Positions 1-64,000 of a stretch of DNA of 64,000 bases are shown here, piece after piece (the first letter of the stretch is position 1; each line of letters begins with the position of its first letter). Location of the stretch: positions 4,384,001 through 4,448,000 of the forward strand of contig OY776510.1 in assembly GCA_963675665.1 (NCBI GenBank), read 5' to 3'. The DNA comes from Spirochaetia bacterium. GTDB lineage: Bacteria > Spirochaetota > Spirochaetia > UBA9216. The position numbers and the translations under genes are program-made. Under the pieces are notes generated by a model. The model ran no database searches and was not told the origin of the DNA. It saw nothing but the letters and a program-made list of their open reading frames with translations.

Positions 1-1072
1 AAGAATTTCGGTTTTAATTCTTGCAGCAGCAATAATTATAATTCAGCTGCTGACTTTTATCACTGATACATCCTATCTTCTGACACAGCTGACTATGTCG
101 GCGTGGTATGTTCTTGCGGCTGTAGGACTGTGCATGGTAATGGGTTACGCGGGACAAATCTCTCTGGGACAGGCAGGTTTTTTCGCTATCGGCGGATATA
201 CAACAGCCGTCCTTTCAACAATAGACTTTACCGGAAAAACATTGTCAGGCGCCGGGGCGCTTCTCAAGAGCCTGCATCTGCTGATTACAAAAGAAACACT
301 TTATGGAGATACCGTAACCTACCTCAATCCCTGGATTGCGCTTGCCGCAACCGTGATAATTGCCGCTGCCGCTGCGCTCATACTCGGCATCCCGGTGCTT
401 AAGCTGAAAGGACATTACCTGGCAATGGCCACAATGGGCTTCGGAATAATCATCCACCGTATAGTACTCGGTACCGGGGCATTCGGAGAGGCTGACGGCA
501 TATCAAATGTTCCGCCTTTCCGGCTGCTTCCGTTTTTTGAAGTATGCGGCGACTTTTCAACACGGGTCGGAAACTACTATTTTGCCTGGGTGATTGTTAT
601 TGCAGCCATGCTGCTTCTGATTAATCTGGTTAATTCACGCACGGGCCGGGCACTGCGTGCCCTTCACGGAAGCGAAGATGCAGCCGAAGCCATGGGTGTG
701 GACACAACCCGCAGCAAGGTAATCGTATTCATGATCGGCGCCGTATTCGCTGCAGTTGCAGGTTTTTTTATGACCCATTATAACGGCGGTATCGGACCGT
801 CCGAAGCAGGCGTTGTAAAATCGGTACGCTACCTGTCTATTGTCGCAGTGGGCGGAATGGCAAACATCTGGGGCACTCTTATTATGGGAATGCTGCTGAA
901 CTTTCTGTCGCTCAGAGGCGTTTTCGGCCATTTTGACGATGCCGTTTTTGGAATTATTCTTGTTCTTATTATGATGTTCATGCCGGACGGGTTTATAAGG
1001 AAAGCCGTCTGGTACAGCATTAAGGAATTCGTTACCCGAAAGTTTCTTCGAAAAGGGAGATCCGTCCGATGA
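1..1072 (+). CDS. livM: Branched-chain amino acid ABC transporter permease (LivM-like), 5'-truncated by the window
   Basis: Frame is open from the window start. Motifs GYAGQISLGQAGFFAIGGY, LKGHYLAMAT, GRALRA..AAEAMGVD; hydrophobic; followed by two ABC ATPases. Confidence 0.88.
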   Translation, partial: RISVLILAAAIIIIQLLTFITDTSYLLTQLTMSAWYVLAAVGLCMVMGYAGQISLGQAGFFAIGGYTTAVLSTIDFTGKTLSGAGALLKSLHLLITKETLYGDTVTYLNPWIALAATVIIAAAAALILGIPVLKLKGHYLAMATMGFGIIIHRIVLGTGAFGEADGISNVPPFRLLPFFEVCGDFSTRVGNYYFAWVIVIAAMLLLINLVNSRTGRALRALHGSEDAAEAMGVDTTRSKVIVFMIGAVFAAVAGFFMTHYNGGIGPSEAGVVKSVRYLSIVAVGGMANIWGTLIMGMLLNFLSLRGVFGHFDDAVFGIILVLIMMFMPDGFIRKAVWYSIKEFVTRKFLRKGRSVR

Positions 1073-1836
1073 AACCAGTTATGAGCATAAACGGACTCGA
1101 TAAACGTTTCGGGGGGCTGCATGCAGTTAACTCTGTATCTTTCGATGTCAAACCGGGAACAATCAAGTCGGTAATCGGTCCGAACGGGGCCGGAAAAACT
1201 ACCCTTTTTAACATGATAGCCGGGTTCTTTCCGCCCAGTTGCGGCAGTGTACATTTTAACGGCAAACTTATAACCGGTATGAGACCTTACATGATTGCGC
1301 GCCAGGGTCTGCTTCGTACTTTTCAGAACCTTAAAGTCTGCGGAAACCTTAGCGTACTCGACAATGTTCTGATTGGCTTTCATACAAAAGGAAAAGCCGG
1401 CTTTACAGCCGGCATGCTTTCAACCCGCAAAAGCAGGACTGAAGAAAAACAGGCCCTTGAAACTGTACTGCCCCTGCTGGAATGGCTCGGGATAGCCGAA
1501 AAAAGAGAAACACCGGTAAACAGTCTTTCTTTCGGTGAACAGCGTTCTGTTGAACTTGCACGTGCTCTTGCCTCAGATCCTGCGATGCTTCTTCTTGATG
1601 AACCTGCAGCCGGGCTGAATATGCATGAAACCGAACAGCTTTCACGCAATATCAGCGAGCTTCGAACTCAGGGGCGTACAATTCTGCTCGTAGAACACGA
1701 TATGAGTCTTGTCATGGATATCTCGGACGAAATAGTCGTTCTCAATTTCGGCGAAAAAATAGCCGAAGGTAAACCATCCGATATTCAGAATAACGAAGAA
1801 GTGATCAGGATATACCTCGGGGGCAATGATGCTTAA
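1069..1836 (+). CDS. livG: Branched-chain amino acid ABC ATPase (LivG-like)
   Basis: Walker A GPNGAGKTT, signature LSFGEQR, Walker B LLLDEPAAG, C-terminal V..IYLG. Confidence 0.9.
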   Translation: MKPVMSINGLDKRFGGLHAVNSVSFDVKPGTIKSVIGPNGAGKTTLFNMIAGFFPPSCGSVHFNGKLITGMRPYMIARQGLLRTFQNLKVCGNLSVLDNVLIGFHTKGKAGFTAGMLSTRKSRTEEKQALETVLPLLEWLGIAEKRETPVNSLSFGEQRSVELARALASDPAMLLLDEPAAGLNMHETEQLSRNISELRTQGRTILLVEHDMSLVMDISDEIVVLNFGEKIAEGKPSDIQNNEEVIRIYLGGNDA

Positions 1837-2563
1837 GATAAGAAATCTTGAATCGGGATATGACAAACTGAAAGTCCTTAAGGGCGTAAGCCTGCATGTA
1901 AACGCCGGCGAGATAGTTACCATTATCGGAGCAAACGGAGCAGGAAAATCAACCCTGTTGAACACAATTGCCTCGATAGTCGCCCCGATTTCCGGTGAGA
2001 TAATACTTAAAGACAAAAATGTTGAAAATAAACAAGCCGATTTTATGGTTAAAAACGGGTGCGTACTTGTTCCTGAAGGAAGGCAGCTATACCCTGCAAT
2101 GACTGTAAAAGAAAACCTTATCCTGGGCGCATACACAATCTGCTCAGGCCGGAATCGAAAGGTTGCGGAAGACCACCTGGAAGAAATCTATTCGATGTTT
2201 CCTGTTCTCGGCGATCGGAAAAATCAGCTTGCAGGAACACTTTCGGGAGGAGAACAGCAGATGGCCGCAATAGGACGCGCGCTTATGTCGGGCCCTGAAC
2301 TTTTAATGATGGACGAACCGTCAATGGGCCTTGCACCCATAATAGTGCGCAATATCTTTAAAACAGTGGATAAACTCCGGTCTCAGGGAAAGACTATTCT
2401 TATAGTGGAACAAAATGCAAGGGCAGTGCTGGAAATTGCAGACCGGGGATATGTTATGGAAACGGGAACGCTTGTAATTGAAGGAAAAGCTGAAGAGCTG
2501 CTTGATAACAACGACGTCAAGAGGGCCTATCTTGGGCGGGATTATAAAGAGTTTACGGATTAA
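1826..2563 (+). CDS. livF: Branched-chain amino acid ABC ATPase (LivF-like)
   Basis: GANGAGKST, VPEGRQ, LSGGEQQM, MDEPSMGLAP, V.RAYLG. Confidence 0.9.
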   Translation: MMLKIRNLESGYDKLKVLKGVSLHVNAGEIVTIIGANGAGKSTLLNTIASIVAPISGEIILKDKNVENKQADFMVKNGCVLVPEGRQLYPAMTVKENLILGAYTICSGRNRKVAEDHLEEIYSMFPVLGDRKNQLAGTLSGGEQQMAAIGRALMSGPELLMMDEPSMGLAPIIVRNIFKTVDKLRSQGKTILIVEQNARAVLEIADRGYVMETGTLVIEGKAEELLDNNDVKRAYLGRDYKEFTD

Positions 2564-2577
2564 ACCAGGAGGAAAAT

Positions 2578-3888
2578 GTGATTTATTCAAGAGAATATGA
2601 AACAATGCTCAGAGAAGATCTTGAACAGCTTCAATTTGAGCGTTTACAGATGACATTAAACCAGGTTTACCGGAATGTCTCTTTTTTTAAAAATTTATTT
2701 GATGAAAAACAAATCGAGACAACCGATCTTAAATCTCTAAAAGATCTTGCCAACCTGCCGCTGATGAGCAAAGATGATCTGCGGCAAAGTTATCCGTATG
2801 AAGCTTTTGCTGTTCCGCTTCGTGATATAGTCAGAATCCACTCCACTTCCGGGACATCCGGAACTCCGATCGTTGTGGGATACACCAAAAACGATTTGAA
2901 TATCTGGTCATCTCTGGTTGCCAGGGTTCTTACCTCTGTAGGAATAGACAGCCATTCGCTTGTACAGATTGCGTTTGATTATTCGCAATCCACGGGTGGC
3001 CTCGGGTTTCATTACGGTGCCGAGAAGCTGGGCGCTTCCGTAATTCCGGCCTCCGGAGAAGAAGTGCTCAAGCAGATCAGAATAATGAAGGATTACCGCT
3101 CATCAGCGCTTATATCGACGCCGGGCTACGCTCTTCATATAGCATCAACCCTTGAAGAACTGGGTATGGATCCCCAGGAGCTGAATCTATCTATCGGGTT
3201 GTTCGGAGCCGAGCCCTGGAGCGAAAAAGTAAGAGCAGAAATTGAGACAAGGCTCAAGATTAAGGCATATGATAATTACGGGCTCAGCGAGATTATCGGT
3301 CCGGGGGTTGCTTACGAATGTGAACACCGCTGCGGCATGCATGTCAATGAAGATCATTTCATCGTCGAGGTTATTGATCCCGAAACGCTTCAGGTTCTTC
3401 CCGAAGGTGAAGAAGGTGAGCTTGTTTTTACAACGATAACAAAGCAGGCTTTTCCGCTTATCCGGTACCGGACAGGCGATATTTCCAGGATTATTTCCGC
3501 ACAGTGCGAATGCGGCAGAACCTTCAGACGCATGGAACGTGTCTCCGGCAGAATTGACGACATGATTATCATCGACGGCAATAATATTTTTCCGTCAATG
3601 ATCGAATCTCTTCTTTTTGAAATTGAAGGCGTGGAGCCCCATTTTCAGATTGTTCTAACCCGCAATATGGGCCTGACAGCAATTGAACTTAAAGTGGAAG
3701 TCACCCCTGATTTCTTTTCTTTCGATGAAATAAAAAAAGCGGAAAATTTCAGAAAAAAAATTAATAATCAGCTGTCGACAAGGCTCGGAGTCCATGCGAA
3801 AATAACACTCGTTGAACCTAAAAGTATTGAACGTACCAGAGGCGGTAAAATAAACCGTGTCATTGATATGAGAGAGGGCGGGTTTTGA
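2578..3888 (+). CDS. paaK: Phenylacetate--CoA ligase family protein
   Basis: RIHSTSGTSGTP, FGAEPWS, YGLSEIIGPGVA, PLIRYRTGD, GRIDDM; RBS AGGAGG before a GTG start. Confidence 0.85.
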   Translation: MIYSREYETMLREDLEQLQFERLQMTLNQVYRNVSFFKNLFDEKQIETTDLKSLKDLANLPLMSKDDLRQSYPYEAFAVPLRDIVRIHSTSGTSGTPIVVGYTKNDLNIWSSLVARVLTSVGIDSHSLVQIAFDYSQSTGGLGFHYGAEKLGASVIPASGEEVLKQIRIMKDYRSSALISTPGYALHIASTLEELGMDPQELNLSIGLFGAEPWSEKVRAEIETRLKIKAYDNYGLSEIIGPGVAYECEHRCGMHVNEDHFIVEVIDPETLQVLPEGEEGELVFTTITKQAFPLIRYRTGDISRIISAQCECGRTFRRMERVSGRIDDMIIIDGNNIFPSMIESLLFEIEGVEPHFQIVLTRNMGLTAIELKVEVTPDFFSFDEIKKAENFRKKINNQLSTRLGVHAKITLVEPKSIERTRGGKINRVIDMREGGF

Positions 3889-4502
3889 AATCGACATTCG
3901 ACAATCTTTCTGAAAATAAAAAACAGAGAGTTATTGACGCATGCATAAAGGAATTCGGCGAATTCGGTTACGCTGCAAGCTCGATGGACGGAATAATCAA
4001 AAGAGCGGGCATATCCAAGGGCGGCCTGTACGGTTATGTTTCATCAAAACGTGAATTGTTTCTTTACATTGTTGATTATGCGTATTCCGGGTTATATAAA
4101 TATCTTAAAGACCAGATAGATGCGGACAAGGAAGCTCTTCAGCCCGATTTGCTTGAAAGGTTGAAATATGTATCTGAAAATGCAATAGACTTTTATATAG
4201 ACCACACCGAATTTATTTATCTTATCGTACGAACCTCCAATATTCCCGATGAAAGTCTCGCAAAAGAGATCAAAAATATTTTTAATAAAAACTTCATCGG
4301 ATTATTCGGCGATACCGACGATACAAAACTCTGCTACCCAAAGCAGCAAGTTCTTGAACTGGCTATGTGGCTGCTCCAGAAAACACGTCTCGATTTCCTC
4401 AGTGAAATTAAACTGGAAAAGGATCCATCCGTTATCAAGCGGGATTATATGCTCAACTGGGATTTCTACCTGGGAATCATGCGATCCGGAATCTACACTT
4501 AA
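3885..4502 (+). CDS. TetR/AcrR family transcriptional regulator
   Basis: N-terminal HTH EFGEFGYAASSMDGIIKRAGISKGGLYGY; overlaps the paaK stop. Confidence 0.85.
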   Translation: MKSTFDNLSENKKQRVIDACIKEFGEFGYAASSMDGIIKRAGISKGGLYGYVSSKRELFLYIVDYAYSGLYKYLKDQIDADKEALQPDLLERLKYVSENAIDFYIDHTEFIYLIVRTSNIPDESLAKEIKNIFNKNFIGLFGDTDDTKLCYPKQQVLELAMWLLQKTRLDFLSEIKLEKDPSVIKRDYMLNWDFYLGIMRSGIYT

Positions 4503-4517
4503 ACTGTTCCATCCTTA

Positions 4518-5798
4518 TCATTTGAATTTATCCGCCTCGGTAATAATCATCGGGGATTCCTTCAAACGCAGAACCAGGACCAGTGCCGCAACCGCCAGAA
4601 CAGCAAATACAGTCATAAAACCGTTCAGCCATGCATTATCATGAACACTCATCCCGGCCACAAACAGCAAACCCGATATCTGGCCGGCAAAAAGAAGAAT
4701 TCCCTGTGATGTAGATTCGGGGGCCGGAAAACTGACTTCAGCGGCATACTGAAAACCAATCGGGCCTGCGCTCATTACAAAAAATCCCAGGATAAATGAC
4801 GCGGCAAGCGCTATGCCGTAAACCTGAGAGGCATCGGACGATAACATATCGGCAAAAGACAAACCCAAAACCCCCGGAAGCATTCCGGCCATACACAGCA
4901 CCAGGAAAAACTTCCGCTTCCTGAATTTATCCGACAGAATCGGAAGCACCAGAGCGCCAAGTACACCGCCGCCGAGCATAAGGACCCCAATCAGGCCGTC
5001 CGAATCCTCAACCCCGAGAGACGCCGATATCGAATCGACCATGGAACTTACTGCATTGAAGATTCCGAGACCTATGAAAAACAGAATTATGGTCAGAACC
5101 ATGTCTTTCTGCTTAATAATATGCCTGAGTCCGTCAAAAAACATCTTATGCTGCAGTTCCTCGTTCGAAGGCGGCGTCGGCGGTTTTTCGCGGATAAGGA
5201 CCAGTGCCAGAACGGCGCCGGCTGCGCTGATTATACCGTAGATTAAAAGCATCCGATCAATTCCGGTTCCGTATCCCGGTTCGCCCGGCGAAGAAACAAC
5301 CAGCAGCGGAGTCACAGCCATTACAATAATAATTCCGATATATTGGGCCAGGGCAGACAGGCCGGCGGCAGTCCCGCGTTCGCGCAGCGGAAACCAGCGG
5401 ACGGTAACCGCCGTAACAGCATTAAGAATAAACGGCTGCGCTACTGCAAGACCAGCCTGGGCGGCCAAAACAATCCTGAAATCAGCGCCGCCTATACCTT
5501 TCATCAGGCTGAATACTGCAGTCAGCACCGATCCGATGCCAAGACCGGTTCGTATACCGTAGGTATCGATAATATATGACGCCGGAATACAGACTACAAG
5601 AAAAACAAGCATATAAAGCATCGAAAGAAAATCAATGTTGATTATCGAATCCGGGTTAAACTGCCCTTCATAAAACACCTCGGCAGCCCTGGCTACGGGA
5701 GCATGGGTCAGCCATTGAACTTCTATGAGCACCGTTACCAGCATAAAAGCGGCAAGAACTACCCAGCGGTAGGGATAAACTCTGTAACCTTCTTCCAT
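4518..5798 (-). CDS. MFS transporter
   Basis: About 12 hydrophobic segments; Y..RW start, WFPLRERGTA, AAEVSFPAPES. Confidence 0.85.
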   Translation of the reverse strand: MEEGYRVYPYRWVVLAAFMLVTVLIEVQWLTHAPVARAAEVFYEGQFNPDSIINIDFLSMLYMLVFLVVCIPASYIIDTYGIRTGLGIGSVLTAVFSLMKGIGGADFRIVLAAQAGLAVAQPFILNAVTAVTVRWFPLRERGTAAGLSALAQYIGIIIVMAVTPLLVVSSPGEPGYGTGIDRMLLIYGIISAAGAVLALVLIREKPPTPPSNEELQHKMFFDGLRHIIKQKDMVLTIILFFIGLGIFNAVSSMVDSISASLGVEDSDGLIGVLMLGGGVLGALVLPILSDKFRKRKFFLVLCMAGMLPGVLGLSFADMLSSDASQVYGIALAASFILGFFVMSAGPIGFQYAAEVSFPAPESTSQGILLFAGQISGLLFVAGMSVHDNAWLNGFMTVFAVLAVAALVLVLRLKESPMIITEADKFK

Positions 5799-5809
5799 CC
5801 TGTTCTCCT

Positions 5810-7438
5810 TCAGCCGTTAAGCTCAGTAAAGAATTTCCTGTTTGCGTTATAAAGATTTTTGAATACCCGGTAATTACGTTCATAAACAACGGAGTACTTT
5901 TCATCCGGATGATAAACCCGCTCTATCTCAATAAGGGATTGAATATCATCAAATCCGCCCGTATTGCCAAGGCCTACGGCTGCAACGGCAGCTGCGCCCA
6001 ACGCACCGGAGTTTTGAGGTTCTTTGGGAACTTCTATCGTTCTGCCGAGGATATCAGCCAGAATCTGCGCATTTGTTTCCGACTGTGCGCCTCCGCCGAC
6101 AAAACGTATGGTCTCATTGCACGCAAACCTTGATTCAATGCTTTCCAGCATCCACCGGAGATTGAAACCGAGACCCTCTACTACCGCGCGGATAAGTTTT
6201 CTCTTGCCGGTGTTAAGGCCGATATTAAAAAACATCCCGCGGGCGTACGGATCCTCAAACGGCGAACGGCTTCCGTGAAGCCATGGTGTAAACAGCAAAC
6301 CTCCGCAGCCCGGTTCTGTTTCTGATACCACCTCGGAAAGCATCTTGAAAAGAGATTCATGCACCGATTCCTGATCATCAGCAGTCCGGGTCTCTTTTAA
6401 ATACAAACCTATTTCATCAAGAGCAAGATGCCGTGCAACCCAATCCATACACTTCCCTGCTGTCTCCTGTTCACAAAAATAATGATATTTTTCGGGAACC
6501 GCGCAGGTGATGGAGGCGATCATGTGTTTCAAATCAAGTCTGCGGCTTTCGGTGACTGCTGAAACCCAGCCGGAGGTTCCCATATAGATATGTATGTCGC
6601 GGTTATTAACGGCGCCTGCACCTATTCCGATAAGCGAAGCGTCTCCCCCGCCGCCGAAAACGGGGATATTTGCGGGAAGACCAAGTTCTGAAGCGGCCCG
6701 GGGAAGCAGTTCTCCGGCGCAATCAGTCGAATCAATTATTTCGGGGAGATGGCAGTGGTCCATACCGTACAGCCTGCATAATTCCCTGCTCCAGCAGCCC
6801 CTGCCGGGCCTGTTGTCATACATAAAAGTAGCCCCGGCGCTGTCGCGGGTCATAACCGCCCTTCCGGTCAGCTGCATTATCAGGTATTCTTTCACATCAA
6901 GATATTTATAAACCTTTCTGAAAATCTCGGGTTCATTTTCCCTGACCCAGTGATATTTCCAGAGCGGGTCCTTAACGCTGGTAGGAGCTATCCCGGTGAT
7001 GTGAATGGATCTGATTAATTTGAATAACGGCAGCCCGGCAACCTTTAACCCGGGTAACGGTAAACGCTTAAAACGGCTGCCGGCATTATTCCTCTGGGCT
7101 CCGGCCCTTCCGTCCAGATAGCTCATCGCCGGCCTGAGCGCTTTTCCGGATTCATCAACCAGCACAAGCCCCTGCATCTGGGAGCAGAACGAGATTCCCG
7201 CAACATTTTCAGCATTTATATCGCCATTACAGAATATTTTGCGGGTGGTCGAGACCATTGCATCATACCACTGCTGCGGGTCCTGTTCGGCAGCACCGCC
7301 TTCAGAGATTTGCAGATCATATTCTTCCGAGGAGCTTGCTTCAAGTTTCAGCTTGTTCCCCAGACTGTAGACACACGTTTTTAACGATGTTGTTCCTATA
7401 TCATATGCAAGAAGCAGCTTCGTTTTTTTTGCCGTCAT
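5810..7438 (-). CDS. FGGY-family carbohydrate kinase (xylulokinase-like)
   Basis: YDIGTTSLK, AEQDPQQW, SQMQGLVLVD, GGGD, MGTSGW, GGGAQS. Confidence 0.88.
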   Translation of the reverse strand: MTAKKTKLLLAYDIGTTSLKTCVYSLGNKLKLEASSSEEYDLQISEGGAAEQDPQQWYDAMVSTTRKIFCNGDINAENVAGISFCSQMQGLVLVDESGKALRPAMSYLDGRAGAQRNNAGSRFKRLPLPGLKVAGLPLFKLIRSIHITGIAPTSVKDPLWKYHWVRENEPEIFRKVYKYLDVKEYLIMQLTGRAVMTRDSAGATFMYDNRPGRGCWSRELCRLYGMDHCHLPEIIDSTDCAGELLPRAASELGLPANIPVFGGGGDASLIGIGAGAVNNRDIHIYMGTSGWVSAVTESRRLDLKHMIASITCAVPEKYHYFCEQETAGKCMDWVARHLALDEIGLYLKETRTADDQESVHESLFKMLSEVVSETEPGCGGLLFTPWLHGSRSPFEDPYARGMFFNIGLNTGKRKLIRAVVEGLGFNLRWMLESIESRFACNETIRFVGGGAQSETNAQILADILGRTIEVPKEPQNSGALGAAAVAAVGLGNTGGFDDIQSLIEIERVYHPDEKYSVVYERNYRVFKNLYNANRKFFTELNG

Positions 7439-8103
7439 CTGCTCAGCTTCTCATCAATTCGGATCCTGGAATATTTGCGCAGATACACCTGATGCATCAA
7501 CGCAGCCTCAAATCTATTAATTTTTTTTGCCCCGCCGAGGAATTCCGCCTCTATAAATGCCTTACAGCCTTTTTCAAGGACCTCACAGCATACAAAAACT
7601 TCTTCAATATCCCGGCCCACACAGATAGCGCCATGATTTGCCATAAGGGCAGCGTTTCTGCCCCGTAAAGCCTTTAACGTTGTTTTTACAATCTTTTTTG
7701 TCCCCGGCAGGGCATAATCAGCACATCTGACGGTAGGTCCGATAATTTGCGCAAGATCATCCAGGACGGGAGGGACCTCCCTGCGGGCGGCTGCGACTAC
7801 CGAAGCATTGGTACTGTGTGTATGCACAACAGCATTTATTTCCCTGCGCGACTGATAAACAGCAGCGTGCAGATTTTTTTCGCTTGACGGTTTTTTCCCG
7901 TCCCAGGTGCCGTCAATAATATTTACGATAGTAATGTCGTCGCAAGTCAGGCTGATATATTCACCTCCGGACGGAGTTATAGCCATATAGTTATCATCAA
8001 TTCTTACGCTGATATTACCCCAGGTACCGGCAGTCAGTCCTGCATCGACAAGCCTCAGTCCCGCGTCCCTGACCTTTTTTCTGGCTTCATCCCTGGTCAT
8101 CAC
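7435..8103 (-). CDS. Class II aldolase/adducin family (FucA-like)
   Basis: GTWGNISVR, PSSE, Zn ligands HTHS and NHG. Confidence 0.87.
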   Translation of the reverse strand: MMTRDEARKKVRDAGLRLVDAGLTAGTWGNISVRIDDNYMAITPSGGEYISLTCDDITIVNIIDGTWDGKKPSSEKNLHAAVYQSRREINAVVHTHSTNASVVAAARREVPPVLDDLAQIIGPTVRCADYALPGTKKIVKTTLKALRGRNAALMANHGAICVGRDIEEVFVCCEVLEKGCKAFIEAEFLGGAKKINRFEAALMHQVYLRKYSRIRIDEKLSR

Positions 8104-8120
8104 CTTCTCCCTGATCTTTT

Positions 8121-9584
8121 CTATTGTACCTTAACTTTTGAAAATACCCTGTCGAAGCCTGCAAGCGCATCATCGATTATTTCATCAGTATCAGCAGCAC
8201 TTGTATAAAGCCTGCTACCGGCAAGAGTAATTATACCTTCAGCAGTATATGCCGCGCCGAAACTTTCCATTGCCTCTTTACGGGCATGCGCCTGGCGGAT
8301 TGTATCCTTAATCTTCCAGAACCTCTTGATATCGATATCAAGCAGCATTGCAGCTCCTGTTTCCAGATGACAGATTGCCCCCTGATTAAAAGCTACATAA
8401 GGCAGCCGGTATTTGCTGATGATATTCTTAAGCCCTGCCGTCAACCGGTCGGCGGCCTTTCCCGCTTTCACGCATGCATCAGTTTTTTCCATTTCACACA
8501 AAGTAAAATATCCTGCCGCCGCCGACAGCGGGTTGGCAGCCATTGTACCGCCGATAAGTGCTTTTTTGACTTTTGATCCCGCTTCAATTCCGGCGGCAAG
8601 ATATTTCATATATTCCCGCCTTCCACCAAGCCCGCCTGCAGACGGATACCCGCCTGCCACAACCTTTCCAAAAACCGTCAGATCAGGTTTGACATCAAAA
8701 TATCCCTGGGCACCGGCAAGACCTATTCTGAAGGCAGTTACTACCTCGTCGAAAATCAACAGCGCACCGTACTTGTCGCACAGCCGGCGGACTTCACTGT
8801 TAAACCCCGGAGATAAAGGCCGTGTGCCGCTTTCGGGACCAACGGGTTCTATAATTACAGCAGCCGTACCGCCGCGCAGCCGGTTCCGTTTCAGGATTCG
8901 TTCAAGGCTGACGGTATCATCAGGATAAAACTCACGGGTATATCTGAACATTTGCCGCGGAACGCCGTGAGCTTCCAGATGCATGGTCCCCGGCAACCGG
9001 ATACCGTAGGCAAGCTGATCGCTCCACCCGTGGTATGCGCCTCCCATTTTGACAATATTCTTCTTTTTTGTTGCAAGCCGGGCTACCCGTATTGCAGCCA
9101 TACATGATTCGGTACCGCTGCCGAGCATTCTGAAAAAATCAACAGAAGGTATCAGCTTTGTAATCTTTTCAGCCAGTTTGAATTCATATTCATGGAAAAG
9201 CCCGGTACATGGCCCGGTTTCATTCAGCAGCTTGATGACCTGCGTTCTGACCTCAGGAGGATTACTTCCAAGAACTGTCGGACCGCCCGCCTGCAGGAAA
9301 TCAATATACCTGTTTCCGTCCACATCCCAAAGATACGCTCCTTCGGCTTTTTCAACAGCAAGCGGAAACGGGTAATTGAAAGCGAGGTTGTGCTGAACTC
9401 CGCCGGGAATTATCTGTCTGGCTTTATCTGTCATAGCCTTCGAGCGAGAACATTTCTGTTCAAAATATTCCAGGACTTTTTCCATTTTATCTTCGGGTAT
9501 TGCAAGCAGGGTTCCCGACACAAGCTCTTTCAGCTGCTTTGTAACCTCAGCAGCATCAGGGTAACTTGAAATTGAATAGCTCAT
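8121..9584 (-). CDS. Class III PLP-dependent aminotransferase (GSA aminomutase-like fold)
   Basis: GAYLWDVDGNRYIDF, SGTE, YHGW, LIFDEVVTAFR, PDLTVFGK (PLP lysine). Confidence 0.85.
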   Translation of the reverse strand: MSYSISSYPDAAEVTKQLKELVSGTLLAIPEDKMEKVLEYFEQKCSRSKAMTDKARQIIPGGVQHNLAFNYPFPLAVEKAEGAYLWDVDGNRYIDFLQAGGPTVLGSNPPEVRTQVIKLLNETGPCTGLFHEYEFKLAEKITKLIPSVDFFRMLGSGTESCMAAIRVARLATKKKNIVKMGGAYHGWSDQLAYGIRLPGTMHLEAHGVPRQMFRYTREFYPDDTVSLERILKRNRLRGGTAAVIIEPVGPESGTRPLSPGFNSEVRRLCDKYGALLIFDEVVTAFRIGLAGAQGYFDVKPDLTVFGKVVAGGYPSAGGLGGRREYMKYLAAGIEAGSKVKKALIGGTMAANPLSAAAGYFTLCEMEKTDACVKAGKAADRLTAGLKNIISKYRLPYVAFNQGAICHLETGAAMLLDIDIKRFWKIKDTIRQAHARKEAMESFGAAYTAEGIITLAGSRLYTSAADTDEIIDDALAGFDRVFSKVKVQ

Positions 9585-9607
9585 GGGTTCCTCATATCTA
9601 AAAAAAT

Positions 9608-9662
9608 AAAAAGTGAGTACATACTCACTTTTTCAGTATACCACAGATAACAGATATGTCAA
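9608..9662 (-). promoter_or_regulatory. Sigma70 promoter plus palindromic operator (probable TetR site)
   Basis: Minus strand TTGACA-N16-TATACT (9662-9635), immediately followed by the perfect inverted repeat AAAAAGTGAGTA-N2-TACTCACTTTTT (9608-9633). Confidence 0.75.
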
Positions 9663-9689
9663 TTTAAAACCTCAGAACACCATAAATTA

Positions 9690-10334
9690 TCATGCCTGAA
9701 GAGCCCGGCGAATAAAAGCCATTGTAGTCCGCAGAACCCGCTCATCATCATCAAGGATATCCGGCGAGACGTAAACCTTCATTCTTTCCCGGTAAAACTC
9801 TGATGCGTATGAAAACTGCAACGACATAAAAAGATTGTCGATACAAAATGCAGCCATGTGATCATCAACATCAGCAGCGATTTCTCCATTCTCACGCGCC
9901 GTTCTGATTAGTTTTGAATAATACTCGGCTGATAGAGTTTCCATCTCATAAGAAAGTTTGGCTGCAAGTTCCCGGTTACCCTGTGTTGTTACCTCGTTAT
10001 ACAGATGAATCGTGTCCGGGTTATTACGTGAATGCTGCTGTATAACCTTTATTATCTGCTCAACTTTGTCAAAAAAACCGCCTTCAATTCTGTCTATATT
10101 CTCAAGCGATGCTTTCAGCGTTTTCACTGGCAGAGAACATATCATTAAAAACAGATTTTCCTTTGTTCCGAAATATTTATATAATGCGCCGACACTCACA
10201 CCGCATTTTTCAGCAATAATATTTATATTAGCCGCCCTGTATCCGAGCGACGCAAACTCTCCTGATGCTATGTTCAGTATTCTTTCCTGCTTTTCCCGTG
10301 AAAGCCGTTCAAACAGCGGTTTACAATATTTCAT
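9690..10334 (-). CDS. TetR/AcrR family transcriptional regulator
   Basis: EFASLGYRAANINIIAEKCGVSVGALYKYFGTKENLF. Confidence 0.88.
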   Translation of the reverse strand: MKYCKPLFERLSREKQERILNIASGEFASLGYRAANINIIAEKCGVSVGALYKYFGTKENLFLMICSLPVKTLKASLENIDRIEGGFFDKVEQIIKVIQQHSRNNPDTIHLYNEVTTQGNRELAAKLSYEMETLSAEYYSKLIRTARENGEIAADVDDHMAAFCIDNLFMSLQFSYASEFYRERMKVYVSPDILDDDERVLRTTMAFIRRALQA

Positions 10335-10446
10335 ATGGGAAATAATAACATAAACAAATAAAAACTGTCACCAATATAATAAATTGATTGAAAAATCCAA
10401 CAATTGTGTTACATTGTAATCAACAATCCAAAACAAAGGTGTAAAA

Positions 10447-12522
10447 ATGCTTTCTCCCGTAATCAAAATAATTGAAGAAAAATGCAACAATTGTCATATG
10501 TGTATCTCAGTCTGTCCAGTAAAATTCTGCATTGACGGTTCAGGAGATAAAGTACGTGTAAACCATGATCTCTGTATCGGCTGTGCCAGCTGCATTGACG
10601 TATGCTCGCAGAATGCCCGTGAAAAAATTGATGATACATATGAAGCGTTTACTGCAATTAGAAAACGAGAGAAAGTTGTTGCTGTTGCTGCACCGGCATT
10701 TATCAGCAGCTTCGATGAAATGCACCGTAATGTGATAGGCTGGTTGAAAGAAAAAGGTGTTGATGCAGTATTTGATGTCAGCTTCGGAGCCGAACTTACA
10801 GTTAAAAGTTATCTTGAATTTATCAAAAAAAATAACCCGAGAATGGTTATCGCCCAACCCTGCCCTACAATCGTCAGTTACATTGAAATATATAAGCCCG
10901 AACTTCTTCCAATGCTTGCTCCGGCCGACAGTCCGATGCTTCATACTGTCAAAATGATAAAAACCTTTTATCCGGAATATAGAAATCACAAAGTAATAGT
11001 TATCTCACCATGTATTTCCAAGCGCAGGGAATTTGATGCCACAGGATACGCTGATTTTAATGTAACAATTGCCGAACTTACAAAAGTTCTTAAGAAAGAG
11101 AACGTCAACCTCGCATCGATCCGACCCCGGGATTTTGATAATCCTTCCCCGGAAAGGGCCGCTCTTTTTTCTTCACCAGGGGGACTGATGAAAACAGTTC
11201 TAAGAGAGAAACCGGAACTTGAAGACAGGATCAGGAAAATTGAAGGCCCTTCGGAAATTTATGATTACCTGGAAAATTTACCGAAATCACTCAAAAAAGG
11301 AACTAACCCGCTTATTGTCGATTGTCTTAACTGTTCAAAAGGCTGCAACGGCGGCCCGGGTACTTTAAACAGGGACACACCGATTGATGATCTTGAACAT
11401 ATTATAAGATCCAGAACTGACGAGTTGAAAAAAAAGTATAAATCAGGGCTGACAGGAAAAACCCTGACAGGTAAAATTGACGCTCTTCTTAAAAAGTACT
11501 GGAAGGAGGGTCTTTATAACCGAAGCTACAGTAACAAATCCGGCAATCTGAAAATCTCTATTCCTGATCAAAAACAACTCGGAATAATCTATAATGATCT
11601 GTTAAAAGAAAAAGAAGAAGATTTCCTGAACTGTGCCGCATGCGGTTACAATTCATGTGAAAAAATGGCTATTGCCATTTTTAATAATCTGAATAAAGCT
11701 GAAAATTGTCACCATTACAAAAACAGAATAATTCAAATTGATAAAGAGAAAATAAATTCGATAAACATTCAGCTTAAAAACAAAATTAACCACTGTGAAA
11801 ACCTTATTTCCGACATCTCAAATTCATTGACAATGGTAAACTCAAATATGGATGATCAGAGCAGTTCTCTCGGAACGTCCTCCACATCGGTTGAACAAAT
11901 GCTTAATTCTTTCAATTCCATCTCCGAAAACTTCTCTTCACAAAGTATAAGACTTGAAGAACTTATAACTAAAGCGCAAAACGGAGAACGGGAAATGAAA
12001 ATCAACTCTGAAGCAATCAGGAAAATTACTGATGATATCGGAAGTATTGGTAAAATGATTGTAATGATAGACGATATATCCCAGAGAACCAATCTTCTTT
12101 CAATGAATGCCGCAATTGAGGCCGCCCATGCAGGCAACACCGGCCGCGGATTTGCTGTGGTTGCATCAGAAATTAAAAAGCTGGCCCATAATACAGCTGA
12201 AAAAGCAAAAGAGGCTGAAACTTCTCTTAAAAAAATAATTAAAGAGACAAACACAACCGGCAGCAGTTATGAAAATACTTCTGAACTGATAATCGATATC
12301 ATCTCAAATATTCTTGAACTTACAAATGCAATGAGCAACCTGCTGGAGGATGTCAATCAGCTGACCATAGGCAGCTCGGAGATCATGAATTCGATTACAA
12401 CCCTTAAAACTGATAACCAGAAGGTTGTTGACTCCACATCTAAAATCGGAGGACACATCAATCAGCTTCACGGGAACATGTCGGAGCTGGTTGCCATTGC
12501 TGCCGGGCATGCGGATGACTGA
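10447..12522 (+). CDS. [FeFe]-hydrogenase-like sensor fused to a methyl-accepting chemotaxis signalling domain
   Basis: Two CxxCxxCxxxC ferredoxin motifs; H-cluster-like [28 protein letters not shown]; Fe-S motif CAACGYNSC; MCP hairpin [31 protein letters not shown]; no TM helix. Confidence 0.85.
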
Positions 12523-12530
12523 GAATTTGT

Positions 12531-13466
12531 TTAATAACCGGGGATTATATTTTTAGAACTGCTTTTTTCTCTTTGAAGCGCCAGTTTTAAATTCCCTTTT
12601 GCATTATTCATTATCTCTTTTGCTTCCTCCGCATCTACTTTTAATTTCCACATAATCAAAGCAAGGGCGGCATTATTGTCAGTTTTCTCAAGATATTCGG
12701 ATGCTTCCCGTTCCGTAATGCCGGTAGCGCTGATTAATGCTTTCTTTACCCGTTCAACCAATTTCGCATTGGAAATTTCCACGCAAATCATCAGGTTTTT
12801 ATAAACACGACCCAACTTGATCATTACCCCCATTGAAATCATATTTATAACCATTTTCTGTGCTGTTCCGGCTTTATAAACTGTTGCGCCGGCTAAAACC
12901 TCAGGCCCAACGATAACACATATGGTTTTATCGACAATCATGCTTAAAACTGATTCTTTATTGTTAACCAAAGCAATAGTCAAACAACCTGTTTTTTTAG
13001 CGTATTTAACACCGGACACAACATATGGAGTACTTCCGGATGATGATATACCGACAACAGCATCACGCGACGTCAGATTTAACTTTTTCAATTCCTTAAT
13101 AATCTCTTCGGTATCATCTTCAACTCCGGTTATTACACGATAAACGGCTTCAGGTCCGCCGGCCAGAACTCCCTGAACCATATCGTATGGAACGTTAAAA
13201 TACGGAGCTACCTCTGAAGCATCTACAACACCCAGGCGTCCGCTTGTTCCGCCACCGATATAAATCAACCTTCCGCCTTCATCAAACTTGTCAGTTATAC
13301 TGTCTATGGCAACAGCAATATTCTCAAGTTCATTCCCGATTGCTGCCGGTATTTTATAATCTTCCTTGTTTATCATCCTGACAATATCAATTGTTTTTGA
13401 ACTATCAATATCTTCAGTTTCAGGATTAATCGACTCGCTTAAATACTGTTCTATTTCAAAACTCAT
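12531..13466 (-). CDS. murQ: N-acetylmuramic acid 6-phosphate etherase-like (MurQ/SIS family)
   Basis: GGRLIYIGGGTSGRLGVVDASE, GISSSGSTPYV, GPEV, KAGTAQKMV.NM. Confidence 0.75.
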   Translation of the reverse strand: MSFEIEQYLSESINPETEDIDSSKTIDIVRMINKEDYKIPAAIGNELENIAVAIDSITDKFDEGGRLIYIGGGTSGRLGVVDASEVAPYFNVPYDMVQGVLAGGPEAVYRVITGVEDDTEEIIKELKKLNLTSRDAVVGISSSGSTPYVVSGVKYAKKTGCLTIALVNNKESVLSMIVDKTICVIVGPEVLAGATVYKAGTAQKMVINMISMGVMIKLGRVYKNLMICVEISNAKLVERVKKALISATGITEREASEYLEKTDNNAALALIMWKLKVDAEEAKEIMNNAKGNLKLALQREKSSSKNIIPGY

Positions 13467-13999
13467 ATTAATTCCTGCAAAGCTGATAACGGGAGGGCTC
13501 TATCCTTCAGCTCTTTAATAATCAACCCTGTTACCCATGAGGCAGCTGTTCCTACAACATCAGTACACTTGCTTTCATGTGCTCCATTGTTATTAAACTG
13601 CTCTTTTTCTTCGGGATTTAAAAGATTGTATGTTCTGCCGAATATTCTCTTATGTATATCTTTACAAATTACAGTATTGTATTTTTCAATAAATTTTTCA
13701 TGAAGCGATACAGCCATTCTGAATGCACACCTTTTTTCAAATTCATCATCATCAAAATAGTCCCTTCTCCTGCCGAAGAGCATGCTCATCAATATAATAC
13801 CACCTGAATAACCGCCGCATATACCGTCACATAAAAGACCGCAGCCTGCACCTAATCCGCAAGCAGATTTGAACACCAGATCATTTCTGATATTCAAGGT
13901 GTCCTGAACTGCAGCTACAGTGCACTGTGCACATCCTCTGAATTCTTTTTCATATTTGTACCCCAGAGTATATGCCTGCTCAATCAACTTATTCATCAT
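13463..13999 (-). CDS. C-GCAxxG-C-C family putative redox protein
   Basis: GCAQC, GICGGYSGG, VICKDI, KCTDVV. Confidence 0.75.
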   Translation of the reverse strand: MMNKLIEQAYTLGYKYEKEFRGCAQCTVAAVQDTLNIRNDLVFKSACGLGAGCGLLCDGICGGYSGGIILMSMLFGRRRDYFDDDEFEKRCAFRMAVSLHEKFIEKYNTVICKDIHKRIFGRTYNLLNPEEKEQFNNNGAHESKCTDVVGTAASWVTGLIIKELKDRALPLSALQELI

Positions 14000-14012
14000 C
14001 CCTGCTCCGCAA

Positions 14013-15050
14013 TTAAAATTTTAAAACGGTCCTGTAATTATCAGTTCCCATCGACTCCTTAAAAGCTTCTTCTATCTCATCAAAAGGGAATATCTTACTA
14101 ACCAGCGGAGAAGGATCAATAATTCCTTCTGAAAGCATATTTATCGCAATCTGAAAATCATGTGAATTTGAATTTGCCGAACCGGTTATGTTGACCATTT
14201 TTTTATGCAACCAGTTCGGATCAATCTGAATCGGTTCTTTTGGATATATTGAACTGTAGAATGATACAGTGCCAAGCGGCGCTGCCATTTCGATTGATTG
14301 CTTCGCAACCTCAAGTAAAGCGGTTGCATCAATTACCGCATCAGCACCTCTGCCGTCAGTCAAGTCCTTAATTTTCTCTACAGGGTTATCATTTCCCGGA
14401 TCAATCACAAAATCAGCACCCAAAGCTTCTGCAAAATCCCTTCTTCTTTTATCCGGTTCACTCACAACGACCCTCAGACCCTTTTTTTGAAGTATAAGAA
14501 GATGCAGGATGCCCATGGTTCCGGCCCCTATTATCAATACATTTTCCGCTTTTTCGAGATTTATTTTCTCTATACTGTGTATTACGCAAGATAAAGGCTC
14601 AGTAAATGCTCCGATTGCATCATCAATGTGATTCGAAGCTTTGAACAGATTCCCCGGAGAAACAGCAAGGTATTCGCTGAATCCTCCTGTTCCCGCATAA
14701 GGCAATCCGCCGACCTTTTTATTATAATTATGATTTGAACAAATTCCATGCTCTCCGATCCTGCAGTAATGACAATTACCGCACATTGATAATAGACCGA
14801 TAGCGACTTTATCCCCTATCCGCCATTCTTTCCCATCGATATTGCTTCCGATTTGTTCTATTACGCCGAACATCTCATGACCGCCGACAAACGGGAATTC
14901 AACTTTATTGATACCGCTGAATGCACGCTGATCCCAGGTACAAATCGCACAGGCTTTTAATTTAATTAATATCTCATTACCCCGGGGGACAGGCCTCTTC
15001 AGAGATACAATTTCTATTTTATTTATATCCGATAGCAATGCAACTTTCAT
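14013..15050 (-). CDS. Zinc-dependent alcohol/polyol dehydrogenase
   Basis: C..D, GHE, CGNCHYC...C, GAGTMG. Confidence 0.87.
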   Translation of the reverse strand: MKVALLSDINKIEIVSLKRPVPRGNEILIKLKACAICTWDQRAFSGINKVEFPFVGGHEMFGVIEQIGSNIDGKEWRIGDKVAIGLLSMCGNCHYCRIGEHGICSNHNYNKKVGGLPYAGTGGFSEYLAVSPGNLFKASNHIDDAIGAFTEPLSCVIHSIEKINLEKAENVLIIGAGTMGILHLLILQKKGLRVVVSEPDKRRRDFAEALGADFVIDPGNDNPVEKIKDLTDGRGADAVIDATALLEVAKQSIEMAAPLGTVSFYSSIYPKEPIQIDPNWLHKKMVNITGSANSNSHDFQIAINMLSEGIIDPSPLVSKIFPFDEIEEAFKESMGTDNYRTVLKF

Positions 15051-15053
15051 TTT

Positions 15054-15842
15054 TTATATAATCTTTAAAGCTGATTCAACGCTATAGTCTTCATGTATTA
15101 TCTTTGAAATGGCCAAACACAGAGTTTCAATTGATTCGTGCCGCCAGATATTTCTGCCGATTGTAACACCTGCAGCTCCGGCATCCATGGCATTTTTCAC
15201 CATTGTTAACAATTCTTTATCTTCTCTTGAACTGCCGCCGCCGAGTACCAATACCGGTTTATAACAGTTTTCAATAACTTCTTTGAACGATTCGGCATCA
15301 CCGGCAAAGGGAGATTTTATAAAATCAGCACCATATTCAGCACCAAGCCGGTTTGCAAAAGAAATATTCTCAAGTGTTTTCAAATCATCATTAATAAAGC
15401 CTCCGGGTACCATTTCGGCACCAAAAACAAGCCCCCACTTCTTGCAGTCCGATGCAAGTCTCGATAGATTTTCGATCATTCTATCTTCGCGTTGGAGTCC
15501 AGGGAACCCCATACACATAACACCGTCTGCTCCAACTTTAACGGCATCTTCAACAGAAAAAGTTAATGTCACATCATCCATTATTTTCCCGCCTGGATGC
15601 AATATACCTGTTCCGCCGTCAAGTCGCAGAATAAGCCCGGCGTTGCCTATTTCTTTCTGAAAATTCCCGGCAACCCCGAATGTTGTGAGGATAGCATCAA
15701 CACCACCCTTTATTGATTTCCGAATAACCTCTGCGGGATTTTTCAAACCGCAATCAGACACTTCCATCAGCATCGCATGGTCCATTGCCAGCACAAAAGC
15801 CCTGTTGTCTTCCTTAAAAATATTGTTCCATCTTCGTTTCAT
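15054..15842 (-). CDS. Class I aldolase, DhnA/LsrF-like
   Basis: LAMDH, AEYGADFIK (Schiff-base Lys), VLGG, GRNIW. Confidence 0.85.
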   Translation of the reverse strand: MKRRWNNIFKEDNRAFVLAMDHAMLMEVSDCGLKNPAEVIRKSIKGGVDAILTTFGVAGNFQKEIGNAGLILRLDGGTGILHPGGKIMDDVTLTFSVEDAVKVGADGVMCMGFPGLQREDRMIENLSRLASDCKKWGLVFGAEMVPGGFINDDLKTLENISFANRLGAEYGADFIKSPFAGDAESFKEVIENCYKPVLVLGGGSSREDKELLTMVKNAMDAGAAGVTIGRNIWRHESIETLCLAISKIIHEDYSVESALKII

Positions 15843-15875
15843 TATTAACCTCGGAATCTTTCCAATTGCAAAATA

Positions 15876-15919
15876 ATACTCCGGTTAAAAACAGACTACG
15901 TGATAATTAACCGGAGTAT
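15876..15919 (-). terminator. Intergenic stem-loop after the substrate-binding protein gene (mRNA stabiliser or partial terminator)
   Basis: 13-bp inverted repeat ATACTCCGGTTAA / TTAACCGGAGTAT. Confidence 0.5.
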
Positions 15920-15930
15920 CTCATTAATGT

Positions 15931-17016
15931 TTATTCAAATATCGACTCGGGATCCGCTCCCTTGGGGGGAACGTTTGTTTCATCAATCCATTTATGAGGA
16001 ACATAAATTACCCGACTTTCAGGAACTACAGAAGCAACAGCCTTACCCTGCACTACAATATCATCGATAAGATCAGCTGTTCTGGTTGCCCAACCGCCAA
16101 AGTTTTGAGCTACAACACCACCAAACGGTTCACCGTTTCTAATCATATCGTACGCCTGAGAGGTTCCGTCAATTGTCATTGTAAACATATCATCTTTTGT
16201 ATAACCGGCATCGGAAGCTGCTTTTGCAACACTCCAGCCTATTCCGTCCCATGTTCCGAATACTGCGTCAATATCGTTGCCGTATTTAGTCAGCCATGCT
16301 GCCATAACATCATAGGAACCGGTCTCCCAGTTTGCAACAGTTACGGCTTCTGTATCCAGAATCTTTATTCCGGGATTATCTTCACTTTCAAATACAGCTC
16401 TGGCGGTATCTGCCCTGTATCTGTGAACATAAAGTGTAGGCATGTCAATTATACAGACATTTCCCTGTCCATGAAGCTTGTTTACTATCTGAGAGGCTAC
16501 TTCAGCTCCCATTGCCCAGCAGTTACTTGTAACATTAACAACAACAGCACCATCATCATCAATGCCGGTATCTATACAGAAAACCGGTATCCCTTCTGAT
16601 TTTGCTGCGTCAAGACCTTCCTGAATCGGTGTTATCTCTGCACAGGTAATTACGATTACATCAACTTTCTGTCCGACATAATTCATAACGCCTTCACTTA
16701 CTTTTACGATATCACCGGCAGCATCGGTCATATAAACCTTCCAGCCTTTTTCCTTTGCTTCTTTTTCAAATGCAGCGAACGCCCTCGAATTGGAATCAGC
16801 GGCTAAAGTCATTGTTACATAGCCGATATTCAGTTCTTTTGTTAATCTATCTGCGGTATTTGCGGTATCACTCGCTTCAGCCGATTTAACTTCGGGTTCT
16901 GCCGCTGCAGCCTCTTCCTTTGCACATCCGGCAAAAGCAAAAATTGCGATTGTTGCTACCAAAATCAGCAACACAAATTTACCCGTTATTTTTCTCTCCA
17001 TTTTTTTCTCCTTCAA
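15931..17016 (-). CDS. Sugar ABC transporter substrate-binding lipoprotein (RbsB-like)
   Basis: Signal peptide with lipobox FAGC; periplasmic binding protein type I motifs GIPVFCID, IDAVF, TIDG, VAQN. Confidence 0.85.
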   Translation of the reverse strand: MKEKKMERKITGKFVLLILVATIAIFAFAGCAKEEAAAAEPEVKSAEASDTANTADRLTKELNIGYVTMTLAADSNSRAFAAFEKEAKEKGWKVYMTDAAGDIVKVSEGVMNYVGQKVDVIVITCAEITPIQEGLDAAKSEGIPVFCIDTGIDDDGAVVVNVTSNCWAMGAEVASQIVNKLHGQGNVCIIDMPTLYVHRYRADTARAVFESEDNPGIKILDTEAVTVANWETGSYDVMAAWLTKYGNDIDAVFGTWDGIGWSVAKAASDAGYTKDDMFTMTIDGTSQAYDMIRNGEPFGGVVAQNFGGWATRTADLIDDIVVQGKAVASVVPESRVIYVPHKWIDETNVPPKGADPESIFE

Positions 17017-17108
17017 AAACTTTTCTTAGAAAAGACACTAATCACTAATTTTTAATACATCTTCTTCTTCCGATAACTGCCTCCTTTTATCTTTTTTACC
17101 GCCGTCGG

Positions 17109-18107
17109 CTACAATAAGGGAGGTCCGCCAATTTTCTTTTTGCCCGCCCCTGTTATACTTGCTATTGCAACGATAATGACAACACCGTGAACAATATATT
17201 TAAAATAAAATGGTACATTCAGCATTATCAGCCCGTTTTCAATAACCGCAATAAGTAATGTTGCAACAACAGTACCTGCAATATTTACACTTCCCGGCCT
17301 TAGAAAAACTGTGCCTAAAAAAACAACCGGAATAACGGACATAAGATAGCCTTCTCCGGCATCAGGAGGAGCAGAAGTTAGTTTTGAAGAAAGAATAATA
17401 GCAGCTACTGCCGAACCAAAACTACTTGCAGTAATTCCCAGCACCCTGTATAAATTTACATTTATTCCTGAAAATCTCGCAGCCTCAGCATTACCGCCTA
17501 CCGAATAGAGATACCTTCCTGCTTTTGTGTGCTCAGTGATTATAAATGTAATAACAGCAAAGACAATAAATATTAGTGCACAAATCGGAAGAGAATTAAA
17601 ACAGATATTATGCCTGCCAATAATCGTAAGAACTTCAGGAAAATCACCATAAACTGTTTTCCCTCGTGTTATCCAGTAGATTATTCCTTTCGCTATAGTC
17701 ATGGTGGACAAAGTTGCTATGAATGCATGAATACCTATCTTAACGATCAAAAAACTGTTAAAAAGTCCCCAGATAATCCCAATTGTCAGGGCTAAAACAA
17801 AAACCGGTAAAATATGCCAACCATTAATAATTAAAACCATATTTATTACATTTAATAATCCGGCAAGAGTAGCAAAAGACAAATCAAAATCTCCGACCAT
17901 TAATGCAAATGTAACGCCCAGAGCCATTACACCAATTATACTTGCCTGACGTAAAATATTTGTAATATTCTGTAATGTAAAAAATCTGTTTGCGCTTATT
18001 GCAAAGATTATTATGAGGATCACTAATCCAAACAACAAACCCCATTTCCTCAGCATCTTTGAGAAATTTATATTTTTAGTTTTGCTCAACACCTGGTCAT
18101 TTGCCAT
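17109..18107 (-). CDS. Sugar ABC transporter permease (RbsC-like)
   Basis: DFDLS, FIATL, GRYLYSVGGNAEAARFSGINV. Confidence 0.9.
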   Translation of the reverse strand: MANDQVLSKTKNINFSKMLRKWGLLFGLVILIIIFAISANRFFTLQNITNILRQASIIGVMALGVTFALMVGDFDLSFATLAGLLNVINMVLIINGWHILPVFVLALTIGIIWGLFNSFLIVKIGIHAFIATLSTMTIAKGIIYWITRGKTVYGDFPEVLTIIGRHNICFNSLPICALIFIVFAVITFIITEHTKAGRYLYSVGGNAEAARFSGINVNLYRVLGITASSFGSAVAAIILSSKLTSAPPDAGEGYLMSVIPVVFLGTVFLRPGSVNIAGTVVATLLIAVIENGLIMLNVPFYFKYIVHGVVIIVAIASITGAGKKKIGGPPLL

Positions 18108-18121
18108 ACAGCCTCCTGCTT

Positions 18122-19612
18122 CTAAAGAACATTCTCCAATATATTTTTTTGATTGATATCATTTCCGATTAATTCAGAACTGACTGCATTTTCCCTCATT
18201 GTATAAATCCTGTCCGCCATACCTATGATCTCAAGGATATCTGAAGAAACCAAAAGAACAGCTTTACCCTGTCCGACTAATTCTCGCAAAATTAAATAGA
18301 CCTCTCTTTTAGTGCCTACATCAACGCCTACCGTAGGATCATCAAGAATCAACAGATCACAATTTTTTAAAAGCCATTTGGCAATTACTACTTTTTGTTG
18401 ATTGCCTCCACTTAAAGAATGTATTGCCTGATTTATATTTGAATAAACAATATTAAAATCTGTTAAACCTTTTTCAACAATATTTCTTTCTTTCAATTTG
18501 TTTATTATAAAACCGGGAAGCATATCTGAAAGATGAGAGACCATTATATTTTCCCGAAGAGAGAAATCTGAAAAAAGACCTTTTGTGTCCCGGTCTTCCG
18601 GCACGAGATAAACATTGTTTCTTATCAGATCAGCTGTCTTTATCTTTTTTATTAATTGATTATTTAGATACATTTCACCGCCGGAAATCTCTCTGATTCC
18701 AAAAATTGATTCAACCAGCTCGGTCATACCTGCACCGCTTAATCCATACAGACCGACAATCTCTCCGGCATTAACCTTCAAATTAATATCTCTGATCTCT
18801 TCCGATTGAAAGTGTTTTAATTCCAGTACACAATCACCTTTTTCCCCTTCTTTCGGAGGATAGAATTCAGAAAGATTTCTGTTAATAATCATAAAAATTA
18901 TCTTGTCTTTATCAAAATCATCTTTATCAACCGTTCCGACTTTCCTGCCGTTTCGTAAAACGACAATCCTTGTACAAAGCTCAAAAACTTCCTCCATTCT
19001 GTGTGATATGAAAATTACACTTAGGTTTTTATCACTATTTAGAGTCTTGATAATTTTCATTAGTTGTTCACTTTCATCTTTGGTCAGACTTGCAGTAGGT
19101 TCATCCAGAATCAGGACATCAGGCTCAAAAGAGAGGACTTTTAATATTTCAGTGATTTCTCTTTGTCCTGCGGACATTTCAGAAACCTTCAGGTTTAAAT
19201 CAAAATTCAGGTTAACAGGATATTTTTTTAATAATTCTTCAGCCTTTTTATTCAATAAGGCGTCATTGACAAAACATTTTACTGTGAATTCTTTCCCTAA
19301 AAAAATATTTTCCGCAGCAGTCAGTTCCGGAACAAGATTAGGACGCTGATGGACAAGACCGACACCATTAATCATTGCCTGATAAGGATTATCCCAATTT
19401 ACTTCTTTATTTCTGTATATTATATGCCCCGTATCCTTTTGATGTTCACCAACAAGAACTTTTAATAACGTTGATTTACCTGCCCCGTTTTCTCCAACGA
19501 TTCCGAGAATATCTCCTTCAATTAATTCAATAGAAATTTCGTTTAATGCATGTACGCCCTCAAAGAATTTATGTATTCCTTCACCTTTTAAAATTACATC
19601 ACCGTTTTTCAC
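18122..19612 (-). CDS. Sugar ABC transporter ATPase (RbsA-like, two ABC domains)
   Basis: GENGAGKSTL, LDEPTASL, VPEDR, LSGGNQQKV, DDPTVGVDVG. Confidence 0.9.
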   Translation of the reverse strand: MKNGDVILKGEGIHKFFEGVHALNEISIELIEGDILGIVGENGAGKSTLLKVLVGEHQKDTGHIIYRNKEVNWDNPYQAMINGVGLVHQRPNLVPELTAAENIFLGKEFTVKCFVNDALLNKKAEELLKKYPVNLNFDLNLKVSEMSAGQREITEILKVLSFEPDVLILDEPTASLTKDESEQLMKIIKTLNSDKNLSVIFISHRMEEVFELCTRIVVLRNGRKVGTVDKDDFDKDKIIFMIINRNLSEFYPPKEGEKGDCVLELKHFQSEEIRDINLKVNAGEIVGLYGLSGAGMTELVESIFGIREISGGEMYLNNQLIKKIKTADLIRNNVYLVPEDRDTKGLFSDFSLRENIMVSHLSDMLPGFIINKLKERNIVEKGLTDFNIVYSNINQAIHSLSGGNQQKVVIAKWLLKNCDLLILDDPTVGVDVGTKREVYLILRELVGQGKAVLLVSSDILEIIGMADRIYTMRENAVSSELIGNDINQKNILENVL

Positions 19613-19629
19613 ACTGCTCCTCCGTTTTA

Positions 19630-20376
19630 TTAATCCATTAATACTCCGCCGTTTACATCGAGGATTTCTCCGGTAACATAGCTTGACTCATCTGAAGAGA
19701 GAAAAAGTATTGCATTCGCCAGTTCTTCAGGCCTTGCCGGTCTTCCCATGGGAATCCCTTTAATTGCATTATCTATCTTTTCCTGAGGAAGACTTCGGAA
19801 CATATTTGTATCGCAAAAAGCCGGAATCACAGCATTGACATTAATACCCATTGGAGCCGAATATTTAGCCAGACATTTTGTAATTGAAAGAACTCCCGCT
19901 TTCGATGCCGCATAATTAATACCTGAAGTGACACCTCCCCTTTTTGCAGCCAGAGATGAAACATTGACAATTTTTCCATATCCGTTCTTTATCATCGTTT
20001 CCAGTACCGCTTTACACAGGAAGAAAGTTCCCTTCAAATTAATATCCATAACGACATCCCATTCTTCTTCAGTCATTTCAAAAATGGGAACAGTCGAGAA
20101 TCTTCCGGCATTATTAACCAGAACATCTATTCTTCCGAATTCCGTAATTATTTTTTCAGTGAAATTTTCAATTTCCTGTAAATCAGAAAGATCAAGCTTA
20201 ACCGAAAAACCTTTTTGCCCCAGATCATTAATTTTATAAACAGTTTCATTTAAACCGTTAATATCAATATCTGCAGCGATGACGGTTCCCCCATGAGAAG
20301 CCAGTTTTATTGCGGTAGCTTTTCCTATTCCGGTAGCTGCTCCTGTAACAACACAAATCTTATTCTTTAGTCGCAT
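19630..20376 (-). CDS. SDR family oxidoreductase
   Basis: TGAATGIG, NNAG, YAASK. Confidence 0.9.
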   Translation of the reverse strand: MRLKNKICVVTGAATGIGKATAIKLASHGGTVIAADIDINGLNETVYKINDLGQKGFSVKLDLSDLQEIENFTEKIITEFGRIDVLVNNAGRFSTVPIFEMTEEEWDVVMDINLKGTFFLCKAVLETMIKNGYGKIVNVSSLAAKRGGVTSGINYAASKAGVLSITKCLAKYSAPMGINVNAVIPAFCDTNMFRSLPQEKIDNAIKGIPMGRPARPEELANAILFLSSDESSYVTGEILDVNGGVLMD

Positions 20377-20378
20377 AA

Positions 20379-21929
20379 TTACCCTCTTGGCGATGCATTC
20401 ATTTCGCTCCTAATAGTCAGTTCTTTTGATACATCTTTAAGTTTTTCATATGTCTTCACATACTGATCAATATAAAAACAATATTCATCAGTATTATTAA
20501 GATTCGGTTCTATTATTTTTCTTACTCTTACCATTGATTCGGCGGCTTCATTTATTGTTTTGTAAATGCCGGCAGCTTTAGTCGCAAGAATAGCACTTCC
20601 AAGAGAAACAGCCTGACTTTCTTCCGGAACCGATATCGGTTTTCCGGTTACATCAGAATGAATTTGAAGCCAAAGATCACTGTTTGCAACTCCTCCGCAT
20701 ACAACCAGTTCATTTACGGATATACCCTGCTTTTCCATCCTCGACAGAATTACCGCAGTACCGTATGTTACGCCTTCCATAATTGCCCTGTAGATGTGCG
20801 CCGGCGTATGACTCAAAGTCAACCCCCGGATAACACCTCTTGATTGCGGGTCAACCCATGGCGTTCTGTTTCCCTGCCAGTGTTCAAGAACCAGAAGGCC
20901 TTCCGATCCAAGCGGAATTTTCTCCGCCAGTTCATTCATTTCAGAATAGGTTCCACTGCCGGTTTCCACAGTTTTTTTGGAATTAAGAAAATTATCCTTA
21001 TACCATTTCAGAACTGACCCTGTAGAAACCTGCCCTGCTTCAGCAACCTGAAATCCTTCCAGCACAGCATCGGGAAAAGTTCCGTTTATTCCCGGTGCAT
21101 GAAATTCCTTGTCGACAAGGCTGATAAGTAAATGTGAAGATCCGGTAATTAAAGCCATCTTTCCAGGAATCAAAGCATTAACACCAACAACTCCGATATA
21201 TGCATCCGCTCCTCCTGCAGCAACCGGAATCCCTTTTTTTAGACCAGTTTTTTCAGCAATCTTTCCAGTTAATACACCCGCGGTATCGCCAGGACGCACA
21301 ATCCTTTTAGGTATTTTATCCAGAAAATCTGCAAGCCCCAGTTTGCCGTACAGATCTTCAGGAAATCCGTCGCCCTTTGAATTATAAAACCATCTGACTG
21401 TGATTGAATTCAGGTTAAGTGTCAGTTCCCCTGTGAGCATATAAGTAAGCCAGTCGGTTTGATCAAGAAAATATTTTGTTTTATTATATACCTCGGGCCT
21501 GTTCCTCTTTAGCCAGAGAACCTTGCATGGAAACCACTCCGGCGAAACCTTCCCATATCCGACAACCTTAAGCGACGCATCATCAACATTCGAGATTTCT
21601 TCGGCTTCATGAACTGCCCGCAAATCCATCCACATAATTGCATTTTCAACAGGATTTAAATCTTCACCCAGCATGACAACAGTTGGCGATGTTGCATCAA
21701 CACCAATTGCGGAAATATCAGCAGGATTCACACAGCTGCTTGAAATTGAAGCTCTAACAGCTTCTACCAGAGAGTTCTCCCATTGATGAACAGATTGCTC
21801 CGCCCAGCCGGAACGCGGGTATTGTGTTTTATTCTCGCTGACGCCGAACCCGAGGGTACAACCATTTTCATCAAAAACGGCAGACCTGATGCTTTCAGTT
21901 CCGATATCAATGCCTATCACATAACTCAT
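20379..21929 (-). CDS. FGGY-family carbohydrate kinase (ribulokinase-like)
   Basis: GIDIGTES, WAEQ, WMDLRA, GSS, WQGNRTP, CGG. Confidence 0.88.
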   Translation of the reverse strand: MSYVIGIDIGTESIRSAVFDENGCTLGFGVSENKTQYPRSGWAEQSVHQWENSLVEAVRASISSSCVNPADISAIGVDATSPTVVMLGEDLNPVENAIMWMDLRAVHEAEEISNVDDASLKVVGYGKVSPEWFPCKVLWLKRNRPEVYNKTKYFLDQTDWLTYMLTGELTLNLNSITVRWFYNSKGDGFPEDLYGKLGLADFLDKIPKRIVRPGDTAGVLTGKIAEKTGLKKGIPVAAGGADAYIGVVGVNALIPGKMALITGSSHLLISLVDKEFHAPGINGTFPDAVLEGFQVAEAGQVSTGSVLKWYKDNFLNSKKTVETGSGTYSEMNELAEKIPLGSEGLLVLEHWQGNRTPWVDPQSRGVIRGLTLSHTPAHIYRAIMEGVTYGTAVILSRMEKQGISVNELVVCGGVANSDLWLQIHSDVTGKPISVPEESQAVSLGSAILATKAAGIYKTINEAAESMVRVRKIIEPNLNNTDEYCFYIDQYVKTYEKLKDVSKELTIRSEMNASPRG

Positions 21930-21939
21930 AATATTCCCA

Positions 21940-22932
21940 TCATAAATTTTTGATTAAACTCAGAATTCTCATGGCTGCATCTTCATCAGTCACGAGCGAG
22001 TTTATAAATCCGCCCCGCAAAGCGCCCAGGATTACTTCCGCTTTATGAGCTCCGCCGGCGACACATAATCTTTTTGGAATTTTCTTTATGGTCCCTGCGT
22101 CTATTCCTATAAATCTGTTATTGATTTCCGCATCAAAAATATTTCCGTTGATATCTATCTGTTTTCCGCATACATCGCCGACAGCTCCGTTAAACAATAA
22201 TTCCTTTGACTCTTTTTCAGTTAAATAACCGGCCTTGTGATAAGCACTGCTTTCAAAATGGTTAGTTCCAAGGCCAAGCAAAGCAATATCAATGTGTTCA
22301 GCTTTCTGTAAAACCTTTGAAATACCCGGCTCCTTCAGCAACATATCTCTTAGTTGTGCATTCTTGACAATAAGCGGAGCCTGCAAAACAGTTAACTCCG
22401 CATTCATCTTGTCAGCAATTGTGCGTGCCAGTTCATAGCCGTCTGTATTTAAGTTAAGATCTCCAGAACCGCCTACAATCTGCACAACTTCCAGACCTAC
22501 ATGATTATTGGATGAAAACTGGGTTACCGTATGAGAAAGAGTGCTCCCGCGTGCAATTCCTATAACCGAATTGTCCTTGATCATGGAATTAAGAAGGTTG
22601 GCAGCAACCTTACCAATCTGTATTTTTGTCAGCTCCTCATTCATTTCAGACGGAACGACAATTACATTTTCCACATTGAATTTAGTCTTTATCTCTTCCT
22701 GAAACATAATGCCGAGTGAAGAGGTATCATTAATTCTGATTTCAACAATCTTTAAATCACGACAGGCTTTTAAAATTTTTGAGATGTTGGAACGTGATAA
22801 TCCTACTTTTTCCGAAATCTCCTGTTGAGAAAGTTCATCTATAAAATACATCTTGGCAACTTTTATATAAAAGTCACGCTTTGTATAATCCAGATCTCCA
22901 ATATTCACATTTTCCCCTTTTGATAAACTCAT
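21940..22932 (-). CDS. SorC/DeoR-family sugar-binding transcriptional regulator
   Basis: VAKMYFIDELSQQEISEKVGLSRSNISKIL; GAVGDV, GALRGG.I..LVTDE. Confidence 0.88.
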   Translation of the reverse strand: MSLSKGENVNIGDLDYTKRDFYIKVAKMYFIDELSQQEISEKVGLSRSNISKILKACRDLKIVEIRINDTSSLGIMFQEEIKTKFNVENVIVVPSEMNEELTKIQIGKVAANLLNSMIKDNSVIGIARGSTLSHTVTQFSSNNHVGLEVVQIVGGSGDLNLNTDGYELARTIADKMNAELTVLQAPLIVKNAQLRDMLLKEPGISKVLQKAEHIDIALLGLGTNHFESSAYHKAGYLTEKESKELLFNGAVGDVCGKQIDINGNIFDAEINNRFIGIDAGTIKKIPKRLCVAGGAHKAEVILGALRGGFINSLVTDEDAAMRILSLIKNL

Positions 22933-22957
22933 GGTAACATAACCTCCTTAATATGTC

Positions 22958-22994
22958 AAATGTTCCTTTTGTATTTTTTTTGGAACATTTGTTC
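22958..22994 (-). promoter_or_regulatory. Candidate SorC-family operator
   Basis: Inverted repeat AAATGTTCC...GGAACATTT and palindrome GAACATTTGTTC, adjacent to a TTGACA-N17-TACCAT promoter candidate. Confidence 0.45.
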
Positions 22995-23178
22995 TTTAAA
23001 CACACTTTTTATTGTTTCAAGCATACATACCTCACCTATGTATTATAACGAGTATTTGTGATCAGTTTGGAATTAAATTGATTTATTTAAAAAAAGATCT
23101 TTATTCCTGTTTTAATCAGAAGGAGTTGCTATGAATCTGTATAAACCTAACTTAATCTTGTAAATTTAAATCACAGGT

Positions 23179-25656
23179 TCAACCCTGCACAAGCTTATCC
23201 TCTGAGATCCCAAGTAAAGAAGATGTGAGCCACAACCTTCCAAAGGGCTCAAGAACAATTTTAACAGTGCCGTCTTCTTCCGGAACATTTTTTCCGCTGA
23301 AATTATCAAATGTCATCCCTTCACAATTAAAAGATACTGAAACATTATCTTCGGAAAGGTTTACAGCTGTCAGGCTTTGAGCTTCTCCGCAGTGGTTCTT
23401 AATCAACACAACCGGAGGGTCGCCGACATCGTCGGTCGTGCCGGATAATTTAATCAGCTCGGCTTCATTGCCGCGATAATTAAGTGCCGGATCCGAATCA
23501 ACAAGTGCTATAAGGTTATTAATTCCTTTTGCAATTCCTGCTTCAAAACTGTTTTTATATTTTAGATTCGGAAGAAGCTCATCAAGATCCGTTTTTGTGC
23601 GTTTTATATTCCGCAACTCTCCCGTAACCTTTACCCTTTTATGATCGTTAGGTAATGCAAGCAAATCGTTAAAATAGATAGTTTTTACATTTCTGCCCAT
23701 TGCAGCAAACGACAGGGTCTCAAAAGCCAGGAACCGGGCTATCTCCAGTTCCTTGTTATCCATAACCGGAAGTGAATCACGGGTTGTAATACATAACTCA
23801 TACGGCTCACGTCCTTCAAGAAGCCTTGTAAAGAAAAAATCCGCGGCATCTGTAACTGTACCGGCAAATTCTTCAGAGAGGTTTAAAATATCATTAATTG
23901 ATTTTATTTCATTTTTAAGAAGAAGCGAAGCACCATTTCCTTTTGCAGGCTTAAACAGCTTTTTCGCCGCAGATCGGAAATCAGTTCCGGTCTCATGACA
24001 GAAACGTTCAAACTCCTCCTGCATACATTCCCTTGCAGTAATCGATTTGTACTTTACGTGTCCCCCGTTATCCGTAACAGCCTTGGTTAATACCATACGC
24101 TCTTCAAAAGTGAGAAGATCCAGACTGCCGCGTACTGACTTTCCGTCATGACTTTCAGACAGAGAGAACCTGATGCTGTTATGCGGAATATCATATTCTG
24201 CAATTTTCTTGAATATCCGGCCGATTATTTCAGGCTTTTTTGAATGAAATACCGCAGGTAAAAGACTTGCAAGATGAAAATCATGCATCATCGGAGGTGC
24301 ATTCTCACCTGTCGACATCTGGTTAAGAATAGTCGTCAGGCTGTCGTTTACCTCGAGGTTCGGTATAATCCGGGGACTGATGCATTCCATGGAAAGGTAG
24401 ATGATCTTCATGAGCAAGTCCAGCTCAGGCAGCCCGAAACATGAAGTACCCCATTTTTTAAACGCGTAATTGACCGCATCAAGCCTGAGCATATTCAGAT
24501 CTTTTGTGAGATACCATACAAGGTCTCCGGCAAGGGCCTTCAATCCCTCAAATGTTGCCGTATTAACATCAACCTGAACATGGCTGAAGGTTGTCAAGGC
24601 CCTGATTTCTTCTCCGAAAAGCCGGGCATTTGTTTCACGGAATAACGAACCGGCTGCTTCAGCCTGTTTTTTATTGAAACCGCAGCGAATAAACAGGTCT
24701 TCTTCTGTTTTAATTTCAGGAATGAAAATGTATGGAGTATGCTGGACTTCCTGTGTTCTTGAAAGAGTAAAGATGCTTTCGGCACTAACGTTCCGAAGTT
24801 TCAACCATTCAATAAATTCCGGTATATATTGATATTCCTCTTCCAGGAGCATCTGATCATTTTGGATTCGGTTGAACAGCCACAAAATATTGATTAAGGG
24901 TCTTTCCGTTTGTACTCCCCTCATCTTCCTGATTAGTTTTATCATAACATCCGTACGACCGTTATGGGAAAGGCTTCTGTACGGGACCTCTTTTGGAAGC
25001 CTTCTAAAGATTGAAAACAGGGGAAACGGTCGGGGTCTGAAAACCTTATCAAAACTGCCTGCAGCCTTCAGACTTTCGTATTCTTCCATTGAAAAAATAT
25101 AGAATTTTCGTCCGGCTTCATCATGACCTTCAAGATACGACTGGAAAACAGGATTTTCAATATCAACATGCCCCAGAACAAGATCATTCATGGAAAAATA
25201 TCTATGCATTATATCGGCAAACAGGCTGTTTGAGCCAAATGCACTATGTATATTATCCCGCTCAACCTGAGAGAAATAACCATCGTTAAATCGATCTTCA
25301 ACAATCGTACATGCCGGTAGAATATGAAGACCTCCGACTGCAGGAAACCATTGTTTTAAAAAATAATCGAGCGTTTCAAGGCTTTTTTCACCCTTTCTGC
25401 TGATACTGTCTGCATATGCAATTACAGTAACTTTCTGTTCAACCCTTGATAGCGGATCGGATGGATCATATGCAAGATCCATTTTCTTAATTTCTTCGGA
25501 TTTTTCATTCCAGCTTTTTTTAAGTAAGTCGATCCAGAAAACACTTATTCTACTGCCAAGTTCACCATACTCATTATCAGGATAGGCGCTGTGAAACAGC
25601 CGTTCTATCTCGGAAAGTTTGCCCGCGTCAAGCGGGTTCCATTTTTTGGTAATCAT
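23179..25656 (-). CDS. GH13 sucrose/glucosylglycerate phosphorylase-like protein with large insertions
   Basis: GLHILP, DGYFS, VFRPRP.PL, TTFS..QVDVN, LRLDAV (nucleophile), LEV, SHDG. Confidence 0.7.
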   Translation of the reverse strand: MITKKWNPLDAGKLSEIERLFHSAYPDNEYGELGSRISVFWIDLLKKSWNEKSEEIKKMDLAYDPSDPLSRVEQKVTVIAYADSISRKGEKSLETLDYFLKQWFPAVGGLHILPACTIVEDRFNDGYFSQVERDNIHSAFGSNSLFADIMHRYFSMNDLVLGHVDIENPVFQSYLEGHDEAGRKFYIFSMEEYESLKAAGSFDKVFRPRPFPLFSIFRRLPKEVPYRSLSHNGRTDVMIKLIRKMRGVQTERPLINILWLFNRIQNDQMLLEEEYQYIPEFIEWLKLRNVSAESIFTLSRTQEVQHTPYIFIPEIKTEEDLFIRCGFNKKQAEAAGSLFRETNARLFGEEIRALTTFSHVQVDVNTATFEGLKALAGDLVWYLTKDLNMLRLDAVNYAFKKWGTSCFGLPELDLLMKIIYLSMECISPRIIPNLEVNDSLTTILNQMSTGENAPPMMHDFHLASLLPAVFHSKKPEIIGRIFKKIAEYDIPHNSIRFSLSESHDGKSVRGSLDLLTFEERMVLTKAVTDNGGHVKYKSITARECMQEEFERFCHETGTDFRSAAKKLFKPAKGNGASLLLKNEIKSINDILNLSEEFAGTVTDAADFFFTRLLEGREPYELCITTRDSLPVMDNKELEIARFLAFETLSFAAMGRNVKTIYFNDLLALPNDHKRVKVTGELRNIKRTKTDLDELLPNLKYKNSFEAGIAKGINNLIALVDSDPALNYRGNEAELIKLSGTTDDVGDPPVVLIKNHCGEAQSLTAVNLSEDNVSVSFNCEGMTFDNFSGKNVPEEDGTVKIVLEPFGRLWLTSSLLGISEDKLVQG

Positions 25657-25776
25657 AATTAATATTGTAAGAAGTCAACTGTCAGGTGTCAAATAATAAA
25701 TTAAAAAACCGGAGAGACATGTATTATAAGAAATAACAAAAACAGTTCCTGTTAAAGATTAATTTCCTTATATAAA

Positions 25777-26820
25777 TCAATCTATTGCACCAAATACATT
25801 TTTCATTATGTAAAGCATAATAAAGCAAATGAGCGCGGAAATTATCGGTGTAGCAATCCACCCGACAACAATCCGGCCAATGGCACTGAATCTGATATTT
25901 CGACCGCCCCGGGCAAGACCAATGCCTATTACTGCTCCAACTACAGCCTGCGAACTTGAAACAGGCACAAGAGGGATCGGCGGTAAATGAATTGAAATCA
26001 GAAAATCGCGCAGGCTTGATGAAGCAAAAATAAAAAGGACAAGCGAACTGGCCAGAACGACTATAAAGGCAGTTACCGGCGAGAGCTGATAAATCCCTGA
26101 ACCTACTGTTTTCATCACTTTTGCCGAATATGTAAAAACACCCAGTGAAATTGCTATTGCACCGAGAAAAAACAGTTGCTGGGCTTTTGTCAGATAAAAT
26201 AATCCGAATACATCCAAATTACTGAACGGGACAGATTCAACAAATACTCCCATAACATTGGCTATATTATTTGCACCAAGACTGTATGAACCGAAAGCGC
26301 CTGCAATAATTAAGCCCCAACGGGTATATACATCCCGTCGGTAGATGTGTATTGAGGTTCTTTCCAGAAATCCCTTTACAATAAAATATAGAACAACTGA
26401 AAAAATACAGGATAAAACCGGGCATAAAACCCAGGTCATTGCAATCTTCTGTATTACCGCAGGATCCGTAGAATTCCCTGTAAAAAAGTTCCATCCGATA
26501 ATACCGCCGACAATTGCCTGCGAAGTTGAAACCGGAAGCCCGGCCTTTGTCATAATAAAGACCGAAACAGCGGCAGACAATGCAACGGTGAAAGCGCCGC
26601 CCAGACTGCTTATTATACCCAGTTTACCAAGAGTGTGACTAGCTCCGGCACCGCTGGAAACAGCGCCGATGACCACAAAAATGCTGCAAATAATTGCCGC
26701 AGTTTTAAATCGAATCATCTTTGAGCCGACGGCCGTTCCGAAAACATTTGCAGCATCATTTGCGCCTAAAGACCAACCGAGAAACAATCCGCTTGATAAA
26801 TAAAAAAGTATCGTTGCCAA
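25777..26820 (-). CDS. PiT-family inorganic phosphate transporter
   Basis: GANDAANVFGTAVG, LPVSTSQ, GANNIAN, PVSSSQ. Confidence 0.9.
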   Translation of the reverse strand: MATILFYLSSGLFLGWSLGANDAANVFGTAVGSKMIRFKTAAIICSIFVVIGAVSSGAGASHTLGKLGIISSLGGAFTVALSAAVSVFIMTKAGLPVSTSQAIVGGIIGWNFFTGNSTDPAVIQKIAMTWVLCPVLSCIFSVVLYFIVKGFLERTSIHIYRRDVYTRWGLIIAGAFGSYSLGANNIANVMGVFVESVPFSNLDVFGLFYLTKAQQLFFLGAIAISLGVFTYSAKVMKTVGSGIYQLSPVTAFIVVLASSLVLFIFASSSLRDFLISIHLPPIPLVPVSSSQAVVGAVIGIGLARGGRNIRFSAIGRIVVGWIATPIISALICFIMLYIMKNVFGAID

Positions 26821-26829
26821 CTGCCGTTC

Positions 26830-27474
26830 CTATATAATTCTTTTAACAGTCGAAATTGAAAGACTTTCACATACACTTTCCGCATAATCGGAAATATCTG
26901 CTGTCTGTTCAATAAAATATCTTAGCTGCAATTTTACGGAAAGATCGTTTATCAATCCTCCGTTAAATATTTTTCTTTTTATTGATTCCTCATAATCATC
27001 TATCTGGCTTTCATAAAACTTTACTTCCTGAATATATGACGATGTTTTTTCAGTATTGGTAAAATATGCCGATATTGCCTGAACCAGCTTTTCAATACAG
27101 CGGCAGCTCAATTCAGCTACCTTCAACATGTCGGGAATAACTACCTCGGGAAAATCAGGTCTTTCAATATCGTATTCAAGTATAACCTTTTCAATACTGT
27201 CGGCTACATCATCAAGAGACTCAAGTAATCTGAAAACATCCCCCCTCGATTCGGGTATCAGCATATCTGTGTAAAGACTTAACTCAATTTCCTTTCGGAT
27301 ATGATCAACTTCCGTTTCAAGTTTATCACTTACCTTAACGTGATGTCTGAACCTGTCCATATCTCCGTCAAAATATGCAACAGCAGCTTCTTTTAGGACC
27401 AATCCCATTTCAAGAATATTATTAAGAATTTTTTTTGTTTCATTTTCAAGCTTTTTGGTTTTCTGCATAAACAT
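26830..27474 (-). CDS. DUF47 (PhoU-like) phosphate transport regulator
   Basis: LETEVD.IR..IE..LY, PESRGD, LDDVAD; adjacent to PiT. Confidence 0.82.
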   Translation of the reverse strand: MFMQKTKKLENETKKILNNILEMGLVLKEAAVAYFDGDMDRFRHHVKVSDKLETEVDHIRKEIELSLYTDMLIPESRGDVFRLLESLDDVADSIEKVILEYDIERPDFPEVVIPDMLKVAELSCRCIEKLVQAISAYFTNTEKTSSYIQEVKFYESQIDDYEESIKRKIFNGGLINDLSVKLQLRYFIEQTADISDYAESVCESLSISTVKRII

Positions 27475-27522
27475 GACTTAATCCCCTTTCTTGTATTATA
27501 TATCAATAATTTAGGTAGCGGT

Positions 27523-28326
27523 TTAAATTAATATATTATGCTTTTCAATTCTGTTATGCCTGTTGAACATCATTTTAATTAAAAATATTTTTTTATACTC
27601 AATTTTTCTTGCCCCTGTTTTGCAATTTTTCACACATGCAAAACATCGTATGCATTTCCCTGAATCCATACTCAGATCATCATTTATTGCATTTACAGGG
27701 CATTTTTCTATGCATAACCGGCAATTATTACATAATTGTGAGTTTATACGGGGTTCTTTTGTAAAATGCCCGGCACTATTCTCCGGTAGGATTTTTGCCA
27801 TCAAAGGAAGTTTCCCGGGCACCTGTTCAAATGGTACAGACGGGGTTTCAGACGCTGCCCTGGATAAAAACATTTCACCAAGTTTAACCGCATCTTCCAA
27901 ATCCTGCTTATTCGGCCGGCCTTGTGCCAGAGGAATCCTTTCCGTTGAGAAGGAATGTTCAGCAATCAGAGCACCAAGCGAAATTACCTTAAGCCCTTTC
28001 TCAACCATATTAAGATACATCTGTTTAAGACTTAACCCAAACCCGATTTTTCCGTACACGGCAAAGGCCAGAACCGGCTGTCCGCTGAAATCCAACTTGT
28101 TTAATGATTCTATAAAAATATCAGGGGCGTATTCCTCGTATACAGGAAATCCGATAATAACAATATCGCTGTCAATTTTTTCATACAGAGTTTCCCTGCT
28201 GTCAGGTGCGGTAAAATTAATCTCATTTACTGATTTCAGGTTCATCGCCTCTGATACAGTACGGGCATATTTTTTTGTTGAACCTGTCGGGGAAAAATAA
28301 ATAACGGTTCCGGTATCAACTTTCAA
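27523..28326 (-). CDS. EFR1-family flavodoxin-ferredoxin fusion
   Basis: YFSPTGST, GFPVY; C-terminal CNNCRLCIEKCP and CIRCFACVKNC. Confidence 0.82.
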   Translation of the reverse strand: MKVDTGTVIYFSPTGSTKKYARTVSEAMNLKSVNEINFTAPDSRETLYEKIDSDIVIIGFPVYEEYAPDIFIESLNKLDFSGQPVLAFAVYGKIGFGLSLKQMYLNMVEKGLKVISLGALIAEHSFSTERIPLAQGRPNKQDLEDAVKLGEMFLSRAASETPSVPFEQVPGKLPLMAKILPENSAGHFTKEPRINSQLCNNCRLCIEKCPVNAINDDLSMDSGKCIRCFACVKNCKTGARKIEYKKIFLIKMMFNRHNRIEKHNILI

Positions 28327-28359
28327 GATTCTGTTCCTTTAATTTTCAAATCACCGAAT

Positions 28360-29409
28360 TTATTTCAATCTGACATAGGGAGTGTCTGTCTTATGTTCAG
28401 ATATTCTGCCGATAATGGCAGCTGATAAATAATATTTTTTAAGCCGGCCAAGTATGTCAGGCACAGCATCTTCCGGGACGCACATAAGCAGCCCCCCTGA
28501 GGTCTGTGCATCGGCAGCAATCATTTTCAGGTTGTAGTCAAGATCTGTGCCAAATTCAGCATAACTTTCAACATAGGACAGGTTCCGAAACGACGCTCCC
28601 GGGATACAACCGTAATCAATCAAATCATAAACCCCGGGCAGGACAGGAATACTTTGGCTGTCAATTTCAAGACAGACATTGCTTTCCCGAGCCAATTTCA
28701 TTCCGTGTCCGAGCAGAGAAAACCCGGTAATGTCGGTTGCACACCGCAGGTTATATTCCTGCATAAGTTCTGCAGCATAGCGATTCAGCTGTTTCATCGA
28801 ATCTATAGCTGCACGATAATCTTCATCATTTGCTTCGCCTATTCGTCTGCCTGCAGACAACACACCGGTACCGAGGGCTTTGGTAAGTATCAGGAACTCT
28901 CCCGGTTCAGCAGCCGCATTAGTAATTATCCGGTCGGGATGGACAAGGCCGGTTACGGCCAATCCGTATTTCGGCGGAAAATCGTCTATTGTATGTCCCC
29001 CGCCCAGAACGGCACCGGCTTCGATGCATTTTTCAGCTCCTCCCCTCAGCATTTCATGCAGTACTTCCATTGGAATCCTTTGGTCGGCCGGAAAAAGTAC
29101 AAGATTAAGCGCACTTACAGCCTTGCCGCCCATTGCATAGATATCGCTCAACGCATTAGCAGCCGCTATCTGTCCGAATTCATAAGCGTCCGAGCAGACG
29201 GGAGGGAAAAAATCAGTTGTTGATATAAGCGCTGTTTCCTCATTCAGCTTCCAGACCATTGCATCGTCATGTGTATCGTTTCCAACCAGGAGGTGTTCAT
29301 CTTCAAGGATTGGAATATCAGAAAGAAGTTTTTCCAGTTTATCTGCCGGAAGCTTGGCGGAACAACCGCCGTACTCAACCGTTGTCATAAGATCAAATTT
29401 TTCACTCAT
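28360..29409 (-). CDS. selD: Selenide, water dikinase (Cys-type)
   Basis: GGCSAK, DDA, TTDFFPP, AAANALSDIYAMGG, GGHT, TDITGF.LLGH, DAQTSGGLL. Confidence 0.92.
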   Translation of the reverse strand: MSEKFDLMTTVEYGGCSAKLPADKLEKLLSDIPILEDEHLLVGNDTHDDAMVWKLNEETALISTTDFFPPVCSDAYEFGQIAAANALSDIYAMGGKAVSALNLVLFPADQRIPMEVLHEMLRGGAEKCIEAGAVLGGGHTIDDFPPKYGLAVTGLVHPDRIITNAAAEPGEFLILTKALGTGVLSAGRRIGEANDEDYRAAIDSMKQLNRYAAELMQEYNLRCATDITGFSLLGHGMKLARESNVCLEIDSQSIPVLPGVYDLIDYGCIPGASFRNLSYVESYAEFGTDLDYNLKMIAADAQTSGGLLMCVPEDAVPDILGRLKKYYLSAAIIGRISEHKTDTPYVRLK

Positions 29410-29433
29410 TCAGACCTCTCCTCCTGCTTATTT

Positions 29434-29658
29434 TTATAGTATTACTTCCGTCCGATCAAAAATACTGGTCTTTATACCCGATTCGGCAATTATCATCTTA
29501 ACATGTAATTCATCTTTATCATTTATCTGAAGCGCCATTCCGCATAATGGCGATACCGATCGAGGCACAGGTATCACGGTACACTTAATTCCTGCATTGC
29601 GAACAGTTTTTTCAGCCGTAATCACCGACCGTGTTGATTCAAAAATAAAAACCTTCAA
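29434..29658 (-). CDS. DUF3343 domain protein
   Basis: F.ST..VI.AE, IPVPRSVSPLCGMAL; typical of selD clusters. Confidence 0.78.
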   Translation of the reverse strand: MKVFIFESTRSVITAEKTVRNAGIKCTVIPVPRSVSPLCGMALQINDKDELHVKMIIAESGIKTSIFDRTEVIL

Positions 29659-29672
29659 TTGCAGTTCCCTGA

Positions 29673-30827
29673 TTATATTTTGAATTTATCAACAGTGCCT
29701 TCAATAGCTTCAATCAGGCGATTAAAATCATCCATCGAATGGTAAACTGATGGTGCTATTCTGACGGTCCCTTCCGGAAATGTTCCTATCGTTTGATGAG
29801 CCAGGGGAGCACAATGAAGTCCTATTCTGGTTTCCATTCCAAAACCACTGTAAAGCACCATTCCGAAATCGGAAACGGTTACTGCATCATTGAGAACAGA
29901 CGTATCCATTGATATTGAAAAGACTTCTCCCTGTGATTTTCGATCTGCTGCTGAATGAACAAGGATACCTGAGACTGAAGAAACGGCATCAACTAATTTC
30001 AGAAAATCATCGCTGCTGTGTCGAGGTTCCGGTTTTTCACTGAGAGCACCATACAATCCGAAAATACCGGCTATGTTTGGGGTTCCTGCTTCAAAACGAT
30101 CCGGAAGAAATGCCGGAGTTTCCCAACTGTCTGATCGGCTGCCGGTTCCTCCGTTGATCAACGGTATAAGCACATCAGGGTTTTTCATATATAAACCGCC
30201 GGTACCTGTCGGCCCCAACAAACCTTTATGACCGGTAAAGGCTACATAATCCAGATCCCATTTTTCAGCTTCAACTTCAATATGACCTGCAGATTGGGAG
30301 GCATCAAGCAGAATTGGGATATTGCCTGAAGCCTTTTTAATTTCAGCGGCAGGCTGAATCAGTCCGGTAACATTGCTCTGATGGCAGAGGACGATAAGCC
30401 CGGCATTACCGAAATCCATCTTCTTGACACTTTCGACATCGACAAGCCCTCCCGCTAAAGCGGGAAGTTGTTTAATCCTTATACGACCGGTATCTTCAAG
30501 ATATTTCAGCGGCCGTGTAACCGCGTTATGTTCCATTGGGGAAATCCAGACATCCTTATCGTCGAGATTCAAACCCTTAATTACAGTATTTATAGCCTGT
30601 GTGGCATTTGAAGTAAAAACCAATCTGTCTGCATCACTTGCTCCAATTCTATCTGATAGTTTTTCACGACAGGTCTCAACTGTTCTTGATACATCAAGCG
30701 CTCTGTCATAAAAACTTCTTCCGTATGGACCTCCAACCTCATTAAGATAACGAAGGATTTCCCGTCCTACCGCTTTTGGTTTCGGAAAGGAGGTTGCTGC
30801 ATTATCGAAATAATTTAACAGTTCCAT
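29673..30827 (-). CDS. Cysteine desulfurase/selenocysteine lyase family (class V PLP)
   Basis: YFDNAATSFPKP, MEHNAV, DASQSAG, TGHKGLLGP, RIGLHCAP. Start moved to ATG 30827 because the longer ORF overlaps yedF. Confidence 0.88.
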   Translation of the reverse strand: MELLNYFDNAATSFPKPKAVGREILRYLNEVGGPYGRSFYDRALDVSRTVETCREKLSDRIGASDADRLVFTSNATQAINTVIKGLNLDDKDVWISPMEHNAVTRPLKYLEDTGRIRIKQLPALAGGLVDVESVKKMDFGNAGLIVLCHQSNVTGLIQPAAEIKKASGNIPILLDASQSAGHIEVEAEKWDLDYVAFTGHKGLLGPTGTGGLYMKNPDVLIPLINGGTGSRSDSWETPAFLPDRFEAGTPNIAGIFGLYGALSEKPEPRHSSDDFLKLVDAVSSVSGILVHSAADRKSQGEVFSISMDTSVLNDAVTVSDFGMVLYSGFGMETRIGLHCAPLAHQTIGTFPEGTVRIAPSVYHSMDDFNRLIEAIEGTVDKFKI

Positions 30828-30846
30828 CTGTCCATCTGGTTTCCGG

Positions 30847-31473
30847 TTATGGAGAAATAATATGACGGGCTGTTGAAAGACATTCAAGAATATCATACAT
30901 ATTGGAAATCTTCCCGACTGCAATTTTATCTTTAATATTGAAGAAATCAGCACATGTTCCGCAAACAAGAACCCGGATTCCCTGTTTCTCAAGTTCTTTC
31001 AAAGCAGAAATGACAGGAGAATCAGCAAGAGCAAGTTTTACTCCGCTGTTGTAAAAAACCAGAGATCCCGGCAACGGGTCAGTTTCCTTAATTGTATTGC
31101 AAAATCCCTGGATAAGTATTTTACCAAGTTCCTCATCTCCGCTCCCCATTTTATCACATTTAAATGCAATTACATGTTGGAGCCCGACACTTGAATTGGA
31201 ATTTACTGTAACAGGAACTGTACAATAATTTTCTGCGGCAGTTGATACCGCCGGGTTGCCGTCTGAATTCAGGGAAATGTAATAAACACCATCCTCTTTT
31301 TTAGTTTCAAATGCTTTACCGTTGTCCGAAAGAAAGCTCTGCACGTTTTGAAACGCTGTTTCATTGTCCAAAAGCACCGTCAACTCACCGACAAACCCTT
31401 TAAGGGCTTTTTTTGTCATTATAATTGGTTTGGGGCACAACTCACCCCTGGCATCAACTATTTGTTTTTTCAT
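30847..31473 (-). CDS. yedF: Selenium metabolism protein YedF (TusA + DsrE-like domains)
   Basis: VDARGELCPKPII, MGSGDEELGKILI, FYNSGVKL, VCGTC. Confidence 0.85.
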   Translation of the reverse strand: MKKQIVDARGELCPKPIIMTKKALKGFVGELTVLLDNETAFQNVQSFLSDNGKAFETKKEDGVYYISLNSDGNPAVSTAAENYCTVPVTVNSNSSVGLQHVIAFKCDKMGSGDEELGKILIQGFCNTIKETDPLPGSLVFYNSGVKLALADSPVISALKELEKQGIRVLVCGTCADFFNIKDKIAVGKISNMYDILECLSTARHIISP

Positions 31474-31777
31474 AATGACACGAGTATATCATTACACTAT
31501 TCCGCTGGCAATACGAAAAAAAGTCTTGTTATAAGTACTTTTCTCTCTTCATATTATATCATAGAAATTTCCAATACTATTAACTGACATTTTTATAATT
31601 TCAAATTTTTAAATGTCGATATTAATAAAATTCCAATAATTCCTAGTAAATTCAGATTGTTTACAAATAATAATATTTTAACAATATAAATGAATCTAAT
31701 TTTTCTTATCAGAAACGTTTCTAAAATAATACAAATGATTTGAGATAATAATACATTTCTTAAATTTTCCATTTTTC

Positions 31778-31975
31778 TTATTCTTCATATTTAAAAATAT
31801 CATCTATTCTCTTATCAAATAATTTTGCGACTTTGAATCCCATCTCTAATGAAGGAATATATCTATTTTTTTCTAAAGAAATTATAGTTTGCCGTGTTAC
31901 ACCTAATTTTTTTGCCAATTCCTCTTGTGTATAATGATTTATTACTCTTAATTCGTATATCTTATTTTTAATCAT
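31778..31975 (-). CDS. XRE-family HTH transcriptional regulator
   Basis: NKIYELR...TQEELAKKLGVTRQTIISLEKNRYIPSL. Confidence 0.88.
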   Translation of the reverse strand: MIKNKIYELRVINHYTQEELAKKLGVTRQTIISLEKNRYIPSLEMGFKVAKLFDKRIDDIFKYEE

Positions 31976-32231
31976 ATTAATTATTTCTGTTAATCATAAA
32001 ATACGATATTGTAAATATTAATGTTTCAAAGATACTTGCAAAAATTAATACTATTCCGATAATCCTTACTATATCTGCTTCAGTTGGCACAACTGTTAGA
32101 ATAGTCCCTACAACTAGTAAAATTGAATAAGTATATCGATAAGTAATATGAGCAGCTTTTTCTGCATTTTTAACAATTCTCTCATCAGTAACTATCAATT
32201 CTTTCTTTTTTATTCTTCTATTATTAATTAT

Positions 32232-33506
32232 CATAGCTGTCCAAAACAATCATAACAGCTCCATTTGAAGTTTTAAGCCTGGCTCATTTCTGCCGGGCGG
32301 CGGTAGTTTATTCAGAATATTCCAGAGATCTTTTCTGGTCGTCAGGATTGATGGAAGCAATTTCATAAGCGAATAATGAGTCCATCCACCGGAAGATAAC
32401 ATCTTCAGATATTGCAGCATCAGATGAGTTATCAATGCTATCCAGATCTGAGTCATTACTGCATTTTTCGTCGTTCCAAAAAACTTCTTTATTTTCAGGT
32501 TCTGTTTGATTGTTTTGAAGAATATTTCTATCTGCCATCTGTCCTTATAGACAGCAGCAACTGTTGTAGGTGCCCAATCAAGCTGATTTGTAAGAATTAC
32601 AATATATTTTCCTGTTTCCGGATCTTTTATTCTAATTCGCCGTAATTGGAGTGGACACTTCTTGCTGGTGTAGTATCCTCGCATTTCAATTATTTGATCT
32701 GATGAAATATTTTCATATTTTGAAACATTATTTCTTTGAAAAACTTTATAATCTGCATTCTTTTTCATACGAGTAATAAAATAAATGCCTGCAATACAAT
32801 AACTTGCAAATAATTTGAAATCTGTATAGGCCCGATCGAATGCAACTACATCACCTTTATTGAATTTCATTTTCTTGAGTGAATTAAGCTCATGGGTTTG
32901 AGCTGTTGTAACAGATACAAAGTCCGGAATATATCCGCTGTGATCAAGTTTTACATTAAGTTTGATTCCGCCTTTATTCTTTCTAAACTTCGCCCATGGA
33001 AATACTGACAGGCATAAATCGATGGTTGTCGCATCAACACTGTACAGCGGATTTTTAAATCTATGCTTATGAGACCTTTTCATTTTAAGGATCTTTGTCA
33101 GCAGGTTATTGAATACATTTTCATAAATTTCTGAGGGTCTGTTGTTATTTGCATAGGAAAGTGTTGAGCGTTTAATCTTTTTTACCCCCAAATGATAAAG
33201 CATGTTTTTAATCGAATCCAATGCTGTTTCTATGCCTCTAAGTCCGGTCTGTCCTGTAAATTGGGCAAACAGCATTGAAACAAATTGTTCCCAACAGGAG
33301 AATCCTTTTGAAGCAAAATCTCCTTTATACTTTCTGACAGATCTTTCAAATTCATGTCTCGGAATGATTTGAAGTATCTGATTTAAAATGCTATTCTTAT
33401 AACTCATTGCCTGTTTTCCTTCCGTTGTAATGATTTAAGCTTGCCCGCTCAATTCATTATAACCAGGGATTCAGGCTATTAATAGTCCTTATTTTGGACA
33501 GCTATG
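32232..33506 (-). mobile_element. IS4-family element copy 1 (1275 bp)
   Basis: 15-bp terminal IR CATAGCTGTCCAAAA; 9-bp target duplication ATTAATTAT. Confidence 0.93.
32250..33407 (-). CDS. IS4-family transposase
   Basis: VDATTI, FDRAY, YKDRWQIEIFFK (YREK motif). Confidence 0.93.
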   Translation of the reverse strand: MSYKNSILNQILQIIPRHEFERSVRKYKGDFASKGFSCWEQFVSMLFAQFTGQTGLRGIETALDSIKNMLYHLGVKKIKRSTLSYANNNRPSEIYENVFNNLLTKILKMKRSHKHRFKNPLYSVDATTIDLCLSVFPWAKFRKNKGGIKLNVKLDHSGYIPDFVSVTTAQTHELNSLKKMKFNKGDVVAFDRAYTDFKLFASYCIAGIYFITRMKKNADYKVFQRNNVSKYENISSDQIIEMRGYYTSKKCPLQLRRIRIKDPETGKYIVILTNQLDWAPTTVAAVYKDRWQIEIFFKTIKQNLKIKKFFGTTKNAVMTQIWIALITHLMLQYLKMLSSGGWTHYSLMKLLPSILTTRKDLWNILNKLPPPGRNEPGLKLQMELL

Positions 33507-33884
33507 ATTAATTATTAATAATAGAACCCCGGCGATAATTGCATATACAAGATAAAAATAACCAGGCAAACCAGGATAAAATTTCTCAATGATAAAACTT
33601 GATCCAATCACTATAAGAAAACTTATTGGTAAAAATTTATTATTCATAATTTACTCCTCTATATTAAATGTACAATCTCTTTTACATATTGTCAAATAGT
33701 TTTTACATTTGATTCTACACTAATTTTTAAAATGGTCTTTATCATTTTAAAACCCGATTTTTATTATTGATCTATATACGAAGAAATTGTTTCAAATACT
33801 GGTTTCTTAAATTTAACTCATAGAAAAACCCTACAAGAATTATCTTTTTCCAAAGATATTAAAATCTTAGTAACATTAAGTTAC

Positions 33885-34026
33885 TTATAACGAAAATTTT
33901 AGCTGCCTGGCGGCGCGAGTCTTTCGAGCGCATTGGCGTGATTCTGGAGTGTAGCGCGATCAGCGCGAAACGTCTTCAGCCAGAATCATGACAATAGCCA
34001 GGACTGCTCCAAAACTTTTGTTATGT
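33885..34026 (-). repeat. attC site 1
   Basis: TAACGAAAATTTTAGCTGCCTGG...CCAGGACTGCTCCAAAACTTTTGTTA (+ strand). Confidence 0.85.
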
Positions 34027-34040
34027 ACTAATCTTTCTTC

Positions 34041-34463
34041 TTAAATTTCTTCATCAATATTCATCTCAAGAAATTCTGTAGCAGTTATTGCGGGTAATTT
34101 ACTTCCTTTATAATCATCTTTGTTTCTCGTTATTATAAAATCAATTTCATTATTTTCAGAAGCAATATACTGTATTGAGTCTTCAAAATCTGGAGCATCT
34201 GAATACAAAGCTTCATCAATGATTTCTTCATTTAAAGTTAATATTGAAAGCATTTTTCTTATTTTCCTTAAATTTAATATTGATTTATTCTTTCCTGCAT
34301 ATTTCGTCATAATATAGTGTACATTCGCTATTACAATTGGAGTGGTAAATCCTTTAAATTTTCTTTTTTCAAGTAGAGTGAATAACAGTGCAGAACTCTC
34401 ATATTCATTTCTCTTAATTAATAAATCTAGAATAATATCCGAATCGATAAATAATTTAATCAT
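34041..34463 (-). CDS. PIN-domain toxin (VapC-like)
   Basis: FIDSDIILD, DFEDSIQY, IITRNKDD. Confidence 0.85.
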   Translation of the reverse strand: MIKLFIDSDIILDLLIKRNEYESSALLFTLLEKRKFKGFTTPIVIANVHYIMTKYAGKNKSILNLRKIRKMLSILTLNEEIIDEALYSDAPDFEDSIQYIASENNEIDFIITRNKDDYKGSKLPAITATEFLEMNIDEEI

Positions 34464-34710
34464 GTAGATACCGACTTTCGAGATATTCCATTTTTTCTTT
34501 CTTATAGTCGAAATCTTCTGGAACGTCTATTGTACCCATTAATTCCATCACCAAAGGAGATACTTCTTTTTCTTTATTCTTTCTACTTGATGTTAATAAT
34601 CTAAAATAATTCTCAACCAATTGTGATAGTGATTCATTCTTATCTTCAGCATACGCTTTTGCTTTCTCAATTATCGTATCATCAACTGAAAGTGTTAATT
34701 TCTTATTCAT
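34456..34710 (-). CDS. Antitoxin (DUF6364/RHH-like)
   Basis: KKLTLSVD..IIEKAK.YA...SLSQLVENYF; overlaps the PIN gene start. Confidence 0.78.
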   Translation of the reverse strand: MNKKLTLSVDDTIIEKAKAYAEDKNESLSQLVENYFRLLTSSRKNKEKEVSPLVMELMGTIDVPEDFDYKKEKMEYLESRYLHD

Positions 34711-34874
34711 TTCAGCCTCCTACGTAAGAATATACCATATTTTATACGTAAAGACAACTAAATCTATTTATAGCTATTTCAATAAAGCCCTTTTAAGCTT
34801 ATTTCTTAATATAATAAGGATTTATTCACTAAATCTATATTTCAAACAAAGCTATTTAAATCCATTTTTTGTGT

Positions 34875-35013
34875 ACATAACGACGTTTTGAGTAGCAAAA
34901 TTGTTCCGCGTCTCCGCGGAATTGGCGCGATTCTGGAGTGAGGCCCATTGGCCGAACGTCTTTAGCCAGAATCGTGACAATAAATTTTGACTACTCCAAA
35001 TCTCTTGTTATGA
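34875..35013 (-). repeat. attC site 2
   Basis: TAACGACGTTTTGAGTAGCAAAA...TTTTGACTACTCCAAATCTCTTGTTA. Confidence 0.87.
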
Positions 35014-35040
35014 ATATTCCTTTTTCTTAATAAATTTCTT

Positions 35041-35277
35041 CGATTCTTCGATTCTTCGATTCTTCGATTCTTCGATTCTTCGATTCTTCGATTCTTCGAT
35101 TCTTCGATTCTTCGATTCTTCAATTCTTCAATTCTTCGATTCTTCGATTCTTCGATTCTTCGATTCTTCGATTCTTCGATTCTTCGATTCTTCGATTCTT
35201 CAATTCTTCAATTCTTCAATTCTTCAATTCTTCAATTCTTCAATTCTTCAATTCTTCAATTCTTCAATTCTTCAATT
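35041..35277. repeat. 8-bp tandem repeat, 29 units plus a partial unit
   Basis: (CGATTCTT)10(CAATTCTT)2(CGATTCTT)8(CAATTCTT)9 CAATT. Confidence 0.95.
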
Positions 35278-35311
35278 AAAAGAATACGTATTTTATAAAA
35301 GCTTGTGTCTA

Positions 35312-35635
35312 CTACCGTAGTTGTCTTTTCATCAAAATTTCTTCAATATTTCTTCTTCCATCTATTATCGCCAATATCAAAATTCTATTTTCTTCAATTC
35401 GATACATCATTCGCCAGGGATTTACAATCATTTCTCTAAATTTCGTTATATTTTCATTTTGTAATTCTGGAATAATTCTTCCTTGTTTGGGAAAGGCTGC
35501 AATTTCTTTAGCTGTTTCTTTTATTCTTTCATATTGCTTTATTGCTATATCTACAGAATCTGCTGCTATATAGGTGATTATTTCATCTAAATCATTTAAG
35601 GCGGGTTTTGTCCAAATTACTTTATTATTACCCAT
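35312..35635 (-). CDS. RelE/ParE-family toxin
   Basis: VIWTKPALNDLDEI..YI, FPKQGRIIPE, RMMYRI, IIDGRR. Confidence 0.85.
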   Translation of the reverse strand: MGNNKVIWTKPALNDLDEIITYIAADSVDIAIKQYERIKETAKEIAAFPKQGRIIPELQNENITKFREMIVNPWRMMYRIEENRILILAIIDGRRNIEEILMKRQLR

Positions 35636-35636
35636 T

Positions 35637-35924
35637 TTATTCTTTTTCTTTTAATTTCTTTAATTTTTCTTCCATGTAGTCAAATACTTCTTCTTGACTA
35701 TATACTTGTCCTTCTTCTGCAGCCTTTTCACCTTCTGCAAGAACTTTCAAGATACCCAAACTATTACGCATATCCTGATATGATTCTGTATCTAACAATA
35801 CTGCTTTTGCTTCTCCATTTTGTGTGATTACTATTGGATTGTGTGTTTCATTCACTCGTTTTAGCATATCTGCAGCGTTTGTTTTTATATATGAGATTGG
35901 CTTGATATCTTCTCTTAAATTCAT
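35637..35924 (-). CDS. Phd/YefM-family antitoxin
   Basis: DIKPISYIK.NAA, PIVITQNGEAKAVL. Confidence 0.87.
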   Translation of the reverse strand: MNLREDIKPISYIKTNAADMLKRVNETHNPIVITQNGEAKAVLLDTESYQDMRNSLGILKVLAEGEKAAEEGQVYSQEEVFDYMEEKLKKLKEKE

Positions 35925-35986
35925 TGATTGGCCCCCAAGTGCATATATTGTACCACATTTAGACTAATCCATCAATCCGGAATTAT

Positions 35987-36120
35987 TCATAACGACGAAA
36001 TCAGTAGCAAAATCGGCCGAGTCTTCGAGGCTTGGCGCGGTTCTGGAACGTAGCGCGATCAGCGCGAAGTGTCTCCGCCAGAACCGTAACAAAGATTTTG
36101 ACTACTGCATTTCATTTGTT
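35987..36120 (-). repeat. attC site 3 (IS481 inserted at its R'' end)
   Basis: TAACGACGAAATCAGTAGC...GACTACTGCATTTCATTTGT; the original continuation TTTGTTATATT is found at 37330. Confidence 0.85.
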
Positions 36121-37329
36121 GTTTAGTGAGAGTATTTCCCTGACACTCACCCCGAAAAATATATAATTTCATTATGCGGCAGTGCCGCCATTGTCCTCGT
36201 CTTTTTCTACTTCCTCAAGGAATACCTGAAAGGGTATTCTACCCTTCATATTGCGTCCTTGATGTGCTCGTTCATTATTGTAGTACTCCAGAAACTTATC
36301 CAGATCTTCCTGCATCTCAGATAATGATTCGTAATATTTTTCACGACCTTTAATTCTAAAATGCTCATCAAGTAAAGTTCTGTGAAGCCGCTCAACAAAT
36401 CCATTACTTTGCGGTCTGCAGACCTTTGTTGTCCTATGCTCTATATCTTCAAGCTGAAGGAATAATTCGAAAGGATGATGGTCCGGTCTTCCGCAGTACT
36501 CACGTCCATTGTCGGTAAGCACATTCTTAACCTTCACATTATGTTCCTCGAAAAAAGGCAGAACATCATTATTTATTACCTGAACTGCAGTCACCGGCAG
36601 CTTATTTGTATACAGCCTTCCCCAGGCATGACGACTATGACAATCAATCACTGTTTGTAAATATATTTTCCCTATTCCTTTCAGATGTCCGACCATAAAG
36701 GTATCTATCGAAACGAGATAACCAGTATGCTTTGTTTCGATGTGTCTCTCTCTGAACTCAGGATTAAATCTTTCAAGTAGTTTTATCTGGTCATCATTAA
36801 GCTTGAATTTTTTGTTCTTCAATTTTTCTTCCAAGCGTAAAAGTCGCTGGTGGCGGGTTTCCATTTTATGTCTAACCCATACTCCACGGACCCCGCCGGA
36901 GCTTACATTCACACCCTTCAAAGCAAGCTGCTGAGAAACTCTCAGACAACCATGAGTTGGGAACTCCAAACTATAATCCAGAATCTCTTTTTCAATTTCA
37001 GGTGCTACTCGATTTGGATGTGGATTCCGTGGTCCTGGTAAGCTGTCGATTAATCCCTGAGATCCGTAGGTTTGATAATTACGTCTTATCTCATAAAATT
37101 GCTGCCGGGAATAACCCATAATTCGACATGCCTTACTTACATTTCCTAAATCTTCTGCAAGCTCTAACATACTCATCTTTCGTCTCGCAGCTTTCTGTGC
37201 TACAGTCTTGTTGGTGGCCATTTGCTCCTCCTGATAAATGTTTTTGTGGTGAAATCATTATATCTTTCGGAGGTGTTTTGGCCACCTATTTTTTAGCCAA
37301 CTGTCAGGTTAATACGATCACTGTTCACA
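36120..37329 (-). mobile_element. IS481-family element
   Basis: TGT...ACA ends, imperfect IR, 5-bp duplication TTTGT (36115-36119 / 37330-37334). Confidence 0.82.
36172..37221 (-). CDS. IS481-family transposase
   Basis: LGNVSKACRIMGYSRQQFY, DTF.VG, LTDNGREY, PQSNGFVER, YNNERAHQG. Confidence 0.9.
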   Translation of the reverse strand: MATNKTVAQKAARRKMSMLELAEDLGNVSKACRIMGYSRQQFYEIRRNYQTYGSQGLIDSLPGPRNPHPNRVAPEIEKEILDYSLEFPTHGCLRVSQQLALKGVNVSSGGVRGVWVRHKMETRHQRLLRLEEKLKNKKFKLNDDQIKLLERFNPEFRERHIETKHTGYLVSIDTFMVGHLKGIGKIYLQTVIDCHSRHAWGRLYTNKLPVTAVQVINNDVLPFFEEHNVKVKNVLTDNGREYCGRPDHHPFELFLQLEDIEHRTTKVCRPQSNGFVERLHRTLLDEHFRIKGREKYYESLSEMQEDLDKFLEYYNNERAHQGRNMKGRIPFQVFLEEVEKDEDNGGTAA

Positions 37330-37348
37330 TTTGTTATATTTTTGTCTT

Positions 37349-38671
37349 TCATAATAAGTTTTCAATATCATCAAGTGATAATTTCTCATATTCAATATCA
37401 TATCCTGGATATTTCATTATTAAATTCTTTGCTTTTTCCTTTAATTTTTCCATTTTTATCTTATCTTTATTTATCTTTACTTCTGTAATTATCAACTTCT
37501 TTTCAATTTCATCTATTGCAACTATATCTATTTCATTCTTATTTCCTTTTTCCCAATATGTACCTATCAATCCGAGATTAGGATTTTCTTTTTTTATCTC
37601 GATAAACAATTTTTCTAAAATTGGTCCAGAATATGTACTTAAATCTTTTTCTATAATTTTCTTTATTAATTCATATCGTTCATCCTCTATTAGCCTTATA
37701 TTTTTATAAATATATCTAAACCAGAATTTTATAAAATTATCCTTTACTCCATACTTTTGACTTTTTCCATTTTTCTTACTTCCAACTGGTTTTATTTTTT
37801 CAATTACATCATATTCTACTTCTAACTTTTCTAAATACCCGCCTATACTTTTTTCTAATATGGATTCTATTTCACTTCGAGAAGTACGCCCAACTGAAAT
37901 CATCTCCAATATTGAAAAATATATTCCATAATCCTTTCCAAATTCTTGAATTAATAAATTCTTTCCTTCTCCTATAAAAAAAGAGTCCTTTTCCAATATC
38001 AAATCAAGTATTTTATCAAAGCTATAACATTTTTCTTTTACCAATATTTCTTGGTATCTTGGCACTCCACCTGTTATTAAATAATTATAAAAAAGATTTT
38101 CTTTGCTGTAAGCATTATTATCAATTAATATTTCTTTTATAACATTCACTTCAAACGGTTTTATATATAAAATTCTATCTGCCCTTCCATATAAAGGTTC
38201 TTTCGAATTTTGAAAGATTCGTATCATCATTGAGTATATCGAACCTATAAATATTACATGGACTTTTGTATCAAATTTATATTTATCCCATAAATTTTGT
38301 ATTTCTGAATAAATACTCGAATTTATATTATTAAACTCCTGAAACTCATCTATTATTAATACATAAGGATTGTCTTTTCCAAATTTCAATAATTGCTCGA
38401 ATAACTTTGTGAAACTCTTTACTTCTCCAATTATTTCCTGATCAGTAAATTTTTCATATTCTTCTTTCAATTCTTCACACAATAACGGTTCAGCTTTTTT
38501 ACTTGTAAAGAAATATAGGTGCTTTTTATCTTTGGCAAATTCTTTTGATAACAGTGTTTTCCCTACACGACGTCTACCTGTTAAAACAGTTATTGCTCCG
38601 TATGATTCTTCACATTTCGAGTATATATCGTTTAATATTGTTAATTCTTTATCACGGTCATAAAACCGCAT
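37349..38671 (-). CDS. ATPase (archaeal-ATPase type) with DUF234 / PD-(D/E)XK C-terminus
   Basis: FYDR..EL, GRRRVGKT, IIDEFQ, PLYGR, TGGVPRY, DNFIKFWFR, EIDIVA...EVK. Confidence 0.85.
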   Translation of the reverse strand: MRFYDRDKELTILNDIYSKCEESYGAITVLTGRRRVGKTLLSKEFAKDKKHLYFFTSKKAEPLLCEELKEEYEKFTDQEIIGEVKSFTKLFEQLLKFGKDNPYVLIIDEFQEFNNINSSIYSEIQNLWDKYKFDTKVHVIFIGSIYSMMIRIFQNSKEPLYGRADRILYIKPFEVNVIKEILIDNNAYSKENLFYNYLITGGVPRYQEILVKEKCYSFDKILDLILEKDSFFIGEGKNLLIQEFGKDYGIYFSILEMISVGRTSRSEIESILEKSIGGYLEKLEVEYDVIEKIKPVGSKKNGKSQKYGVKDNFIKFWFRYIYKNIRLIEDERYELIKKIIEKDLSTYSGPILEKLFIEIKKENPNLGLIGTYWEKGNKNEIDIVAIDEIEKKLIITEVKINKDKIKMEKLKEKAKNLIMKYPGYDIEYEKLSLDDIENLL

Positions 38672-38681
38672 AGCAACCTCC

Positions 38682-38732
38682 GTTACTGTAACAGTTATTG
38701 CTATTATAATATCCTTATCACGGAGTTGTCAA
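38682..38732 (-). promoter_or_regulatory. Consensus sigma70 promoter and palindromic operator of the ATPase cassette
   Basis: TTGACA-N18-TATAAT (38732-38703); palindrome GTTACTGTAAC (38682-38692) just before the GGAGG RBS. Confidence 0.7.
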
Positions 38733-38735
38733 TAA

Positions 38736-38876
38736 ATATAACGACGTTTTGAGCTGCCTGGCGGCGCGAGTCTTTCGAGCGCATTGGCGTGATTCTGGAG
38801 TGTAGCGCGATCAGCGCGGAACGTCTCCGCCAGAATCATGACAATAGCCAGGACTGCTCCAAAACTTTTGTTATGC
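38736..38876 (-). repeat. attC site 4
   Basis: Same family as the other attC sites, GCTGCCTGG arm variant. Confidence 0.87.
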
Positions 38877-38963
38877 GAATTTCCAATATATCTAATATTT
38901 TGTTCATTAAGATTTTTCGTTTTGATAAATCCTTATCTTTCTTAATAATAAATTGCGAAAGGG

Positions 38964-39359
38964 TTATTCGTTTGATAATTCTGCCAATACTTTATTATAA
39001 ATATCCTCAGCAAATTTTTTATAATTGGATGCTGTCTTTATACTTGGTTTTCCAGTTGGTATTAAGCCCAAATCTGATGGATATCTTGTTTCTGTATATA
39101 CTTCACTAATTTCCATTAGTAAATTTTTATCAAGGTCAATTTTTATATACTTTTCAATCAATTCTTTCAATTTTATAATATTATGGATTCTTGGGACTTT
39201 TGATTCATATTGTTCTAAAACGGCTTTAAAACTTTTTTCAACTGCTTGTTCAGCATGAAAAGCTATCATATTGGTTAGACTTTCGTCTTCTCTAATTTTC
39301 TCTATTAATCTTATATCATCAGAAGCCGCATCTAACCAATTTTCAACTTGCTTTTTCAT
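38964..39359 (-). CDS. HEPN-domain protein (toxin of an MNT-HEPN pair)
   Basis: WL..A..D, FHAEQAVEK..KA, PRIHN, TRYP; start taken at MKKQ, overlapping the MNT stop. Confidence 0.82.
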   Translation of the reverse strand: MKKQVENWLDAASDDIRLIEKIREDESLTNMIAFHAEQAVEKSFKAVLEQYESKVPRIHNIIKLKELIEKYIKIDLDKNLLMEISEVYTETRYPSDLGLIPTGKPSIKTASNYKKFAEDIYNKVLAELSNE

Positions 39360-39678
39360 AAAGAATTTTTCCTGTCTCAGAAATTTCATTATAAAAGGAT
39401 GTCTGATTATTCTTGATAAGATCATATTCGGCTTCTGTATAAACCACCAAATCTATTGCTTTTTTTCTGGATAACTCATATATACAGTTTCTGACCATCA
39501 ATTTATTAGCCATTCTCTTTTCATAAGTATCCGGTATTTCATTAGAATCAAGAATTACTATCAAATCTATATCGCTATCATCAGTATATGTTTCACTCGC
39601 ATAAGATCCAAAAAGGATTATATACTTGGTATCGAGTTTTTTTATATTATTCACAATATCTGATATTATGGCTTCCAT
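39343..39678 (-). CDS. Minimal nucleotidyltransferase (MNT) antitoxin
   Basis: IILFGSYA....DSDIDLIV, IDLVVYT, GKILYE. Confidence 0.85.
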   Translation of the reverse strand: MEAIISDIVNNIKKLDTKYIILFGSYASETYTDDSDIDLIVILDSNEIPDTYEKRMANKLMVRNCIYELSRKKAIDLVVYTEAEYDLIKNNQTSFYNEISETGKILYEKAS

Positions 39679-39824
39679 ATTTCATTTATACTATAAATTC
39701 TTGTTTCTTTCCATATTTTTATAAAATCATAGTAAAAATTGACTCAAGTTCTCTTATTTCATGCCAATTCGCTATTTTTCTTTACATTTTTGGATTAGAA
39801 CACACTTTTTCAGTAAAATTCCTT

Positions 39825-40631
39825 TTAATCCTTTATAAAATTCCTTTTCCTGTTATAGAATATCTCAATATATTCGAACACGCCAGCTTTTAATTCTTCC
39901 ACAGATTTGTAATTATTCGGATAGATCATCTCTACCTTCAATCTGCTGAAGAAGGATTCCATTGATGCGTTATCCCAGCAATCACCTTTACGACTCATGC
40001 TGATTTGACATCCGAAAGATCGGACATAATCTATATAATCCTGTGCTCTATACTGCACTCCTCTATCTGAATGCAGTATTGGTGCTTTATCAAAATGGCG
40101 TCTTCCCATCGCTACTGATAATGCTTCTTTTATCAAATCCTCAGTCATATATTCTCTTAATGCCCAGCCTACTATCTTTCTTGAATATAAGTCCATGACA
40201 ACTGCCAGGTACATCCATTTTTCTTTCACCCAAATATAAGTGATATCAGAAGTCCATTTCTCATTGGGCTTTGATGCTTTGAAATTTCTAAACAAAATGT
40301 TCTCAAATACATTATTCATTGATAGACTTCTTCGTGGATACTTGAAACCCTTTCCATTTAATGCTTTTATTTCATTTTCCTTCATGATTTTAGCTATATA
40401 ATTCTCACTGCATTTATAACCTAACCCATTCAGTTCCTCGGCTATACGTCTTGAGCCATAAACAGCTTTGAAGTCTTCGTAGGTATCTAAAACAAGTTTT
40501 GTATATTTATCTTCTTTTTCTTTTCTTTTTGAGGTTTCACAGTTAATCCATTTATAAAATCCTGAACGAGCAACTCTGAGAACACGGCACATTAACGTTA
40601 TTGGATATTGACCTATATGATGATCTATCAC
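39825..40631 (-). pseudogene. IS3 transposase OrfB, C-terminally truncated
   Basis: YGSRRI, WTSDITY, DLYSRKIVGW, HSDRGVQY, CWDNASMESFF; lacks the usual HS.LGY.SP tail. Confidence 0.75.
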
Positions 40632-40639
40632 AGCGTACT

Positions 40640-40948
40640 TTACTCCTGGTCGTTCGCAAAGTACGCAGCAGCTTTTTTTAAGAAAGAGATCTCATCCTTT
40701 AGGCGTTTATTTTCTCTTTTGAGTTCCCTCAATTCTTCACTTTCTTTTTTTGAATAATCTACTCCATCAACAGTTTTGAATTGCCGGCCTGTTAATTTAT
40801 TGTACTGTCTTTTCCAATTGTAGATCTGCTGAACGGTGATACCTAATTCTTCGGATACCTGCTTTGCAGTAACCCCTTCTTTTTCAGACCGTCTGACGGC
40901 CTCTTTTCGGAACTCTTCTGTGTACGCTTGTACTTTTCTCTTTCCCAT
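40640..40948 (-). CDS. IS3 transposase OrfA
   Basis: YTEEFRKEAV, HTH, leucine zipper, LKKAAAYFA. Confidence 0.87.
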   Translation of the reverse strand: MGKRKVQAYTEEFRKEAVRRSEKEGVTAKQVSEELGITVQQIYNWKRQYNKLTGRQFKTVDGVDYSKKESEELRELKRENKRLKDEISFLKKAAAYFANDQE

Positions 40949-41012
40949 ATGACACCCCTTAATAGTTTAAATCTAACTACAGCAGGTGTCCACTAATCGT
41001 GGGGCAGTCGGT

Positions 41013-41151
41013 ATTTAACGACGTTTTGAGTAGCAAAATTGTTCGGCGTCTTCGCCGAATTGGCGCGATTCTGGAGTGAGGGCCATTGCCCGAACGTCTT
41101 TAGCCAGAATCGTGACAATAAATTTTGACTACTCCAAATCTCTTGTTATAA
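41013..41151 (-). repeat. attC site 5
   Basis: Same family as the other attC sites. Confidence 0.87.
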
Positions 41152-41292
41152 GGATACGCCTCTTTTGCTTTTGCTACATCATTTTTATAAACTTCTTAAA
41201 ACTGTCTTTTATTAATAATCCCCTAAAATGCGCTTCCACTGGTGCTTTTCTTCTATTCCCCCAGGTCTCGCTACCATTGGGATTTATAAATC

Positions 41293-41565
41293 TTAATTAT
41301 ACGCATCCTTTCTATCTTCAATATCAACGATATATACATAGATTTTATCATCATCTATTTCATAAAACAGTCGGGATTTTCCAATTCTGTATCTATACAT
41401 TCCGGCGAGTTCACCCTTTAATTTCTTTATATTGTTTCCAAAGTATGGGTTCTTACGTAGAATAGGATATACATAATCGGTGATTTTCTTATATAAATTC
41501 TTATATTTTGTTTTAATGATTTTTTTCTGAAAATTTTCACTTTCAGCAATCTTAAATTTATCCAA
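41293..41565 (-). CDS. RelE-family toxin
   Basis: NPYFGNNIKKLKG, YRYRIG..RLFYEI, R.DAY. Confidence 0.85.
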   Translation of the reverse strand: MDKFKIAESENFQKKIIKTKYKNLYKKITDYVYPILRKNPYFGNNIKKLKGELAGMYRYRIGKSRLFYEIDDDKIYVYIVDIEDRKDAYN

Positions 41566-41800
41566 CGATCCGATACTTCCCTTCTTTTATTTCTTTTCTA
41601 CCCTGTTTCAAGCTCTTAAGAAGGTTTTCATCATTCATGATTTCATCCATTTCATTATCACTTACGAAACTTTCTTCTGTAAGAAATGCAATTGTTGCAT
41701 ATTCAATGAAATTCGATATAGATCGTCTATCACCATCAGCTGCTATTTTTATAAGATTGTATATGTCATCATCCACACGCATTGTAATCGTTTTAGCCAT
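41558..41800 (-). CDS. RHH/CopG-like antitoxin
   Basis: KTITMRVDD....IK.AA....RSISNFIE; overlaps the toxin start. Confidence 0.78.
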   Translation of the reverse strand: MAKTITMRVDDDIYNLIKIAADGDRRSISNFIEYATIAFLTEESFVSDNEMDEIMNDENLLKSLKQGRKEIKEGKYRIVG

Positions 41801-41918
41801 AATTGACTCCTTTATTCAAATTTATTCTTAAATATTCGTTTTGTCAATAAAAACTGTTGATTCTTTATATTCTTAAATTCGCCGGAGGCGGATGTACTCT
41901 ATAACACATCGTTTATAC

Positions 41919-42058
41919 ACATAACGACGAAATCAGTAGCGAAACCGTGCCGAGTCTTCGAGGCTTGGCGCAGTTCTGGAACGTAGCGCGATCAGCGCGG
42001 AGTGTCTTTAGCCAGAACTGTGACAAAGGTTTTGACTACTGCATTTCTTTTGTTAAAT
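41919..42058 (-). repeat. attC site 6
   Basis: Same family as the other attC sites. Confidence 0.87.
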
Positions 42059-42071
42059 GTTGATTTTCTCT

Positions 42072-43346
42072 CATAGCTGTCCAAAATAAGGACTATTAAT
42101 AGCCTGAATCCCTGGTTATAATGAATTGAGCGGGCAAGCTTAAATCATTACAACGGAAGGAAAACAGGCAATGAGTTATAAGAATAGCATTTTAAATCAG
42201 ATACTTCAAATCATTCCGAGACATGAATTTGAAAGATCTGTCAGAAAGTATAAAGGAGATTTTGCTTCAAAAGGATTCTCCTGTTGGGAACAATTTGTTT
42301 CAATGCTGTTTGCCCAATTTACAGGACAGACCGGACTTAGAGGCATAGAAACAGCATTGGATTCGATTAAAAACATGCTTTATCATTTGGGGGTAAAAAA
42401 GATTAAACGCTCAACACTTTCCTATGCAAATAACAACAGACCCTCAGAAATTTATGAAAATGTATTCAATAACCTGCTGACAAAGATCCTTAAAATGAAA
42501 AGGTCTCATAAGCATAGATTTAAAAATCCGCTGTACAGTGTTGATGCGACAACCATCGATTTATGCCTGTCAGTATTTCCATGGGCGAAGTTTAGAAAGA
42601 ATAAAGGCGGAATCAAACTTAATGTAAAACTTGATCACAGCGGATATATTCCGGACTTTGTATCTGTTACAACAGCTCAAACCCATGAGCTTAATTCACT
42701 CAAGAAAATGAAATTCAATAAAGGTGATGTAGTTGCATTCGATCGGGCCTATACAGATTTCAAATTATTTGCAAGTTATTGTATTGCAGGCATTTATTTT
42801 ATTACTCGTATGAAAAAGAATGCAGATTATAAAGTTTTTCAAAGAAATAATGTTTCAAAATATGAAAATATTTCATCAGATCAAATAATTGAAATGCGAG
42901 GATACTACACCAGCAAGAAGTGTCCACTCCAATTACGGCGAATTAGAATAAAAGATCCGGAAACAGGAAAATATATTGTAATTCTTACAAATCAGCTTGA
43001 TTGGGCACCTACAACAGTTGCTGCTGTCTATAAGGACAGATGGCAGATAGAAATATTCTTCAAAACAATCAAACAGAACCTGAAAATAAAGAAGTTTTTT
43101 GGAACGACGAAAAATGCAGTAATGACTCAGATCTGGATAGCATTGATAACTCATCTGATGCTGCAATATCTGAAGATGTTATCTTCCGGTGGATGGACTC
43201 ATTATTCGCTTATGAAATTGCTTCCATCAATCCTGACGACCAGAAAAGATCTCTGGAATATTCTGAATAAACTACCGCCGCCCGGCAGAAATGAGCCAGG
43301 CTTAAAACTTCAAATGGAGCTGTTATGATTGTTTTGGACAGCTATG
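42072..43346 (+). mobile_element. IS4-family element copy 2 (1275 bp)
   Basis: Same IRs as copy 1; 9-bp duplication ATTTTCTCT; inserted between the hydrolase stop and attC 6. Confidence 0.93.
42171..43328 (+). CDS. IS4-family transposase
   Basis: Protein identical to 32250-33407. Confidence 0.93.
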   Translation: MSYKNSILNQILQIIPRHEFERSVRKYKGDFASKGFSCWEQFVSMLFAQFTGQTGLRGIETALDSIKNMLYHLGVKKIKRSTLSYANNNRPSEIYENVFNNLLTKILKMKRSHKHRFKNPLYSVDATTIDLCLSVFPWAKFRKNKGGIKLNVKLDHSGYIPDFVSVTTAQTHELNSLKKMKFNKGDVVAFDRAYTDFKLFASYCIAGIYFITRMKKNADYKVFQRNNVSKYENISSDQIIEMRGYYTSKKCPLQLRRIRIKDPETGKYIVILTNQLDWAPTTVAAVYKDRWQIEIFFKTIKQNLKIKKFFGTTKNAVMTQIWIALITHLMLQYLKMLSSGGWTHYSLMKLLPSILTTRKDLWNILNKLPPPGRNEPGLKLQMELL

Positions 43347-43357
43347 ATTTTCTCTTA

Positions 43358-44278
43358 TTAATAATTCTCCATAAATTGTATTATTTCCTTCGAAATCTCT
43401 TCATATTTCTCATGATGCAGATAATGAGAGCCTTCATATTCTATCAATCGACCTTCATTTTGATTATTAATAATAACTTCATGATCTTTTATCCATTTTT
43501 CAGGATTATCATGATTATTTCTAGATACAAAGAACAAGATTGGTATATCTTTATCCATTTCAATATTTGATACTTTTTTAACATTTTCAGAATACCAATC
43601 AATTTCACCCAATTGTGCGGCATTCTTATAGTTTCTTATAATTGCTTTTCTTAATTCTTTTAAATCATTTTCACTATAAATATCTTTCATTTTTTTATCA
43701 GTCAATTTATTAGGAGAAACTATTCCAATTAACCTTAAAATGCCACTTCTTCTTGTAATCTTATCAATTAGGATTGCTCCTGGAATTTCTTTTCCTTCTA
43801 AATATTGAGGGATTGCGTTTTCTATGCCAATATATCCATCTATCTCATTTTTATATTTTTCAATATAATATTGCGCATAGATTCCTGATATAGAATGGGC
43901 TAATAGCGTATATTTTTCTATATCCAATTTATTCATAATATAATGAATCTCTTCTGTAATATTTTCGATAGTTCTCTGTTTTCTTGTATCATCGGAAAAT
44001 CCATACCCATAGGTTTCAATTATCACGATTCTATATTTATTCTTCAATTCATTAGTAAGCGGAGAAAAATCAATTATTGGTGAGCCAGTCCCAAAACCTG
44101 ATAGAAGCAATATAGTATTATCCCCTTTTTGACTATCATACACATGGAGTCTTTCATTATCACTTTCAAAATATAGATATTGTCCATTTGCATTATTAAT
44201 TTCAATATTTAGCATAACATTATGGATTATTATCAGCATTAACATTGATAGTAAGACTATTATTGAAATCTTCTTCAT
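43358..44278 (-). CDS. Secreted or membrane-anchored alpha/beta hydrolase
   Basis: MKK plus hydrophobic N-terminus; LLSGFG, GYGFSD, AHSISG nucleophile elbow, GSHYLH. Start moved to 44278 because the upstream extension runs into attC. Confidence 0.82.
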   Translation of the reverse strand: MKKISIIVLLSMLMLIIIHNVMLNIEINNANGQYLYFESDNERLHVYDSQKGDNTILLLSGFGTGSPIIDFSPLTNELKNKYRIVIIETYGYGFSDDTRKQRTIENITEEIHYIMNKLDIEKYTLLAHSISGIYAQYYIEKYKNEIDGYIGIENAIPQYLEGKEIPGAILIDKITRRSGILRLIGIVSPNKLTDKKMKDIYSENDLKELRKAIIRNYKNAAQLGEIDWYSENVKKVSNIEMDKDIPILFFVSRNNHDNPEKWIKDHEVIINNQNEGRLIEYEGSHYLHHEKYEEISKEIIQFMENY

Positions 44279-44343
44279 AATCTTATTTATCGGCCCTACT
44301 CTCCATACTGCTATAAAGAAAATTGCACCCAATCTAATCATAC

Positions 44344-44485
44344 ATTTAACGACAATTTTAGCTGCCTGGCGGCGCGAGTCTTTCGAGCACATTGGCGTGA
44401 TTCTGGAGTGGAGCGCGATCAGCGCGAAACGTCTTTAGCCAGAATCATGACAATAGCCAGGACTGTTACAAATTTCATGTTTTGT
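44344..44485 (-). repeat. attC site 7 (belongs to ORF-less cassette A)
   Basis: GACAATTTTAGCTGCCTGG variant with non-canonical core GTTTTGT. Confidence 0.85.
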
Positions 44486-44969
44486 GTAACGGCCCCATAC
44501 TCACTACTTTCATCTACATTCATAATTATCCTTTTTCTTACTTTGCCCCTTCTTTACCCAGCGTTCTCGCTGGGTTCATCCCAATTAATCATACAACGAT
44601 TTCCTCTTTGTAGGTATTTTTATTTTTAAACAATAACTACTGTTCTGTTTCTTAACATTTTACTTCTTCATTTCCGTAATATTCATTTTAAACATTTGGC
44701 CGCTAAAATTTTACGCAGGTTAGCTGTGATTTTTTTGAGAAGCTTAAAATAGGACATAGATACGAATACGTTTCACGTCGGAGGTTATGGGAAACTATCG
44801 AAAACAGGATGATTAACTCCATAAACTTCTTTATTCAACCTGCAAATTATTGTTCTATCAAAGAACTAAATCAAATATTTTCTTTTTAATATGTTTTTCA
44901 CTTATGTGTCATTTTAAACGGGAACCGTATAAAATCTTTATTTTAGCCTAATTCTCTTTTACACAAAAC
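44479..44969. repeat. ORF-less cassette copy A
   Basis: Near-identical to 56537-57027 and 61242-61731; ends GTTTTGTGTAA / TTACACAAAAC. Confidence 0.9.
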
Positions 44970-45101
44970 GACGATTTGAGTAGCAAAATTGATCGGCGTC
45001 TTCGCCGAATTGGCGCGATTCTGGAGTGAGGGCCATTGCCCGAACGTCTTCAGCCAGAATCGTGACAATAAATTTTGACTACTCCAAATCTCTTGTTTGT
45101 T
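44963..45101 (-). repeat. attC site 8
   Basis: Same family as the other attC sites. Confidence 0.85.
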
Positions 45102-45120
45102 TAGTAAGCATCTAATTTTT

Positions 45121-46206
45121 TTAAATCTTTCTTATATGATCACATATTTTAGCATATGCTTTCTCATAATAAAAAAAGTGTAAACATTGATTAGTACCAA
45201 GCTCAACTCCAAACCTATCCATCTGAACAAGATCGTAGAGACAACCACCATTACATAAACTAAAATATTTACAAATTTTGCATTTATTTCTTATTTCTAT
45301 TTCAATATTTTTATAATGTTCAATCCCTCTTGACTCGATATTTTCTTTAAAATTATCTAAATTATACTCCATTTTTAAAAAATTAAAATTATCAAACTTA
45401 TCACAGTGCGATATTAATCCATCATTATTTATAGTAAAATATTTACCAACACAATTTTGACCTTCATGACATAATCTTGGCTTGTTTTCAAATAAAATAT
45501 CAATCTTGCTTTCAAATTCTCTTAATTCAATCTCTTTATATTTATCACTTATTATTAAATCTATAAACTTATTCAAATATTTTTTAACTTTAGCAATATA
45601 AATTAAATACTCTTCTCTATTATTAAAACACAGTCTTAATGGTAATAATGCTATTTTGTAAATTCTATTTTCTTTAAGAAAATCTAATAATTCTACTGGT
45701 TTAGTATCCAATAATTCATTAGAAAGGACTGATAGAATACCAAATTTCTTAGTATTATCATTAACTATTTTTAGATTTTTTATAATAATTTCCGAACTCT
45801 TATTTCCATCAGGAAATATTCTATTTATATCATGAATTTGCATCAATCCATCAAAACTTATACCAATATTAAAATAATTCTCATTTAAAAAAGTTACAAA
45901 TTGTTTGGATAGTAAAGTACCATTAGTTTGAATAGAGTTGTATATTTCTTTTTTTATATATTTCTTCTGATCTTTAATTATTCTCTCATAAAACTCTTGT
46001 CCTAAAAGTAAAGGCTCTCCTCCATGCCAAATAAAATTAATTTTTTTTATCCAATACATAGAGTTTAGTACTTTAAATAATGAAATTAATAAACTACGTT
46101 CAATTTCTTTTGAATTATTATCTCGTTCAAAACAGTACTTACAATTTAAATTACACTTTCTAGTGGTTTTAATAATAAATGAAATATTGTCAGATTGTCT
46201 ATTCAT
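45121..46206 (-). CDS. Radical SAM/SPASM domain protein (anSME/peptide-maturase-like)
   Basis: CNLNCKYC, WHGGEPLL, IQTNGTL, ISFDG...HD.NR; SPASM cysteines C-x5-C...C...CKICKYFSLCNGGC...C. Confidence 0.88.
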   Translation of the reverse strand: MNRQSDNISFIIKTTRKCNLNCKYCFERDNNSKEIERSLLISLFKVLNSMYWIKKINFIWHGGEPLLLGQEFYERIIKDQKKYIKKEIYNSIQTNGTLLSKQFVTFLNENYFNIGISFDGLMQIHDINRIFPDGNKSSEIIIKNLKIVNDNTKKFGILSVLSNELLDTKPVELLDFLKENRIYKIALLPLRLCFNNREEYLIYIAKVKKYLNKFIDLIISDKYKEIELREFESKIDILFENKPRLCHEGQNCVGKYFTINNDGLISHCDKFDNFNFLKMEYNLDNFKENIESRGIEHYKNIEIEIRNKCKICKYFSLCNGGCLYDLVQMDRFGVELGTNQCLHFFYYEKAYAKICDHIRKI

Positions 46207-46634
46207 TTAAATTTTTTAAATAATTTTAATTCCTCCTCATTTAAATCATCTATTAATACTGATCTAATCTCTAAATTCTCATTTTGAATGGAAATTGTAT
46301 TTTGTAATGGTAATTCATCATCAGTCCAAGAATTATCCCAGCATTCACCAAATCCTCCATCTGAATGACACCATCCATTTGTATAACTTTCTGCGACTTC
46401 TCCACCATCCGTTAACGGAAGATTTACAATCTTTCTAATCGATTCTGGAATTGTAGTGCCTTTTTGAATCGATATAGTTCTAATTAATTTTATACTTTCA
46501 TGGTCGTTAACGACATCTCCAACAGTTCTTCCAATTCTATTAGTTATAACATCTTCTGAATTCTTATCAACAAAGTTGCTTTTATTTTCGATCATTTTTA
46601 TAACTTTTCTTATTCTTTTACTTAAATCTGCCAT
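46203..46634 (-). CDS. Hypothetical protein; candidate RiPP precursor or rSAM substrate
   Basis: RBS GGAGG before ATG 46634; ATGA overlap with the rSAM gene; segment YTNGWCHSDGGFGECWDNSWTD. Confidence 0.62.
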   Translation of the reverse strand: MADLSKRIRKVIKMIENKSNFVDKNSEDVITNRIGRTVGDVVNDHESIKLIRTISIQKGTTIPESIRKIVNLPLTDGGEVAESYTNGWCHSDGGFGECWDNSWTDDELPLQNTISIQNENLEIRSVLIDDLNEEELKLFKKFK

Positions 46635-47056
46635 AGGACCCTCCATAATTTTTAATTGGATACATACTAGAGCAAAACAACTATTTTCTTATAAAAATTA
46701 TAACCCTATATAAGAAATATGTCATTATTTTTTAAAAAACCTACGCCACTTGTTTAAACGAAGTATCCTATATATCTATCATTTTTAGGCTATCTAAAGC
46801 CCAATTTTATAATACACAATCTCAATATTTTTATCATTTTAATGATATCAAAGTAAATGTTATTTAAATCCTTATAAAACTTACATTTATTGATTTATAA
46901 TTTTGTAAGAATTCATTAAGTTCTCTTATATTTATATCTCTTTAAGCAAATATCTTATCTCAAAACTGTCTTTTTATCTTATTCCTCTTTATTTCTGATT
47001 ATTTACCCTATTATTAAAAAACTGTACACAAAGCTGTCTGACTATACTCGCTTTAC

Positions 47057-47195
47057 ATTTAACGACGTTTTGAGTAGCAAAATCGGCCGAGTCTTCGAGG
47101 CTTGGCGCGTGTTTTTGCATAGCTTTTTACCTCTACCCTACTTTTCTGCAAAAACCGTGACAAAGATTTTGACTACTCCAAAACTCATGTTATAC
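47057..47195 (-). repeat. attC site 9 (pyrimidine-loop variant)
   Basis: Same arms; central GTTTTTGC...GCAAAAAC stem. Confidence 0.85.
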
Positions 47196-47202
47196 GGATT
47201 TT

Positions 47203-47493
47203 CTATACTTTTTCTAATAATTTCCCAGAAACATATTTATGCAATATCATTGATACCAGAGTTTGATATGGTAAGCCTTCTTCCATTGCTTTTATCTTCA
47301 AATTCTTCAAATCTCTTTCTGATATTCTTATATTCATCCTTTTATCTTTTTTCATCGTAGCTTCAGCATATCTTTTTGCTTGAAGCCTATATTCTTCACT
47401 TTCTTCTATTTCTTCCCATTCACCTTTCTCAAGTGAATTCATTAAATCGCGTTCTTCTTCATCTATCGGAGTACACATATTTTTATCTTTCAT
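47203..47493 (-). CDS. CopG-like antitoxin
   Basis: KDKRMNIRISERDL..LK.KA.EEGLPYQTL...LHKY. Confidence 0.82.
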   Translation of the reverse strand: MKDKNMCTPIDEEERDLMNSLEKGEWEEIEESEEYRLQAKRYAEATMKKDKRMNIRISERDLKNLKIKAMEEGLPYQTLVSMILHKYVSGKLLEKV

Positions 47494-47777
47494 TCCTTTC
47501 CTCCATTCTTCAATAATTTCTTTGTATATTCCCTACTCGGGTATATCGTCTTTAGAAATATCTCTTTATCTTCTTTATTTTCAACAAAAGGCACTACATA
47601 TATATAATCATTATAATTGATTAGATAAATTTTCTGATTTCCATATTTTTCTTCATTTGGATGCTTTAAGACTTTTACAACTTTTCCTTCAGAAATACAC
47701 AATATAATTTCTTCAAATGAAAAATTGCGTTGTTCCTTCAGTATTTCATTCTTTTCATCATTCCAATTATATGTCAT
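47490..47777 (-). CDS. BrnT-like toxin
   Basis: WNDEKNE.LK..R..SFEEI, HPN..KY.NQ, YVVPFV, IFLKTIYPSR. Confidence 0.8.
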   Translation of the reverse strand: MTYNWNDEKNEILKEQRNFSFEEIILCISEGKVVKVLKHPNEEKYGNQKIYLINYNDYIYVVPFVENKEDKEIFLKTIYPSREYTKKLLKNGGKE

Positions 47778-47913
47778 ATTATAAAGATAAGCTCACGTGT
47801 GCCTTTTGTCAATACTTTATATTTCTTAAATTCTTACGAAGTCTCGATTTAACCACGAATGGCCCACCAAACTATGGATTCTATCAATATTATTTTATCT
47901 AATTCTTAATTCC

Positions 47914-48054
47914 GTATAACGACGTTTTGAGTAGCAAAATCGGCCGAGTCTTCGAGGCTTGGCACGCGTTTTTGCTACCGCTTTTTGCCTTTACCCTACT
48001 TTCTTAGCAAAAACCGTGACAAAGATTTTGACTACTCCAAATCTCTTGTTATGA
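47914..48054 (-). repeat. attC site 10 (pyrimidine-loop variant)
   Basis: Same family as the other attC sites. Confidence 0.85.
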
Positions 48055-49134
48055 TTACATCTTCAATATTTCCATTAATTTCTTATTAATGAATATATTC
48101 TCCCTTCCTACTTTTTCTAATTCTAATATTCCTATTTCAGATAGTTGATGCAAATATCGGGATGCTGCTTTTCGTTCTATTCCTATAGAATTTACTATGA
48201 ATTCAACTTTACAGTATGGGTTTTCAAAAAGAGTCTCTACCAATTCTTTTGTATAAATTTTTGAAGCTTTCTCTTTTACTTCATCTATTGTCTTATCCAA
48301 TAATTCTCTAATTTTCTTAATTTTATCAATCGTTTCTATTGCTGTCTGCTTTACTCCCTCAAGAATGTATAATAGCCATTCTTCCCATTCATCTTCAGAA
48401 GTAACTTTTCTTAACAATCGATAATATTCATTTTTATTCTTAATGATGTATGAACTCAAATACAGAATAGGTATTTCAAGATATTCTTTCAATAATAGGT
48501 ATAATACATTTAATATTCTTCCAGTTCTGCCATTTCCATCATGAAACGGATGTATGCTCTCAAATTGATAATGAATTATTCCCATTTTTATCAATGATGA
48601 TTCACCATCATTTAAATATTCGAATAAATTCTTCAACAGTTTATATATAATTTCAACTTCATCTGGTGGGGAGTAGACTATCTCTCTCGTTTTATCATTA
48701 TATAATCTGGTTCCTGGTGTTTTTCTTATACCTGAATCATTTTTCAACAAGATCTCTTGTATCTCGATAATTTCTTTTTCTGAGATGTATCCTTTTTCTT
48801 CTATTCTTTTATATCCCCAATTTAATGCTTCTCGATAGTACATCACTTCCTTTGTTGCATGATCTACACTTTTACTACTTGATATCGCCTGATACAATTC
48901 ATCTCTTGTTGTTATAATATTCTCAATTTCAGAACTATCTTTTGCTTCTTGAAGAATTATTGCATTAATTAATATAGATTGATTAGGAATAATATTGGCT
49001 ATACCTTTCAATTCTGCAAGTGAAGCGCGAGCTTCACTTTCCTTCTTCCATAATTCTAATGTCGCACATTTTGATTTATCTGGTGGTATTAGAGGAAGGT
49101 CATTAAACGGAATATCTGCTTTAAAACTACTCAT
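48055..49134 (-). CDS. Fic family protein
   Basis: EAKDSSEIENI and canonical HPFHDGNGRTGR; C-terminal HTH. Confidence 0.9.
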   Translation of the reverse strand: MSSFKADIPFNDLPLIPPDKSKCATLELWKKESEARASLAELKGIANIIPNQSILINAIILQEAKDSSEIENIITTRDELYQAISSSKSVDHATKEVMYYREALNWGYKRIEEKGYISEKEIIEIQEILLKNDSGIRKTPGTRLYNDKTREIVYSPPDEVEIIYKLLKNLFEYLNDGESSLIKMGIIHYQFESIHPFHDGNGRTGRILNVLYLLLKEYLEIPILYLSSYIIKNKNEYYRLLRKVTSEDEWEEWLLYILEGVKQTAIETIDKIKKIRELLDKTIDEVKEKASKIYTKELVETLFENPYCKVEFIVNSIGIERKAASRYLHQLSEIGILELEKVGRENIFINKKLMEILKM

Positions 49135-49340
49135 ATGTACCATTTTACTATATTTTCGGTCACATCACAAGCTATTTGTACTTATATCCAATATTTTGGT
49201 ACACATACAGTTTTTATGTGCATCCCATGCACATGACATTTCATTCATGTACACGTTTTTCTTTTCTTTGTACATGTCAAGCTAATCATGTCCTCATTTT
49301 CAGCTTTTAAGGACATTTAAGCCGATTATTTTTTTGTTAA

Positions 49341-49481
49341 TCATAACGACGTTTTGAGTAGCAAAATCGGCCGAGTCTTCGAGGCTTGGCACGTGTTTTT
49401 GCTACCGCTTTTTGCCTTTACCCAACTTTCTCAGCAAAAACCGTGACAAAGATTTTGACTACTCCAAAACTCACGTTATCA
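49341..49481 (-). repeat. attC site 11 (pyrimidine-loop variant)
   Basis: Same family as the other attC sites. Confidence 0.85.
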
Positions 49482-49593
49482 AGAGCTTTTTTCTTAATTT
49501 CTTCAGATTCTCTTCATTCTTAAATATCTTCATGTTCTTCTTTCCCACACTTTTAGCTTCCATTGGGATTATTCTTAAATTTTTCTTATCTAC

Positions 49594-49824
49594 TTATGAT
49601 GCTTTCCAATTTATATTCAATTTCAGATTTTTCCTTGCACAATCTGCTAAATACAAATTGATCAATTGCTGATATTTTATTCCCGATTCTTCGGACATTT
49701 CTTTAAAATAATCGATAGTATCTTCATCTAAGCGGATAGTAATCTGCTTCTTCAGTTTTGAGACATAGGGATTCTTTTTTGCATTTGAAAAATCATAATG
49801 TTCTCTCATAATTTCATCCTCCAT
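49594..49824 (-). CDS. brnA: BrnA-family antitoxin
   Basis: MREHYDFS.AKKNPY, KKQITIRLD..TIDYFK, YQQLIN.YL. Confidence 0.82.
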   Translation of the reverse strand: MEDEIMREHYDFSNAKKNPYVSKLKKQITIRLDEDTIDYFKEMSEESGIKYQQLINLYLADCARKNLKLNINWKAS

Positions 49825-50098
49825 ATTTCCTGGTTTCGTCCTTATCAGCTTTCCTTGCTGATATAATCCTTATTACTTCTTCATTTTCTCTATAACAATG
49901 ACATACAACCAACACTTTTAATGTTTGTGATAATCCCATAATCAAGAATCTTTCTTCATCTTCAGAATGATCCGGATCATGAATTATTAACGCAGCTGGA
50001 TCATAAAACACTGTTATTGCTTCATCAAAGCTAACCTTATGCTTCTTTATATTTAACTTATTTTTATTTTCATCCCATTCAAACTGGATATGTTTCAT
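49814..50098 (-). CDS. brnT: BrnT-family ribonuclease toxin
   Basis: FEWDENKN..NIKKH.VSFDEA, DPDHS..EERF, IRIISARKA. Confidence 0.88.
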   Translation of the reverse strand: MKHIQFEWDENKNKLNIKKHKVSFDEAITVFYDPAALIIHDPDHSEDEERFLIMGLSQTLKVLVVCHCYRENEEVIRIISARKADKDETRKYGG

Positions 50099-50282
50099 AC
50101 TTATAATGTACATACATTGTAGTGTTTTGTCAATTTTTATATTTCTTAATGATCCCAGCCCTAATACTCGCTTCCACTGGGGTTATCCTTTCAGTCTCAC
50201 TACCTCTGGAGGAAAATTCGTTCATAGAAGTGTATAGACTATTACAATTATTATATCAAATTTTCATGGAGTTCCGGGTTCT

Positions 50283-50421
50283 TGATAACGACGATTTGAG
50301 TAGCGAAACCGGCCGAGTCTTCGAGGCTTGGCGCAGTTCTGGAACGCAGCGCGATCAGCGCGGAGTGTCTTTAGCCAGAACTGTGACAAAGGTTTTGACT
50401 ACTCCAAATCTCTTGTTATGA
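50283..50421 (-). repeat. attC site 12
   Basis: Same family as the other attC sites. Confidence 0.87.
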
Positions 50422-50836
50422 ATATTTTTCTTCTAATACATCATCAATATCTATCAACCCGAATCCAACTTCATCAATATTATAGTCTTTATATTTCTTA
50501 ACTAAATTCTTAGATTTTTCTTTTAACTTCTTCATATTAATTTTTTCTTTATTCATTTTTATTTCACCTATAATCATCTTTTTATTTATCTCATCTATAC
50601 AGACTAAATCGATTTCGTTTTGATTTCCTTTTTCCCAATAATTTCCAATTTCATTAAAATTTCCAGAGTCTCTAAATATTTCATGATATAGCTTTTCAAG
50701 TATGGGACCGCTGTAGGATTTAAAATTTTCTTCTAAATTCTTTCTTATATATAAATAATTATTGTTCTCTATTGCAGAACGATATTTATAAACAAATCTA
50801 AACCAAAATTTTAAAAAATTATCTTTTATATAATAT

Positions 50837-52111
50837 CATAGCTGTCCAAAATAAGGACTATTAATAGCCTGAATCCCTGGTTATAATGAATTGAGCGGGC
50901 AAGCTTAAATCATTACAACGGAAGGAAAACAGGCAATGAGTTATAAGAATAGCATTTTAAATCAGATACTTCAAATCATTCCGAGACATGAATTTGAAAG
51001 ATCTGTCAGAAAGTATAAAGGAGATTTTGCTTCAAAAGGATTCTCCTGTTGGGAACAATTTGTTTCAATGCTGTTTGCCCAATTTACAGGACAGACCGGA
51101 CTTAGAGGCATAGAAACAGCATTGGATTCGATTAAAAACATGCTTTATCATTTGGGGGTAAAAAAGATTAAACGCTCAACACTTTCCTATGCAAATAACA
51201 ACAGACCCTCAGAAATTTATGAAAATGTATTCAATAACCTGCTGACAAAGATCCTTAAAATGAAAAGGTCTCATAAGCATAGATTTAAAAATCCGCTGTA
51301 CAGTGTTGATGCGACAACCATCGATTTATGCCTGTCAGTATTTCCATGGGCGAAGTTTAGAAAGAATAAAGGCGGAATCAAACTTAATGTAAAACTTGAT
51401 CACAGCGGATATATTCCGGACTTTGTATCTGTTACAACAGCTCAAACCCATGAGCTTAATTCACTCAAGAAAATGAAATTCAATAAAGGTGATGTAGTTG
51501 CATTCGATCGGGCCTATACAGATTTCAAATTATTTGCAAGTTATTGTATTGCAGGCATTTATTTTATTACTCGTATGAAAAAGAATGCAGATTATAAAGT
51601 TTTTCAAAGAAATAATGTTTCAAAATATGAAAATATTTCATCAGATCAAATAATTGAAATGCGAGGATACTACACCAGCAAGAAGTGTCCACTCCAATTA
51701 CGGCGAATTAGAATAAAAGATCCGGAAACAGGAAAATATATTGTAATTCTTACAAATCAGCTTGATTGGGCACCTACAACAGTTGCTGCTGTCTATAAGG
51801 ACAGATGGCAGATAGAAATATTCTTCAAAACAATCAAACAGAACCTGAAAATAAAGAAGTTTTTTGGAACGACGAAAAATGCAGTAATGACTCAGATCTG
51901 GATAGCATTGATAACTCATCTGATGCTGCAATATCTGAAGATGTTATCTTCCGGTGGATGGACTCATTATTCGCTTATGAAATTGCTTCCATCAATCCTG
52001 ACGACCAGAAAAGATCTCTGGAATATTCTGAATAAACTACCGCCGCCCGGCAGAAATGAGCCAGGCTTAAAACTTCAAATGGAGCTGTTATGATTGTTTT
52101 GGACAGCTATG
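50837..52111 (+). mobile_element. IS4-family element copy 3 (1275 bp)
   Basis: Same IRs as copy 1; 9-bp duplication ATATAATAT. Confidence 0.93.
50936..52093 (+). CDS. IS4-family transposase
   Basis: Protein identical to the other two copies. Confidence 0.93.
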   Translation: MSYKNSILNQILQIIPRHEFERSVRKYKGDFASKGFSCWEQFVSMLFAQFTGQTGLRGIETALDSIKNMLYHLGVKKIKRSTLSYANNNRPSEIYENVFNNLLTKILKMKRSHKHRFKNPLYSVDATTIDLCLSVFPWAKFRKNKGGIKLNVKLDHSGYIPDFVSVTTAQTHELNSLKKMKFNKGDVVAFDRAYTDFKLFASYCIAGIYFITRMKKNADYKVFQRNNVSKYENISSDQIIEMRGYYTSKKCPLQLRRIRIKDPETGKYIVILTNQLDWAPTTVAAVYKDRWQIEIFFKTIKQNLKIKKFFGTTKNAVMTQIWIALITHLMLQYLKMLSSGGWTHYSLMKLLPSILTTRKDLWNILNKLPPPGRNEPGLKLQMELL

Positions 52112-53102
52112 ATATAATATTTTTGAATTCTTCCTGTAGGTTTAGAACCTATTGGTTTTATCTTTCCCACAATATCATAATCTGTTACTAATTTTTCCAA
52201 ATATCCACCAATATCTTTCTCCAATATTGATTCTATTTCACTACGGGAAGTTCTTCCATCTGACATTAATTCCAATATCGAGAAATATGTCCCATATTCT
52301 TTTCCAAATTCCTCAATCAGAATTGTTCTTCCTTCTTCTATAAAAGGAGAATCAATTTCAAAATAAAAATCTAATATTTCTTCTTTAGAATATTTTCCAT
52401 TATCCAATAATATCTCTTGATATCTCGGAACTCCCCCTGTCAATAGATAATTTATAAATAAATTATCTAAACTATACTTCTTATTATCTAATAATATTTC
52501 CTTTATCACCTTAGGGGGAAAAGCCTTCAAGTATATAATTCTATCAGCTCTTCCAAATAGTGGCTCTTTGCTATTTTTGAATATTTTATGCATTAATGAA
52601 TAAATTGATCCAATAAATATTAGATGTACTTCTGAATTCCCTTTATATTCATCCCATAAACTTTGTATTTCTGAATATACGGAATCATTTATTTGAAAAA
52701 ACTCCTGAAACTCATCTATTATTACTACAATCTTTTCTTTTTTTCCTATTTCCATTATTAATTTGAATACATCTCGGAATTTTCTTATTTCCCCTATTAC
52801 TGGTATATTAAATTCTTCTTTGATTCTTTCAATAAATTCTTCACAAAGAAGTACTTCATCCTTCTTGGAAACGAATAGATACAGCGTTTTTTTTTCTTTT
52901 GCATATAATTTTGACAGTGATGTTTTCCCTATTCGCCTTCTACCTGTTATCACTGTCATGATTGATTTTTCTTTTGCCTGGTTATATTGCTTCTCGAGTA
53001 GCTCTAACTCGCGTTCTCGTGCATAAAATTTCACAAAACCCTCTTTTTGCGTAATATATTTTACTGTAACATACATTACTATGACGCGCAAGTCTTAATT
53101 AT

Positions 53103-53244
53103 TCATAACGACGAAATAAGTTGCGCCCTCGATCCTGAGCGAAGCGAAGGAATTGGCACTGTTTCTGAGTGAGGGCCATTGCCCGAACGTCTTCAGCAGA
53201 AACTGTGACAATAGACGGCGACAACTTCATTTCATTTGTTATAT
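53103..53244 (-). repeat. attC site 13 (divergent variant)
   Basis: TAACGACGAAATAAGTTGCGCC...GGCGACAACTTCATTTCATTTGTTA; arms changed with complementarity preserved. Confidence 0.8.
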
Positions 53245-53333
53245 TGCTTATTTTCTATATATATTTATTACTCTAATTTTCTCAATATTTCTTTTTCTAT
53301 TCCCTATATTTTTTCTATCTCGATATTATAGTA

Positions 53334-54680
53334 CTATATTACTTCTTCCAATTTTCTATCTATATCTACAATTGAAAGTCCTTCATATTTACATTCATAT
53401 CCCTTATATTTCAGTAGCAAATTTTCTGTCTTTTCTTTCAATCTCTTAATATTTATCTTTTCTTTATTCATCTTCACTTCTGCAAAATATATTCTTTTAT
53501 CTATGTCATTTATTGCGACAATATCTATCTCATTCAAATTCCCTTTTTCCCAATATCTTCCAATAATTCCATATTCCGGATTATATCCAATTATTTCAAT
53601 AAACAATTTTTCTAATTTTGGTCCTGCAAATGTCGATAAATCCCGCTCTATCAATCTTTTTACATAATCAAATCTATCGGCGGATATCATTGTCATATTT
53701 TTATTTATAAATCTAAACCAGAATTCTATAAAATTATCTTTTATTATATATTTCTGATTTCTTGAATCCTTTTTTGCTCCTATAGGTCTTACTTTCTCTA
53801 ATATATCATATTCATTTTCTAACCTTTCTAAAAAACCGCCTACACTTTTCCCTATAACTGATTCTACTTCACTTCTTGAAGTTCGTCCTACTGATATTAA
53901 TTCCAAAATTGAAAAGTATTTTCCATATTCTTTCCCAAATTCCTGGATTAATAAATTCCGACCTTCTTCCAGGAAAAAGGAATCTTTCTGTAGAATATAG
54001 TCTATTATCTCTTCTTTATTATACTTTCTTGCTTCATTTAGTATTTCTATATATCTTGGAACTCCTCCTGTGATAAGATAGTTTATAAATAAATTTTCTT
54101 CATTATAATATTCATTTTCTATTAATACATCTTTTATTGTTGATACTTTAAATTGTTTTAAATATAAAATCCTATCAGCTCTACCATATAATGGTTCTTT
54201 TTCATTCTGAAATATTTCTTTCATTAAAGAATATATTGACCCTATAAATATTACATGAGTTTTTGTTTTAAATTTATATTTATCCCATATCCTTTGTATT
54301 TCAGAGTAAGTACTTTTATTTATATTTATAAATTCTTGAAATTCATCAATAATTAATACATATGGATGGTTTTCTCCATAGACCATTAGTAGTTCAAATA
54401 ATTCATGAAAATAATCTATTTTTCCTATAAACTTTTTCTGCGTTAATTCTTCATATTGAACTATAAACTCTTCGCAAAGAAGCCTTTCTTCTTTTTTATT
54501 TATGAAAAGATAAATATTCTCTTTATTTTCAGCATATTTTTGTGACAATACTGTTTTGCCAATACGACGGCGGCCTGTTATTACAGTTATTTTCCCATAA
54601 GATTTGCCACATTGAGCATAAATTTCTTCAAGTATATTTAATTCATCTGTTCTACCGTAAAATTTCAATGCAATCCTCAT
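53334..54680 (-). CDS. ATPase with DUF234 / PD-(D/E)XK C-terminus
   Basis: GRRRIGKT, IIDEFQ, TGGVPRY, EIDIVA...EVK; paralog of 37349-38671; true start possibly TTG 54668. Confidence 0.85.
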   Translation of the reverse strand: MRIALKFYGRTDELNILEEIYAQCGKSYGKITVITGRRRIGKTVLSQKYAENKENIYLFINKKEERLLCEEFIVQYEELTQKKFIGKIDYFHELFELLMVYGENHPYVLIIDEFQEFININKSTYSEIQRIWDKYKFKTKTHVIFIGSIYSLMKEIFQNEKEPLYGRADRILYLKQFKVSTIKDVLIENEYYNEENLFINYLITGGVPRYIEILNEARKYNKEEIIDYILQKDSFFLEEGRNLLIQEFGKEYGKYFSILELISVGRTSRSEVESVIGKSVGGFLERLENEYDILEKVRPIGAKKDSRNQKYIIKDNFIEFWFRFINKNMTMISADRFDYVKRLIERDLSTFAGPKLEKLFIEIIGYNPEYGIIGRYWEKGNLNEIDIVAINDIDKRIYFAEVKMNKEKINIKRLKEKTENLLLKYKGYECKYEGLSIVDIDRKLEEVI

Positions 54681-54731
54681 TACTGTAATATGTATTGCAT
54701 TATATCATTTTATCCCAAATTCCGCAAGTCA

Positions 54732-54867
54732 ATATAACGACGATTTGAGTAGCAAAATTGGTCCGCGTCTTCGCGGAACTGGCGCGATTCTGGAGTGAGC
54801 GATCAGCGAACGTCTTTAGCCAGAATCGTGACAATAAATTTTGACTACTCCAAATCTCTTGTTAAAT
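54732..54867 (-). repeat. attC site 14
   Basis: Same family as the other attC sites. Confidence 0.87.
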
Positions 54868-55047
54868 GCTGATAATATATACTCATTTAGAAAATAAAAA
54901 TGAGCATAGTGGCTAACCCCGTAAGGGCGAAGCTTATCTTCCCTTGTTATATACAGTTTCTACAGTTTCTAATGGTTGTCTAAAAAATACATTTATCAAA
55001 TACAAGGATGTATTTGATATCAGAATAATTTAGATTAAATCGCTTTA

Positions 55048-56115
55048 TTAATATTGATCTTTTATAGAAAGTTCATTGGCCAAGTCACTACACCCATCCA
55101 ACATTGAATCGACAGTTAAATAAATACCACGAGCAGATAAAAATGTCTCGTTAGATTCAATATCTATCAACTGAGCATTAATTACAAAACGAGAACCAAC
55201 ATTACCTAAACTTCCAACTACCATATAATCAGCAGAAAGAGCCTTCCCCATCTCTAATTGGCATGAAACATCAGTACAACCTGTCATTGAATACTTTATC
55301 TCACTTAAAGTAGCTTCACGCTGTGATCTATCTATAATTCTATAGTAACCTGTATCAAATAATGCGCCACTTAGATAATCTACAAGAAAATTTGCTTCAT
55401 TTTCTGAAATGCCTTCATATTCAAAATCAAATACTGTTAGAATTGGAAGATCATCTCTATTAATAACAATATTTTCACTTTTTGCGGCTTCAGCCTTGTC
55501 TCGCAACTGTTTTTGATATATTTCTCTTGAAATACTAACTTCTTTTTCAATTTCAGTAAAAGAAAGTGAATATTCTAAGGCAGATAATGAAGCCGCTATG
55601 CATTTGAACATTTCTTCACCAACATTAGAGCTAATGTTAAAAACAGAAAACTCATCAGATATGCAGGAACCCTCCAACTTGACATCAAACAGTTCATCGC
55701 CAGTGTATGCATCATTTATTGAAAAATCATACCTAATTTGAGATTCTATAGTTATATTAAAACCTGCTGGCCATTTAACGTAAGCATTCCTTACATTTAC
55801 TATAATATCAATATCAGGTTCATTACTTTCAATCAAGCCAATACCATTTAGAATTGTATTAAAATTTTTACGCGTAATTTCTGAAATTGTTTGATCTGAT
55901 TTATAAGATTCATTTTCATTTACAAAAATGAAATTACTTCCAATATTACTTTGATCTTTGACTGTCAAGCGATAAGTTAAATCATCAACATAATCCCAGT
56001 GCGTATTATGATATCGAGTTGGTGTGTCAATATGTATTGTAGTACATCCAGAAAGTATAATCATAATGATAAAGAATAATAATTTTTTCATTAAAAGGAC
56101 TTTTAATTTTTTCAT
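55048..56115 (-). CDS. Lipoprotein with C-terminal CsgG/TolB-N-like domain
   Basis: Lipobox ILSGC; C-terminal IIDRSQRE..L.E, GCTD.SC..EMGK.L.ADY.V.GS. Confidence 0.7.
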   Translation of the reverse strand: MKKLKVLLMKKLLFFIIMIILSGCTTIHIDTPTRYHNTHWDYVDDLTYRLTVKDQSNIGSNFIFVNENESYKSDQTISEITRKNFNTILNGIGLIESNEPDIDIIVNVRNAYVKWPAGFNITIESQIRYDFSINDAYTGDELFDVKLEGSCISDEFSVFNISSNVGEEMFKCIAASLSALEYSLSFTEIEKEVSISREIYQKQLRDKAEAAKSENIVINRDDLPILTVFDFEYEGISENEANFLVDYLSGALFDTGYYRIIDRSQREATLSEIKYSMTGCTDVSCQLEMGKALSADYMVVGSLGNVGSRFVINAQLIDIESNETFLSARGIYLTVDSMLDGCSDLANELSIKDQY

Positions 56116-56401
56116 AATATGAAGAAAGTATACTTTATGTTTATAAATTTATCAATTTATAAATTTACACTATAGCAAGCAATAGATTTTAATACTCTAT
56201 CTAAAAGCAAATTATTAAAAGATGATATCCTAAAATATACTTAAATCTATTAATAAGCCCGCCATGGACGGCGGGCTCTTCCTTAAACAATCCCAACCAT
56301 GACAAAAATTGCGTCTAACGTTGCGGGAATATAAAACGTTTTTATTTTTCTAATTGATTCTACCACACCCATCATTTTCCCGAAACTGAAAAATCCCGTG
56401 C

Positions 56402-56543
56402 ATTTAACGACAATTTTAGCTGCCTGGCGGCGCGAGTCTTTCGAGCACATTGGCGTGATTCTGGAGTGGAGCGCGATCAGCGCGAAACGTCTTTAGCCAG
56501 AATCATGACAATAGCCAGGACTGCTACAAATTTCATGTTTTGT
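56402..56543 (-). repeat. attC site 15 (belongs to ORF-less cassette B)
   Basis: Near-identical to attC 7. Confidence 0.85.
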
Positions 56544-57027
56544 GTAACGGCCCCATACTCACTACTTTCATCTACATTCATAATTATCCTTTTTCTTACT
56601 TTGCCCCTTCTTTACCCAGCGTTCTCGCTGGGTTCATCCCAATTAATCATACAATGATTTCCTCTTTGTAGGTATTTTTATTTTTAAACAATAACTACTG
56701 TTCTGTTTCTTAACATTTTACTTCTTCATTTCCGTAATATTCATTTTAAACATTTGGCCGCTAAAATTTTACGCAGGTTAGCTGTGATTTTTTTGAGAAG
56801 CTTAAAATAGGACATAGATACGAATACGTTTCACGTCGGAGGTTATGGGAAACTATCGAAAACAGGATGATTAACTCCATAAACTTCTTTATTCAACCTG
56901 CAAATTATTGTTCTATCAAAGAACTGAATCAAATATTTTCTTTTTAATATGTTTTTCACTTATGTGTCATTCTAAACGGGAACCATATAAAATCTTTATT
57001 TTAGCCCAATTCTCGTTTACACAAAAC
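56537..57027. repeat. ORF-less cassette copy B
   Basis: Near-identical to copies A and C. Confidence 0.9.
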
Positions 57028-57161
57028 GACGTTTTGAGCTGCCTGGCGGCGCGTGTCTTCACGCGCATTGGCGTGATTCTGGAGTGTAGCGCGATCAGCG
57101 CGAAACGTCTTCAGCCAGAATCATGACAATAGCCAGGACTGCTCCAAAACTTTTGTTATAT
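57021..57161 (-). repeat. attC site 16
   Basis: Same family as the other attC sites. Confidence 0.87.
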
Positions 57162-58322
57162 TGAGTTTTTCACTATTCCATCATATATATTGTTCCATGA
57201 TACTACATTCATGCCATTTCTTTTTAAATTTTCATTTCCTCCATATATTAAATACATATTTTCTTTATCTATCTTTGATAATTCACTCCAATATTTTAAA
57301 CCATCAAAATGTTTTTCATTCACTGTTTCACTGGATTTTATTTCTATTCCATATTTTTTAATTCCAAAATCAATTATTAGATCGATTTCTTTTTTATGAT
57401 TGTCTCTCCAATAATATAATTCATATTTCTCTCCAACATTATAATTTGCTTTAATCACTTCATTTATTATAAATGTTTCGAATATATTACCTTTTAAGAA
57501 ATGATAATCCAGTTCTTCTTTTTTTCTTATTCCTAATAGACTGCAAACTAAACCTGTATCGGTAAAATATATTTTAGGTGATTTAACCAATCTTTTATTA
57601 TAATTATTATAAAATGGTTTTAATCTATAAATTATAAAACTTGTCTCTAATATTGAAATCCATTCAATTATCGTTGCATGAGATACTCCACAATCTTCAC
57701 CAATTGTCTTTAAATTTAATTCTTGACCAGTTCTCCCCGCAAGAATCTTCATAAATTTTATAAATACCTCTAATTTCATTACTTTTTTTAATTGTCTTAA
57801 ATCTTTCTCAATATACGTGGATATATAATTCTTATAAAATACGTCTGCTCTAATATTCTGATCATAAATTCTTGGGTAAAATCCTTTAAAGATTAGTTCA
57901 TTTTTATCAATTTTTAGCTTATCAATTTCTTTTATCGAAAATGGAAGCAATTTAGAAATACCTACTCTTCCAGCCAATGATTGACTAATCTGTTCCATCA
58001 ATAAAAAGTTGTGAGATCCTGTTATTACAATTCGTCCATTTTTCTTTAGTTTATCCACATGAGTTTGCAGATAGCTTATTAATTTCGGATTTCTCTGTAT
58101 TTCATCAAAGATTACATTCTCACTATACCTATTTAAAAATCCTCGAGGATCTGATTCCGCAAACTCATAAACATCGTAATCTTCAAATGAAATATATTCA
58201 TAATTAGAGAAAATCTTCTGCGAAAGCGTAGTTTTCCCAGATTGTCGTGGTCCTAATATAGCTATTATTGGGAATTCATTTTTTAGAATGTTAATTTCTT
58301 TTTCGATTTGTCTATCTATCAT
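57156..58322 (-). CDS. AAA_14 ATPase with DUF4143 (PD-(D/E)XK-like) C-terminus
   Basis: GPRQSGKTT, FDEIQ, ITGS, SLAGR, KRLVKSPKIYFTDTGL, EIDL...IEIK. Confidence 0.87.
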   Translation of the reverse strand: MIDRQIEKEINILKNEFPIIAILGPRQSGKTTLSQKIFSNYEYISFEDYDVYEFAESDPRGFLNRYSENVIFDEIQRNPKLISYLQTHVDKLKKNGRIVITGSHNFLLMEQISQSLAGRVGISKLLPFSIKEIDKLKIDKNELIFKGFYPRIYDQNIRADVFYKNYISTYIEKDLRQLKKVMKLEVFIKFMKILAGRTGQELNLKTIGEDCGVSHATIIEWISILETSFIIYRLKPFYNNYNKRLVKSPKIYFTDTGLVCSLLGIRKKEELDYHFLKGNIFETFIINEVIKANYNVGEKYELYYWRDNHKKEIDLIIDFGIKKYGIEIKSSETVNEKHFDGLKYWSELSKIDKENMYLIYGGNENLKRNGMNVVSWNNIYDGIVKNSI

Positions 58323-58375
58323 CGTACAATTTTATCACATATGTACATTTTGTCAATCTTTTCTACACTCTACAC

Positions 58376-59681
58376 TGTTCAGACCGAGCATTGTACACAC
58401 ATTTCTAATAGTTCCATCTACAGTCTCGGTACGTAACTGTATTCCTGAATATCATACACCTGAAGTGCTGTTTCGTCCAAATATCCTAACCAATAATTCC
58501 GATAATACAGACGGTAAATACCTTCTCCTATCTCCTCCAATCCTACATCTTTACCCTTTAAAGCGGTTGTTACAAAAATCTGATCTGTTCTTCCTACTCT
58601 TATTATTCCGTTATTGCAGACATGCTTTATCTTATAATCTACTGGATATTCCCATTTCTCTATTTCTTCTTCATAGACTCTTTTAGACTTCTCATGAACA
58701 CTATTCGGCGTCTTCATACCTAAGGCCTCGTGTGGTCTTTCGTTATTATAAAACTTTTTAAACTTGTTGAATCGAACCTGCTGTGCTTGAAGATTCTTAC
58801 TTGGTCTTTGACATGTTGCAGCTTTCAATTCTCTATGCATTCTTTCATGTCTACCATTCTGTTCCGGGTGGCCAGGATCTGAATAGACTGGTTTCACTCC
58901 TAAGTCCATCAACCATACCCCGAAAGCTGTTAGTCGTCCTAAAGCTCTTACGTTTGCAAAAGGCACTCCGTTGTCGGTATGCAGCTGTAAAGGTAGTCCA
59001 TAGACTTCAAATATACCTTTGAAAATTGCCTTAACAGTTTCATAATCTGTTTTATGCAAACCTTTTATCTCGATTATTATTCGCGATTTACTATCACACA
59101 CGGTTAGAGGATAACAGTACTTTCCGTTACCCATCCTGAATTGACCTTTGAAATCAGCACTCCATACTTCGTTAGGTTCCTGCGGATCAAAAATTGGTTT
59201 TTCCGATTCTACTTTCTTTCTTTTTTTCCGTTCAGGAATTAATCCATTTCGCTTCAATATCAAGCTGACTGTTGAGCGTGCTGGTAGCTTTTCGTAAACC
59301 CCTTCTTTTTCTAATTTCCAGAGTATCTTACTTGCTCCCCAGTTTTTAGTTTCTTTAGTTGTTCGTATTTTTATTATTGCGTCTTCGATTGCTTTTGGTG
59401 TCTTACTGGGAATGTGGTGTGGAATTGTCGGCTGATTCTTTAAACCTTCCATTCCCCATTTTTCATACTTTTCTACATAACGGTATCCGGTAGTTCTTGT
59501 AATATTGAACTCTCGACACAGATGACTGAAACTATACTGACCGGATTTCCAAAGTAGAATAAATTCCTTCTTCTGATCCATTGCCGTAGTCTCCATCACT
59601 GGCATAATATCCTCCAATCCAGGATTTCTATATGCCTTTCATTGTACACCCACTTATTAGAAAAATGCTGATAATCTTACA
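58376..59681 (-). mobile_element. IS481-family element (second type; ends approximate)
   Basis: Transposase gene flanked by TGT/ACA candidates and repeated TTGTACAC / TTTCTAATA motifs; no clear target duplication. Confidence 0.6.
58418..59617 (-). CDS. IS481-family transposase
   Basis: LCREFNITRTTGY, WGASKI, WSADFKG, HTDNG.PF, PEQNGRHERMHR, YNNERPHEALGMKTP. Confidence 0.9.
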   Translation of the reverse strand: MEDIMPVMETTAMDQKKEFILLWKSGQYSFSHLCREFNITRTTGYRYVEKYEKWGMEGLKNQPTIPHHIPSKTPKAIEDAIIKIRTTKETKNWGASKILWKLEKEGVYEKLPARSTVSLILKRNGLIPERKKRKKVESEKPIFDPQEPNEVWSADFKGQFRMGNGKYCYPLTVCDSKSRIIIEIKGLHKTDYETVKAIFKGIFEVYGLPLQLHTDNGVPFANVRALGRLTAFGVWLMDLGVKPVYSDPGHPEQNGRHERMHRELKAATCQRPSKNLQAQQVRFNKFKKFYNNERPHEALGMKTPNSVHEKSKRVYEEEIEKWEYPVDYKIKHVCNNGIIRVGRTDQIFVTTALKGKDVGLEEIGEGIYRLYYRNYWLGYLDETALQVYDIQEYSYVPRL

Positions 59682-59699
59682 AGCCTGTACCTGATATCT

Positions 59700-59835
59700 A
59701 CATAACGACGATTTGAGTAGCAAAATTGTTCGGCGTCTTCGCCGAATTGGCGCGATTCTGGAGTGAGCGATCAGCGAACGTCTTTAGCCAGAATCGTGAC
59801 AATAAATTTTGACTACTCCAAATCTCTTGTTATAC
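59700..59835 (-). repeat. attC site 17
   Basis: Same family as the other attC sites. Confidence 0.87.
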
Positions 59836-61026
59836 AGGTTTTTCTATTTCTTGATATTTCTCTAATTCATCTAATTTAAACACTGAATCTATTACAATTT
59901 TTTCTTCTGCCTTCGTTTTCTCAAATAATGCCTTTTGTTTATCATTCATATATGAATTATATTTGGACTCTATTAAAAGATCCAAATTCTTTATATAAAA
60001 ATCTATTTCTATCCCATCTTCATATAAATAATAAATATCGTGTTGTTTCATTTTGAGAAACAAATAATTTTCAAAATAGCTCCCAAAATCCCTTGCTCCT
60101 GTAAAACAATGTTTTATTCCTAAGTCATTACAATATATTTTTTTAGGAGATAATATCTTTTCATTTGTTTTTCCATATCTTGATAATAATTGTATTAAGA
60201 ACGTATCATTAAAATAGTATAAATACTTTCGAGCAGAATTTACCGATATTTTCAAAATATTAGCGATCTTATTAATGCTTAATTGTTTACCACTTCTTTC
60301 CATCAATAATAAAAAGTAATCCTTTATCATTTGGGGATCTTTAATTGAATGTTCCGATATAATATCTTTATGTAAGATATCATCAACCAAACTAAATAAA
60401 AATTCTCTTTCTTCATTCAATACATAGTACGGGATTCCTCCTACCTTAAGAAAATCATCAAAATATGGTTCAAGCAATTTATTATCTTTTCTTGATATTT
60501 TAATATCCTTAAAATATAGATATTCATCAAAATCCAAGGGTTTTACTTCATAGATATATGCCCTTCCAGTTAAAAAAGCTTTTCTATCTTTCAACTTTAT
60601 ACTTGAAGATGATGAAGCATATACTTTTGCATTCTGCCTATCATGGATATTTTTCAATTGTTGATGGAAATCTTCTTTATATATTACTTCATCTAAAAAC
60701 AGGTAGACTTTATCATCAACCGGAATCCGATGTAATTTCCTATATTCATCCAATACATCCAGGATTGAATTATCTTTAAATACATAATCGTCTAAACTGA
60801 CATATAAGACATGATTTGCTGAAATACTCATTTCTTCTATTAATTCCTTGATAATCAACTTCATCAAGGTTGTTTTCCCAATACGTCGTAATCCTGTTAG
60901 AAAAATAATATGCTCATTTTGCAGATTTCTACGAAGTAACTCGAGATATTTCTTTCTGGGTATAATCCTATCTAATGAAAACTCACCTTCCCACCATGGG
61001 TTATATTGGTATAATGCATCTATCAT
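59830..61026 (-). CDS. AAA_14 ATPase with DUF4143-like C-terminus
   Basis: NPWW, GLRRIGKTT, FLDEV, LTGR, GGIP, PKKIY..DLG, EIDF...IESK. Confidence 0.85.
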   Translation of the reverse strand: MIDALYQYNPWWEGEFSLDRIIPRKKYLELLRRNLQNEHIIFLTGLRRIGKTTLMKLIIKELIEEMSISANHVLYVSLDDYVFKDNSILDVLDEYRKLHRIPVDDKVYLFLDEVIYKEDFHQQLKNIHDRQNAKVYASSSSSIKLKDRKAFLTGRAYIYEVKPLDFDEYLYFKDIKISRKDNKLLEPYFDDFLKVGGIPYYVLNEEREFLFSLVDDILHKDIISEHSIKDPQMIKDYFLLLMERSGKQLSINKIANILKISVNSARKYLYYFNDTFLIQLLSRYGKTNEKILSPKKIYCNDLGIKHCFTGARDFGSYFENYLFLKMKQHDIYYLYEDGIEIDFYIKNLDLLIESKYNSYMNDKQKALFEKTKAEEKIVIDSVFKLDELEKYQEIEKPV

Positions 61027-61106
61027 ATTATTATTTTATCACTAAATGCATATCCTTGCAACTTTTTATACTTTCTAAAAGTATATTATAACCATTTCTT
61101 AACTCT

Positions 61107-61248
61107 GTATAACGACAATTTTAGCTGCCTGGCGGCGCGAGTCTTTCGAGCGCATTGGCGTGATTCTGGAGTGCAGCGCGATCAGCGCGAAACGTCTTTA
61201 GCCAGAATCATGACAATAGCCAGGACTGCTACAAATTTCATGTTTTGT
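61107..61248 (-). repeat. attC site 18 (belongs to ORF-less cassette C)
   Basis: Near-identical to attC 7 and 15. Confidence 0.85.
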
Positions 61249-61731
61249 GTAACGACCCCATATCAACTACTTTCTTTTATCTTAACAGTATCCTTTTTAT
61301 TACTTTGCTCCTTCTTTACCCAGCGTTCTTGCTGGGTTCATCCCAATTAATCATACAACGATTTCCTCTTTGCAGGTATTTTTATTTTTAAACAATAACT
61401 ACTGTTCTGTTTCTTAACATTTTACTTCTTCATTTCCGTAATATTCATTTTAAACATTTGGCCGCTAAAATTTTACGCAGGTTAGCTGTGATTTTTTTGA
61501 GAAGCTTAAAATAGGACATAGATACGAATACGTTTCACGTCGGAGGTTATGGGAAACTATCGAAAACAGGATGATTAACTCCATAAACTTCTTTATTCAA
61601 CCTGCAAATTATTGTTCTATCAAAGAACTGAATCAAATATTTTCTTTTTAATATGTTTTTCACTTATGTGTCATTCTAAACGGGAACCATATAAAATCTT
61701 TATTTTAGCCCAATTCTCGTTTACACAAAAC
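61242..61731. repeat. ORF-less cassette copy C
   Basis: Central part identical to copies A and B; left ~70 bp diverged. Confidence 0.9.
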
Positions 61732-61863
61732 GACGTTTTGAGTAGCAAAATCGGCCGAGTCTTCGAGGCTTGGCGCAGTTCTGGAACGCAGCGCGATCAG
61801 CGCGGAGTGTCTTTAGCCAGAACTGTGACAAAGATTTTGACTACTCCAAATCTCTTGTTATAT
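61725..61863 (-). repeat. attC site 19
   Basis: Same family as the other attC sites. Confidence 0.87.
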
Positions 61864-62169
61864 AGCCTTTTCTTCTTTTAATAATCTTATTGATTTCATA
61901 ATTTCTTGTTTTTCAAATAATTGATTCGTAATATATTTATGTAGAACCGTTGTAATAAGAGTCTGATATGGTAAACCTTCTTGTTCAGCTTTTTCCTTCA
62001 ATTTTTCAAGATCATAATTTGTTATTCTTAAACTTATCGCTTTATTCTTTTTAGCTTCAGAAATTATTCCTTCTATTCTCTTCCTTTTTTCTCCATCTAC
62101 GGATTTATATGTTACTATCTCATTTTCGATCATTGTTTCTTCATCATTCAATTTATATTCAGTTCTCAT
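61858..62169 (-). CDS. CopG-like antitoxin
   Basis: KNKAISLRI...DLEKLKEKA..EGLPYQTLI..VLHKY; paralog of 47203-47493. Confidence 0.82.
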   Translation of the reverse strand: MRTEYKLNDEETMIENEIVTYKSVDGEKRKRIEGIISEAKKNKAISLRITNYDLEKLKEKAEQEGLPYQTLITTVLHKYITNQLFEKQEIMKSIRLLKEEKAI

Positions 62170-62437
62170 TATTCTCTCCTTTATATTTCTTATTATATTT
62201 CCTACTTGGAAAAGCTGTTTTTAAGACAATGTTTTCAACATCATCAATAAGAAATGGTACTATCCAAATATATTCTTCAATATTAACTACAAAGTACAGT
62301 TGTCCTTCTCTAACGGGATTTTCTAGAATATCAAGATATTCTCCATCCATTATCATTTGGCTTATCTCTTCAAAAGAGATATTACGCTCTAACATTAGTT
62401 TCTCATTTTTTTCTTTATCCCAAATGATATTTCTCAT
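62159..62437 (-). CDS. BrnT-like toxin
   Basis: WDKEKNEKL..ERNISFEEI, VPFL, LKTAFPSRK; paralog of 47490-47777. Confidence 0.8.
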   Translation of the reverse strand: MRNIIWDKEKNEKLMLERNISFEEISQMIMDGEYLDILENPVREGQLYFVVNIEEYIWIVPFLIDDVENIVLKTAFPSRKYNKKYKGENNEN

Positions 62438-62700
62438 AATTAATAATACCTATTTGTATATACATTGTCAACTTTTTATTACTTTCTCAGACAAATTCCA
62501 TATATCTTTCTATCTTGGTCTATGAATCTCATAAAATTTATTCCAACTTTCTGTTAATTCCTTATATATTAAATATTTAATGGATCTTACAAGGCTGATA
62601 ATCATTAAGAATAAATAAATCCTCTTCGATTCTTAAATTCTATATATCATCCACATATCGGAATTTTCTATTCAAAGATGTTGATTCAACTCTGGAGGCT

Positions 62701-62839
62701 ATATAACGACGATTTGAGTAGCAAAATCGTTCCGCGTCCTCGCGGAATTGGCGTGATTCTGGAGTGAGGGCCATTGCCCGAACGTCTTTAGCCAGAATCA
62801 TGCCAATAGATTTTGACTACTCCAAAACTTTTGTTATGT
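62701..62839 (-). repeat. attC site 20
   Basis: Same family as the other attC sites. Confidence 0.87.
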
Positions 62840-62846
62840 GTTCATT

Positions 62847-63815
62847 TTATTCTTCAAGTATTTTCATCTTATTTACACCTGCTATCATGCTAACACACGT
62901 GTCTTCCCACTTAATCCCTGGATATATATCCATAATCTCAAAATGTAAGACTGTATTTTCAAAAGGTTTTAATACCTTATTACCAAAGTTATTAATATCA
63001 ATTTTAAAAATTTGTGGGTCTGGAATATCTCTTATTTCTATAATTTGATCTAATTCTTCATAATTTGGTGATGTAATCCTTATTTTCTTAATTCGTCCAT
63101 TTTTTAGATATAAATCTGGTCTCGAAGCGTCAATGTAACCGTTAAAAATGACCAAATGATCAACTGGCCTTAAATATCGATTATTTTCATAAATATAATA
63201 TGGAGTAGTAAAACCTAGTTCTACCCATTCATTAACTCCATATCCATTTACACCTTCTACCCATGGAACTTTACCTATATACTTATTATGCAAATTCAAA
63301 TTCAGATATCTAAGATTTTCAGCATTATATTCGATCTCACCTTCTATTAAAAACGTACTTTCCCTAATATCACCATTATTTCTTGACCACAAAACGATGC
63401 TTTTGTCATTAACTCTCCCCAAGGAGAATATTCTTTTATTAAGAGGATTCTGCATATAAAGCATTTCATCTGAATATAGTAATAATAATCTTTTTCCAGC
63501 CAATGGCCCTTCTTCAAATGCTATATTGCTTCCACCTAATACTTTATACTCATATTTTTCAATCTCAATTTCTATCCAGTGGAATATTTCTTCTTTTATT
63601 ATTCTATAAGTACCTTCTGAATCGATTTCTTCATATCCATCTTCTCCAAAAACATGAAATCTATTATCATCAAAAACCCATGTCATAGGGTTAAATGGTG
63701 GCCCTTTTGTATTTCTAATAAAAGAATACTCTCCATTTAAATCATATGAATTTATTACTGGGATTAATATGATCATATTTAATATGATCAACATTTTTAG
63801 ATATTTTCTTTTCAT
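62847..63815 (-). CDS. Secreted protein with C-terminal NADase-type glycan-binding/discoidin-like domain
   Basis: Signal-like N-terminus MKRKYLKMLIIL; PWVEG..GYG..EW, IFNGY, N.RIKKI, IYPG.KWEDTCVS. Confidence 0.6.
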   Translation of the reverse strand: MKRKYLKMLIILNMIILIPVINSYDLNGEYSFIRNTKGPPFNPMTWVFDDNRFHVFGEDGYEEIDSEGTYRIIKEEIFHWIEIEIEKYEYKVLGGSNIAFEEGPLAGKRLLLLYSDEMLYMQNPLNKRIFSLGRVNDKSIVLWSRNNGDIRESTFLIEGEIEYNAENLRYLNLNLHNKYIGKVPWVEGVNGYGVNEWVELGFTTPYYIYENNRYLRPVDHLVIFNGYIDASRPDLYLKNGRIKKIRITSPNYEELDQIIEIRDIPDPQIFKIDINNFGNKVLKPFENTVLHFEIMDIYPGIKWEDTCVSMIAGVNKMKILEE

Positions 63816-63875
63816 ATTATTCAGTCCTTTAACATTATAAACTAAAAACCTCATTATTTTCCGAAATTTTGATAC

Positions 63876-64000
63876 ACATAACGACGAAATCAGTAGCAAA
63901 ATCGGCCGAGTCTCCGAGGCTTGGCGCGATTCTGGAGTGAAGCGCGATCAGCGCTGAACGTCTCCGCCAGAATCGTGACAAAGATTTTGACTACTGCATT
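63876..64000 (-). repeat. attC site 21 (truncated by the window end)
   Basis: TAACGACGAAATCAGTAGC...GACTACTGCATT. Confidence 0.83.

Follow-up and report, generated by a model that had tools for sequence, protein, structure and literature searches.

What does an integron cassette without a gene of its own do, and what in its sequence could account for its repetition? In the 64-kb window (the whole stretch of DNA analysed, 64,000 nucleotides), the original prediction had described three near-identical copies of such a sequence at 44479-44969, 56537-57027 and 61242-61731; these positions are borne out, at a likeness far above chance. The gene-less repeat is a 619-bp integron cassette on the minus strand, comprising a 481-bp non-coding interior and its own attC of ~138 nt. 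The attC lies at the left end of copies A, B and C and is counted within the unit coordinates.

Copy A, 44350-44968, minus strand: 619-bp unit between two G|TT crossover points.
Copy B, 56408-57026, minus strand: 98.75% identity to A over the 481-bp interior.
Copy C, 61113-61730, minus strand: 618 bp, one base less; 95.6% identity to A.
The cassette's own attC, 44344-44485, minus strand: R' GTTAAAT at the 3' end and R'' ACAAAAC at the 5' end (array strand).

The copies are mosaic, as had been noted: the left end is identical in A and B, the right end in B and C, and the middle (44612-44867) in all three. They also have a single attC variant in common, with the array-strand crossover core G|TTTTGT, a variant of GTTRRRY. 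The triplication proves larger on the scale of the genome, where seven full-length matches and copy H, found in two pieces because it contains 147 extra nucleotides, make eight copies (86-100% identity) in addition to one distant paralogue, c39 (~52% identity overall). With 8 of at least 51 cassettes, plus c39, this family is the most amplified of the array. The short form without the 147 nt is the commonest (seven of eight copies; only H is long) and is a deletion derivative that out-multiplied the long form.

The unit has the anatomy of an integron cassette: attC sites that have R''/R' cores and G|TT crossover points delimit it, and its own attC stands at its 3' end. This left (3') attC belongs to the repeat unit in all eight copies; the right attC varies between copies. 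An nhmmer attC match covers 44347-44483, and the z-scores of the DNA fold (-3.5 on the plus strand vs -1.9 on the minus strand) identify the plus strand as the better-folding bottom strand. The site forms an imperfect hairpin whose structure is kept by compensatory change, and covariation among the copies' attCs is strong (13 of 42 pairs compensatory, reached by none of 500 shuffles). The array comprises at least 51 attC sites over ~107 kb, all in one orientation, and neighbours attI and an integron integrase gene. This intI matches TIGR02249 at 392 bits (cutoff 265) and is divergent from the array. The host setting is a very large, sedentary chromosomal integron of a marine, free-living spirochaete.

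Copy D is the first cassette of the array, next to intI; it abuts attI with a G|TTTTGT junction and adjoins non-attC sequence 475 nt from the start of the intI core. Its interior is identical to that of A at 481 of 481 bases. Copies E and G form a tandem pair spaced 619 nt, the length of the unit, and one contig of run X5 skips exactly 619 nt. In runs X5, X6 and X7 the cassette is present at high depth and its neighbours are covered far more thinly, in patches. All four observations show the cassette moving as a unit. Since unit-length copies end at G|TT, occur as a tandem pair and include one identical to A against attI and intI, integron recombination accounts for both the movement and the copying of this attC-bounded unit.

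The cassette encodes no conserved protein. Stop codons occur at the shuffle expectation in all six frames, substitutions between the copies lack 3-periodicity, a six-frame tblastn search of the cassette's own genome gave no match, and none of 38 open segments exceeded the Pfam cutoff. For one of the six frames, the read-through frame of H, 5.8 billion clusters held no protein at E<=0.01. The interior is thus without translated protein similarity or a synonymous-site pattern, and the decayed protein gene that would have refuted the original prediction did not appear in any of these analyses. Its description of the cassette as ORF-less needs a caveat. The interior has only small ORFs (the longest being 43 aa on the plus and 39 aa on the minus strand), but a 73-aa GTG ORF (44408-44629, plus strand) starts inside attC. 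This ORF is antisense and slightly above the limits used to define gene-less cassettes (no ORF >150 bp and no BLASTX match in Boucher 2006; no ORF >210 bp in Blanco 2024), and its frame is shifted in C and E-H by a 1-nt deletion at 44526.

Parts of this non-coding interior are constrained, because hairpins and a ~30-nt block are common to the cassette family and the distant c39, which keeps the following three elements nearly unchanged.

Block IV, 44838-44868, minus strand: the most conserved block common to the copies and c39.
HP1, 44556-44575, both strands: palindromic 8-bp hairpin ACCCAGCG-TTCT-CGCTGGGT, z about -5.
HP2, 44786-44823: two-tier stem-loop, kept in c39.

The best explanation, which we rate at roughly even odds, is that the interior of this gene-less cassette acts in cis on array transcription, as a 'promoter cassette'. 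Block IV holds an extended -10-like site at 44860-44852, which reads TGATAAAAT in E-H (at sense position 103-105 in each of the four, some 105 nt into the cassette from the 5' end), TGATAGAAC in A-D and TGATAAAAC in c39. Its last base (44852) is T in E-H and C in c39 and A-D, the latter including the copy whose move to attI is the most recent. The full extended -10 also occurs in variants from other samples. Elsewhere in the array, the motif TGnTAnAAT marks 11 of 41 other cassettes at a similar position. Its frequency is 2.4/kb in the first 110 nt of these 41 cassettes vs 0.36/kb over the remaining sense strand and 0.20/kb antisense, a 5'-end enrichment with a Poisson P of about 1e-6, although two pairs of the 11 are paralogues. 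Among the three readings that the original prediction had offered, a regulatory cassette fits best, because a -10 placed like the promoters of other cassettes lies in the most conserved block of a non-coding interior; what weakens it is that only four of the eight copies have the full -10. Moreover, no -35 element stands at the proper spacing from the site, and generic sigma-70 scans gave no excess over expectation (2 vs 3.9 and 5 vs 5.2 expected).

A sense transcript from the extended -10 would extend through interior and attC and so reach the next cassette. In A-D, where C replaces T as the final base of the -10, the variant may be weak or silent. HP1, HP2 and a plus-strand hairpin followed by T7 would be features of an RNA or a leader; however, a promoter as such does not account for the sequence-conserved palindrome, HP2 or the T7-terminated hairpin, and the few wobble or compensatory changes fit the plus (antisense) strand better. 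The plus strand has a promoter-like site of its own.

Antisense promoter-like site, 44906-44935, plus strand: GTGTCA-18-TAAAAT, consensus match only.

Its hexamers are invariant in the eight copies, and such matches are no commoner here than in shuffles. In the first-cassette copy, this site points at attI and intI.

Published promoter cassettes resemble this one in several respects. Of 29 gene-less Vibrio cassettes measuring 491-666 bp, most carry sense promoters (Blanco et al. 2024, PMC11014356), and Treponema ORF-less cassettes show promoter activity (Tansirichaiya et al. 2019, PMC6557892). The spirochaete cassette falls in the same size class with its attC (619 bp; PMC11014356) and, like those described in both reports, is gene-less, AT-rich and set in a long array beyond the reach of the distant Pc; it also has a -10-type element on the sense strand, here in half the copies. 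In contrast to cassettes with measured activity, the promoter is here predicted from sequence, the stretch occurs in no RNA run, and copies A-D as well as c39 have an imperfect -10. A section heading of Blanco et al. calls the in silico identification of promoters in such cassettes impossible (PMC11014356).

The copy number itself, the highest of the array, could be that of a selfish or neutral 'empty' cassette that multiplies only through efficient attC recombination, its copies being alike through recent copying and gene conversion. We consider this unlikely, though far from negligible. The mosaic copies are consistent with gene conversion, the commonest form, in seven of eight copies, is the 147-nt deletion derivative, and Boucher et al. 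2006 raise the selfish option for paralogous non-coding cassettes of Vibrio (PMC1382264). The distribution is narrow as well: variants of the cassette are present in other samples, and homologues were absent from 40 relatives (all 10 other genomes of the order included) and from the five genomes with the nearest IntI; the exact core had no match among genome or metagenome contigs. Mobility, however, needs attC alone, yet three interior blocks are nearly unchanged between paralogues of ~52% identity. Variation among A-G is also uneven, with 24 variable sites in 44484-44550 vs 2 in 44551-44600. The role of the cassette is probably either regulatory or selfish.

The original prediction had also offered a structured RNA. 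All of the stems on which it relied are present: the hairpin at 44556-44575, the closing stem GCAGGTT/AACCTGC (44715/44837) and the inner stem GGTTATGG/CCATAAAC. Two further elements belong to the same argument.

Terminator-like hairpin, 44691-44737, plus strand: -8.3 kcal/mol, then T7 (U7 in the RNA).
Domain of ~130 nt, 44715-44843: the core of the original prediction, closed by GCAGGTT/AACCTGC and found in the MFE of both strands; the 147 extra nt of copy H fall inside it.

The interior could be a non-coding RNA that affects expression of the array or the integrase, or acts in trans, either as an antisense (plus-strand) RNA ending at the hairpin-U7 of 44691-44737 or as a sense RNA starting just upstream of the 130-nt domain. 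We regard this as improbable, on a par with the selfish cassette. In its favour, HP1 folds well, the ~130-nt domain has z -2.7 (plus) and -3.1 (minus) in a window chosen after the fact, and the whole plus strand folds at z -2.25, a value equalled by 1 of 100 shuffles. Both HP1 and HP2 are retained in the ~52% paralogue. In HP2, nine pairs are kept in nearly all of seven sequences and one G-C to U-A compensatory change occurs, in c39, a covariation short of significance (equalled in 141 of 500 shuffles). The pair 44714-44728, followed by eye and without statistics, is C-G in five copies (A-D, G), U.G in two (E, F) and U-A in H. The exact 7-nt arms of HP1, ACCCAGC/GCTGGGT, occur at eight places in the 5.15-Mb genome, which are seven copies and c39, at a constant offset from attC; in H, one arm is altered to a wobble pair. 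An integron-encoded trans-acting sRNA is known from Xanthomonas, sRNA-Xcc1 (Chen et al. 2011, cited in PMC8876359).

Against an RNA, the interior shows covariation no better than chance (1 of 51 pairs, equalled in 126 of 500 shuffles), whereas the attCs of these copies yield a clear signal. The 86-100% identity of the copies limits the power of this comparison, although the attC control passes it. Changes in the predicted interior stems keep the pair in six cases and break it in seven, folds of 300-490 nt are unremarkable (z -0.84 to -2.25), and the arms of HP1 are conserved as sequence, not covarying. The Rfam search that had been proposed gave no match at gathering score in the 64-kb window (4227 families, Rfam 15), and at E<=5 the copy H locus had only two chance-level matches (E 1.8 and 2.4). 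As to the strand, HP1 is changed in two copies, C and H, each time to a plus-strand wobble, and the few wobble or compensatory changes do lean towards the plus strand, as predicted; strand-biased mutation would look alike, because C-to-T changes favoured on the bottom strand when single-stranded give the same pattern. A plus-strand RNA would also have no conserved promoter. Like sRNA-Xcc1, whose product is RNA (PMC8876359), the cassette is ORF-less; unlike it, the spirochaete cassette has no Rfam match among the 4227 families or significant covariation, and its RNA is a prediction.

More doubtful still is a related proposal in which the conserved hairpins are the functional structured nucleic acid of a self-amplifying non-coding cassette, as antisense RNA or as single-stranded DNA. 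The sequence-kept palindrome, HP2 and the U7-terminated plus-strand hairpin all lie on the recombinogenic bottom strand. As antisense RNA, they would tune integrase or array expression, the first-cassette copy facing intI. As ssDNA hairpins, they would raise the cassette's own excision and insertion, and the cassette would then be a genetic parasite, exploiting the integron machinery through cis-acting enhancers of its own.

The original prediction had also proposed a micropeptide or a type I toxin-antitoxin module. Both ORFs on which these depend are present in copy A, and both are unconserved.

39-aa ORF, 44703-44822, minus strand: rejected as a gene; replacements dominate, it is 22 aa in H and it is absent from c39.
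12-aa ORF MINWDEPSENAG, 44554-44592, minus strand: rejected as a gene; absent from c39, and its ribosome-binding site is lost in E-H.

A decayed gene, a micropeptide or a type I toxin is very improbable and already largely refuted: degenerated genes do occur among gene-less Vibrio cassettes (PMC11014356), a short minus-frame peptide likeness, HK(A/D)DEH, joins H and c39, and in A-D a good ribosome-binding site (AGAGGAA) precedes the 12-aa ORF, but the six frames look random in stops and codon periodicity with no protein-level match where tested, that site is missing from four of eight copies, and the conserved small hydrophobic ORF of a toxin-antitoxin module is lacking, as the 39-aa ORF, besides being cut in H, has only ~8 consecutive hydrophobic residues, short of a membrane-spanning length.

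The cassette is best seen as paralogous and non-coding, with a promoter or regulatory role probable. Multi-copy non-coding cassettes are already known from Vibrio, where they make up 6-49% of superintegrons and their purpose (promoter, RNA or selfish) is debated; Vibrio sp. DAT722 has 6 copies of one and V. vulnificus CMCP6 has 45 (PMC1382264). As described there, the Vibrio cassettes likewise have no ORF or translated match, are multi-copy in one array, have either close homologues or none, and these only in near relatives, are conserved over their whole length with gene conversion suspected, and face the same two explanations, selfish or promoter/regulatory. By itself, the spirochaete family is an ordinary example of this class. 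Compared by description, it differs in its spirochaete host, in having one copy first at attI and in a distant paralogue that marks constrained blocks. It widens the range of such cassettes to a free-living spirochaete whose canonical integron has at least 51 cassettes, and it is a convenient test case, offering natural -10 variants that look on or off (44852 being T or C), a 147-nt deletion derivative, a constraint-marking paralogue and an attI copy facing the integrase gene. Promoter activity in reporter or RNA data would strengthen the view that promoters borne by cassettes are a general means of expressing long arrays outside Vibrio. The antisense promoter-like site that faces intI in the first-cassette copy matches a situation discussed for Treponema (PMC8876359). 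The N-terminal extension of the spirochaete intI contains an in-frame TAG.

The repeat proved to be one 619-bp integron cassette, composed of a 481-bp interior and an attC site of ~138 nt. The triplication originally predicted is real at all three positions, as is its mosaic pattern: A equals B on the left, B equals C on the right, and all three agree through the middle. On the array strand the upstream boundary of the cassette is G↓TTTTGT and the downstream one G↓TTAAAT or a similar sequence. The left attC lies within the identity in every copy and the right attC varies between copies, as expected for a cassette that carries its own 3′ attC. The genome holds eight copies, three inside the window and five (D–H) further up the array.

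Copies of the gene-less cassette in the window
44350-44968, minus strand: copy A
56408-57026, minus strand: copy B
61113-61730, minus strand: copy C

Interior identity to A is 100% for D, 98.75% for B, 95.6% for C, 92–93% for E, F and G, and 86–90% for H, which has 147 additional nt in mid-interior. E and G stand in tandem at a spacing of 619 nt. The gene-less cassette is the largest family in the array, the other families having 2–5 members.

The host genome is one contig of 5.15 Mb, and the cassette array of its very large chromosomal integron extends from window position 33887 past the window end. An nhmmer profile made from six attC sites taken from the window identified 51 attC sites in the genome, all in a single orientation (genome 4417887-4524338); within this range of the array, one gap of 29 kb is free of attC. 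Genes of the cassettes are encoded on the minus strand, and the integron integrase gene (392 bits against TIGR02249, cutoff 265) lies on the plus strand just beyond the last cassette; the array strand is therefore minus, with each cassette's own attC at its left in window coordinates. The closest integrases come from Spirochaetales/Spirochaetia MAGs (71%, 62% and 58% identity over the best segment). As is typical of a sedentary integron, the array contains PIN, ParE/Phd, BrnT/BrnA and HEPN/MNT pairs, AAA ATPases, Fic, radical SAM and IS elements.

Copy D is the first cassette of the array: its ...ACAAAAC end is followed by non-attC sequence and then by intI. An A-identical copy at attI, 96 kb off, is what recent integrase-mediated copying to attI would leave. 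The cassette is also present, at depths that sum to about 20–400, in contigs of four other public sequencing runs: one sampled the same labelled organism again, one bears a different organism label, and two are marine metagenomes. There, both neighbouring cassettes have much thinner, patchy coverage, where thin or uncovered parts of the 3.4-kb stretch in runs X3 and X5–X7 are not counted as absence. These runs contain several sequence variants of the cassette, and one contig skips exactly 619 nt. The family attC occurs in two versions, one in A–D and one in E–H (window 44344-44485 versus L005:1358-1505), which agree exactly in the outermost ~45 nt at either end and are set apart in their central stems by many compensatory changes of paired bases; the centre looks like the product of exchange or rapid co-evolution. 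A degenerate internal attC was considered and discarded, as the GTT/AAC motifs of the GCAGGTT/AACCTGC closing stem in the interior are in the wrong order for attC. Complementarity and similarity between the cassette and the attI–intI region were at chance level only.

The array contains a distant paralogue, c39 (genome 4508641-4509246, 606 bp), which is likewise ORF-poor and, across an alignment of 581 columns, has only ~52% identity to H. It shares four features with the family: the palindromic hairpin HP1 (44556-44575; ACCCAGC...GCTGGGT) at the same ~72-nt offset from attC, a ~30-nt block CTGCAAA..TTTTATCAAAGAACTG, HP2, a two-tier stem-loop (44786-44823), and part of the 147 additional nt of H. 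The exact HP1 arm pattern occurs at only eight genome sites, namely seven copies and c39; in H one arm base is altered to give a wobble pair. Some interior blocks are evolving far more slowly than the remainder. The long form (H, c39) is thus the older, and the 481-bp form seems to have lost the segment between two imperfect direct repeats of ~12 nt that can be seen in H. Searched across the genome, four conserved blocks gave chance-level matches only, c39 excepted.

Beyond this genome, BLAST with A, c39 and H returned only 21–49-nt matches over 41 genomes, and likewise over 11 genomes of the order plus five with the nearest IntI. No homologue was found among 40 relatives, a set that takes in every one of the order's 10 other genomes, or in the five nearest-integrase genomes; a 29-mer match in G008/G010 lacks flanking homology. 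Exact-core pattern scans gave no match in genome contigs or in metagenome contigs, and an nhmmer profile of the cassette family none in 78 integron loci or in a 120-kb part of the G041 array (G041 is a genome from another genus of the host's taxonomic family). Two short ORF-poor stretches of the G041 array are unrelated to the family and partly attC fragments.

A promoter-type function is suggested by one motif. Generic sigma-70 scans revealed no excess of sites. The extended −10 motif TGnTAnAAT occurs 46 times on the array strand versus 21 times on the other strand. The first 110 nt of the 41 other cassettes contain 11 occurrences (2.4 per kb), compared with 0.36 per kb on the remaining sense strand and 0.20 per kb on the antisense strand. 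This 5′-end enrichment is about 7-fold over the remaining sense strand (Poisson P about 1e-6); about 9 of the 11 cassettes are independent, as two pairs are paralogues. TGnTAnAAT thus behaves like a genuine signal in the array, and many cassettes of this integron seem to bear their own promoter.

Examples of window cassettes with TGnTAnAAT at the 5′ end
35012-35988
47194-47915
49479-50284
53243-54733
54865-56404
59834-61108

In the gene-less family, E, F, G and H have TGATAAAAT at sense position 103–105, within a block shared with c39. The corresponding −10 site reads TGATAGAAC in A–D and TGATAAAAC in c39, both with C as the last −10 base; in the other sequencing runs the T-type base at this position (44852) predominates. 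A transcript from this site would start within a few bases of the 130-nt domain (44715-44843, closed by GCAGGTT/AACCTGC), on its upstream side, run through attC and enter the next cassette. The sequencing runs listed for the stretch include none of RNA, which speaks neither for nor against such a transcript. We put the odds that the gene-less cassette is a cis-regulatory, promoter-type element at about even.

A separate ~100-nt conserved 5′ leader is shared, on the array strand, by ten different protein-coding cassettes outside the window (c22, c23, c25, c26, c27, c30, c31, c38, c40 and c46; genome 4478501-4520578). It ends in a GC-rich hairpin, AGCCCGGACCTCCGGCCGACGGGCT, and may be a shared promoter plus structured-leader module; the c38 and c40 leader loci gave no Rfam match at E ≤ 1. 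None of the seven cassettes that follow a copy has this leader, which is within chance (about 0.16), and none of the three that follow E-type copies has a 5′ extended −10, again within chance (about 0.40).

The predicted start and read-through agree with the promoter activity that has been measured in similarly sized Vibrio cassettes without genes (PMC11014356) and in ORF-less Treponema cassettes (PMC6557892); here both are predictions. A section heading of the former report (Blanco) calls in silico identification of promoters in such cassettes impossible. The family is not a new kind of element. Boucher et al. 2006 (PMC1382264) described non-coding Vibrio array cassettes that lack both an ORF and any BLASTX match. 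Often these are paralogous (DAT722 has 6 copies, V. vulnificus CMCP6 has 45); they are conserved over their whole length, with homologues either close or absent, in relatives only. The spirochaete family, from another phylum, fits this description point by point. The same source proposes selfish elements or promoter-type functions; for the present family we regard a purely selfish cassette as unlikely. The value of the family is that of a tidy test system, with −10 variants that occur naturally, a distant paralogue, a derivative formed by deletion and an attI copy.

A structured RNA in the interior, as originally predicted, was examined by folding and covariation. An integron-borne sRNA is on record (sRNA-Xcc1, as cited in PMC8876359). 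The Rfam search returned no match at gathering score over the whole window; in E-value mode the copy H locus gave two chance matches, and the loci with c39 and two leaders none. Folding of the entire interior gave z −2.25 for the plus and −0.84 for the minus strand, and alignment folds against column shuffles gave z −2.4 and −1.9. The 130-nt domain reached z −2.7 and −3.1, with bounds picked after its closing stem had been seen, and HP1 z about −5 on both strands. Covariation did not bear out the structured core: over eight copies 1 of 51 pairs changed on both sides, which 126 of 500 shuffles also reach, and in the predicted structure six changed cells keep the pair and seven break it. With c39 added, the HP2 pairs are kept, one of them through a G-C to U-A change, a result that 141 of 500 shuffles equal. 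In the attC of the same nine cassettes, in contrast, 13 of 42 pairs are two-sided (0 of 500 shuffles); the method thus has power on this family, and the interior itself shows little.

The predicted lean towards a plus-strand RNA holds as an observation: both HP1 changes are wobbles on the plus strand only. A plus-strand hairpin followed by T7 (44714-44737, within a −8.3 kcal/mol hairpin starting at 44691) adds one pair that passes from C-G through U.G to U-A, leaning the same way. However, the plus strand is the cassette's recombinogenic bottom strand and is pyrimidine-rich, so that a C-to-T bias there would give the same pattern with no RNA. With interior covariation at chance and the attC control clear, we consider a structured RNA unlikely.

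Any coding reading of the cassette is highly improbable. Stop codons in the six frames each of A, H and c39 are as numerous as in shuffles; an open stretch in one of the 18 frames (H, plus strand) reaches the 3% level, loses significance once all 18 tests are allowed for, and is not conserved. Substitutions among copies lack 3-periodicity, and six-frame translations have no match in the rest of the genome. None of 38 open segments (≥25 aa) exceeded a Pfam cutoff, the sole listed match reaching 16.9 bits against 25.8, and one read-through frame of H, the single frame given to a database of 5.8 billion clusters, matched no protein at E ≤ 0.01. Within the scope of one frame compared with that database, these tests rule against a decayed protein gene and equally against the micropeptide or type I TA module first suggested. 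The 39-aa ORF undergoes mainly amino-acid replacements, is shortened to 22 aa in H and lacks a c39 counterpart; the 12-aa ORF keeps its frame, loses its ribosome-binding site in E–H and is absent from c39. A 19–34-aa ORF running into attC (44419-44523) was likewise rejected: its conserved ATG has no ribosome-binding site, its first ATG is lost in E–H, and the DNA there is constrained as attC.

The attI region has no nucleotide-level similarity to relatives. The intI frame (L001:2202-3479, genome 4525041-4526318, plus strand, outside the window) contains a TAG in frame at L001:2427-2429, a position occupied by tryptophan in the 419-aa G041 IntI (50% identity over 419 aa). The TAG falls in a ~85-aa N-terminal extension and leaves the downstream 339-aa catalytic core intact; the host integrase may be truncated or recently inactivated, despite the A-identical copy at attI. 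The G041 array has at least 39 attC sites of the host's sequence type (L113–L118, G041:C3:8500-128499) that score up to 139 bits with nhmmer, yet its IntI is just 50–58% identical to the host's. It likewise has a 23-kb stretch without attC; that of the host (genome 4448012-4477448) begins 12 nt beyond the window end.

The last attC of the array is at window 33887-34024, and near 33.5 kb, beside an IS copy, the array (GC about 0.30) gives way to GC-richer housekeeping DNA (about 0.37–0.50). This ~1.29-kb IS interrupts several cassettes. Six near-identical copies lie in the array, with the transposase always on the plus strand, and an additional copy immediately beyond the array end.

IS copies in the window
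42171-43328, plus strand: ~1.29-kb IS, 385-aa DDE_Tnp_1 + DUF4372 transposase
50936-52093, plus strand: IS copy
32250-33407, minus strand: IS copy
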